Assembly: GCF_964355755.1 (NCBI RefSeq)
Contig: NC_092678.1
Location: 22,399,365 to 22,463,364, forward strand
Length of the DNA: 64,000 nt
Direction: 5' to 3'
Source: Antedon mediterranea
Lineage: Eukaryota > Animalia > Echinodermata
Part shown: positions 1 through 64,000 of the stretch, piece by piece
Numbering within the stretch: the stretch's first letter is position 1
Layout of the letters: each line of letters opens with the position of its first letter
The notes under the pieces: generated by a model
Seen by the model: the letters and a program-made list of their open reading frames with translations, nothing else
The model's database searches: none
Told to the model about the DNA's origin: nothing
Program-made: the position numbers and the translations under genes

Positions 1-94
1 GTAGTGATATGACATTATCATGTCCATATATATATCACATATTTTTTGTCACATAAAGTTTTGTCACATAAAGTTTGATAGTGTAGACAGAGTT
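1..94. mobile_element. MITE family A, right end (cut by window edge)
   Basis: Ends AGTTTGATAGTGTAGACAGAGTT-TAA; carries the GTAGTGATATG unit. Confidence 0.8.
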
Positions 95-735
95 TAAACA
101 ACAGGGATTAAAATTAGGTTTACTTTTTCCAATTTGTAATTATACTATTATAAGTTTAGAAACAAGTCTACCTTAACATGGCGTACAATTAGAATAATCA
201 ATTTCATCTAGAAATAATTTCTTTTGTAACGATTTGCATGGATAAGTGAAGAAGTTAATTGATTTCAATTAGATATTGACATTTTTAGAAAATTATTCTC
301 AATTACCCGAGTTCAAAGACGTGTTAACGGAAATGAGGAACAATACGTTTTATTGTATGTCGCTTATAACAAGTTTGTCGAACCTGGTAGTTTCTGTGAC
401 AGCATCGATTATCTGATCACGAACCAATAGATGAGACTACAAATAATTCATGAAATTATATTAATAGTATCTATAGATTGTCTTGTTAATGATCAGGAAA
501 TTTTACAATTTTTAGTATTGACCTAAAAAAACGCTTTTGTATTTTGCTATGATTGATCAATAACTCAATCTCATCTAAATATTAGCCTTGATATTACAAT
601 ATTAGACCAACGGAAATACATCACTGTGGATGATTGAGTTACAATCCTACCTTCTAATTTAGTATAAATTTAGGTTAAATTGGTCAATTCCAATATGCTT
701 AATGTGGCCAATCTAACCAAGTCTAGTCTAATTAA

Positions 736-873
736 AGTTGGTTCCAATTGGATGTAATAGGAAGTAATTTGACCAATCATGACTTTATGAGTCATCCAAC
801 TGTGGCTTGTGATTGGTCAACTCACTTTGGTTGCATCTATGTTTTTGCGTTGCGTTCAAATGGGAACCAAACT
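736..873. mobile_element. MITE family B (PIF/Harbinger-like)
   Basis: Termini AGTTGGTTCCAATT / AATGGGAACCAAACT, internal inverted repeat TTGACCAATCA..TGATTGGTCAA, TAA on both sides. Confidence 0.7.
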
Positions 874-876
874 TAA

Positions 877-1026
877 AGCTCTGTCTACACTATCAAACTT
901 TATGCGACAAAAAAATGTGATGTGCCCATATATGGACACGATGAAATCATATCAATACCATATTTGTGCATATCACTACCATATTTGGGCACATTTTTTG
1001 TCGAGTTTGATAATGTAGGCATAGCT
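877..1026. mobile_element. MITE family A (PIF/Harbinger-like)
   Basis: TIR AGCTCTGTCTACACTATCAAACT / AGTTTGATAATGTAGGCATAGCT, TAA target duplication. Confidence 0.85.
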
Positions 1027-3690
1027 TAACGCCTAAAAAAAATTGGATTAAGATTACAGCAATGACATGTTTAGATAAAAGAAATGAAAATCTTTAGATA
1101 AAAGAAAAAAAAAATAAATCTTGATATTTATTTAAAAAACATTGATGGAAGGGCAGACAACTGACAAGGACAATGTCATCTATGCCTCATGGTCTGACAG
1201 AAGTAAAGAACAATATTCTCTCCTCTATTATTACAATAATATTTGAATAATTATATAAATTAATTTACTTAAGATTGAGTTATTGATCACTCACAAAAAG
1301 CACCAGATCAATATTTTACTTATTAAAAGTTTGTCGAACCTGACAGAAAGTGTGACAGCATTGATTATCTGACACAGCATCGATAGAAGATGACAAAAAT
1401 AATTCACTAAGTGATATTAATAGTTTCTTTAGATTGTTTTGGTAATGATCTGGGATTTTTACAATATCGAGTATCGACCGGAATAAAAAAACGCTTTGTA
1501 TTTTGCTATGATCAATAACTCAATCTCATTAAAGTATTAGCCTTGGTAAAAGAATATTATATATGTCTATTTATACGTCTTTAGTGTAAAATAGTTGTAG
1601 GGCTTCTAGACCTCTAGAAAGTGTGGTACCGTGGGGGGGTCACTGTAAAATAAAAGCATATCATACAGTAATTTTAATAAAAGTATTTATTGTTATTCCT
1701 CCATGATAGAATTAGATATTAGGAATCATTTCAAAATCATTCATCTGCAGTTACTGCAGTAACTACACCTTGTCTACTCTTTAATTTTTTCATTGGATTA
1801 TTTAGCAAACTTTTTTCGTAGTAATCATACATAGGCCTACTGTACTGTTGATTGTAGCTAATTATCTTTAAAACTTCTACATTGACACAAACTAAACAAT
1901 AAAAGAAATTCGCAACTAAGTCTTTCTTTTAAAACCAAATTATTAAATTATCTCAATATTTTATTTTAAAAATAATTTTGATATTGAAAATGTGTGTAGT
2001 TTTTTGTAGCTGCTTTAATTGTAAAACGTAATTTTTTATTTTTTTATTTCTGTGCTCTGTTCTGTGTTGACCAACTAGCATAGGTGTTTAGCACCTGTTT
2101 GGTCTTGCCTTGCCTTTTATACTTGTTTTGTCTTCTTTGTATTGTGTATGGCAGAAAATGTTTATTTATTTAATTTCAATAATGGCAAAATAACAATAAT
2201 ACTGTATATGATATATATAGACATTAATTGAGGAGAAGAAACTGTACTGTTGTTACTGCGGTAGAAAAAAAACCTTGTTGTGGTCCCTTATTAATTGTGG
2301 TTTATGGCTGTACACAAAATAAGACAATTTTTATTTTATAATTAGTACATGGAGGTAAACCTCCATGATTAGTACTGTATTACTCAAAAGTTTATGAATT
2401 AAATCAGCCCACAATACTTGTTGTATACAGATTAATTAGCCTTCAATGTGACCTTAATTACATTGAACTAAAAACATCCTAGAGGTGTCAATTCGCTGAC
2501 CTCACAGGTGACAATTCGCTGACCTTATATTCAATGACATTACCTGTTTTGGTAGTGTTTACATCTATTGATCTTTAATTCTTATTTACCTGTTTTTTCA
2601 TAATAGGTATTGACGATTCGTAACTAAAGCGGAAGTTGAGTCAATGTTACATGATTCCCAAATTGACGTCAGGGTTTTCAGACAATGCCTTTGAAGTTCT
2701 GAAGGAGATCTCTTTTAATAGATAAGATTTAAGAATTATGTTTAAAAGATATACAGTATTATAATACTACAGAATGATGTATCATACCTTCTATATTATA
2801 GAAATGTGTCAATATTCATCGTTTTGTATTGTAGTATTGTACCCTATCTAAAAGATTAGCAAATTAAACTTTAGAATTTAGAAAGTCCAAACTTTTAATG
2901 ATAAAATATCTGAATAGGAAAGCATGGCAGTATATTTAAAATGCATCAATTGTAGAGGGCGCTATGTATAAAATCTTGGACCTCAGCAGTAATATTCCAT
3001 GTTTTGTCACGCCGCATCTTTTATCAGTTATATATTCAAGAGAACAGAAGCATTAGGAAAATTTTACCATATAGTTCACTACGGCTAAAAAAATGGAATG
3101 GGACTGGGCATGTGCACACCCTACCAAGTCTGGGAAAAGAGAGTCTATGAAAACATTTGCCGATAGATATTGAGATGCATGTAGACTAGAGCGGGCGTTT
3201 TTTGTAAGAAATTGTTGTTTAAAGGTCTTAGGTAGAGTGTAAACAATAAATGTATACATATTTCTTTCCCATATCCAGGATTACTAAAAACATGTGTCAT
3301 TTTGGGGGATATTACAATACAGTACATGTTTATGAATTTAGACAAAAAGAAAAATTTAGTCCATGTTTCATTTTACACAAACAAGGTCATTTTGCAATGT
3401 AGAATGGACTAAATGAACTCAAGAGTCCACATTTAACTGCGTAAAGATACAAGAATTTTAACTACCCTTGGAGAGGGAAGTGGTGAATGTTCAATTGCGA
3501 AGCGACCTCACAGGACCAGTAACAATATATACTACTGTAATACGAAAGTTTGAAAAAAAAAGCAACAGACATTTTATTACTGTTTATACCAAGTGTTTTA
3601 TTTGCCAATGCATTACTCGTAAACAGTAGTATTTTTGATCTAATTGTTTGTAATAAACAGTTCTATGTTACAGGTATCTGCAAAATCCAT

Positions 3691-4099
3691 CTATGCCTTC
3701 GGTTTAGGGTGACGTACATTGTGTTTCTTTGCGAACCTCATATTCTTCAAAAACTTTGGATCAACCTAGAAAAGAAATATGAGAAATTATATTAAAATTA
3801 CATTACATACAGGAATTACTAAAAAGTTGAGTGGTGTAATAACAAAATCCTTACCCCTTTCAATGATGGGTATCTTTGTGTTTTCGGCCTCTTTATACCA
3901 TTTCTGTGGTTTTTTTTACCTGTTTGGGGGAAAAAATTATAGTAAAATTAAAATGCATAATAATAGCTATTTGCCACAGAATTTCTTGATTATCTTGCCA
4001 ACACTTACAGTTACACTATTTTTTCTTTTTGTACAGTGCATTCTCTTATTTAGGAAACTTACTTTGGTTATGACTTGTATGGTTCTTTGACTTGGCCAT
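3691..4099 (-). CDS. RPL29: 60S ribosomal protein L29 (eL29); coding exons 4099-4063, 3919-3855, 3765-3691
   Basis: Manual splicing at GT-AG junctions gives [58 protein letters not shown] (58 aa). The [33 protein letters not shown] signature is that of eL29. Exon phases 1/0 are consistent; minus-strand AATAAA near 3597-3602. Confidence 0.97.
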
Positions 4100-4397
4100 G
4101 GTACGCACACAGTATCAACCTTAATAGAAAGAATGATGTCACCAAGATACAAACTGTCCAAATACACTATATAGAACCTAGGCCTAGCTTGGCCTAAGAC
4201 TAGCTAGGCCTAAAATATCCGACACGGGGAAGTCGAGCAATATCGATATTTATAATAGCACTTACTGTCACAATAGTGCTTTAAAATTACCAAAAAGTAT
4301 TAAAATAATATCCATTAAATAGATTAAAGTAACAATTACTTTTCGATTTATTCTAAGTAATTAGATATTTAGTGATATTTAACAAGTTTATTCTCAC

Positions 4398-4435
4398 CAC
4401 TGTTTACGTCTCAAAGATGGCGATAGGAAAGGAGG
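4398..4435 (-). promoter_or_regulatory. RPL29 non-coding first exon with TCT/5'TOP initiator and YY1-type motif
   Basis: Minus strand reads CCTCCTTTCCTATCGCCATCTTTGAGACGTAAACAGTG|GTGAG: pyrimidine start, CGCCATCTT (YY1 core), donor at 4397-4393. Matching acceptor TTCTATTAAG| at 4120, just upstream of the ATG. Typical ribosomal-protein gene architecture. Confidence 0.8.
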
Positions 4436-4521
4436 ATAGAGGGCGCATTATACTGCCACCAATGCTGCTTCAGGAAATGGGAGAGGAGAGAAACGTAAAC
4501 AATGAAATAACAATAATAAAT

Positions 4522-4586
4522 ATGGCGGGTTATTCGGATGGTGATTTCTTAAAAGAAATGACAAACATTCAACGCCTAATACATGA
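4522..4586 (+). CDS. CENPP: CENP-P exon 1 (MAGYSDGDFLKEMTNIQRLIH)
   Basis: ATG at 4522, donor GTGAGT at 4587, phase 2. Confidence 0.75.
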
Positions 4587-7500
4587 GTGAGTTTATGACA
4601 ATTTATATTTAAATAAAACTTAATTAAAGCTTAGCTACCTTCTGACCTGTCAAATAGTCCAGTCGAATATATTTGTTTTAGTTAGGCCCCTACACTAGCC
4701 TATAAGGCTAGGTAGGCCTACTAGTACTAGAGCTAGGAGTTAGGCTAGTAGTAGTGACAGACAGTGAGTGAGTGTCAGCAGTAGTAGCGTGTCGTGTCAG
4801 TACAGTTCAGTAGGTCTAGCCTAGTCTCTAGGTAGTAGTATAGTAGGCCTAGCTAGTGCTAAGTGTGGTGACAGTGTGTAGACTAGGCCTATAGGCCTAG
4901 CCTAGCTAGGCTACTAGCAAGGCAAGCAAGGAGGCTAGTAAAAGTAATAGGCCGCGGCCTACTAGTACTACACTAGCTAGGACCAGGACAGGTACGTTAG
5001 TTAGTTAGGCCCTATCTATAGGCTAGCTAGCCTAGTAAAGTAGTAGGAGTATGCCTAGCTAGTAGGCTAGTAGTAGTAGCTAGCTAGCTACCTTAGTAGA
5101 GCTAGTCTACCTACTACATAAAGACTGTGTGGTGTGTAGTCTAGCTAGGCTATAGTAGTACTGTAGTACTGTATGTAGCTAGACTAGATAGGCTTAACTA
5201 ACTACTCTATTACTAATAGTAGTAGGCTCTAGCTAAGTAGCTAGCCTACTACTACTAGTATTAGGAAAGGCTTTTCCAACTAGAGCTACAGTAGGCCTAA
5301 TAATGATATTATTACTAATAGTCTAACACTACTAACTAGCGGCTCTGTCTACCTAGTCTATTCTAGTAAGTTCACCTACTAATTTGTTTGTTTTTTAAAA
5401 GGTTTCCAAATGATCAACAGGGATCAGGAATGTCTCCACACATTGACAAGTTTCTCGAGGACAGTATGAAAAGGACAAGAAACATTGAGAGTTGTGAGAA
5501 ACTGGTGGAGCAATTGAAGATGGAAATTGAAAGTTTAGAGTCTGAACTCGACTCACAGAACGAGTCACTTCTCGGATTCTCAAACACTGAGCTTGATGCC
5601 ATTCAGTAAGTTTGCCATGAGACGATATGTTACAATAACTGCAGTGTTCCTCTTATTACTATACACACCAAAACTATTACAAACCTCCCTATAAATACCT
5701 CGATAGTATAATAATACTGTATATAGTTTATCAAGGATTTTTGTGTTGTCTTAGAGGTGGGTGTTGCTTACTTTTAGTACCGAGACGTTTCTTGTTTGGG
5801 TGCTATCATGTTCAAATTAGACTGGGTGGAAGTCCTTAAAATAACTTTAGGCTTGGTCACCCACTTCTCCCAGTAAATTTTGAAGGTGTATGCTTTCACC
5901 CATTCCCCTTAGTTTTGCCCAATAACCTTTGAATATAAGGAAATGTTATGGATTAATGTAAAAGAAATTATGGTTTAATTCACAGAGAAATGTTTAAAGT
6001 TGTAGAAGATAAGCATGGTTTTAGACCAGTGAATGTACAGCTGAAACCACATGATGTAAGTAGCCAAGACCTTTTGGTAGCTAAAATGAAGTTATGAACT
6101 ACTTTGATATCTATTTTTGATAGTACTATAATAATAATTATTAGCACTGTTGAAAAAAACCTGGATCTGCCCCTGCACTGACTACCTATAATAAATATCA
6201 TAATAAAATTATTTAAAAAATTACATAAAATTTTGAAATTACACACAATAAATAATAATAATTTATAAATTAGTAGTTAAATAGTAGAGGCTATTTCCAA
6301 CAAAACACTAACTTCTAAACAACTATATTATACTGTATAATCCCATTGTTGAACAAATGAATGTTTTTTTAACTTTGAACAAACCTGTCAAAACTTTACC
6401 TTCAAATGAGAGTCATTATGTTCCAAGCATATCGCCTCATTGCGTATTAAATATTTTTCTCTCAGAATTCTCTTATGGCATCTCTTACTGGCATTCATTT
6501 TGATGATTTTACCCGGAAATCAATTGGTCAAGAGGACGGCAGCATCATTATTAGGCAACACCTTCAAGGTCATTGCTACAATCAGGAATTTGATGTCGTG
6601 TTTGATGTAGCTGAAGTACAGGTAAGAGACCATAGAGATGATAAAAATAAAGTGTACAAGATGACAAGATTTTCTAGTTCTGTATACACTATCAAACTAG
6701 TTTGACAAAAAAAAGTGTGATATGCCATAAATATGGTAGTGATATGACATTATCATGTCCATATATGGGCATCACATTTTTGTAACACAAAGTGTGATAG
6801 TGTGGACAGAGCTTTAATCCTGTATTGCAAATGTAGGATGTTAAAACTTGTACCCCAACACACATCCTAGATAAATAAACTATTATGACTAGCCCCCTCT
6901 TTTTATAAAGCTATCTTTCAACAACATCTTTGACAGTGCCCTCTATTTTAAGTAATATAAATTTTGAATTGACTTTTTGCCATTCAATTAAAATTCTTGC
7001 AAATATCTTAAAGTCTCTCCAAGAATTCCCAAAGTTATTTAGTATTTGGAATTAGAAAAATCCTGTTGTAACACAAAATAAAGTAGGCTTATGCTTATTT
7101 TCACAATCTTCACTCAATTAAAACGATAATTGCTTAATTTAACTACAATTTATGGAAAACCTTGAAAATTATTAATTAGCTCGCTATACCTGTGCTTAAT
7201 AAGGTGTTAATTACTTATTGAACTTAAAATAATTGGAATGACATTTACGTTGACTAAATTTGGAAACATAGACTGTCCAGGGTTATTAATTGCCTAATAT
7301 GGTGTTTATCACTTATATAGTATTATTAACATGTTTTATGCTCTGTTGACAACAATAGCATTTTATATCTTTTATTATATAACACCTAAATAAATTCCTG
7401 TCATTTGATTGGACGAATGTGGGTCACATGGCGTGTAATAGTACGCACTATTCAACGATCGTTAAATAGTACTTTTATAATAGTTTGATTTGGTACTAGG

Positions 7501-10500
7501 TTAGTGTCAATGTAATGTAGTGTAAATAGTGTAGTGTTGCCAATACAGTATTTTGGTTTATATATATGCTATAGGCTTTCAATTGATATATATGGTGAAG
7601 TCCAACTATTTATTTTAATTTTAGTAGAATTCCTTATTAAAGAGACAATTTCAGTTGAAAATAAAAATCACTATTGTCAAATAGAGTAGAGATTCTACTC
7701 TATGAAGTCATTACAAATTGCATTCTCAAGTTTTAAAATTAAAAATCTTTCTGAAACTATTTTTAGTCGATTACAAGAATACCAGGGCATGCTTCAACGA
7801 CCTCCGAAACTGAAATCATTGTCACGCAACTGAAAATAAAAGTTGACCCAAAAATTGAAGAACATCTCAAGAAATTTATAGAGAAATGTGAAAGTAGGCA
7901 GAACCTGCAACCATTCTTTCAAACATACTCACAATACGCCGAATGGTATGACCACCGACAGAGGACCTACGAACATTTTAAGGTATAGTTTGTCTTTTTC
8001 ATGTCTTCATATCAAACTACCCAAATTAAACGGTCTGTCTACGCTATCAAACTAGTTTGACATAAAAAGTGTGATGTGCCCAGGTATGGTAGTGATATGC
8101 CCAGAAATTGTAGTGATATGCCCAAATGTGGTAGTGATATGCCCAAATGTAGTAGTGATATGCCCAAATGTGGTAGTGATATGCCCAAATGTGGTAGTGA
8201 TATGCCCAAATGTGGTAGTGATATGCCCAAATGTAGTAGTGATATGCCTAAATGTAGTAGTGATATGCCCAAATGTGGTAGTGATATGCCCAAATGTAGT
8301 AGTGATATGCCCAAATGTAGTAGTGATATGCCCAAATGTAGTAGTGATATGCCTAAATGTAGTAGTGATATGCCCAAATGTGGTAGTGATATGCCCAAAT
8401 GTGGTAGTGATATGCCCAAATGTGGTAGTGATATGCCCAAATGTAGTAGTGATATGCCTAAATGTAGTAGTGATATGCCCAAATGTGGTAGTGATATGCC
8501 CAAATGTAGTAGTGATATGCCCAAATGTAGTAGTGATATGCCCAAATGTAGTAGTGATATGCCCAAATGTAGTAGTGATATGCCCAAATGTAGTAGTGAT
8601 ATGCCTAAATGTAGTAGTGATATGCCCAAATGTGGTAGTGATATGCCCAAATGTAGTAGTGATATGCCCAAATGTAGTAGTGATATGCCCAAATGTAGTA
8701 GTGATATGCCCAAATGTAGTAGTGATATGCCCAAATGTGGTAGTGATATGCCCAAATGTGGTAGTGATATGCCCAAATGTGGTAGTGATATGCCCAAATG
8801 TGGTAGTGATATGCCTAAATGTGGTAGTGATATGCCCAAATGTAGTAGTGATATGCCCAAATGTAGTAGTGATATGCCCAAATGTAGTAGTGATATGCCC
8901 AAATGTGGTAGTGATATGCCCAAATGTGGTAGTGATATGCCCAAATGTGGTAGTGATATGCTCAAATGTAGTAGTGATATGCCCAAATGTAGTAGTGATA
9001 TGCCCAAATGTAGTAGTGATATGCCCAAATGTGGTAGTGATATGCCCAAATGTAGTAGTGATATGCCCAAATGTAGTAGTGATATGCCTAAATGTAGTAG
9101 TGATATGCCCAAATGTGGTAGTGATATGCCCAAATGTAGTAGTGATATGCCCAAATGTAGTAGTGATATGCCCAAATGTAGTAGTGATATGCCCAAATGT
9201 AGTAGTGATATGCCCAAATGTGGTAGTGATATGCCCAAATGTGGTAGTGATATGCCCAAATGTGGTAGTGATATGCCCAAATGTGGTAGTGATATGCCTA
9301 AATGTGGTAGTGATATGCCCAAATGTGGTAGTGATATGCCTAAATGTGGTAGTGATATGCCCAAATGTAGTAGTGATATGCCCTAATGTAGTAGTGATAT
9401 GCCCAAATGTAGTAGTGATATGCCCAAATGTAGTAGTGATATGCCCAAATGTGGTAGTGATATGCCCAAATGTGGTAGTGATATGCCCAAATGTGGTAGT
9501 GATATGCCCAAATGTGGTAGTGATATGCCCAAATGTAGTAGTGATATGCCCAAATGTAGTAGTGATATGCCCAAATGTAGTAGTGATATGCCCTAATGTA
9601 GTAGTGATATGCCCAAATGTGGTAGTGATATGCCCAAATGTGGTAGTGATATGCCCAAATGTGGTAGTGATATGCCCAAATGTAGTAGTGATATGCCCTA
9701 ATGTAGTAGTGATATGCCCAAATGTAGTAGTGATATGCCCAAATGTAGTAGTGATATGCCTAAATGTAGTAGTGATATGCCCAAATGTAGTAGTGATATG
9801 CCCAAATGTGGTAGTGATATGCCTAAATGTGGTAGTGATATGCCCAAATGTAGTAGTGATATGCCCAAATGTGGTAGTGATATGCCCAAATGTGGTAGTG
9901 ATATGCCCAAATGTGGTAGTGATATGCCCAAATGTAGTAGTGATATGCCCAAATGTAGTAGTGATATGCCCAAATGTAGTAGTGATATGCCCTAATGTAG
10001 TAGTGATATGCCCAAATGTGGTAGTGATATGCCCAAATGTGGTAGTGATATGCCCAAATGTGGTAGTGATATGCCTAAATGTGGTAGTGATATGCCCAAA
10101 TGTGGTAGTGATATGCCCAAATGTGGTAGTGATATGCCCAAATGTGGTAGTGATATGCCCAAATGTGGTAGTGATATGCCCAAATGTAGTAGTGATATGC
10201 CCAAATGTAGTAGTGATATGCCTAAATGTGGTAGTGATATGCCCAAATGTGGTAGTGATATGCCCAAATGTGGTAGTGATATGCCCAAATGTAGTAGTGA
10301 TATGCCCAAATGTAGTAGTGATATGCCCAAATGTAGTAGTGATATGCCCAAATGTAGTAGTGATATGCCCAAATGTAGTAGTGATATGCCCAAATGTGGT
10401 AGTGATATGCCCAAATGTGGTAGTGATATGCCCAAATGTGGTAGTGATATGCCTAAATGTGGTAGTGATATGCCTAAATGTGGTAGTGATATGCCTAAAT

Positions 10501-13500
10501 GTGGTAGTGATATGCCCAAATGTAGTAGTGATATGCCCAAATGTAGTAGTGATATGCCCAAATGTAGTAGTGATATGCCCAAATGTAGTAGTGATATGCC
10601 CAAATGTGGTAGTGATATGCCCAAATGTGGTAGTGATATGCCTAAATGTGGTAGTGATATGCCTAAATGTGGTAGTGATATGCCCAAATGTAGTAGTGAT
10701 ATGCCCTAATGTAGTAGTGATATGCCCAAATGTAGTAGTGATATGCCCAAATGTAGTAGTGATATGCCCAAATGTGGTAGTGATATGCCCAAATGTGGTA
10801 GTGATATGCCCAAATGTGGTAGTGATATGCCCAAATGTGGTAGTGATATGCCCAAATGTGGTAGTGATATGCCCAAATGTGGTAGTGATATGCCCAAATG
10901 TGGTAGTGATATGCCCTAATGTGGTAGTGATATGCCCAAATGTGGTAGTGATATGCCCAAATGTGGTAGTGATATGCCCAAATGTGGTAGTGATATGCCT
11001 AAATGTGGTAGTGATATGCCCAAATGTGGTAGTGATATGCCCAAATGTGGTAGTGATATGCCCAAATGTGGTAGTGATATGCCTAAATGTGGTAGTGATA
11101 TGCCCAAATGTGGTAGTGATATGCCCAAATGTGGTAGTGATATGCCCAAATGTGGTAGTGATATGCCCAAATGTGGTAGTGATATGCCCAAATGTGGTAG
11201 TGATATGCCCAAATGTGGTAGTGATATGCCCAAATGTGGTAGTGATATGCCTAAATGTGGTAGTGATATGCCCAAATGTGGTAGTGATATGCCCAAATGT
11301 GGTAGTGATATGCCCAAATGTGGTAGTGATATGCCCAAATGTGGTAGTGATATGCCCAAATGTGGTAGTGATATGCCCAAATGTAGTAGTGATATGCCCA
11401 AATGTGGTAGTGATATGCCTAAATGTGGTAGTGATATGCCTAAATGTAGTAGTGATATACCCAAATGTGGTAGTGATATGCCTAAATGTGGTAGTGATAT
11501 GCCCAAATGTAGTAGTGATATGCCCAAATGTAGTAGTGATATGCCCAAATGTAGTAGTGATATGCCCAAATGTAGTAGTGATATGCCCAAATGTGGTAGT
11601 GATATGCCTAAATGTGGTAGTGATATGCCCAAATGTGGTAGTGATATGCCCAAATGTGGTAGTGATATGCCTAAATGTGGTAGTGATATGCCTAAATGTA
11701 GTAGTGATATGCCCAAATGTGGTAGTGATATGCCCAAATGTGGTAGTGATATGCCTAAATGTGGTAGTGATATGCCCAAATGTAGTAGTGATATGCCCAA
11801 ATGTGGTAGTGATATGCCTAAATGTGGTAGTGATATGCCCAAATGTGGTAGTGATATGCCTAAATGTGGTAGTGATATGCCCAAATGTGGTAGTGATATG
11901 CCCAAATGTGGTAGTGATATGCCCAAATGTGGTAGTGATATGCCCAAATGTGGTAGTGATATGCCTAAATGTGGTAGTGATATGCCCAAATGTGGTAGTG
12001 ATATGCCTAAATGTGGTAGTGATATGCCCAAATGTGGTAGTGATATGCCTAAATGTGGTAGTGATATGCCCAAATGTAGTAGTGATATGCCCAAATGTGG
12101 TAGTGATATGCCCAAATGTGGTAGTGATATGCCTAAATGTGGTAGTGATATGCCCAAATGTAGTAGTGATATGCCCAAATGTAGTAGTGATATGCCCAAA
12201 TGTAGTAGTGATATGCCTAAATGTAGTAGTGATATGCCTAAATGTAGTAGTGATATGCCCAAATGTAGTAGTGATATGCCCAAATGTGGTAGTGATATGC
12301 CTAAATGTGGTAGTGATATGCCCAAATGTAGTAGTGATATGCCCAAATGTAGTAGTGATATGCCCAAATGTAGTAGTGATATGCCCTAATGTAGTAGTGA
12401 TATGCCCAAATGTAGTAGTGATATGCCCAAATGTGGTAGTGATATGCCCAAATGTGGTAGTGATATGCCCAAATGTGGTAGTGATATGCCCAAATGTGGT
12501 AGTGATATGCCCAAATGTAGTAGTGATATGCCCAAATGTAGTAGTGATATGCCCAAATGTGGTAGTGATATGCCCAAATGTGGTAGTGATATGCCCAAAT
12601 GTGGTAGTGATATGCCCAAATGTGGTAGTGATATGCCCAAATGTGGTAGTGATATGCCCAAATGTGGTAGTGATATGCCCAAATGTAGTAGTGATATGCC
12701 CTAATGTAGTAGTGATATGCCCAAATGTAGTAGTGATATGCCCAAATGTAGTAGTGATATGCCCAAATGTAGTAGTGATATGCCCAAATGTGGTAGTGAT
12801 ATGCCCAAATGTGGTAGTGATATGCCCAAATGTGGTAGTGATATGCCTAAATGTGGTAGTGATATGCCCAAATGTGGTAGTGATATGCCCAAATGTGGTA
12901 GTGATATGCCCAAATGTGGTAGTGGTATGCCTAAATGTGGTAGTGATATGCCCAAATGTGGTAGTGATATGCCCAAATGTGGTAGTGATATGCCCAAATG
13001 TGGTAGTGATATGCCCAAATGTGGTAGTGATATGCCTAAATGTGGTAGTGATATGCCCAAATGTGGTAGTGATATGCCCAAATGTGGTAGTGATATGCCC
13101 AAATGTGGTAGTGATATGCCTAAATGTGGTAGTGATATGCCCAAATGTGGTAGTGATATGCCCAAATGTGGTAGTGATATGCCCAAATGTGGTAGTGATA
13201 TGCCCAAATGTAGTAGTGATATGCCCAAATGTGGTAGTGATATGCCCAAATGTGGTAGTGATATGCCCAAATGTAGTAGTGATATGCCCTAATGTGGTAG
13301 TGATATGCCTAAATGTGGTAGTGATATGCCCAAATGTAGTAGTGATATGCCCAAATGTAGTAGTGATATGCCCAAATGTAGTAGTGATATGCCCAAATAT
13401 GGTAGTGATATGCCTAAGATATGCCCAAATATAGTAGTGATATGCCCAAATATGGTAATGATATGCCTAAATGTGGTAGTGATATGCCCAAATATTGTAG

Positions 13501-16500
13501 TGACATGCCCACATATGGTAGTGGTATGACATGTCCAATATAGGCACATCACATTTTTTTGTCACATAAAGTTTGATAGTGTAAACAGAGCTTTATTATG
13601 AAAACTATATAAACATATACCACCAAACAAAAATTTTAAATTCGTTTGACATATCTGAATCTTAATTCCTTATTCTTTTTATGTCGACATCAATGACAAT
13701 AAAAAAGTTTAAATATTTGTATGTTTGACCTGTTGTCAGTTTATCATTCTCAACCCATTTTTCTTCTGCCTGTTAACTCCTAAATTTATAAATCAAACTG
13801 ACAGCTTTTGATATTTTCTTCGCCCATCCCAAAAATATTTTACCAACGGAGGCTCCATGAAAAATGAATTCGCCCATTTTTTCACTAGCAGCTGTCCATG
13901 ATGACAGAATAAAGAGGGAGAATTCAAAATAGGCTACCCTTCTTTAAAACTGTAACTGTATTATTGATACTGGAGTCAAATTTAGGAATGTAACTCTTTC
14001 ATTTCTGTGTTTTTTACCCCCCCTTCCCCAGAGAAAACTCAATGGTATTTTTAAGCAAGATCAGAGGGGATTGTCATAAAGCATTATTTCTATTTAATAA
14101 CCTAAGAGTTAGATAATTAAATGTTTTGACATTTTTAAACAGTTTAATTTCTAAACGGTTATAGATTTTGTTGCTATGGGTGACTTTAAACACTTCCCAA
14201 ATTAGAGAGACCCCCACCCACACCCTTCTCTAAAGCAAGATAGTTTTTTGAAATCCACATCACCCTGAAAACCTCTAATTCTAACTGATTTAAAAACTCC
14301 AAAATTCATCAGCTCAAATGAAGCATTCAGTCCAGAATCATGTTTACTAAATTCAATTTTCAGGCCAATTATTTTAGGAATTCAATGAATTATGGTATTT
14401 TGATATTTGTATGATTTTTTTAAAAAGTTCTGCTCCAGTGAAATTTTTGGATTAACCTGTTTTGATCATGTGACCAGCTGATGAGCCTACCACCTGCCTA
14501 ATTCCCCCCTATCTCGACTCGTAAACAGGTCATCTTAGATCCAAAAACCCTTGGTTGAAATGTTTGAGAACAGATTTACAGATTTCCTCCTATAAAATTT
14601 GTCTACAATATCAAACTAGATTGACAAAAAAGTGTGATGTGCCTAAATATGGTAGTGCTATGCCCAAATATGGTAGTGCTATGCCCAAATAAGGTAGTAA
14701 TATGCCCAAGTATGGTAGTAATATGCCCAAGTATGGTAGTAATATGCCTAAATATGGTAGTGATATGTCATCATCATGTCTATATATGTATGGTACATCA
14801 CATTTTTTGTCACATAAACTTTGATAGTGTAGACAGAGCTTAACAGTGTGTGAAAGCATTTAGTATGACAGCATTCTCCTGTTTTTTTTCCCTTCCCATA
14901 TTGATTTACCATTTGAAACATTCAATAGTACGTCTCAATATAAAATTAAATTACATTTAAACTACATGATAAAACATTTACTGTCTCTTGTTTGATATAT
15001 CTTCTTTTTGTCTGCTCTGCTCAGTAAAAAGATATGATTATTACTGCTCACTGTCTGTGTTCCTGTGGTTTGAATATAACTCTCATGAGATCTGCCTATA
15101 TTTAGTAAAATAATTGCAAATTGTACAAACCATGAAAGTCGTTTTTAGTCTGACTTTGGAAGAATGTTTTGTCTATTATATCTGTTAAAAAAAAAAGTTG
15201 GTAACAGTCAATTTAAAACATGGAATTTTTAAAATAAATATTAATTTTAGGTTTTTTTGTTAGATTATAAAAAAAGTAATTTATTAACTGCAAAGCATGT
15301 AATGGTATTAAACTGACATTCCAATACATTACTTAGTTTTATGGAAAAAAAAAATTTGAGGCGTTTGTAATATTAATAGGTAGTTTTTCGAACTTTGTGT
15401 AGGCAGGGGCGTAGGCTATTTGACAACTTATGTCATAAATTAAAGTTTAAATGCAAAGACAAACAAAAAATGAATAAATTAACTTTAAAAGGTCGTCACC
15501 TAATTCACTTATGACATCTTTTAGTGTATTGTTAGTAACAAAAATACCTAAAATTTGCCAATGTGAGTGACTTATGGTACCTGGAGACTTGGACTGTGGG
15601 TAGCTTACTGTCATTTTATGGAAATATATGATACAAGTACTTGGTAACATGTTTTAGTAATTAATTGAAAAATGTAAAGGTGGACATGGCTTGACCACTA
15701 GTGAACAAATCAAGTTTAATTTGACCACAAGTAAAGCAATACCATTTACACATTGGTTGTATTCTATCTGCCAGAATAATATTAAAATACTCTATTTATT
15801 TAGTCCGATGCTGTTTCATGGGCCCAGCTTCCCCTTTAAATTGTTAATATTACAATGCAAAGATAAGACATGATTAGTTTAAAGCTCTGTCTACACTATC
15901 AAACTTTATGTGACAAAAAATGTGATGTGCCCATATATGGACAACCCATATTTGGGTACATCACAATTTTGTTGACAAACTAGTTTGATAGTGTAGACAG
16001 AGCTTTGGTTCAGAACCTAATTTTACAATTTATAGGCCTTGAAGGCCCCCTTTTTCAAAATCGTGGAATCACCACTGCATGTGAGGTGAACAAATATTGA
16101 TTTTTTACATACAGTTGTAGAGAACCTTTCTTTAGCCCACTATTTAGAGTAAACTTATAATGAGTGGAAATATAATACATTATAAAACACTAATGCCAAA
16201 CCATATAATTGGACACCCATATTCATGTGACACGACTTTCCTATATTTTAATTGAACACATTATTGGATCCTAAACGTGTCCCCTTTAGCCACAACACAC
16301 TTTTTTAATAAGGTTCTCTATTTTATTGTACTCATACCATACAAACCTAGTGGTGTTAGGGTTGTAGACTGATTGAATATAGTGGCACTTGATAGGAATG
16401 TTCCTGTTGGCCTACCTTTTACTTACAGGCACCTGCAGACACAATACACTTGTTATTACTTACCAAACATTATTTATTAAGTCTTACTAGTGTTAACTGG

Positions 16501-18070
16501 CCGCTGGTCAAGGTCTAAATTGTGAATTTATTGCCAGTGATAAAATCAATAAACTCAAATGATATTTAATCCACAAAAATGAAAATACCAATACCAAGTG
16601 CAATGGGAATGTTTCTAATGATGGATAAATTCAATTTGTTGAAAGGAATGGTACAAATGAATGTCTTATGCTACCTCTAGGCTATCAATCTTGGCCTGTA
16701 ATTGCTGGCTGTCTTGTTAAAAGTGTATTGTGAATTATTGATAGTGCTGTTGACTTTAAAACCCTTCTAGAAATGTGGATATTATGTTTCTGGGTTGATG
16801 GTAGACAGTTAAATTTTTTAAGGGTAAAACTACTGTAAAAGCAGGGAGGAGTGTAATTTCACTCTTCCATGGTAAAAGTAAATGATCAGAGCACAACGCT
16901 GAAATTGTGGCATAATTTTAAAAATGATTAGAAGGTAGAATAACTTAAATTAAAATCAAATGTTATAGAGAAAAACAATTTAAAAATATTAAACCGTAAA
17001 AATAAAATGAGAATTTGTAACTTAATACTGTACAAAGTTCAGCCATTTGAATCTGTTTAAACTTTAAAATGTTTGTACTGGTTACAAGAAATTGGGACCA
17101 ATTTTGTATAATTATGTTTATGAAAAGAATATTATCATTTAACAAACACAAGGAAGACTTTTAAAAATGATAGCGTACCGTAGGTAATTCGGACAAAAAT
17201 GTTTTGAGTCAAAAGGGCAATATGGGGTGGATTTCCTTCTATCCCCTAAGTATCTAATAATGACATTAAAATATGGTTTCTCTAATTATAATACTCTAGT
17301 GTTTCCTTTTCTCTTTTAGGAGGCTTTCGACAAGGAAATATCGCTGCCCAATGGGAGTACAGGATCTCTTCTTCAGTTCACGTTGCCAGGTCAGACAAGG
17401 TGGGGATTAGGAAATTGGTTATTTCGCTAAAACTATTTGTATGATTTTGTCCTAAAATGTGATTAACATACTGTAATGTAATAGAAGAATCATGTAAAAA
17501 TTATTGTATTACAGTATTACATTGTTTTAAGCTATGTCTACACTATCAAACTTTGTCATATCACTACCATATTTGGGTATATCACTACCATATTTAGGCA
17601 CATCACACTTTTTTTGTCAAACTAGTTTGATAGTGTAGACAGAGGTTTACTCATGAGTTTGTTTGTGTAGAGGCAGTCAGTCACTGTAATAAACTTAAAG
17701 CTTGCTAAATTATTAAAAAAATGATTACATTTGAACTCTCTAAATATGTTTGTCTTCCAGGATCGTGTTCCTTTTGAGTTGGGACATCCACATTGATGAA
17801 GAGGACAAAGTTCACCAGGTCATTGACCTTGTTCCAAAAGCATCGTCAACAGGTAAGCTAATGAGTGGTTTTGATTGGTCGATATTGGCTGACTTCATAA
17901 TTAATTCAATTTTTTTTTAAAGTTTCAATTTTGTTTTCTACTTTGCAGTTTATGATGTTGATGAAAATGACATTTTAAAAAGTTTACCAGAAAAGTTTTT
18001 GTTGATGGTGAAGACCCTTGGCATGGAGCACGCCCTTAGTACTCTGTTTAAAAGTGTCTGTGAACAATAA
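4522..18070 (+). CDS. CENPP: Centromere protein P (CENP-P); exons 4522-4586, 5402-5605, 5986-6055, 6466-6621, 7767-7982, 17320-17399, 17761-17852, 17949-18070
   Basis: Eight GT-AG exons with consistent phases (2,2,0,0,0,2,1) sum to 1005 nt (334 aa + stop). N-terminal coiled coil, then HLQGHCYNQEFDVVFDV, LQPFFQTYSQYAEWYDHRQRTYEHFKE, LSWDIHIDEEDKVHQVIDLVPK and LGMEHALSTLFKSVC, which match recalled vertebrate CENP-P motifs (FFRSLHFFVEWFEYRKRTFKHLKE, VWRIQIDEDGKVFPKLDLLTK, LGIEAALESLIKSLC). Start codon choice is less certain (in-frame ATGs also lie upstream, e.g. 4417). Confidence 0.9.
4681..5366. repeat. Low-complexity CTAG/AGGCCT/TAGT-rich tract in CENP-P intron 1
   Basis: Dense irregular mix of TAGGCCTA, AGCT, CTAG and (TAG)n words without a fixed period. 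Confidence 0.8.
5402..5605 (+). CDS. CENPP: CENP-P exon 2 (coiled-coil region)
   Basis: Acceptor TTTTTTAAAAG, donor GTAAGT at 5606; open frame FPNDQQ...ELDAI. Confidence 0.85.
5986..6055 (+). CDS. CENPP: CENP-P exon 3
   Basis: Acceptor TTCACAG, donor GTAAGT at 6056; 70 nt restores the frame between exons 2 and 4 (EMFKVVEDKHGFRPVNVQLKPHD). Confidence 0.75.
6466..6621 (+). CDS. CENPP: CENP-P exon 4
   Basis: Acceptor TTTTTCTCTCAG, donor GTAAGA; NSLMASLTGIHF...FDVAEVQ. Confidence 0.88.
6676..6813. mobile_element. MITE family A
   Basis: Same TIRs (degenerate) and short internal 21-bp units. Confidence 0.8.
7767..7982 (+). CDS. CENPP: CENP-P exon 5
   Basis: Acceptor TTTTTAG, donor GTATAG; 72 codons ending AEWYDHRQRTYEHFK. 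Confidence 0.9.
8031..13592. mobile_element. MITE family A copy with massively expanded interior
   Basis: Left TIR-like CGGTCTGTCTACGCTATCAAACTAGTTTGAC at 8031, right TIR AAGTTTGATAGTGTAAACAGAGCT ending at 13592; same subterminal sequences as the short copies. Confidence 0.9.
8080..13530. repeat. 21-bp tandem minisatellite, consensus GTAGTGATATGCCCAAATGT(G/A), roughly 260 units
   Basis: Near-uninterrupted 21-bp periodicity over ~5.4 kb; main variants G/A and CCCAAA/CCTAAA/CCCTAA. Confidence 0.99.
14595..14840. mobile_element. MITE family A with about 6-7 internal 21-bp units
   Basis: TIRs TGTCTACAATATCAAACT / TTTGATAGTGTAGACAGAGCT; internal ATGGTAGT(G/A)xTATGCCCAA repeats. Confidence 0.85.
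15883..16004. mobile_element. MITE family A (opposite orientation to the expanded copy)
   Basis: Perfect 23-bp TIR AGCTCTGTCTACACTATCAAACT / AGTTTGATAGTGTAGACAGAGCT. Confidence 0.9.
16112..16328. mobile_element. Degenerate TA-flanked MITE (Tc1/mariner/pogo-like)
   Basis: TA-CAGTTGTAGAGAACCTT ... AAGGTTCTCTATTTTATTG-TA imperfect inverted termini. Confidence 0.4.
17320..17399 (+). CDS. CENPP: CENP-P exon 6
   Basis: Acceptor CTTTTCTCTTTTAG, donor GTGGGG; EAFDKEISLPNGSTGSLLQFTLPGQT. Confidence 0.85.
17530..17646. mobile_element. MITE family A in CENP-P intron 6
   Basis: TIRs present, TTA target duplication on both sides, two internal 21-bp units. Confidence 0.85.
17761..17852 (+). CDS. CENPP: CENP-P exon 7
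   Basis: Acceptor TGTCTTCCAG, donor GTAAGC; IVFLLSWDIHIDEEDKVHQVIDLVPKASST. Confidence 0.9.
17949..18070 (+). CDS. CENPP: CENP-P exon 8 (terminal)
   Basis: Acceptor CTTTGCAG; YDVDENDILKSLPEKFLLMVKTLGMEHALSTLFKSVCEQ*; candidate AATAAA at 18875. Confidence 0.9.
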
Positions 18071-20519
18071 TTTGTCAGATATTAAATATGTGAGTAAATG
18101 ATTATGATTTGTTCTTAGTGCAGTTTTTAAGCGCAACACAAACATTTTTCAAACAGTTTTTTACATAAAATATAACTCTAAGATCCCTTACTAAGGTAAT
18201 ACCTTCAGGACCAAACAAAGGTTCTCCTCAAAAAGTCTGTCCCCTTGATAGGTATTGGATGTAATGATACAGCGTAATTATTTCCTCATGTTTCACAGGG
18301 AAAGTGCCCCCTGAATAGAACATTCCATTGAACTGGTTGTAGTGTTAAAATTACTGATTCTTTCACCCTCAATAAGGGGTGTCCAAAAGAAGGGGTAGCA
18401 ACTGTAGTTAAAAACTTTATTTTGTTAATGTTACAGCACACCTCTTAGCTGTAGTTGTCCCTTCCTCATTCTAGAATGATTAAACTGCTCAGACATACAT
18501 AGATTATTGTATTCGTTCCACCAGGGACCTTCCACTTCATTCAATATACACAATATTTAATGCACATGGATAGGCCTGACAGCTGGGTTGAACATAAACA
18601 ATGGTTGGGATTTGAATAATATAGATATATAATTGTAGCTGTTATCATATTATGATTAATGTATTACTTTGATATATCTTCTCACGATAAGTGTGGTACC
18701 AACAACTCCTTAGATTTCTTTTTTGTTTTTTAAATATGTACATTTAGTTTAGGACTTTATTCATTTCTGACTATATTTACACTATACAAAATGATTTTTA
18801 AACAAAAGTATTATTATTTCTTAAATTATTAAATAGAATATAAAAAAAAAAGCATCATTTAAAGAAGAAAGAACAATAAATAAATCTGTTCCGCTTTTTG
18901 TGAGAAATATTTCTTGTTCAAATTGTATGATTGTACTGTATGTGCTGATATGCTTATAGTTTTCAACAACCCTGTTTTTAACCAAAGAATATCTTATTAA
19001 CTTTTAGATGGATCATTAATTAATTGGTGCAATTCGTGTCATGGAAAAAAGAGCACATCTATACAGAAAATGTAGATGAGTTTGTGTAGAGCGCAGCAGA
19101 TCAGTCTGAAGATTTAAAAGCTGGCGAAGGAAAAAATTCTCTTTGGGAGAGTTGTTTAGATTTGAACTAAGTAATTTTGACTATTAGTAGTCATTTCGTC
19201 CCTGTATCTATCATCACTGGTACATTTAAAGTTCATTACTGTAATGTACTTGCAATGTAAGGGGTCAATTCCTCCCAGGTTATGTACCTGTACAGTACGT
19301 GGTATTATGTATATATTATGGTAGGTGTATCCACTGTACAGTATTTAAGATATTTTAACTAATAATATATATTAATTTAGATTTTTTTTATAATATTGAA
19401 CTATCTAGTTTAAAATGCAGGTACAGACCAAATACCATATTTGACCTATTAATATTAATGGACTATAATTATAATACATTGTAAACCACATTAATTGTAA
19501 GAATATATTGTGATCCATTGGTTCACCTTAGCACAGTGTAAATAATTGTAAATCTTTATATAAATTTGTATTTGTACAGCACTATCTAATACATGTTTGT
19601 AAATCATTTCTTAAAAAGAAAACAAAAAACCCATTAATTTTTGTATTTAAACTGATTACACATTTGTTCACTCACTTTCATTTGCCATTCGATTTTTGCA
19701 TGAACGGCGTTCCATACATATGACTCAATAGCAGTTGTTACTTAAACTTTGTCAACAAAGATTAAATAGTAAAAGTGTCAAAGTGGCGTTAAAAATATTA
19801 AAGACATTATCACCGCAACAAGCTAAAATTGTCTACGTCATTGTAGCCGTCGCGTGATCACGTATCAGCACGCACTTTTGGGTAAAAAAGACAGTCTGTG
19901 TTCCGTAATGCCAACATGCTGCATGTTTTACGCAGAAAAAGCATATAATAATAGCTATACTCGACGCAAATGCTATATTTTAACTATCTGAGCCATTGCA
20001 AGAAAGCATAGGCCTAATTCTCGACGCATGTACTTTTCTTTATACTGGTATCTGGGCTAGTGTCGGTATATCTGTGTAAGTGCACGGTGACGCGTTGGCA
20101 GTGCCGCGTTCACGGTGACGCATTTACGGTTGACGGGTTCATAGTGCCGCGTTCTCATTGAGATATACATGTCACACTCACCAGATTGACCAGGTCAGGG
20201 CTGCCCTGAGCCTTGCAGCAGTTGACAAGGCAATGGTCTTTCTCGGTCACATTGAAATTAAATTAACAACGTTTATTCGTCGGGTTATCTTCAATTTCCA
20301 TGTTGTGTTGATTCATTAGAATTCTCCAAAAAATTGAGTCATTTTCGTGATTATTAAACGATAAGTCACGTGAGTGTATCAGGTGATTGATAGCAGTTGA
20401 CAGGACGGCATCCGTCACTAATCCTACACAAGTTGAGAATCACTCAAACTAAATCACGGTTGTGTTTTATTGAGGGTGGACGGACACTTTATCAACTGCC
20501 TTAATTTGTCTAGTGTTCG

Positions 20520-20805
20520 TTGGGAGAAATGGGCAGTTTCAACTCGACAAAAAAAAGGCGCCAATATAATGTACTATTAGCCTGCCGACAAAAAAGGCGC
20601 AATAAATGCTTCATCATTTAAAAGATGCAACACCTTAATAAAAAGCGTAGTTTTCCTTTCTCGTTTTTGTTGGAGAAATGGACAGTTTCAACTGACAAAA
20701 AAAGGCGCCAATATAATGTACTACTTTTAGCCTGCCGACAAAAGAAGGCGCGATAAATGCTTCATCAATTGCAAGATTCAATACCTTAATAAAAAACGTA
20801 GTTTT
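20520..20805. repeat. Tandem duplication of ~150 bp
   Basis: GGAGAAATGG.CAGTTTCAACT..GGCGCCAATATAATGTACTA..GCCTGCCGACAAAA..CCTTAATAAAAA.CGTAGTTTT occurs twice. Confidence 0.85.
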
Positions 20806-22249
20806 GTTTAGTGTTTTTTACATAGTTAATGAAAGACACTTTCACGTTTTACCTATCAGTATCATTTTTAAAAGGTACCGGTAACGCACTTCCCTTGGGT
20901 TCAAATGACATATTGATTGTCATTAACATGACATGTACACGACAAAAGGTAAACACGTCACTACTCCGGTGGTCCCAAAACCACAGATAATCAGCGAACA
21001 AGTTCGGTAATCTTCAATCAAGGGTACCGCCTTGCTTTCATTAAATATCTCGTGTAAAAATATCTGTGTAATGCGTTTTCCATTGTTTTACCAATCTCGC
21101 TTACATTTGCAGTTTTATAACAGTCATTCGTACAATAGGCCTATGATTGTGCAGAACGTTTTAAAAGATGTATGTTTTATCAGAACAGTATATATGGGAA
21201 GCGTATGGGGCTAAAAGTCAATCTAACTGTAAAATATTTCTTGTAAATGATTGTCACTGTTGGCCCTAAATGCTGCCCATAGTGAAATATAATTTCTGAT
21301 TTGGAGTGTAAATACATACACTTGTTATGACGTGTAAAGTGCATATATACACATCCACTTGTATTGTATAGGGCATAAGTTGTGCGTAGCACGTGCCTAT
21401 GTTAAAGGTATACGGAAACACCCACTACTAGTAGATATACCAAAAAAAAAAAAGGAAAACCACCGATATAATAAACAAACACAAAAAGTTTATATTATAA
21501 TATCGTACAGTCTAGACCGTTATTTATCTTGACTCATCATCATGGAAGAACAACAGCCGGGAAAAGGCTGTTTCCTACGCTACTCGCTTTCCTGATTAAG
21601 CTGATAGGGCCGCTACTTGTACAGGCTTAAGTGATGACAACGTAATTCGTAATTTAAATTGATCGTTTCCGTTTCTAGCACCTGTGGGTATTTTAGTAGA
21701 GAGTTTAATGACACCCATGAGGTGCAATACATGCACGCAATACGCCTATGTGCAGCTTACACCCTTGTTGGTGCGGCACATGAACCGAATTTAGCGTCAT
21801 TGTGAATTTCCAGCGCGCGCGGTGCAATGCATTGCTTCACGCATACATACGTAGAATGTTATCAACGTTGCGCCAGTCGTAAGGGAAATATTCTATTTGA
21901 TAATCTCTCAATATTATATTATTATTTATAAGAGAGATCCATAAGCATACCCATTTCAGTGTCTCAAGAATGATAAAGCTCCGTTCAAACTATAAGCCCT
22001 GAATTCCAATCCCGTGGTCGGATAAAAACAATCGATTTAGGCCTATCGCGCGTTCAGTTTGGGGTCTTAAAGTACCGTGCCCTAGATTTTGACTGAGTTG
22101 TATTTCAAGAACGAATGAAGCAAAACACTAAATCGTGAGAAAATTGCTCTATCAATTAATGGAATTAGTTGCTGTTGTTTACACAAAAGGTTCGCATCAT
22201 TGCTCTTTGATTATTATCAATATCATTTTTTTTCTTCAATGAAACGATT

Positions 22250-22800
22250 GTCACCTCTGCGTGTGTAGTGATAAAGCTAAAGCACCACGTAACACAAATT
22301 CAACGCGTGCGCGCGTACAAAAGTAACGCATACGTACTGGCGCGTACAAAAGTCGTTACCGTTTTATCAACGTTTTAACGCGCTGGTCAAAAATTCTATA
22401 TATTCGCCACGTAGGTCAATTATGTACTCATTAAAAATGTTAAAAACTGAATTATTGCTTCATTATATCACTAATTGAAATACAATAGTATTTAAAGTAA
22501 TCAATTAAAGTCGACAGAAATTTATTGATATGCCCTCCTAAATAGATTTCTATTATTTATTAATCCGAACAATTTACCCTCAAAATGCCAAACATAAAAG
22601 TGGGAAACGTAAGGTCACGAGCGGAAGAAATTGTAGGCGTGGATATTAGCTGGCAGCCAACCAACCGTGCTGCTGCTGGAGCGCTACTCAGGCATTCAAA
22701 ATATTCACCGGTAATATATCGGCCTGATTTCCGCGTCATATTTCAAGAAACACTAGCGAGCCGTACACATATTCATCCAGTAGTTGTCAAGTCCTCAAAA
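22250..22800 (+). promoter_or_regulatory. CpG-enriched putative promoter/5'UTR of the gene at 22978
   Basis: Local CpG enrichment against the AT-rich background; ACGCGTGCGCGCGT, repeated GCGCGTACAAAAGT, CCACGT, AGGTCA and GCGGAAG motifs. Confidence 0.4.
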
Positions 22801-22977
22801 GGCAAGGTCTTAAACGCCTTATAAACCAACACCAAACGTCAACAGTGCTGTATCTGTCTCTTGGATTATTTTATTTTATACAAAACGTATTCATCGTGTA
22901 AAGGAATATTAGTATTGCTTGAAAACAACTCATTTTACGTGTTTTTCTGTTGGTGATAACATTTTAAACTGTGCATT

Positions 22978-23121
22978 ATGACGTCAGGTGAGGAGACGCA
23001 GCTTTTGGTCCCCCCTCCTGCTGCTGCCAAAGATGAAGAGGACTCATCAGAGGCTCTTAATAAGCTCAAATTCCACACTAAGAAGATGAACTGGAACTTA
23101 AAAATACTGAAAGATCAATTG
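22978..23121 (+). CDS. Probable first coding exon of an unidentified gene (MTSGEETQLLVPPPAAAKDEEDSSEALNKLKFHTKKMNWNLKILKDQL)
   Basis: ATG-initiated 48-codon open frame with protein-like composition, ending at a consensus donor G|GTAAGT and preceded by a CpG-enriched region. No downstream exon recognised in the window, implying an intron of >40 kb if real. Confidence 0.6.
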
Positions 23122-25339
23122 GTAAGTAAAGTTTATTTTTCGTTTTTCTAGTTAAGTACTTCTCCTAATTCAAGAGTAAGACCGTTGGGTCGTACCCTCC
23201 TCACTAATTCTAAAAACATACTTGTTCTTCCTCTTCCTTCTGTATTAGTATTCAGGGTACTCGCCTCATTAAGATTTTATCATTGGAAACTTAACCGTGA
23301 TCTCGGTAAATCAATCTGCCTACAATTTAGTACAGTGCGAATGAGGTTAACCATATACGTGCCATTTTTAATGTTTCCCTTTGAGATATACGAAAAGAAA
23401 ATCCCTAACTTTATTATTGATTAGGCGTACGCGATGAAGAAATGGGGGAGAGGGGGGGGGGGTCTGTACGGTAACATTTCTTGAAGTTTACTTTACGTTC
23501 TCTGTATTTCATTTTGCTTACCAAAAAAAGTCTCAGAAAACCTGCATACATACATATTTTATGAACGTGATATTGTTATTATTTATTACAATAGGGCTTC
23601 TTATTTTTGATTTCCTTGTGGTAATCTGATATCAATGGAGCTATTTTTATAAACAACAGGATAATTTATTTGGCTCAATATCAGGTATAAAAGGAACTAT
23701 AGGCCTATAGATAAGGAAACAAGGATGCCCCCATGCCTGTATGTGTCATGTCAGTCAGAGTTCGGTAATTTTATGTTTGTAATGATCAGTAGACATAGCC
23801 ATTTACCTTTTATCAATCAAGTTATGTACAGTAATTGATATACCTACACACATTTCGTGTAGCTACACACATTTTGTGTGTAACAATACTAAAGCGACAG
23901 AAACGGCTGCAAACTTGATTAATTCAATTTACTCGTCGTAGTGTTAGGCTACTACAAGGATACGATAAACTCATTGACATGGAGTCAAAATAGTGGTAGC
24001 CATCGGAAGGACGTTTTCGGTAATTAATTTTGTAGCGTTTTAGGTTCAAATCTTCCATCACTCTGATGTAAAACTGAAATTCATGCAAACAATTACATAA
24101 TCTAATGTTGTGTGACGTCACAAGTGCTAATATTGTAATCGCGTTGACTAATATTGATACTTTCATATAATTATTTCTTTGCGGTTGCTTGAACCATGGA
24201 TGATGCACTACTGTACTAATTCTATGAATTCTAATGCCCAAAGCTATAAGCCTAAGCAAGAATTTTATATTAGATTCCTGAAGTCGTCAGTGACAACACA
24301 GACACCCATTGATATGGCGCGCCATGCTGTCATTTATTGGGAAATAAAGATAGCTTAGTTATCTATTGTTTGTTTGTTTGTTTGTTTGTTTTTATTTCTT
24401 GCTCATATAAAAATAACCGTGGTACAGAAAAATATATATATATACATCAAAAGTCGCAGACTTAACAAACAACAAAATTCAGAACAAAGACAACAACAAA
24501 AAACGAGTAGGAGCAAAGGATAACCCTCTAAAAACTCGGAGGTTGCTTGAATAAACTTGGCGCGCCATACATTGATGAAAGTTGTACGTTGTGTCTTTCG
24601 CAATGTCTGTTGATAAACCATCGGTGCATTACATAGCATTCACATTAATCAACGATCGTGTAATTACTTTAATTAGCAACGCGTTGTAATGATGTGTGAC
24701 GAAATGCAAGACTTTTCAATGTCATCATTAATTTGTTGAGGCTACCATGTACAGTCCGTGATGAAATATGCGTGCGTACTTGTGTTTTCTCGCGCAGTGG
24801 ACTTGATCGCGGTTTTCGTTCGTTACCCCCTGATCTTTGCCTGAGTGAGACATCAAATTGTGTTTATTTTGAACACTCCTTAATCGGTAAACCCCCACTT
24901 TTTTGCATTGCACGTGTTTTGTGTTGGCATGTGTTTGGGTTTAGTCAGAGACAGACATTCACTGGCATGGTATTCGTACCACGGTGGTTCATTCCTGTAG
25001 TTTTCATGCGACAAAGTGTTACAATCCTTTAATTGAAACAACTCAGTAGACACCAATGTCCGTCTATATCGGGTCGTCCGTAATACACCTGATTTACGCA
25101 TTATCCACAGTGGTTTCAAACTAATTGACTTATTAAGCCTCATAATCAACAACAATTTTAGCGGTTTAAATGTCGTTTGATTGCCTGGATTGTTCAATTT
25201 AAACCTACGAATTTCTCTAATAATACGGTACAGCTGTAAATGTGATTATTTAATATTATGCCAAATAGTTCTTCAAGTAAAGATGTCATTTTAGCGCCAA
25301 TATTTTGTAGTTTTTGAAAGTTTCAGTCTGCTGTAATTA

Positions 25340-25470
25340 GAATTAGTCTACACTGTCAAACTTTATGTGACAAAACTTTATGGTCAAATATGGTAGTGAT
25401 ATGACATCACCATGTCTATATGGGCACATCACATTTTTTTGTCACAAAGTTTAATAGTGTGGACAGGGCT
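25340..25470. mobile_element. MITE family A
   Basis: GTCTACACTGTCAAACTTT ... AAAGTTTAATAGTGTGGACAGGGCT; internal ATGGTAGTGATATG. Confidence 0.8.
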
Positions 25471-27301
25471 TTAAAGTATTGTGATGAAATAACCCTTTTG
25501 AAATAGTGGTCTAATATTATTGGGAGACGTGTACATCAATAAATTATTGCTGTAGGCCTGGCCTGTTTTCATTTCATCGGTTTTAATCTGTATTTTTACG
25601 TATGCTTTGTACGATAGCCTACAATTATTTCCATTGGTTCTAATCTATTTTTCTGCATAATGCTTTTTACGTTAGGCTACTATTAATACGCTATTTAATA
25701 ATCTTTTGATAAATATCTACCGGTCCCTAATCAACTTTACAATACTTGAAATAACTTATGCATCTTTCTTTGTTATTTCTGTTGGGGACAGCGTATCACT
25801 GTCGCCACAGTGAACTTACTATTGTGTTTATATCTTATGTACTTTTTTAAAGTACAAAAGAAATCCCCAATTTGGCCGTATTGTTCAAGAACAGTGCATT
25901 GGTACCTTGTTTTTCATTGCCGTAAAACCACACGAAATCTGTCATAATTCGTGCAGGAATTCGCAACACGTGTGTTGGGTTGGTCACATACCGTATACCC
26001 CAAACTAAATAAATTTTAGTTGAATTGGGTTGTAGACTTTAATTGCAATCTTTTTGGTAGAGAGGAATCCTAAGATGTATAGGGGCAAACCCGGTCACTG
26101 TGTCGTCATTATATTAAATGTATACCCATTACTGTATGTATATCAATGTACTATTTTAAATCATAGAGCTGCATATGCAGAAAAGATAGAAAAAAAATCA
26201 AAATAAAACAAATTAAGCTATAGGTTTTAGTTTCTGTACAGTAGCTTTGTTCATCTTTCCATTATAAAGTCACTTTTAAAATAATTCGGAGTTAATAAAT
26301 TATAATTGAGTTGAGGTTAATTTAAAAACAACAACGTTATATAGTATTGATGACGTCAAACCCATTATTTACTTTGTAAACAAACACACACCCACATGGC
26401 TTTTGGGTGACGTAACAAATCCTTACCGTTAATATCTATTATAGTCCATTAGACCATTTATGTATCTGAAACGGTATAGTATGATGCTGACCTGGGCTTA
26501 ATAGTAATTTGAGCAATCAAAATAATGTACTACATACACATGGTCAATTTTGAAGGGATTCGACGGAAGTGTGCCATATGCTAGAAATGACACAGATCAA
26601 GTAGCGCGTACTCATGGACACGTCATCGTAAATCTTCAAGATGGCGTCAAAATAATCTTGACCTCCTCTTGTTTAATCCATCTTGCTATATCATCATTTG
26701 TCAGGACGACGTGTTACCTCATTTGTATCAAGTATTTACCGATTCAAGTGCTATACTTTAGGGTAATCGTAATAATTTTCAATCGTATTGTTGGGGTTAG
26801 CCGACAGTTATGAAACGCTATACCAATATTCTACAATAGTTAACAACAATCAACTTAATTAACTTTGTGATTTGGACGTTTCATAATTATTTCATTTTTT
26901 CCCCTCGAGAATAATACGTGTCGTTTTGTGCGTTTCCGCATGTTTACATTTACGAAGCAAATGTTTTAAAGAAAGTGAAATCTCTTTATCCAAAATTGAA
27001 GCGTCACATTCCACGCACACGTCATTATGTTTGTTTGTTTGTTGGCAAATATAACCTAAACTCATTCAAAATGTTCCAACATTCTTTCAGATGACATTGA
27101 CATAAAAAATGTGGTACTGTATTACTAAAAAGAATTTTTGCAACATGATGAGTTAATGTTCTTGTTTGTTACGAAGTGCAAGTAGACTTTCGATAAATGA
27201 TCTCCTCAACTCGCATCAATCAGGCGAGAAAGCCTTGGTTCAGATGTGTTGAAGGTTGATGTATGTTCAGCCTAAAGAGATACATATTAATGGTGAATAT
27301 A

Positions 27302-27366
27302 TTTGTCAAACGCAATAAGTTCATTGTCAACGCAATAAGTGCATTGTCAACGCATAAGTGCATAAG
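27302..27366. repeat. Short ~20-bp tandem repeat, 3 copies
   Basis: TTGTCAACGCAATAAGTGCA-like units. Confidence 0.7.
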
Positions 27367-28786
27367 AAAATTAAATAAAATATATTTTGCTGTGCCGACG
27401 GCTTTAACAAACTTCATATTAATATGTATCAACATCAGCTAATTAAACAACACTCTACTGATGACGTCACGTTCTAAATACATCACGATAACCTAAAAAT
27501 TTTTTTAATTCTACATTTGAATTTTTCACCCTCAAATGCGTTTATTCTAGTAGGGCTACTACTAAATACTATTGTTAATATTTAACAATAGCTGTTGTTA
27601 TTGGTTTCGTATTTGTTTGTTGACGTCATCTGGTCAAATTGTTACCACGGTGTCGTCTCGGTATGTCAACCATTGGTCGAAAGTCTGCGATCGGTAAACA
27701 ACATTTTTCTGTAGTTTCGCTCAACAAAATTGTAAGTTTAGATGGTGTCGATTGAGTAAAAGGGACATAATTAAACAGACAAACTGACACGTCGAGGTAT
27801 GTTATTGTCCCAAGACATGCATGCAATCCTGCATTCCGTGATCGTCTGCTAACCAAATGACCAATGTTGACAGACTCTCGGGTCACACGCCAGGTCAACC
27901 CAGGGAAGAGTGAAATTGTTATTTCACCCATCCCCGGTCAACTTAAGTTTCTGGGAAAAGGGTCTCGCATTTTATTTTAGTGATGATGGAAACAATACTT
28001 AACTATTTAACAAATAATTTATTATATTAAAGGGCCAATAAAAGTATATTGCCATTCGCCATTATTGTATGTAGGCCTACAACACGGAGAACCCTCAATA
28101 TGAAGAGGACAACTTTGTTGGTGGTGTGTCCCGGTCCTGGGACTCGAATTGTGTTCGGCCGTATAATTGTTAAAACAATAAAGTGTTCCCCTATGAGTAC
28201 CCTGAAGAAGGGCTTCTACTCTATGCGTTTTCGTTAATTTTTTCTTTCAAATACTTTTTAGAGAAATGTTATGATAGCACATATTTTACAGTAGCCTTGA
28301 TGGTCATTATCTCCAGCTATCCCCGTTCAATTGTTATCTTATAAAAACGTGTACGCGGAAAACAGTATTGACGTGCCGGGCATCACCTTCAGATTTGACC
28401 CCAAACCAGATTGTATTTTGATATCGGTGGCATGTTTTTCTTGACACGACGTCACGCGTTGGGTGTCATGAAGATGATTAGCGGTCTCGTACTGCCGGAT
28501 CACCTTACGCGTACGTGTGCCTTTTTGCGCTTTGGGGTGTCGGCCTAAAAATAGCATGATTTTACTATATTTAGATTTGCACGTGATGTGAACATTCTGT
28601 GGTAACCTTGCAAGTTGGAAATTAGGAATGTCGTTTTTGGATGTTTTGTTTTGGTTTCGTGATGTTGTAAGGCCTACCGGTACATCCTGGTTTCTTACTA
28701 CTGAACACGTCATCAATTGCATTCGAACATAATATACGTAATATTTTTAAGTTCAACATTTCCAAACTACTTATTGTTATAGCTTA

Positions 28787-28897
28787 AGCTTGGTTCACAC
28801 TAGGACGTGACGACGGCGTAAACAATTTAACCAATCACAGCGATGGATTCTCCGAATTTTCGTCGTCCTTGCGTTGCCTCCTAATGTGAACCAAGCT
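28787..28897. mobile_element. MITE family B
   Basis: TIR AGCTTGGTTCACA / TGTGAACCAAGCT with TTA target duplication on both sides. Confidence 0.85.
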
Positions 28898-31800
28898 TTA
28901 GTACTGTAGTGTTAATATCTGGGTTTAAAGCATTGTTTGCAGTATGAGGTGGGGGAGGGGGGGAGTTTGGTGCGGGGCGGACAAGAGGGTAGTTCTTCTA
29001 TAATACAGTCATCTGTTAATTCCCCCCCCCCCCTATTCCACGTTATTTTTAAACGATATTTATTTATGAAACGCCAAAGGTCAATATAATATTTCCAAGA
29101 ATAAGCTCTAAATAGAACAATTTTCAACCTTTGTGCCAGATTAATTTTGAAATACAGTGTATGTACTGTTTAAATTAACTGTATTAAGTTCTGCATTTTT
29201 GCACCACGATGGCCAATCTCGGTTGACCAATGCATAATATAATATATAATCGTAACCGAGTTATATTTCATATACGTGTGTCAAATTTCGTTGCAAAGGA
29301 TAGGTAGCTGCTTAAATATGTGTAATAATGATTATAACTAGATTTGAACTCGTCACTACGGACGAGTTAGGTTATCCGCAGCGCAAAAGCCACGTGCACG
29401 TCATACGTTAGAATATTGCGCGCAGAAAAACGATTATGCCATTGAAAAAATGTTAGTGCGTTCTCTATTTTGCGTCACGTCAAAGTGTATACTGTATACG
29501 TACTACGTACAGTGCAGAATAGGTGAAAATAAGTGACCAAAGTTATTGACGCTTTTGGACATGATGACGTCATCACAATTTCTAAAATGGTGAATCATGC
29601 GAAAGATAATTGATTGACCTAGACAATATAAAGAAAGGGAGGGCAATGGAATACGGATAAGTGGAGATGCGCTCTATTAAATGTGATGAGCTATACGAAA
29701 GAGAAAAAAATCCTATATTTTATATTCGAGTGGCCATACAATGACGCCACAATGTCCTGTTAGCTATATCGATGCATGATTCGATATCTACAACTCATCA
29801 ACTTCCAGAATGTGTAATTTAAAAAAAGTTCACCACGTAGTTTATAATCTATGACTTTTAAAAAAAAAGCATAATTTTCACGAATTTTTTTACTTTTTCA
29901 TCAAAAACGCGCGCAAATTGTTCAATTCTACGTGCTCATATGACGTGATTTTAAGTCGAAATTGATTGAAAATTGGTAAATTTACTAGAAAGGGGTGGAA
30001 AAACAAAAATCAAGCAAAAAAAAGATGTTTTTGCGCTACGTGCGCACGCGCGCGTAAGAAAAGTGCGCACGCGTGGGAATTTTTGAAATGCTCAAAATGA
30101 CATGAAACGCGTTGAAAGTTGATTAGAAATTGATTTTTTGCATTTTGAAATTTTAAACGCGCGTGCGCGCGTGATTTTCTTTAAAACAAGCCATTTTCTC
30201 TCCATAGAAAGTTAGCGCATGATATGACTTAAATTTTCACCAAGTTTCAATACAAAATGACATATAGTTTTTATTCTATGATCAATCATTGAAATTCATA
30301 AAATCGCGCGTAACTTACGCTGCGCGACTCAAAATTCATAAAAAAAAGTTTCTTGCACATCTACAGCTACAGGGCAATCTTTTGACAAAGTTATACAATC
30401 ATATGTTGGCCAGAATTAGAGATACGCTGCCAACAAAAAATGGGAGAGAAGTGTGTAAAGAAAGAAATAAATACTAGATTTGAACTCGTCACTACGGACG
30501 AGTTAGGTTATCCGCAGAGCAAACGCCACGTGCACGTCATACGTTAGAATATTGCGCTCAGAAAAACGATTATGCCATTGAAATAATGTTAGTGCGCTCT
30601 CTATTTTGCGTCACGTCAAAGTATATACGGTATACACTATATTCTGTATACGTACTACATACAGTGCAGAATAGATGAAAATAAGGGAGCCAAGTTATTG
30701 ACGCTTTTGGACATGATGACGTCATCACAATTTAAAAAATGGTAGATTATGCGAAAGATAATTGATTGGCCTAGACAATATAACAAAATGGGGGGAAATG
30801 GAATACGGATAAGTGGAGATGCGCTCTATTAAATGTGATGAGCTATGCGAAAGAGACAAAAATCCAATATTTTATATTCGAGTGGCCATACGATGACGTC
30901 ACAATGTCCGGTTAGCCATATCGATGCATGATTTGATATTTATAACTCATCTACTACCAGAATATGTAATTATAAAAAAGTTCACCACGTAGTTTAGAAT
31001 TTATGACTGTTTAAAAAAAGGCATAATTTTGACTAATTTTTGAACTTTTTCATCAAAAATACGCGTAAATTGTTTAATTCTACGTGCTCGTATGACGTGA
31101 TTTTAAGTCGAAATTGTTTGAAAGTTGGTAAATTTTCTAAAAAAGACAGGAAAAACAAAAATCAAGCAAAAAAATGATGTTTTTGCGCTACGTGCGCACG
31201 TGCGCGTAAAAAAATTGCGCACGCGTGGGCATTTTTGAAATGCTCAAAATGACATGAAACGCGTAGAAAGTTGATTAGATATTGATTTTTCGCATTTTGA
31301 AATTTTAAACGCGCGTGCGCGCGTAACTTTTTGTAAAACATGCCATTTTTAATCCATAGAAAGTTTTCGCATTATATGACTTAAATGTTCACCAAGTTTC
31401 AATGCAAAATGAATTTTAGTTTTTAATCTATGTTCAATCATTGAAATTCATAAAATCGCGCGTAACTTACGCTGCGCGACTCGAAATTCATAAAAAAAAG
31501 TTTCTTGCACATCTACAGCTACAGGGCAATCTTATGACAAAGTTATACAGTCATTTGTTAGCCAGAATTAGAGATATGCTTGCAACAAAATTCATGGAAA
31601 GAAAGAAGAATATCGAAAAAAAAAAAAAAAAAAAAAAAAAAGATCCTTACAATAACAAGAGGTTATCCGCCAAGTGCGGATAACCAACTAGATTTGAACT
31701 CGTCACTACGGACGAGTTAGGTTATCCGCAGTGCAAAAGCCACGTGCACGTCATACGTTAGAATAGTGCGCGCAAAAAAATAAAACGATTATGGCATTGA

Positions 31801-34800
31801 AAAATGTTAGTGCGCTCTCTATGTTGCGTCGCGTCTAAGTATATACGGTATAACACTATATACTGTATACGTACTACATACAGTGCAGAATAGGTGAAAA
31901 TAAGTGACCAAAGTTATTGACGCATTTGAACATGATGACGTCATCACAATTTTTAAAATGGTGGATCATGCGAAAGGTAATTGATTGATCTAGACAATAT
32001 AAAAAAATTGAGTGAAATGGAATAAGGATAAGTAGAGATGCGCTCTATTAAATTGACGAGCTATGACGAAAGAGAAAAAAATCCTATATTTTATATTCGG
32101 GTGGCCATACGATGACGTCACAATGTCTGGTTAGCCATATCAATGCATGATTCGAGAAAAACAACTCATCTACTTCCAGAATCTGAAATTTTAAATATTT
32201 TCACCTCGGAGTTTAGAATCTATGACTGTTTTAAAAAAGGCATAATTTTGACGAATTTTTGAACTTTTTCTTCAAAAACGCGCGCAAATTGTTCAATTCT
32301 ACGTGCTCGTATGACGTGATTTTAAGTCGAAATTGATTGAAAATTGGTAAATGTACTAGAAAAGGCTGAAAAAACAAAAATCAAGCAAAAAAAAGATGTT
32401 TTTGCGCTACGTGCGCACGCGCGCGTAAAAAATATGCGCACGCGTGGGAATTTTTGAAATGCTCAAAATGACCTGAAACGCGTAGAAAGTTGATTAGAAA
32501 TGAATTTTTCGCAATTTGAAATTTTAAACGCGCGTGCGCGCGTAACTTTATGTCAAACATGCCATTTTTAATCCATAGAAAGTTTGCCCTTGATATGACT
32601 TAAATGTTCACTAAGTGTCATTACAAAATGACTTTTGCTTTTTAGTCTATGTTAAATACGCGAAATTCATAAAATCGCGCGTAGCTTACGCTGCGCGACT
32701 CTAAAGTAAAAAAACGAGCTGTCCTGCACTTCTACACATAGAGGTAAATCTTCTGACAAAGTTATACGATGTAATGTTGATCAGAATTTGAGATACACGT
32801 GACACAAAATTTTGGGAAAGAAAGAAGAATAACATAGACTAGATTTGAACTCGTCACTGCGGACGAGTTAGGTTATCCGCAGCGCAAAAGCCACGTGCAC
32901 GTCGTACGTTAGAATATTGCGCGCAGATAAACGATGATGCCATTGAAACAATTTCAGTTTTCTCTCTATTTTGCGTCATGTCTAAGTATATACGGTATAC
33001 ACTATATTATACTCTATACGTACTACATACAGTGCAGAATAGGTGAAAATAAGTGACCAAAGTTATTGACGCTTTTGGACATGATGACGTCATCACAATT
33101 TTTAAACTAATAAATCATGCGAAAGATAATTGATTGACTTAGACAATATAAAGAAATGGAGGGCAATGGAATACGGATAAGTGGAGATACGCTCTATTAA
33201 ATGTGATGAGCTATACGAAAGAGAAAAAAATCCTATATTTTATATTTGAGTGGCCATACGATGACGTCACAATGTCCAGTTAGCTATATTGATGCATGAT
33301 TCGATATCTACAACTCATCTACTTCCACAATATGTAATTTAAAAAAAGTTCACCACGTAGTTTAGAATCTATGACTTTTTAAAAAAAGGCATAATTTTCA
33401 CGAATTTTTGAGCTTTTTCATCAAAAACGCGCGCAAATTGTTCAATTCTACGTGCTCGTATGACGTGATTTTAAGTCAAAATCCATTGAAAATTGGTAAA
33501 TTTACTAGAAAAGGCTGAAAAAACAAAAGTCAAGCAAAAAAAATATGTTTTTGCGCTACGTGCGCACGCGCGCGTAAAAAAATGCGCGCTGGTGGGAATT
33601 TTTGAAATTCTCAAAATGACCTGAAACGCGTAGAAAGTTGATTAGAAATTGATTTTTCGCAATTTGAAATTTTAAACGCGCGTGCGCGCCTAACTTTTTG
33701 CACAACCTGCCATTTTTAATCTACAGAAACTTTGCGCTGTATATGACTTAAATTTTCACCAAGTTTCAATACAAAATGACTTTTGGTTATTAATCTATGA
33801 TCAATAATTGAAATTCATAAAATCGCGCGTAACTTACGCTGCGCGACTCGAAATTTGAAAAAAAAAGTTTCTTGCACATCTACAGATATAGGGCAATCTT
33901 TTGACAAAGTTATACAATCTTCTGTTTGCTAGAATTAGAGATACGCTGCCCACAAAAAATGGGAGAGAAGTGTGGAAAGAAAGAAATAAATACTAGATTT
34001 GAACTCGTCACTACGGACGAGTTAGGTTATCCGCAGCGCAAAAGCCACGCGCATGACACATAAGTTAGAATATTGCGCGCAGAAAAACGATTATGCCATT
34101 GAAAAAATGTGAGTGCGCTCTCTATTTTGTGTCACGTCAAGTGTATACGGTATACACTATATACCGTATACGTACTACATACAGTTCAGAATAGGTGAAA
34201 ATAAGTGACCAAAGTTATTGACGCTTTTGCACATGATGACGTCATAACAATTTTTAAAATGGTGAATCATGCGAAAGATAATTGATTGACATAGACAATA
34301 TAAAGAAATTGAGGGCAATGGAATACGGATAAGTGGAGATGCGCTCTATTAAATGTGATGAGCTATAGGAAAGAGAAAAAAATCCTATATTTTATATTCG
34401 AGTGGCCATACGATGACGTCACAATGTCCTGATAGCCATATTGATACATGATTCGATATCTACAACTCATCTACTACCAGAATATGTAATTATAAAAAAG
34501 TTTACCACGTAGTTTAGAATCTATGACTGTTTAAAAAAAGGCATAATTTTGACAAATTTTTGGACTTTTTCATCAAAATTGCGCGCAAATTGTTTAATTC
34601 TACGTGCTCGTATGACGAGATTTTAAGGCAAAATTGATTGAAAATTGGTAAATATATTATAAAAGACAGAAAAAACAAAAATCAAGCAAAAAAAAGATGT
34701 TTTTGCGCTACGTGCGCACGCGCGCGTAAAAAAATTGCGCAAGCCTGGGAATTTTTGAAATGCTCAAAATGATATGAAACGCGTAGAAAATTGATTAGAA

Positions 34801-36408
34801 GTTGATTTTTTGCATTTTGAAATTTTAAACGCGCGTGCGCGCGTAACTTTCTGTGAAACATGCAATTTTTAATCCATAGAAAGTTTGCGCTTGATATGAC
34901 TTAAATTTTCACAAAGTTTCAATACAAAATAACTTTCGGTTTTTAATCTATGATCAATCATTTAAATTCATAAAGTCGCGCGTAACTTACGCTGCGCAAC
35001 TCAAAATTCATAAAAAAAAGTTTCTTGCACATCTACAGCAAGAGGGCAATCTTTTGACAAAGTTATACAATCATATGTTGGCCAGAGTTAGAGATACGCT
35101 GCGAACAAAATTCGTGGAAAGAAAGAAGAACATAGAAAAAAAAAAAAAAGAAAAAAAAAAAGATCCTGACAATAACAAGAGGTTATCCGCCAAGTGCGGA
35201 TAACCAACTAGATTTGAACTCGTCACTACGTACGAGTTAGGTTATCCGCAGTGCAAAAGCCACGTGCACGTCACACGTTATAATATTGCGCGCAAAAAAA
35301 CGATTATGCCATTGAAAAAAATGTTAGTGTTCCCTCTATTTTGTGTCACGTCCAAATGTATACGGTATACACTATATACTGTATACGTACTACATACAGT
35401 GCAGAATAGGTGAAAAGAAGTGACCAAAGTTATTGACGCTTTTGAACATGATGACGTCTTAACAATTTAAAAAATGGTAAATCATGCGAAAGATAATTGA
35501 TTGACCTAGACAATATAAAGAAATGGAGGACAATGGAATACGGATAAGTGGAGATGCGCTCTATTAAATGTGATGAGCTATGCGAAAGAGACAAAAATCC
35601 TATATTTTATATTTGAGTGGCCATACGATGACGTCACAATGTCCAGTTAGCTATATTGATGCATGATTCGATATCTACAACTCATCAACTTCCAGAATTT
35701 GTAATTTTAAAAAAGTTCACCACGTAGTTTAGAATCTATGACTGTTTAAAAAAAGGCATAATTTTGACAAATTTTTGAACTTTTTCATTAAAAATGCGCG
35801 TAAATTGTTTAATTCTACGTGCTCGTATGACGTGATTTTAAGTCGAAATTGTTTAAAAGTTGGTAAAATTACTAGAGAAGGCTGAAAAAACAAAAATCAA
35901 GCCAAAAAAACATGTTTTTGCGCTACGTGCGCACGCGCGCGTAAAAATATTGCGCACCCGTGGGAATTTTTGAAATGCTCAAAATGACATGAAACTCGTA
36001 GAAAGTTGATTAGAAATAAATTTAGCGCATTTTGAAATTTTGAACGCGCGTGCGCGCGTAACTTTATGTAAAACATGCCATTTTTAATCCATAGAAAGTT
36101 TGCGCATGATATAACTTAAATTTTCACCAAGTTTCAATAGAAAATGACTTTTGGTTTTCAATCTATGATCAATCACTGAAATTCATAAAATCGCGCGTAA
36201 CTTACGCTGCGCAACTCCGAATTCGTCCAAAAGCTTGGCTGCACATCTACAGCTATAGGTCAATCTTATGACAAAGTTATACAATTTAATGTTGGCCAGA
36301 ATTAGAGATACGCTGCGAACAAAATTCGTGGAAAGAAAGAAGAACATAGAAAAAAAAAAAAAAGATCCTGACAATAACAAGAGGTTATCCGCCAAGTGCG
36401 GATAACCA

Positions 36409-39400
36409 ACTAGACATGTAACTCGTCACTTTGACGAGTTTGGTTATCCGCCGCGCAAGTGGTGCAACATTAACATTAAGGGGATAGGTTGAGGACAAAA
36501 GGAAGTGTTCACGTTGGCATTATGACCTGAACTGAAGAATATGATATGTTGTTATTGCTGAATTTTATTATTTAAATTCATATATAGTATACACAGTATA
36601 ATCTGTATCCATATCACATACAGTGTAGAATAGGTGAAATTACGGGACCCGCTATTTATTGCAATTTTTAACATGTTGACGGTTTTAAAATGAAACGCGA
36701 AGGTAGCAATTCCGAAAGGAAATTATCTCAGCAACAACGTATTAGCGTGTAGAAGAAATTTGAATACGTGAAATATTGATGCGCGCTCTTTTAAATGTAA
36801 TGAATTATGACGCAAAAGATGAAAATACGACCTTTTTTATATAACTAGCCATATGATGACGTCACAACATCCGATTGGCAACATTTTTACATAATTTCGT
36901 ATCTACAATCCAATAGCTTCCAGAAAAAGTTTTAATCGTGATTATCACATTTTATTCTTATGAGCTATAACAGATTAAAATTTACTGTAAAGATGAAATT
37001 AATGCCACACGTGATTTAAATTTTTAGGCATGATGACGTCAAAAAAATTAAAATATTTTTAACTCCTGCGAAAGATACTTGATTGACCTAGACAATATCA
37101 AAATCGGGGTGAAAATGGAAAACGGATAAGTGGAGATGCGCTCTATTCAATGTGATGAGCTATGACGAAAGGTACAAAAATCCTAAATTTTATATTCGCG
37201 TGGCCATACGATGACGTCACAATGTCCGGTTAGCCATATTAATACCTGATCCGATATCTACAACTCATCTACTTCCAGAATATGCCATCCACAAAAAGTT
37301 GACCGTCTAGTTTAGAAATTACGACTGTTTAAAAAAAGGCATATTTTAAACAAATTTTTTAACCTTTTCATAAAAAACGCGCGAAAATTGTCCAATTCGA
37401 CGTGCTCGTATGACGTATCTTTAAGTCGAAATTGTTTAAAATTTGGTAAAATTACTAGAAAAGGCTGGAAAAATATAAATCACGCGAAAAAAATACGTTT
37501 TCAATGCTACGTGCGCACCGCACACGTAAAAATGTGCGCACGCGTGGGAATTTTTGACATGCTTAAAACGACATGAATCGCGTAGAAAGTTGATTATAAA
37601 TTAATTTTGCGCATTTTGAAATTTTAAATGCGCGTGCGCGCGTAACTTTGTGTAAAACACGCAATTTTTTTTCAACAGAAAGTTAGCGCATGATATAAAT
37701 TAAACTTTTGCAAAGTTTCAAGTTGAAATGTTATTTGGTTGTCGAGCTATGTTAAATACGACAAAATCGTTAAATCGCGCGTAAGTCACGTTGCGCAATT
37801 GTAAACATCATGAAAAGCTTCGCTGCACATCTTCATGTGCATGGCGATATGTTGAGAAAGTTACAAAATGTTATGTTTGCAAGTTTTAGAGAAAAGCGAT
37901 CCACAAAAATCATACAGAAAGAAAGAAGACAAACTAGACATGTAACTCGTCACTTTGACGAGTTTGGTTATCCGCCGCGCAAGTGGTGCAACATTAACAT
38001 TAAGGGGATAGGTTGAGGACAAAAGGAAGTGTTCACGTTGGCATTATGACCTGAACTGAAGAATATGATATGTTGTTATTGCTGAATTTTATTATTTAAA
38101 TTCATATATAGTATACACAGTATAATCTGTATCCATATCACATACAGTGTAGAATAGGTGAAATTACGGGACCCGCTATTTATTGCAATTTTTAACATGT
38201 TGACGGTTTTAAAATGAAACGCGAAGGTAGCAATTCCGAAAGGAAATTATCTCAGCAACAACGTATTAGCGTGTAGAAGAAATTTGAATACGTGAAATAT
38301 TGATGCGCGCTCTTTTAAATGTAATGAATTATGACGAAAAAGATGAAAATACGACCTTTTTTATATAACTGGCCATATGATGACGTCACAACATCCGATT
38401 GGCAACATTTTTACATAATTTCGTATCTACAATCCAATAGCTTCCAGAAAAAGTTTTAATCGTGATTATCACATTTTATTCTTATGAGCTATAACAGATT
38501 AAAATTTACTGTAAAGATGAAATTAATGCCACACGTGATTTAAATTTTTAGGCATGATGACGTCAAAAAAATTAAAATATTTTTAACTCCTGCGAAAGAT
38601 ACTTGATTGACCTAGACAATATCAAAATTGGGGTGAAAATGGAAAACGGATAAGTGGAGATGCGCTCTATTCAATGTGATGAGCTATGACGAAAGGTACA
38701 AAAATCCTAAATTTTATATTCGCGTGGCCATACGATGACGTCACAATGTCCGGTTAGCCATATTAATACCTGATCCGATATCTACAACTCATCTACTTCC
38801 AGAATATGCCATCCACAAAAAGTTGACCGTCTAGTTTAGAAATTACGACTGTTTAAAAAAAGGCATATTTTAAACAAATTTTTTAACCTTTTCATAAAAA
38901 ACGCGCGCAAATTGTCCAATTCGACGTGCTCGTATGACGTATCTTTAAGTCGAAATTGTTTAAAATTTGGTAAAATTACTAGAAAAGGCTGGAAAAATAT
39001 AAATCACGCGAAAAAAATACGTTTTCAATGCTACGTGCGCACCGCACACGTAAAAATGTGCGCACGCGTGGGAATTTTTGACATGCTTAAAACGACATGA
39101 ATCGCGTAGAAAGTTGATTATAAATTAATTTTGCGCATTTTGAAATTTTAAATGCGCGTGCGCGCGTAACTTTGTGTAAAACACGCAATTTTTTTTCAAC
39201 AGAAAGTTAGCGCATGATATAAATTAAACTTTTGCAAAGTTTCAAGTTGAAATGTTATTTGGTTGTCGAGCTATGTTAAATACGACAAAATCGTTAAATC
39301 GCGCGTAAGTCACGTTGCGCAATTGTAAACATCATGAAAAGCTTCGCTGCACATCTTCATGTGCATGACGATATGTTGAGAAAGTTACAAAATGTTATGT

Positions 39401-39596
39401 TTGCAAGTTTTAGAGAAAAGCGATCCACAAAAATCATACAGAAAGAAAGAAGACAAATAAAAAGTTGATGTTGATGATTTCGTACAATCACAAGAGGTTA
39501 TCCTGCAACTTCGTTGCGGATAACCAATAAAAAGTTGATGTTGATGATTTCGTACAATCACAAGAGGTTATCCTGCAACTTCGTTGCGGATAACCA
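36409..39596 (-). mobile_element. Two near-identical long-subfamily elements, one nested in the other
   Basis: 1524-bp bodies at 36409-37932 and 37933-39456, followed by two identical 70-bp termini (39457-39526, 39527-39596). Confidence 0.85.
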
Positions 39597-42500
39597 ACTA
39601 GATTTGAACTCGTCACTACGGACGAGTTAGGTTATCCGCAGCGCAAAGGCCACGTGCACGTCATACGTTAAAATATTGCGCGCAGAAAAACCATTAAGTC
39701 ATTGAAACAATTTCAGTGTGCTCTCTATTTTTCGTCACGTCTGAGTATATACGGTATACGCTATATACTGTATACGTACTACATACAGTGCAGAATAGGT
39801 GAAAATAAGTGACCAAAGTTATTGACGCTTTTGGACATGATGACGTCATCACAATTTCTAAAATGGTTAATCATGCGAAAGATAATTGATTGACCTAGAC
39901 AATATAAAGAAATGGAGTGCAATGGAATACGGATAACCGGAGATGCGCTCTATTAAATGTGATGAGCTATACGAAAGAGAAAAAAATCCTATATTTTATA
40001 TTCGAGTAGCCATACGATGACGTCACAATGTCCTGTTAGCCATATTGATACATGATTCGATATCTACAACTCATCTACTACCAGAATATGTAATTATAAA
40101 AAAGTTCACCACGTAGTTTAGAATCTATGACTGTTTAAAAAAAGGCAAAATTTTGACAAGTTTTTAGACTTTTTCATCAAAATTGCGCGCAAATTGTTTA
40201 ATTCTACGTGCTCGTATGACGAGATTTTAAGGCAAAATTGATTGAAAGTTGGTAAATTTATTATAAAAGACAGAAAAAACAAAAATCAAGCAAAAAAAAG
40301 ATATTTTTGCGCTACGTGCGCACGTGCGCGTAAGAAAAGTGCGCAAGCGTGGGAATTTTTGAAATGCTCAAAATGACATAAAACGCGTAGAAAGTTGATT
40401 AGAAATTGATTTTTCGCATTTTGAAATTTTAAACGCGCGTGCGCGCGTAACTTTTTGCGCAACCTGCCATTTTTAATCTACAGTAAGTTTGCGCTTTATA
40501 TGACTTAAATTTTCACCAAGTTTCAATACAAAATGACTTTTGGTTTTTAATCTATGATCAATAATTGAAATTCATAAAATCGCGCGTAACTTACGCTGCG
40601 CGACTCGAAATTTGAAAAAAAAAGTTTCTTGCACATCTACAGATATAGGGCAATCTTTTTACAAAGTTATACAATCTTCTGTTGGCTAGAATTAGAGATA
40701 CGCTGCCCACAAAAAATGGGAGAGAAGTGTGGAAAGAAAGAAATAAATACTAGATTTGAACTCGTCACTACGGACGAGTTAGGTTATCCGCAGCGCAAAA
40801 GCCACGTGCACGTCGTTCGTTAGAATATTGCGCGCAGAAGTACGATTATGCCATTGAAAAAATGTTAGTGCGTTCTCTATTTTGCGTCACGTCAAATTGT
40901 ATACGGTATACGCTATATACTGTATACGTACTACGTACAGTGCAGAATAGGTGAAAATAAGTGACCAAAGTTATTGACGCTTTTGGACGTGATGACGTCA
41001 TCACAATTTCTAAAATGGTGAATCATGCGAAAGATAATTGATTGACCTAGACAATATAAAGAAATGGAGGGAAATGGAATACGGATAAGTGGAGATGCGC
41101 TCTATTAAATGTTATGAGCTATACGAAAGAGAAAAAAATCCTATATTTTATATTCGAGTGGCCATACGATGACGTCACAATGTCCTGTTAGCTATATCGA
41201 TGCATGATTCGATATCTACAACTCATCACCTTCCAGAATGTGTAATTAAAAAAAAGTTCACCACGTAGTTTATAATCTATGACTTTTTAAAAAAAAGCAT
41301 AATTTTCACGAATTTTTTAACTTTTTCATCAAAAACGCGCGCAAATTGTTCAATTCTACGTGCTCGTATGACGTGATTTTAAGTTGAAATTGATTGAAAA
41401 TTGGTAAATTTACTAGAAAAGGGTGGAAAAACAAAAATCAAGCAAAAAAAAGATGTTTTTGCGCTATGTGCGCACGCGCGCGTAAGAAAAGTGCGCACGC
41501 GTGGGAATTTTTGAAATGCTCAAAATGACATGAAACGCGTAGAAAGTTGATTAGAAATTGATTTTTCGCATTTTGAAATTTTAAACGCGCGTGCGCGCGT
41601 AACTTTCTTTAAAAGATGCCATTTTCTCTCCATAGAAAGTTAGCGCATGATATGACTTAAATTTTCACCAAGTTTCAATACAAAATGACATATAGTTTTT
41701 ATTCTATGATCAATCATTGAAATTCATAAAATCGCGCGTAACTTACGCTGCGCGACTCAAAATTCATAAAAAAAAGTTTCTTGCACATCTACAGCTACAG
41801 GATAATCTTTTGACAAAGTTATACAATCATATGTTGGCCAGAATTAGAGATACGCTGCCAACAAAAAATGGGAGAGAAGTTTGTAAAGAAAGAAATAAAT
41901 ACTAGATTTGAACTCGTCACTACGGACGAGTTAGGTTATCCGCAGTCCTAAAGCCACGTGCACGTCATACGTTGGAATATTGCGCGCAGAAAAACGATTA
42001 TGCCATTGAAAAAATGTGAGTGCGCTCTCTATTTTGTGTCACGTCAAAGTGTATACGGTATACACTATATACCGTATACGTACTACATACAGTTCAGAAT
42101 AGGTGAAAATAAGTGACCAAAGTTATTGACGCTTTTGGACATGATGACGTCATCACAATTTTTAAAATGGTGAATCGTGCGAAAGATAATTGATAGACCT
42201 AGACAATATAAAAAAAATGGGGGGAAATGGAATACAAATAAGTGAAGATGCGCTATATTAAATGTTACGAGCTACGAGGAAAGAGACAAAAATCCTATAT
42301 TTTATATTCGAGTGGCCATATGATGACGTCACAATGTCCGGTTAGCCATATTGATGCATGATTTGATATCTGCAACTCATCTACTACCAGAATATGTAAT
42401 TATAAAAAAGTTCACCACGTAGTTTAGAATTTATGACTGTTTAAAAAAAGGCATAATTTTGACTAATTTTTTAACTTTTTCATCAAAAATGCGCGTAAAT

Positions 42501-45500
42501 TGTTTAATTCTACGTGCTCGTATGACGTGATTTTAAGTCGAAATTGTTTGAAAGTTGGTAAATTTTCTAAAAGAGACAGGAAAAACAAAAATCAAGCAAA
42601 AAAATGATGTTTTTGCGCTACGTGCGCACGTGCGCGTAAAAAAATTGCGCACGCATGGGAATTTTTGAAATGCTCAAAATGACATGAAACGCGTAGAAAG
42701 TTGATTAGATATTGATTTTTCGCATTTTAAAATTTTAAACGCGCGTGCGCGCGTAACTTTTTGTAAAACATGTCATTTTTAATCAATAGAAAGTTTGCGC
42801 ATTATATGACTTAAATGTTCACCAAGTTTCAATATAAAATGAATTTTAGTTTTTAATCTACGATCAATCATTGAAATTCATAAAATCGCGCGTAACTTAC
42901 GCTGCGCAACTCCGAAATCGTCCAAAAGCTTGGCTGCACATCTACAGCTACAGGTCAATCTTATGACAAAGTTATACAATGTTATATTTGCCAGAATTAG
43001 AGATATGCGACCAACAAAATTCGTGGAAAGAAAGAAGAACAAAGAAAAAGAAAAAGAAAAAAAAAAAAAAAAAAAAAAAGATCCTGACAATAACAAGGGG
43101 TTATCCGCCAAGTGCGGATAACCAACTAGATTTGAACTCGTCACTACGGACGAGTTAGGTTATCCGCATCGCAAAACCCACGCGCATGACACCTAAGTTA
43201 GAATATTGCGCGCAGAAAAACGATTATGCCATTGAAAAAATGTTAGTGAGCCCTCTATTTTGTGTCGCATCTAAGTGTGTACGGTATACACTATATACTG
43301 TATACGTACTACATACAGTGCAGAATAGGTGAAAATAAGTGACCAAAGTTATTGACGCATTTGAACATGATGACGTCATCACAACTTTAAAAATGGTGAA
43401 TCATGCGAAAGATAATTGATTGATCTAGACAATATAAAAAAATTGAGTGAAATGGAATAAAGATAAGTAGAGATGCGCTCTATTAAATTGACGAGCTATG
43501 ACGAAAGAGAAAAAAATCCTATATTTTATATTCGGGTGGCCATACGATGACGTCACAATGTCCGGTTAGCCATATCAATGCATGATTCGAGAAAAACAAC
43601 TCATCTACTTCCAGAATATGTAATTTTAAAAAAGTTCACCACGTAGTTTAGAATTTATGACTGTTTAAAAAAACGTCTAATTTTGACGATTTTTTGAAGT
43701 TTTTCATCAAAAACACGCGCAAATTATCCAATTCTACGTGCTCGTGTGACGTGATTTTAAGTCGAAATTGATTGAAAATTTATAAATTTACTAGAAAAGG
43801 CTGAAAAAACAAAAATCAAGCAAAAAAAAGATGTTTTTGCGCAACGTGCGCATGCGCGCGTAAAAAAATTGCGCACGTGTGGGAATTTTTGAAATGCTCA
43901 AAATGACATGAAACGCATAGAAAATTGATTAGAAATTGATTTTTCGCATTTTGAAATTTTAAAGGCGCGTGCGCGCGTAACTTTATGTAAAACATGCCAT
44001 TTTTAATCCATAGAAAGTTTGCGCATGATATGACTTAAATTTTCACCAAGTTTCAATACAAAATGACATTTGGTTTTTAATCTATGATCAATCATTGAAA
44101 TTCATAAAATCGCACTTAACTTACGCTGCGCGACTCTAAAGTAAAAAAACGAAACGTCCTGCACATCTACCGCTACAGGTCAATATTATGACAAAGTTAC
44201 ACAATCTTATGTTGGCCAGAATTAGAGATATGCGACCAACAAAATTCGTGGAAAGAAAGAAGAAAATAGAAAAAAAAAGAGAAAAAAAATAAAAAAAAAA
44301 AGATCCTGACAATAACAAGGGGTTATCCGCCAAGTGCGGATAACCAACTAGATTTGAACTCGTCACTACGGACGAGTTAGGTTATCCGCCTCGCAAACGC
44401 CACGTGCACATCAAACGTTAGAATATTGCGCACAGAAAAACGATTATGCCAATGAAAAAATGTTAGTGCGCTCTCTATTTTGTGTCACGTCTAAATATAT
44501 ACAGTATAACACTATATTCTGTATACGTACTACATACAGTTCAGAATAGGTGAAAATAAGTGACCAAAGTTAATGACGCTTTTGCACATGATGACGTCAT
44601 AAAAAATTTTAAAATGGTGAATCATGCGAAAGATAATTGATTGACCTAGACAATATAAAGAAATGGAGGGCAATGGAATACGGATAAGTGGAGATGCGCT
44701 CTATTAAATGTGATGAGCTAAGACGAAAGTGAAAAAAATCCTATATTTTATATTTGAGTGGCCATACGATGACGTCACAATGTCCGGTTAGCTATATTGA
44801 TGCATGATTCGATATCTACAACTCATCTACTTTCAGAATCTGTAATTTTAAAAAAGTTCACCACGTAGTTTAGAATCTATGACATTTTAAAAAAAGGCAT
44901 AATTTTCACGAATTTTTGAACTTTTTCATCAAAAACGCGCGCAAATTTTTCAATTCTACGTGCTCGTATGACGTGATTTTAAGTCGAAATTGTTTGAAAG
45001 TTGGTAAATCTACTAAAAAAAGACAGGAAAAACAAAAATCAAGCCAAAAAATGATGTTTTTGCGCTACGTGCGCACGCGCGCGTAAAAAAATTGCGCACG
45101 TGTGGTAATTTTTGAAATGCTCAAAATGACATGAAACGCGTAGAAAGTTGATTAGAAGTTGATTTTTCGCATTTTGAAATTTTAAACGCGCGTGCGCGCG
45201 TAACTTTTTGCGCAACATGCCATTTTTAATCCATAGAAAGTTTGCGCTTAATATGACTTAAATTTTCACCAAGTTTCAATACAAAATTACTTTTGGTTTT
45301 TAATCTACGATCAATCATTGAAATTCATAAAATCGCGCGTAACTTACGCTGCGCAACTCAGACTGGACCGAAAACCTTATTACGACATCTTCAGATAGAG
45401 GTCAATCTTCTGATAAAGTTATACAATGTTATGTTAAGAAGATTTTGAGATACACGCGCAACAAAATTCTGGGAAAGAAAGAAGAAAAAAGAAAAAAAAG

Positions 45501-48500
45501 AAAAAAAAAAAAAAAAAAAAGATCCTGACAATAACAAGGGGTTATCCGCCAAGTGCGGATAACCAACTAGATTTGAACTCGTCACTACGGACGAGTTAGG
45601 TTATCCGCGGCGCAAAAGCCACGCGCATGACACCTAAGTTAGAATATTGCGCGCAGAAAAACGATTATACCATTGAAAAAATGTTAGTGAGCCCTCTATT
45701 TTGCGTCGCGTCTAAGTGTGCACGGTATACACTATATACTGTATACGTACTACATAAAGTGCAGAATAGGTGAAAATAAGTGACCAAAGTTGTTGACGAT
45801 TTTGCAAATGATGACGTTATAACAGTCTTAAAAATTGTTAACCATGCGAAAGATAATTGATTGACCTAGACAATATAAAAAAATTGAGGGAAATGGAATA
45901 CGGATAAGTAGAGATGCGCTCTATTAAATGTGACCAGCTATGACGAAAGAGAAAAAACTCCTATATTTTATATTCGAGTGGCCATACGATGACGTCATAA
46001 TGCTTGGTTAGCCATATTAATGCATGATTCGATAAAAACAACTCATCTACTTCCAGAATATGTAATTTAAAAAAAGTTCACCGCGTAGTTTAGAATTTAT
46101 GACTGTTTAAAAAAAGGCATAATTTTGACGAATTTCTGAACTTTTTTTTAAAAATGCGCGCAAATTGTCAAATTTTAAGTGCTCGTATGAGGTGATATTA
46201 AGTCGAAATTGTATAAAAATTGGTAAAATTACTAGAAAATACTGGAAAAACAAAAATCAAGCAAAAAAAAATTGTTTTTGCGCTACGTGCGCACGCGCGC
46301 GTAAAAAAAGTGCGCATGCCTGGCAATTTTTGAAATGCTCAAAATGACATGAAACGCGTAGAAAGTTGATTAGAAGTTGATTTTTTGCATTTTGAAATTT
46401 TAAACGTGCGTGCGCACGTAACTTTTAGCGCAATCTGCCATTTTTAATCCATAGAAAGTTTGCGCTTGATATGACTTAAATTTTCACCAAGTTTCAATAC
46501 AAAATGACTTTTGGTTTTTAATCTATGATCAATCATTGAAATTCATAAAATTGCGCGTAACTTACGCTGCGCGACTCAAAATTCATAAAAAAAAGTTTCT
46601 TGCACATCTACAGCAACAGGGCAATATTTTTCCAAAGTTATACAATCATATGTTGGCCAGAATTAGAGATAGGCTGCGAACAAAATTCGTGGAAAGAAAG
46701 AAGAATAAAGAAAAAAAAAAAAAAAAAAAAAAAAGATCCTTACAATAACAAGGGGTTATCCGCCAAGTGCGGATAACCAACTAGATTTGAACTCGTCACT
46801 ACGGACGAGTTAGGTTATCCGCAGTCCTATAGCCACGTGCACGTCATACGTTGGAATATTGCGCGCAGAAAAACGATTATGCCATTGAAAAAATGTGAGT
46901 GCGCTCTCTATTTTGTGTCACGTCAAAGTGTATACGGTATACACTATATACCGTATACGTACTACATACAGTTCAGAATAATTGAAAATAAGTGACCAAA
47001 GTTATTGACGCTTTTGCACATGATGACGTCATAACAATTTTTAAAATGGTGAATCATGCGAAAGATAATTGATTGACATAGACAATATAAAGAAATGGAG
47101 GGCAATGGAATACGGATAAGTGGAGATGCGCTCTATTAAATGTGATGAGCTATACGAAAGAGAAAAAAATCCTATATTTTATATTCGAGTGGCCATACGA
47201 TGACGTCACAATGTCCTGGAAGTCATATTGATACATGATTCGATATCTACAACTCATCTACTACCAGAATATGTAATTATAAAAAAGTTTACCACGTAGT
47301 TTAGAATCTATGACTGTTTAAGAAAAGGCATAATTTTGACAAATTTTTGGACTTTTTCATCAAAATTGCGCGCAAATTGTTTAATTCTACGTGCTCGTAT
47401 GACGAGATTTTAAGGCAAAATTGATTGAAAATTGGTAAATATATTATAAAAGACAGAAAAAACAAAAATCAAGCAAAAAAAAGATGTTTTTGCGCTACGT
47501 GCGCACGCGCGCGTAAAAAAATTGCGCAAGCCTGGGAATTTTTGAAATGCTCAAAATGACATGAAACGCGTAGAAAGTTGATTAGAAATTGATTTTTCGC
47601 ATTTTGAAATTTTAAACGCGCGTGCGCGCGTAACTTTCTGTAAAACATGCCATTTTCTCTCCATAGAAAGTTAGCGCATGATATGACTTAAATTTTCACC
47701 AAGTTTCAATACAAAATGACATATAGTTTTTATTCTATGATCAATCATTGAAATTCATAAAAATCGCGCGTAACTTACGCTGCGCGACTCAAAATTCATA
47801 AAAAAAAGTTTCTTGCACATCTAAAGCTACAGGGCAATCTTTTGACAAATTTATACAATCATATGTTGGCCAGAATTAGAGATACGCTGCCAACAAAAAA
47901 TGGGAGAGAAGTGTGTAAAGAAAGAAATAAATACTAGATTTGAACTCGTCACTACGGACGAGTTAGGTTATCCGCAGCGCAAAGGCCACGTGCACGTCAT
48001 ACGTTAGAATATTGCGCGCAGAAAAACGATTAAGGCATTGAAACAATTTCAGTGTGCTCTCTATTTTTCGTCACGTCTGAGTGTATACGGTATACCCTAT
48101 ATACTGTATACGTACTACATACAGTCCAGAATAGGTGAAAATAAGTGACCAAAGTTATTGACGCTTTTGAACATGATGACGTCGTCACAATTTTGAAAAT
48201 GGTGAATCGTGCGAAAGATAATTGATAGACCTAGACAACATAAACAAATGGGGGGAAATGGAATACAAATAAGTGGAGATGCGCTATATTAAATGTGACG
48301 AGCTACGAGGAAAGAGACAAAAATCCTATATTTTATATTCGAGTGGCCATACGATGACGTCACAATGTCCGGTTAGCCATATTGATGCATGATTTGATAT
48401 CTGCAACTCATCTACTTTCAGAATATGTAAAAAAAAATAAAATTCACCATGTAGTTTAGAATCTATGACTGTTCAAAAAAAGGTATAATTTTGACACATT

Positions 48501-51500
48501 TTTGAAATTTTTTTAAAAAAACGCGCACAAATTGTTCAATTTTACGTGCTCGTATGACGTGATTTTAAGTCGAAATTGTTTGAAAGTTGGTAAAATTACT
48601 AGAGAAGGCTGAAAAAACAAAAATCAAGCAAAAAAAACATGTTTTTGCGTTACGTGCGCACGCGCGCGTAAAAATATTGCGCACGCGTGGGAATTTTTGA
48701 AATGCTCAAAATGACATGAAACGCGTAGAAAGTTGATTAGAAATGAATTTTGCGCATTTTGAAATTTTGAACGCGCGTGCGCGCGTAACTTTCTGTAAAA
48801 CCTGCCATTTTTAATCCATAGAAAGTTTGCGCATGATATAACTTAAATTTTCACCAAGTTTCATTAGAAAATGACTTTTGGTTTTTAATCTATGATCAAT
48901 CATTGAAATTCATAAAATTGCGCGTAACTTACGCTGCGCAACTCAAAAATCAAAAAACAAAGTTTCTTGCACATCTACAGATATAGGTCAATCTTATGAC
49001 AAAGTTATACAATCTTATGTTTGCCAGAATTAGAGATACGCTCCCAACAAAATTCGTGGAAAGAAAGAAGAATAAAGAAAAAAAAAAAAAAAAAAAAGAT
49101 CCTGACAATAACAAGAGGTTATCCGCCAAGTGCGGATAACCAACTAGACATGTAACTCGTCACTTTGACGAGTTAGTTATCCGCACGACAAAGGCCACGT
49201 AGACGTCATACGTTAGAATATTGCACACAGAAAAAGATTTTGGCAATATGACCTGAACTGAAGAATATGATATGTTGTTATTGCTGAATTCTGTTATTTT
49301 GTGTCATATTATATATACAATATAATCTGTATACATATTACATACTGTGTAGAATAGGTGAAATGACTGGACCCGCCATTTATTCCAATTTTTAACATAG
49401 CGACGGTATCAAAATGAAATACTAAGATAGCAATTTCGAAAGGAAATTATCTCGGCAACAACATATTAATGTGTAGAAGAAATTTAAATACGTAAAATAT
49501 TGATGCGCGCTCTTTTAAATGTGATGAATTATGACGCAAAAGATGAAAATACGACTTTTTTTATTTAACTGGTCATATGATGACGTCAGAACATCCGATT
49601 GGCAAAATGTTTACATAAATTCGTATCTACAATCCAATAGCTTCCAGAAAACGTTTTAATCATGATTATCACGTTTTATTCTGACGAGCTATAACAGATT
49701 GAAATTTACTGTAAAGACGAAAATAAGTGACCCACGTTATTTACATTTTTAGACATGATGACGTCATAAAAATTAAAATATTTTTAACACATACGAAAGA
49801 TAGTTGATTGACCTAGATAATATAAAAATCGGGGTAAAAATGGAACACAGATAATTGGAGATGCGCTCTATTAAATGTCATGCGCTATGATGAAAGATAC
49901 AAAAATCCTATATTTTATATTCGCGTGGCCATACGATGACGTCACAATGTCCGGTTAGCCATATTATTACATGATCCGATATCTACACCTCATCAACTTC
50001 AAGAATATGTCATCCACAAAAAGTTGACCGTCCAGTTTAGAAATTACGACTGTTTAAAAAAAGGCATAATTTTGACAAATTTTAACAAATTTTTACCTTT
50101 TTCATCAAAAACCCACGTAAATTATCCAATTCGACGTGCCCGTATGACGTAATTTTAAGTCTAAATCGTTTAAAAGTTGGTAAAATTACTACAAAAGGCT
50201 GGAAAAACATAAATCACGTGAAAAAAATTGTTTTCAACGCTACGTGCGCACGGCGCGCGTAAAAAAATGCGCACGCGTGGGAATTTTTTACCTGCTCAAA
50301 ATGACATGAAACGCGTAGAAAGTGGATTAGAAATTGATTTTTCGCGTTTTGAAATTTTAAACGCGCGTGCGCGCGTAACTTCGTGTAAAACATGCCATTT
50401 TTTTTACAAAGTCAGTTAGCGCAAGATATAACTAAAACTTTTGTTAAGTTTCAATTTAAATTGTTATATGGTTTTCGATGTATGTTAAATACGCGAAATT
50501 CGTTAAAACGCGCGTAAGTCATGTTGTGCAATTCTGACGTCATTCAGAAATAGAAAAGCACAACTTCAGGTGAATACCCATATGTTGACAAAGTTTTGAA
50601 ATGTTAACTTTACACGTTTTTGAGATATGCTCTGCACAAAAATGACAGAAAGAAAGAATAATACAGAAAAAAAAAAAAGATGATGAAACAGGACAGTTAC
50701 AAGGAGTTATCCGCTGAGTGCGGATAACTAACTAGATTTGAACTCGTCACTACGGACGAGTTAGGTTATCCGCATCGCAAACGCCACGCGCACGTCATAC
50801 GTTAGAAGATTGCGCTCAGAAAAATGATTATGCCATTGAAAAAATGTTAGTGTGCCCTCTATTTTGTGTCACGTCTAAGTATATACAAAATAACACTATA
50901 CATACGTACTACATACAGTTCAGAATAGATGAAAATAAGTGACCAAAGTAATTCACGCTTTTGGACATGATGACGTCATCACAATTTTACAAATGGCAAA
51001 TCATTTGAAAGATAATTGAAGGACCTAGACAATATAAAGAAATGGGGGAAATTGAAGACGGATAAGTAAAGATGCGCTCTATTAAATTTGACGAGCTATG
51101 ACGAAAGAGAAAAAAATCCTATATTTTATATTCGGGTGGCCATACGATGACGTCACAATGTCCGGTTAGCCATATCAATGCATGATTCGAGAAATAAAAC
51201 TCATCTACTTCCAGAATATGTAATTTAAAAAAAGTTCACCATGTAGTTTAGAATTTATGACTGTTTAAAAAAAGGTCTAATTTTGACGAATTTTTGAACT
51301 TTTTCATCAAAAACGCGCGCAAATTATCCAATTCTACGTGCTCGTGTGACGTGATTTAAAGTCGAAATTGATTGAAAATTTATAAATTTACTAGAAAAGG
51401 CTGAAAAAACAAAAAACAAGCAAAAAAAGGATGTTTTTTCGCTACGTGCGCACGCGCGCGTAAAAAAATTGCGCACGCGTGGGAATTTTTGAAATGCTCA

Positions 51501-54500
51501 AAATGACATGAAACGCGTAGAAAGTTGATTAGAAATTGATTTTTCGCATTTTGAAATTTTAAACGCGCGTGCGCGCGTAACTTTTTGTAAAACATGCTAT
51601 TTTTAATCCATAGAAAGTTTGCGCATGATATGACTTAAATTTTCACCAAGTTTCAATACAAAATGACTTTTAGTTTTTATTCTATGATCAATCATTGAAA
51701 TTCACAAAATCGCGCGTAACTTACGCTGCGCGACTCGAAATTTGAAAATAAAAGTTTCTTGCACATCTACAGCTACATATCAATCTTATGAAAAAGTTAT
51801 ACAATCATATGTTGCCCAAAATTAGAGATATGCGACCAACAAAATTCGTGGAAAGAAAGAAGAAAATAGAAAAAAAAAGAGAAAAAAAAAAAGATCCTGA
51901 CAATAACAAGAGGTTATCCGCCAAGTGCGGATAACCAACTAGATTTGAACTCGTCACTACGTACGAGTTAGGTTATCCGCAGCGCAAAGGCCACGTGCAC
52001 GTCGTACGTTAAAATATTGCGCGCAGAAAAACGATTAAGTCATTGAAACAATTTCAGTGTGCTCTTTATTTTTCGTCACGTCTGAGTATATACGGTATAC
52101 ACTATATACTGTATACGTACTACATACAGTGCAGAATAGGTGAAAATAAGTGACCAAATTATTGATGCTTTTGAACATGATGACGTCATCACAATTTTGA
52201 AAATGTTGAATCGTGCGAAAGATAATTGATTGACCTAGACAATATAAGAAAATTGAGGGAAATGGAATACGGATAAGTGGAGATGCGCTCTATTAAATGT
52301 GACGAGCTATGACGAAAGAGAAAAAAATCCTATATTTTTTATTCGAGTGGCCATACGATGACGTCATAATATTCAGTTAGCCATATTAATGCAAGATTCG
52401 ATAAAGACAACTCATCTACTTCCAGAATATGTAATTTAAAAAATGTTCACCACGTAGTTTAGAATTTATGACTGTTTTAAGAAAGGCATAATTTTGACAA
52501 ATTTTTGAACTTTTTCATCAAAAACGCGTGCAAATTGTTCAATTCTACGTGCTCGTATGACGTGATTTTAAGTCGAAATTGATTGAAAATTTCTAAATTT
52601 ACTAGAAAAGGCTGAAAAAACAAAAATCAAGCAAAAAAAAGATGTTTCTGCGCTACGTGCGCACGCGCGCGTAAAAAATTTGCGCACGCGTGGGAATTTT
52701 TGAAATGCTCAAAATGACCTGAAACGCGTAGAAAGTTGATTAGAAATTGATTTTACGCATTTTGAAATTTTAAACGCGCGTGCGCGCGTAACTTTATGGA
52801 AAAGTGCGATTTTCAATCCATAGAAAGTTAGCGCATGATATAAACTACACTTTTGCCAAGTTTCAATTAAAATTGCTTTTTGGTTTTTGATATATGTTAA
52901 ATACGCAAAAATCACAAAAACGCGCGTAACTTACGCTGCGCAACTATAAAGTCAAAAAACGAAACGTCCTGCACATCTACAGCTACAGGTCAATCTTATG
53001 AAAAAGTTACACAATATTTTGTTTGCCGGAATTTGAGATACGCTGCCAACAAAATTCAGGGAAAGAAAGAAGAATAACATAGAAAAAAAAAAAAAAAAAA
53101 AAAAAAAAGATCCTGACAATAACAAGGGGTTATCCGCCAAGTGCGGATAACCAACTAGATTTGAACTCGTCACTTTGACGAGTTCGGGTTATCCGCGCAA
53201 ACGCAACATGCACATACGTTTAAAATATATGAACGCCGACAATTATTATGCCATCCTATGACATGAATTAAATATGTTTACAGTGCTGAATTGTACCTAT
53301 TTTGTAGCATACATCATATTACAGTATTTACAGAATACACTGTATATGTTATATACAGTGAAGCATAGACGGAATTACGAGACCCATCTTTTAAATCTAA
53401 TTATTAACACGATGACATCATCAAATTGACATATAAAAATAACAATTTTAGAAGATAATTATCTAATTAATTACATCAATACAAATTTGAAGAATTTTGG
53501 GCACGTAAAAGTGAGATGCGCTCTCGTTTAAACGCAATGAACTTTTACGCAAGAGGTGAAAATACGACTTTTTTTATTCAATTGGCCATATGATGACGTC
53601 ACAACATCTGATTGGCAAAATGTTCACATGATTTCGTATCTACAATCCAATAGCTTCCAGAAAACGTTTTAATCATGATTATCACTTTTTATTCAGACGA
53701 GCTATAACAGAGTAAAATTTACTGTAAAGATGAAAATAAGTGACCCACGTTATTTACATTTTTAGACATGATGACGTCATAACAATTAAAATATTTTTAT
53801 CTCATGCGAAAGATAATTGATTGACGTAGACAATAATAAAATCTCGGGGGAAATGGAATTCGTATGAGCGAGATGCGCTTTGTTGAATGTGATGAGCAAT
53901 AACGAAATAGACAAAAATCCTATATTTTATATTCGAGTGGCCATATGATGACGTCACAATGTCCGGTTAGCCATATTCATGCATGATTTGATATCTACAA
54001 CTCATCAACTTCCAGAATGTGTAATTTAAAAAAAGTTCACCACGTAGTTTATAATCTATGACTTTAAAAAAAAAAGCATAATTTTCACCAATTTTTTAAC
54101 TTTTTCATCAAAAACGCGCGCAAATTGTTCAATTCTACGTGCTCGTATGACGTGATTTTAAGTCGAAATTGATTGAAAATTGGTAAATTTACTAGAAAAG
54201 GGTGGAAAAATAAAAATCAAGCAAAAAAAAGATGTTTTTGCGCTACGTGCGCACGCGCGCGTAAGAAAAGTGCGCACGCGTGGGAATTTTTGAAATGCTC
54301 AAAATGACATGAAACGCGTAGAAAGTTGATTAGAAATTGATTTTTCGCATTTTGAAATTTTAAACGCGCGGCGCGCGTAATTTTCTGTAAAACATGCCAT
54401 TTTCTCTCCATAGAAAGTTAGCGCATAATATGACTTAAATTTTCACCAAGTTTCAATACAAAATGACATATAGTTTTTATTCTATGATCAATCATTGAAA

Positions 54501-55904
54501 TTCATAAAATCGCGCGTAACTTACGCTGCGCGACTCAAAATTCATAAAAAAAAAGTTTCTTGCACATCTACAGCTACAGGGCAATCTTTTTGACAAATTT
54601 ATACAATCATATGTTGGCCAGAATTAGAGATACGCTGCCAACAAAAAATGGGAGAGAAGTGTGTAAAGAAAGAAATAAATACTAGATTTGAACTCGTCAC
54701 TACGGACGAGTTAGGTTATCCGCAGCGCAAAAGCCACGTGCACGTCATACGTTGGAATATTGCGCGCAGAAAAACGATTATGCCATTGAAAAAAATGTTA
54801 GTGCGCTCTCTATTTTGCGTCACGTCAAAGTATATACGGTATACACTATATTCTGTATACGTACTACATACCGTGCAGAATAGGTGAAAATAAGGGACCC
54901 AAGTTATTGACGCTTTTGGACATGATGACGTCATCACCATTTTTAAAATGGTGAATCATTCGAATGATAATTGATTGGCCTAGACAATATAACAACATGG
55001 GGGAAATGGAATACGGATAAGTGGAGATGCGCTCTATTAAATGTGATGAGCTATGCGAAAAAGACAAAAATCCTATATTTTATATTCGAGTGGCCATATG
55101 ATGACGTCACAATGTCCGGTTAGCCATATCGATGCATGATTTGATATTTACAACTCATCTACTTTTAGAATCTGAAATTTTAAATATTTTCACCTCGGAG
55201 TTTAGAATCTATGACTTTTTAAAAAAAGGCATAATTTTCACAAATTTTTGAACTTTTTCATCAAAAACGCGCGCAAATTGTTCAATTCTACGTGCTCGTA
55301 TGACGTGATTTTAAGTCGAAATTGTTTGAAAGTTGGTAGATTTACTAGAAAAGGCTGAAAAAACAAAAATCAAGCAAAAAAAAGATGTTTTTGCGCTACG
55401 TGCGCACGCGCGCGTAAAAAATATGCGCACGCGTGGGAATTTTTGAAATGCTCAAAATGACCTGAAACGCGTAGAAAGTTGATTAGAAATGGATTTTTCG
55501 CAATTTGAAATTTTAAACGCGCGTGCGCGCGTAACTTTCTATAAAACATGCCATTTTCTCTCCATAGAAAGTTAGAGCATGATATGACTTAAATTTTTAC
55601 CAAGTTTCAATACAAAATTACTTTTAGTTTTTATTCTATGATCAATCATTGAAATTCATAAAATCGCACGTAACTTGCGCTGTGCGACTCTAAAGTCAAA
55701 AAACGAAACTTCCTGCACATCTACTGCTACAGGTCAATATTATGACAAAGTTACACAATCTTATGTTGGCCAGAATTAGAGATATGCGTGCAACAAAATT
55801 CGTGGAAAGAAAGAAGAAAATAGAAAAAAAAAGAGAAAAAAAAAAAGAAAAAAAAAAAAGATCCTGACAATAACAAGGGGTTATCCGCCAAGTGCGGATA
55901 ACCA

Positions 55905-58900
55905 ACTAGATTTGAACTCGTCACTACGGACGAGTTAGGTTATCCGCAGCGCAAAGGCCACGTGCACGTCATACGTTAGAATATTGCGCGCAGAAAAACG
56001 ATTAAGGCATTGAAACAATTTCAGTGTGCTCTCTATTTTTCGTCACGTCTGAGTGTATACGGTATACCCTATATACTGTATACGTACTACATACAGTCCA
56101 GAATAGGTGAAAATAAGTGACCAAAGTTATTGACGCTTTTGAACATGATGACGTCATCACAATTTTGAAAATGGTGAATCGTGCGAAAGATAATTGATAG
56201 ACCTAGACAACATAAACAAATGGGGGGAAATGGAATACAAATAAGTGGAGATGCGCTATATTAAATGTGACGAGCTACGAGGAAAGAGACAAAAATCCTA
56301 TATTTTATATTCGAGTGGCCATACGATGACGTCACAATGTCCGGTTAGCCATATTGATGCATGATTTGATATCTGCAACTCATCTACTTTCAGAATATGT
56401 AAAAAAAAATAAAATTCACCATGTAGTTTAGAATCTATGACTGTTCAAAAAAAGGTATAATTTTGACACATTTTTGAAATTTTTTTTAAAAAACGCGCAC
56501 AAATTGTTCAATTTTACGTGCTCGTATGACGTGATTTTAAGTCGAAATTGTTTGAAAGTTGGTAAAATTACTAGAGAAGGCTGAAAAAACAAAAATCAAG
56601 CAAAAAAAACATGTTTTTGCGTTACGTGCGCACGCGCGCGTAAAAATATTGCGCACGCGTGGGAATTTTTGAAATGCTCAAAATGACATGAAACGCGTAG
56701 AAAGTTGATTAGAAATGAATTTTGCGCATTTTGAAATTTTGAATGCGCGTGCGCGCGTAACTTTCTGTAAAACCTGCCATTTTTAATCCATAGAAAGTTT
56801 GCGCATGATATAAATTAAATTTTCACCAAGTTTCATTGGAAAATGACTTTTTGTTTTTAATCTATGTTCAATCATTGAAATTCATAAAATTGCGCGTAAC
56901 TTACGCTGCGCAACTCAAAAATCAAAAAACAAAGTTTCTTGCACATCTACAGATATAGGTCAATCTTATGACAAAGTTATACAATCTTATGTTTGCCAGA
57001 ATTAGAGATACGCTCCCAACAAAATTCGTGGAAAGAAAGAAGAACTAGACATGAAACTCGTCACTTTGACGAGTTAGTTATCCGCTCGACAAACGCCACG
57101 TGCACGTCATACGTTAGAATATTGCACACAGAAAAATATTAAGGCATTATGACCTGAACTGAAGAATATGATATGTTGTTATTTCTGAATTCTGTTATTT
57201 TGTGTCATATAGTATACACAGTACAATCTGTATACATATCACAAACAGTGTAAAATAGGTGAAATTACGGGACCCGTATTTTATTGTAATTTTTAACATC
57301 TTGACGGTTTCAAAATGAAATGCAAAAGTAGAAATTTCTGAATGAAATTATCTCAGCAACAACATATTAACGTATAGAAGAAATTTTAATACGTGAAATA
57401 TTGATGCACGCTCTTTTAAATGTAATGAAATATAATGCAAAAGATGAAAATACGACTTTTTTTATTTAACTGGCCATATGATGACGTCACAACATTCGAT
57501 TGCCACAATTTACACATGATTTTGTATCTACAATAAAATAGCTTCCTGAAAACGTTTTAATCGTGATTATCACATTTTATTCTTACGAGGTATAACAGAT
57601 TAAAATTTAATGTAAAGATAAAATTAATGACCAACGTAATTTAAATTTTTAGGCATGATGACGTTAAAAAAATTAAAAAAATTTTAATTCATGCAAAAGA
57701 TAGTTGATTGACCTAGAATATATTAAAATCGGGGTGAAAATAGACAACGAATAAGTGGAGATGCGCTCTATTAAATGTGATGAGCTATGACGAAAGAGAC
57801 AAAAATCCTATATTTTATATTGGCGTGGCCATACGATGACGTCACAATGTCCGGTTAGCCATATTAATGCATGATCCGATATTTACAACTCATCAACTTC
57901 CAGAATATGTAATTAAAAAAAAGTTCTCCATGTAGTTTAGAATCTATGACTGTTTAAAAATAGGCATAATTTTGACGAATTTTTGAACTTTTTCACCAAA
58001 AACGCGTGCAAATTATCTAATTCGACGTGCTCGTATGACGTAATTTTAAGTCGAAATTGTTTAAAATTTGGTAACATTACTAGAAAAGGCTGAAAAAACA
58101 TAAATCACGCGAAAAAAATATGTTTTTAACGCTACGTGTGCACCGCGTGCGTAAAAATTTTCGCGCGCGTGGGAATTTTTGACATGCTCAAAATGACATG
58201 AAACGCATAGAAAGTTGATTAGAAGTTGATCTTTCGTATTCTAAAATTTTAAACGCGCGTGCGCGCGTAACTTTTTGTGAAACATGCTATTTTTAATCCA
58301 TAGAAAGTTTGCGCTTGATATGACTTAAATTTGCACAAAGTGTCAAAACAAAATTATGTTTCGTTTTTAGTCTATGATCAATCATTGAAATTCATAAAAT
58401 CGCGCGTAAGTCACGTTGCGCAACTCTGACGTCATTCAAAAATAGGAGGTGCACAAGTTCACGTAAATGTCGTTATGTTGACAAAGTTACGATATGTTCT
58501 GTTTACACGTTTTAGAGAAACGCGACGCACAAAAATGACAGAAGGAAAGAAGAATAATACAGAAAAACTAGATTTGAACTCGTCACTTTGACGAGTTCGG
58601 GTTATCCGCGCAAACGCAACATGCACATACTTTAAACTATATGAATCTCGACAATTATTATGCCATCCTATGACATGAAATAAATATCTTTACAGTGCTG
58701 AATTGTACCTATTTTGCAGCATACATCATGTTACAGTATTTACAGAATACACTGTATATGTTATATACAGTGTAGCATAGACAAAATTACGAGACCCATC
58801 TTTTAAATCCAATTATTAACACAATGACGTCATCAAATTGACATATAAAGATAACAATTTTAAAAGATAATTATCTAAATAATTACATTAAAACAAATTT

Positions 58901-59935
58901 GAAGAATTTTGGGCACGTAAAAGTGAGATGCGCTCTATTTAATGTGATGAGCAATAACGAAAGAGTAAAAAATCCTATATTTTACATTCGTGTGGCCATA
59001 CGATGCCGTCATAACATCCGAGAGGTAAAGATTCTGCATGAATTCATATCTACAACATATCTGCTTACATATTAAATTAAAAAAATTGGGTGTCGTGGAT
59101 GATCCTGAGGAGCTATAATAGATTCAAAATTGGCATTATTTTGACAATATTTGTAACTTTTTCAACTAAAACGCGCGCAAATGGTCTAAATCAACGTGCT
59201 CGTATGAAGTCATTTTAATTTGAAATGATGTAAATCTTTTTTAAAATGACTAAGAAAGGCTGTAAAATCATAATTCAAGAAAAAAACACATGATTTTCAT
59301 GCTACGTGCGCACCTTACGCGTAATCTTTTTCGCGCGCGTGGGAATTTTTGACATGCTTAAAATGTCATGATCAGCGTAGAAAGTTGATTAGAAATTTAT
59401 TTTGCGCATTTTGAAACTTTAAATGCGCGTGTGCGCGTAACTTCTTGTAAAACATGCCATTTTTAATCCATAGAAAGTTTGACCTTGATATAACTTAAAT
59501 TTTCACTAAGTGTCAATTCAAAATGACTTTTATTTTTTATCCTATGATCAATCATTGAAATTCATAAAATCGCGCGTAAGTCACGTTGCGCAACTCTGAC
59601 GTCATTCAAAATATGGAGGTGCACAACTTCAGGTAAATGCCCATATAATGACAAAGTTATACAAAAGTTATATTCATAAGCTATAGGGGATATGCTGCTC
59701 ACAAAAATCAGGGAAAGAAAGAAGAACAAAGAAGATGATGATGAAAAAAAAAGATATTTACAATCACATGGGTTATCCTGCAACTAAGTTGCGGATAACC
59801 AAAAAAAAAAATATGATGAAACAGGACGATTACAAGGAGTTATCCGCTACTAAGCGGATAACTAATAAAGAAAAAAAAAAAAAAAAAAAAGATCCTGACA
59901 ATAACAAGAGGTTATCCGCCAAGTGCGGATAACCA
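55905..59935 (-). mobile_element. Three-level nest of different Helentron-like subfamilies
   Basis: Bodies start at 55905, 57044 and 58567; three different hairpin termini are stacked, ending at 59800, 59863 and 59935. Confidence 0.85.
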
Positions 59936-62028
59936 ACTAGATTTGAACTCGTCACTACGGACGAGTTAGGTTATCCGCCTCGCAAACGCCACGTGCACAT
60001 CATACGTTAGAATATTGCGCACAGAAAAACGATTATGCCAATGAAAAAATGTTAGTGCGCTCTCTATTTTGTGTCACGTCTAAATATATACGGTATAACA
60101 CTATATTCTGTATACGTACTACATACAGTTCAGAATAGGTGAAAATAAGTGACCAAAGTTAATGACGCTTTTGCACATGATGACGTCATAAACAATTTTA
60201 AAATGGTGAATCATGCGAAAGATAATTGATTGACCTAGACAATATAAAGAAATGGAGGGCAATGGAATACGAATAAGTGGAGATGCGCTCTATTAAATGT
60301 GATGAGCTAAGACGAAAGTGAAAAAAATCCTATATTTTATATTTGAGTGGCCATACGATGACGTCACAATGTCCGGTTAGCTATATTGATGCATGATTCG
60401 ATATCTACAACTCATCTCCTTCCAGAATCTGTAATTTTAAAAAAGTTCACCACGTAGTTTAGAATCTATGACATTTTAAAAAAAGGCATAATTTTCACGA
60501 ATTTTTGAACTTTTTCATCAAAAACGCGCGCAAATTTTTCAATTCTACGTGCTCGTATGACGTGATTTTAAGTCGAAATTGTTTGAAAGTTGGTAAATCT
60601 ACTAAAAAAAGACAGGAAAGACAAAAATCAAGCCAAAAAATGATGTTTTTGCGTTACGTGCGCACGCGCGCGTAGAAAAATTGCGCACGTGTGGTAATTT
60701 TTGAAATGCTCAAAATGACATGAAACGCGTAGAAAGTTGATTAGAAGTTGATTTTTCGCATTTTGAAATTTTAAACGCGCGTGCGCGCGTAACTTTCTCC
60801 GCAACATGCCATTTTTAATCCATAGAAAGTTTGCCCTTAATATGACTTAAATTTTCACCAAGTTTCAATACAAAATTACTTTTGGTTTTTAATCTACGAT
60901 CAATCATTGAAATTCATAAAATCGCGCGTAACTTACGCTGCGCAACTCAGACTGGACCGAAAACCTTATTACGACATCTTCAGATAGAGGTCAATCTTCT
61001 GATAAAGTTATACAATGTTATGTTAAGAAGATTTTGAGATACACGCGCAACAAAATTCTGGGAAAGAAAGAAGAAAAAAGAAAAAAAAGAAAAAAAATAA
61101 AAAAAAAAAAAAAAAGATCCTGACAATAACAAGGGGTTATCCGCCAAGTGCGGATAACCAATTAATAATTATTGTATCGTACATGTAAATAGACAGGCTG
61201 GTAAAATTCGAAAATGTAATTTTTCACACGTCTTGGATTTGCAATCTTATTTCAAAGGTGTTAGGATGACAAATCCACTGAGTTATACTTAGCTTTAGGC
61301 CTATAATGTACATTTTTTCAAAAAGGTTGTTTAAGATGTATACTATAGGTTCAGCCCGTGATATAGTAAAGATAAATATTTTGGCACATATGGCGTTTCA
61401 AACGTATAATATAATACTCGCATTATTGTATTTGTAGACAAGAATAAGACAATAACTACACAGTAGGGGCAAAGTCTATTTTTCAATAGATGTTTTTAAA
61501 AGATGTTAATGTCCCGAGATGCTCGGAAAACAAATTTCACATCAATTTTATGCGACAATAAATCATTTAAATCTTGAAAAGTGTCCGGTAAAATGTATAT
61601 CATTTCGAAGCTGGCAAAAATTCCTACAAATTTATTTTTAAATGGTATACATGTGGATTTGATTTTGCGAAAGGTCTGTAATATGTTCCCGACGACCAAA
61701 ACGTACTTTGAAGTGACACATAAACCAAAGACCAAAGCGGAATGTATTTCATTTCGTATGTCCTGTTTGCTTGTTCGAAGACAATCCGGTATGAGAACAG
61801 TTTGTTTTCTTGTTCATTGAGGTGTGGATCCCACTTCCATATTGTAAATAATTGGTGGAAATGTTAATATCTGGTGTTAATTTGTTACCGTCTGCTGGTT
61901 ACGACCGGAACTTGAAGACTGGTTTGTAGTGTGAAGTGGAATCATGATATTCACGGTTAGAAATTACAGCTAGAATTTTGAAATAGCTTTTAGTTTTTTT
62001 AAATACAGTTTTAACAACAAACGACAAA

Positions 62029-62159
62029 GTTCCCCCGTAATAAGAGTGTCCCGCCCGTAATATATAGAGTTCCCCCTGCAATATAGAGTGTCTCTCTCCC
62101 CCTGTAATATAGAGTGTCTCTCCCCTGTAATATAGAGTGTCTCTCCCCTGTAATATAGA
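62029..62159. repeat. ~22-bp tandem repeat, about 6 copies
   Basis: CCCCTGTAATATAGAGTGTCTCT-like units. Confidence 0.8.
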
Positions 62160-62252
62160 AGTTGGTCAAGTATAATATATGAGTGTGTTCCCCTGAATAA
62201 GGGTCACTCGCCGTGCCAAAGTAAAAACACAATATCTCCCTGCTCACAACCT

Positions 62253-62580
62253 TCAACCTCCACTCCATCAAGCAAGACCGTAGCTAGGGGTTCTTTTTTT
62301 CCACACAAAAAAATGGGAAAGTTCAAGCGTACGCAACTTTAAAAAAATAGATTTAGGCCTACCTAAGTTAGGTGAAAATAATTCTGCCATTTACTGCATC
62401 TTTTCTTTTTTAAATCGTCAACCTCCATCCCATCAGACAAGCCCGTAGCTAGGGGGTTATTTTTTTCCACAAAAAGGGGAAGTGCAAACGTAAGCAACTA
62501 AAGAAAAACTACCTAGGTAGATGAAAATAATTTATAGGCCTATTTATTCAATTACAGCATCTTTTCTTTTTAAAATTGTC
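62253..62580. repeat. Diverged tandem duplication of ~165 bp
   Basis: TCAACCTCCA..CCGTAGCTAGGGG..TTTTTTCCACA..GCATCTTTTCTTTTTTAAA occurs twice (62253-62417, 62418-62580). Confidence 0.8.
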
Positions 62581-63737
62581 TATAGCCATAGCGATATTAT
62601 AGTACACTATATTAATATCAATGGTTAGGCCTAGTCGCGTGATTTATCGTTGCTCTACATTCGTTATTACTGCAGGGATTTGATTTTATTTAGATAAATT
62701 TTATCTGATGACTTATGGGGGCACGGGCGTGACTTTTCATGTCTTCTTGTAATGAACCCTGTTATAGATATGTTCTTTCAATTAAATCACCTATCAAACA
62801 TGAATGTGATATCTCTCCGTAGCTCTAACTTGAATGGATTTGCCAATCGGCTTATCTAAATTTGTCATGAAATATAGTGATCAACTAGCGTATATTAAAT
62901 CAATGGTGATTTTATTTTTAGATGCCATTAGGGTAGAGATGAGAACAATCCTACATGGATATTGTCTTGATCAAGATAATAAAACAATGATTGAATTTTA
63001 AAACAGGTCTTTTAAGACCAACCACTTTTACTGGGGACTAGAGACCGGAAAAACTCGGTTCGATCAGAAATTCTTTAGACCCAAATGGACATAACATGGC
63101 GCCTAACGCATGACGTCATTCGAGCTGCGTAGAATACCGTAACTCGAACATTTTGCATACACTGTACTGTACGGTTTATAAGGTAAATTATGCTATTACG
63201 GTATGGTAACTGTGTATTAGGTCACTCAAATTACGACCGGCCCGAAGACCGATATGCATTGAAATTGATCTATTGAAAACCCCATCGTGTCCTACAATTT
63301 AATTCAGTAGAACGGACGAAAAAATTGTTTTAATTGATTATAATTTTCCAAAATCGAAATGTTCAGGTGTTTGACGCATTGTTGTGTTTGTATTCATAAA
63401 GTCAGTTATAAAAGATATCCAATTTCTCTATTAAACAAAGGCCGTAAATTCATACCTTAAATTCACTGATTACGTGCGTAAACTTAGAATACACCTGCGG
63501 AAATACAAGAGAATCCACCTGTGATAGGTCTAGACCCACTTTCTATAGTCTGTTCACACTATGGTGTTAAATTTCGTATACTGTAGGCCTCTCCGCATGC
63601 TATCATTGCATGTGGAGTACTTTTTTTTTCTGTCTTAAAAACCAAAATCTCGTCTAGACTCAACCTATAATTACAGATATACTAAACATTGTCTGCTAGT
63701 GCGGTTGAACGAAACGGATTCTCGTGACATATTAATA

Positions 63738-63869
63738 TGCTTTTTTTCTTACTTGCACCGTAACGGCGTAGTCATGACGCAAGTGAGTTGACCAATCACA
63801 GTTCGGTTGGCCCATTGCGTCGCCGTCGTGATTGGTCAAATTACTTCCGACGCGTAGTGGAAACAAGCT
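63738..63869. mobile_element. MITE family B, degenerate
   Basis: Internal inverted repeat TTGACCAATCAC..GTGATTGGTCAA as in 736-873; right end AGTGGAAACAAGCT. Confidence 0.6.
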
Positions 63870-64000
63870 TATGAAAGTGTATTGAATCTCGTTCGGTTTT
63901 AGCGTTACGAACATTGGACCATGGGTCGATTTTGATTCCCTTTCAATTGTCTGGCGACGCCCATGTCGAAAATTTCATGTCAAAACACTGCAATATCATA

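What the first reader, a model, noticed from the sequence alone, without database searches (positions are those of the whole stretch)
29337..61160. 32-kb self-targeting cassette array of rolling-circle elements: 25 units, several subfamilies, one orientation, no spacer DNA
Seen: every unit has the same polarity and no host DNA lies between units. Full junctions are base-precise (GGTTATCCGCCAAGTGCGGATAACCA|ACTAGATTTGAACTCGTCACTACGGACGAGTTAGGTTATCCGC), bringing two hairpins and three copies of the subTIR together. Neighbours are often from clearly different subfamilies (short type; long types at 36409, 37933, 49143, 57044; a third type at 53154 and 58567), and the closest relatives are usually non-adjacent (47933~55905, 44347~59936, 29337~40749). 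The flanks rejoin as GATTATA|ATTAATAATT, a single TT site on the minus strand. Established: Helentrons use a HUH Rep/helicase, insert at TT without duplication and can form tandem arrays. Inference: simple concatemer replication or satellite-style unequal crossover should give similar neighbours, so this looks more like repeated, orientation-specific insertion at or near the 5' hairpin of resident copies. That would be an integron-like landing pad, possibly inside a host intron.
Basis: partly seen in the sequence, partly recalled or inferred. Interest (0 to 1): 0.85.

Follow-up and report, generated by a model that had tools for sequence, protein, structure and literature searches.

The report
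Transposon array grown by self-insertion
In a feather-star gene, likely within its first intron, 25 copies of a gene-less rolling-circle-type jumping element stand end to end in one direction with nothing between them, and displaced end-pieces stacked in last-in-first-out order show that copies landed in older copies, so the array likely grew mainly by the element inserting at its own front end and was then partly reshuffled like a satellite.

Summary
Observation largely confirmed: 25 units (29337-61160), one orientation, no foreign DNA, Helitron2/HLE2-type ends on the minus strand. Three are nested insertions 63-71 nt inside a resident 5' end, with the displaced heads stacked last-in-first-out (u7/u8; u22/u23/u24); rejoined hosts match intact sisters at 99.4-99.7%. 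Seven junctions lack a head. Five precise junctions switch subfamily within 7-33 bp of the joint, which crossover explains poorly. The youngest sister pairs share identity that stops at unit ends. This supports repeated insertion at or near resident 5' ends. Against a pure insertion model: bodies are recombinant mosaics, one 1.07-kb tract spans a junction, and there is weak collinearity (u1-3~u10-12, u5-7~u15-17; P about 0.015-0.05). The family is very high-copy. The array lies after exon 1 of a 953-aa Antedon gene. No transposase partner, genome or long reads could be examined. Self-insertion is proposed for Fusarium Helitron2, and this scan noted nested stacks three times elsewhere in this genome (unchecked notes). 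New here: mostly base-precise, mixed-subfamily joints. New variant of a known kind.

The parts
29337..61160 (-). Array of 25 non-autonomous Helitron2/HLE2-type elements (19 short of about 1.14-1.22 kb; long types u7, u8, u17, u23; u24 third type; u20 chimera), all 5'->3' on the minus strand
29337..29379 (-). 3' tail of unit 1: 3' ATIR/subTIR (29370-29379), hairpin (29347-29368), CTAGT end; the same layout opens all 25 units on the + strand
61135..61160 (-). 5' head of unit 25: ATIR at the end pairing with its inverted copy (10-bp stem, z -4.9); 18 such heads in the array
31661..31729 (-). Example of a precise tail-to-head joint (CTAGT|TGG). 14 of 24 junctions, at unit starts 31687, 35207, 36409, 39597, 43125, 44347, 45566, 46780, 49143, 50731, 51938, 53154, 55905, 59936; five switch subfamily (36409, 39597, 49143, 50731, 53154)
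36409..39596 (-). Nest 1: unit 8 (37933-39526) inserted 70 nt inside the 5' end of unit 7; orphan head of unit 7 at 39527-39596; host rejoined is 1594 nt, 5 differences from unit 8
55905..59935 (-). Nest 2, three deep: unit 22 (55905-57043) holds unit 23 (57044-58566) holds unit 24 (58567-59801); orphan heads of 23 (59802-59864) and 22 (59865-59935) in last-in-first-out order; unit 22 rejoined is 1210 nt, 7 differences from unit 16
30428..30516 (-). Example of a headless junction; the same 5'-truncated end recurs at six junctions (30473, 33992, 40749, 41901, 47933, 54681); a seventh, different one at 32838
   Evidence: multi-copy in the sequencing runs
53154..54680 (-). Unit 20: chimera, first about 360 nt like unit 24, middle like the long types, last about 700 nt 95-100% like unit 1
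59936..61160 (-). Unit 25, outermost 5' unit, 99% identical to unit 13 (44347-45565); different DNA follows their heads
22978..23121 (+). First coding exon (48 aa, then a GT donor) of a 953-aa uncharacterised Antedon mediterranea protein; residues 49-953 are not in the window, so the array likely lies in intron 1

Best explanation
This is a head-to-tail stack of 25 non-coding elements with Helitron2 (HLE2) ends that likely grew mainly by repeated, same-strand insertion of new copies at, or within about 70 bases of, the 5' end of resident copies, moved by a Rep/helicase predicted to be encoded elsewhere, and was later partly homogenised by recombination. Shown: the ends, the T|T sites without duplication, three nests with heads in last-in-first-out order, and subfamily switches at the joints. 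Inferred: a transposase bound at a resident 5' end, or at a tail-head joint, opens and nicks that strand; the joint is the same sequence as a circle junction, which Helraiser cleaves precisely in vitro. An incoming copy is joined there exactly (precise joint) or in the adjacent T-rich tract (nest). Each insertion recreates the site, so the array keeps growing in one direction. Headless junctions are likely old nests whose stacked heads were lost, then spread as read-through composites or by recombination.
For: Rejoined hosts equal intact sisters in length with 5 and 7 differences, and the heads in nest 2 match their own subfamilies in reverse order. All four interruptions that can be placed (u7, u22, u23, and u3 by comparison with u19) lie within 80 nt of the 5' end on the same strand. 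The chance from target availability is 1.3e-5 for T|T and 4e-4 for TTTT|Y; for the three nests with orphan heads alone it is 1.4e-4 and 1.1e-3. No interruption of a body and no inverted copy was found. Five precise joints switch subfamily inside 7-33 bp of shared sequence, 1-8% of the perfect-match sequence available; the rough product is 1e-8, against one crossover inside a body, u20. The three youngest pairs share identity up to the unit ends: the exact match extends 0-1 base left of the start for u16/u22 and u7/u8, and 26 bases into the conserved head for u13/u25. After removing divergence effects, linkage across junctions is r=0.03 (P=0.34), while within units at a like gap 5 of 12 windows reach P<0.02. 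Helraiser cuts its end junction precisely (PMC5876387, passages). Self-insertion near 5' ends is proposed for FoHeli (PMC5148889).
Against: Nine of the 14 precise joints join short to short units and cannot be told from concatemer or crossover products. Bodies are mosaics; four-gamete incompatibility rises from 0.30 under 100 bp to 0.39-0.51 beyond 200 bp. A 1069-bp tract at 96.3% crosses a junction (u1|u2 ~ u20|u21). Collinear top-2 pairs number 8 against 3.5 expected, P=0.017; 0.05 without nested units; 0.40 among short units only. Raw cross-junction correlation was 0.36 (P=0.004) before correction, and 3 of 16 corrected block pairs still reach P<0.05, one at r=0.5. Seven heads are missing, and six headless junctions share one breakpoint, so they are not six independent insertions; their joints read CTAGT|A or CTAGT|C, not T|T. 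No autonomous partner, circle or empty allele was seen.
Confidence: 0.6

Rival explanations
1. Satellite route: a few insertions seeded a short mixed array, and most of the 25 units then arose by unequal crossover of multi-unit blocks and gene conversion within and between arrays; self-insertion accounts only for the nests and the long-type units.
For: Mosaic bodies; runs u1-u2-u3 ~ u10-u11-u12 and u5-u6-u7 ~ u15-u16-u17, P 0.014-0.05; identity peaks at lags 9-10 (86.5% against 84.2%); one junction-spanning tract; six headless junctions with one shared breakpoint.
Against: The largest-lag test is not significant (P 0.46-0.66) and collinearity vanishes among short units (P=0.40). The youngest pairs are whole single units. 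Five subfamily switches sit at the joints. Corrected cross-junction linkage is near zero.
Confidence: 0.25
2. Pre-assembled multimers: rolling-circle concatemers, read-through composites (one head, several tails) or mixed circles joined by the transposase off the chromosome were inserted in a few events, without targeting of resident copies beyond the nests.
For: Precise joints are what circle replication makes (PMC5876387). There are 25 tails to 18 heads, like the 3' excess of CRe elements (PMC3627910). The headless junction is multi-copy in the runs, and the outermost tail unit u1 is itself headless.
Against: Neighbours at precise joints are 74-91% alike, not near-identical. Nests show sequential events on an existing copy. 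Partners after headless junctions are hardly closer than random sets (P=0.04 in one of seven windows, 0.105 overall).
Confidence: 0.11
3. Assembly artefact: copies from different loci were chained by the assembler.
For: No long read or contig spanning the array was available; the family is very high-copy.
Against: Units differ by 0.3-32%, the nests balance exactly and the flanks close at one T|T site. One short contig runs 14 letters past a headless junction (under the tool's 31-letter bar for bridging).
Confidence: 0.04

Closest known systems
Non-autonomous Helitron2 / HLE2 elements (Bao and Jurka 2013, PMC3627910, passages and section 8; Li et al. 2024, PMC11417382, passages), including HINE/DINE-1 (Thomas et al. 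2014, PMC4067079, passages)
   Same: 5' ATIR at the end folding into a hairpin, 3' ATIR just upstream of a 3' hairpin, T|T insertion without duplication, T-rich targets, more 3' ends than 5' ends, no coding capacity.
   Different: Here whole elements of several subfamilies are stacked end to end. DINE/HINE satellites described in those passages are internal repeats carried by the element. The 3' end reads CTAGT, as in Helitron1 and proto-Helentron.
FoHeli self-insertion and multiple 5' termini in Fusarium (Chellapan et al. 2016, PMC5148889, passages and section 10)
   Same: Duplicated 5' ends of 31-85 nt attributed to self-insertion; one FoHeli4 inserted 2 bp upstream of another's 5' end; three tandem copies in Metarhizium with the same two explanations left open.
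   Different: Those are single cases or stacked ends. Here 25 copies, nests with hosts intact, and 14 base-precise joints, five between subfamilies.
Tandem Helitron arrays of plants, bats and Xenopus (cited in PMC5876387 and PMC5148889; PMC12001565, passages; the plant centromere paper itself was not read)
   Same: Head-to-tail joints in one orientation, truncated copies.
   Different: Attributed there to rolling-circle concatemers; here neighbours are unlike and three events are shown to be insertions into residents.
Double insertion as seed of satellites (McGurk and Barbash 2018, PMC5932611, one passage)
   Same: Repeated insertion at one site makes tandems that recombination can expand.
   Different: That route is described for elements that duplicate their target; here no target is duplicated and the element's own ends supply the T|T site.

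Membership tests
Helitron2 / HLE2, non-autonomous | 5' ATIR within 0-2 bp of the 5' end that pairs with downstream bases to form a hairpin | tested here: met
   18 heads; 10-bp stem, z -4.9, 0 of 200 shuffles as good, for the u25 head
Helitron2 / HLE2, non-autonomous | 3' ATIR about 20-30 bp from the 3' end, immediately upstream of a hairpin | tested here: met
   ATIR 33 bp from the end in short units, between the Helitron2 range and the HINE range of 38-60; 8-9-bp stem folds in both types tested, z -1.7 and -2.8
Helitron2 / HLE2, non-autonomous | Insertion between T and T (or T and C) without target duplication | tested here: met
   Intact sisters u8 and u16 serve as empty sites for two nests; outer flanks also T|T, no empty allele seen. 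The element carries two terminal Ts whose split between the ends cannot be fixed. The seven headless joints do not read T|T.
Helitron2 / HLE2, non-autonomous | Interspersed, multi-copy family | tested here: inconclusive
   Summed contig depth 1e5-1e6 over the array against about 250 in the unique flank; two tail ends with other flanks in run X1. Solo versus arrayed share not measurable.
Helitron2 / HLE2, non-autonomous | Autonomous partner with the same ends encoding a RepHel transposase of the HLE2 clade | not testable with these tools
   No genome held; tail pattern absent from metagenome and viral contigs; longest open frame in the array 102 aa
Helentron in the strict sense | Apurinic endonuclease domain in the partner's transposase | not testable with these tools
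   No partner available
Satellite DNA | Head-to-tail monomers homogenised locally, neighbours more alike than average | tested here: not met
   85.1% against 84.2%, P=0.13
Satellite DNA | Higher-order blocks from unequal crossover | tested here: inconclusive
   8 against 3.5 collinear pairs, P=0.017; 0.40 among short units
Integron (definition recalled) | Adjacent tyrosine integrase and gene-bearing cassettes with att sites | tested here: not met
   Units have no open frame over 102 aa; the frames of 70 aa or more in the window were read by eye and not searched against families; none is long enough for an intronless integrase outside a 21-bp repeat

The most novel reading that the evidence does not exclude
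The chromosomal tail-head joint acts as a site-specific attachment site for the element's own HUH transposase. Rep nicks CTAGT| in the array as it does in a circle and both releases single units between two tails and integrates incoming units of any subfamily there with base precision, so even headless units travel as cassettes. Arrays would then be self-renewing, transposase-built cassette chains, a route from transposon to satellite that needs neither target duplication nor concatemer replication.
Probability: 0.3. Interest if true: 0.75.

Novelty: new variant of a known kind. Interest (0 to 1): 0.52.

Why it matters
How Helitrons choose and join a target, and whether their tandem arrays come from concatemers or from repeated insertion, is open: the Fusarium paper leaves exactly this choice unresolved. 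This locus keeps the order of events readable and points to the element's own 5' end as the preferred target. That gives a direct test in an existing Helraiser-type assay and a documented intermediate between dispersed transposon and satellite. Self-targeting would also explain how a very abundant family limits damage to its host. No host function of the array is shown.

Tried and rejected
No whole genome is held, so solo and joined copies could not be counted. The tail pattern found 0 matches in metagenome contigs and 0 in viral contigs. Rfam gave 0 matches in the window. Pfam gave 0 families for the host protein and its Anneissia relative. Only short contigs, no long reads, were served; they neither span the array nor give the share of solo ends. 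Runs X1-X5 hold only small shares and nothing is drawn from them about habitat or species. A raw cross-junction linkage signal (rho 0.36-0.48) first looked like satellite-type inheritance but mostly vanished once divergence from consensus was removed. A single tree of whole units (10 of 22 inner branches open) is unreliable because the units are mosaics. Plain concatemer replication of one circle was rejected for the mixed joints. A chance double duplication of body and head for u7/u8 was rejected as less simple than one insertion, and it cannot explain nest 2. Sequence look-ups in earlier findings with a short and a long unit returned nothing, so identity with the 1.6-kb element of the earlier notes is not established.
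Full report
Observation. Splitting at the tail motif gives 25 units starting at 29337 to 59936, none on the other strand. Every base of 29337-61160 matches another unit and no inverted match over 60 bp exists; the flanks hold no copy. Identities run from 68% to 99.7%. Of 25 units, 23 have a non-adjacent best hit, and neighbours are not more alike than shuffled order (85.1% against 84.2%, P=0.13). The longest open frame in the array is 102 aa, and Rfam finds nothing in the window.

Element type. On the minus strand each complete unit starts with T, a 10-bp repeat and its inverted copy, and ends with the inverted repeat, a hairpin and CTAGT. This fits the Helitron2 definition (PMC3627910, passages) and the DINE-1/HINE layout (PMC4067079, passages); HLE2 elements insert between T and T (PMC11417382, passages). 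No partner transposase could be sought, as no genome is held, so the endonuclease that defines Helentrons is untested. Summed contig depth over the array is 1e5-1e6 against about 250 in the unique flank. The tool warns that this is no copy number; I read it only as a very abundant family.

Junctions. There are 25 tails but 18 heads. Of 24 internal junctions, 14 are precise tail-head joints, 3 are nests and 7 lack a head. Unit 8 sits 70 nt inside the 5' end of unit 7: host plus orphan head is 1594 nt, the length of unit 8, with 5 differences. Units 22, 23 and 24 nest three deep with their heads in reverse order; unit 22 plus its orphan is 1210 nt, the length of unit 16, with 7 differences, and the middle orphan resembles the head of the long unit 17. 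These are direct records of insertion into residents, at T|T and without duplication. Counting target sites on both strands of intact relatives (u8, u16, u17, u19), the chance that the four placeable interruptions (u7, u22, u23, u3) all fall within 80 nt of the head on the same strand is 1.3e-5 for T|T and 4e-4 for TTTT|Y; for the three with orphan heads it is 1.4e-4 and 1.1e-3.

Precise joints. Five of the 14 join different subfamilies, and the switch lies within 7-33 bp of shared sequence, 1-8% of the perfect-match tracts of 7 bp or more between the two types. The rough product is 1e-8, against one switch inside a body, unit 20 (for unit 20 I took unit 24 as the type's intact form). The three youngest pairs (99.7, 99.4, about 99%) share identity over whole units that stops at the ends. 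Raw linkage between the end of one unit and the start of the next, over the 15 of 24 junctions with short-type sequence on both sides, was rho 0.36, P=0.004. After removing each unit's overall divergence it fell to r=0.03, P=0.34; 3 of 16 block pairs kept P<0.05. Within units at a like gap 5 of 12 windows reached P<0.02, and at no gap 7 of 9 did. Junctions therefore act largely as boundaries. The other nine precise joints are short-to-short and uninformative.

Recombination. Bodies are mosaics: nearest relatives change along units, and four-gamete incompatibility among 16 of the 19 short units rises from 0.30 to 0.39-0.51 with distance. One 1069-bp tract at 96.3% crosses a junction (u1|u2 with u20|u21). 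Collinear top-2 pairs number 8 against 3.5 expected (P=0.017); P is 0.05 without nested units and 0.40 among the 19 short units, and the largest-lag test is negative. An older block duplication is possible, not shown. Six headless junctions share one breakpoint. Four of those ends differ by 0-5% over their last 300 columns, while the units after them are barely closer than random sets (P=0.04 in one of seven windows, 0.105 overall). In one search a contig of run X8 runs 14 letters past this junction at depth 1581, where low-depth contigs of that run stand at 16-40; run X6 shows 23,774 against about 300. This suggests tens of copies, more than the six here, so like junctions probably exist elsewhere. 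The contig falls short of the tool's 31-letter bar for bridging.

Context. An exon at 22978-23121 is identical to residues 1-48 of a 953-aa Antedon mediterranea protein, with a relative in Anneissia japonica. The rest of the protein is not in the window, so the array likely lies in intron 1, antisense to the gene.

Mechanism. Shown: ends, target, nests, subfamily switches at joints, mosaic bodies. Inferred: a RepHel supplied from elsewhere engages a resident 5' end or joint and exposes that strand, and incoming copies join at the nick or in the neighbouring T tract. Helraiser cleaves the plus strand of its end junction precisely, and circles with precise junctions appear to be preferred substrates (PMC5876387, passages), which makes a chromosomal joint a plausible substrate; Helraiser is a Helitron1, so this is an extrapolation. 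Whether the head or the tail side directs the precise events cannot be told here; the nests point to the head side, the 3' excess of CRe elements (PMC3627910, section 8) to the tail.

Comparison. Self-insertion near 5' ends, a copy 2 bp upstream of another's 5' end, and a three-copy tandem of open origin are reported for fungal Helitron2 (PMC5148889, passages and section 10; its supplementary table S6 and figures S11-S13 were not seen and may bear on this). Tandem arrays are known in plants and bats (cited), in Xenopus (PMC12001565, passages) and as Helitron-derived subtelomeric repeats in Hydractinia (PMC11934779, passages). Oriented Helitrons cap Paramecium chromosomes (PMC13085455, passages). 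Double insertion seeds satellites for elements with target duplications (PMC5932611, one passage). Nine searches (mostly listings only) showed no long mixed-subfamily array with precise joints attributed to self-targeting; the library lacks most subscription papers. I reconstructed the nests before opening the scan's notes. Those notes report nested stacks of rolling-circle-type elements at three other places in this genome, two of them of a 1.6-kb element, and head-to-tail Helitron2 arrays in other genomes; they are unchecked and supplied leads to PMC5148889, PMC3627910 and PMC11417382.

Verdict. A real, well-preserved Helitron2-type array, likely built mainly by self-targeted insertion (0.6) with a satellite-type contribution that may be the larger part (0.25). 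New variant of a known kind; interest 0.52. If joints prove to be true attachment sites for the transposase (0.3), interest would be 0.75.

Noticed in passing
window 8030-13590, with short relatives near 874-1020, 6680-6810, 14600-14840, 15885-16005, 17535-17645, 25345-25465: A small element with inverted ends and internal 21-bp repeats occurs at least seven times; one copy has expanded to about 254 repeats (5.3 kb, 96% match) inside an intron.
   Followed up: no
window about 5400-18070, + strand: Apparent multi-exon gene read by eye (exons near 5401-5605, 6467-6621, 7768-7983, 17321-17399, 17762-17852, 17950 onward); not identified.
   Followed up: no
window 22978-23121: Exon 1 of a 953-aa protein with no Pfam family, 90% alike over the exon in Anneissia japonica; intron 1 would exceed 40 kb, 32 kb of it this array.
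   Followed up: partly
long units 36409, 37933, 49143, 53154, 57044: Each carries an old internal duplication (about 126-161 bp alignable at 70-72%, offset about 355 bp) that short units and unit 24 lack.
   Followed up: partly
window 4690-5350: Low-complexity TAG/CCTA-rich tract upstream of the first apparent exon.
   Followed up: no
window 20505-20819: Two-copy 151-bp tandem repeat.
   Followed up: no
window 28400-29300: Contig depth 6,000-8,000 against about 250 further left points to another repeat in the left flank; a short element with inverted ends is visible near 28788-28898.
   Followed up: no
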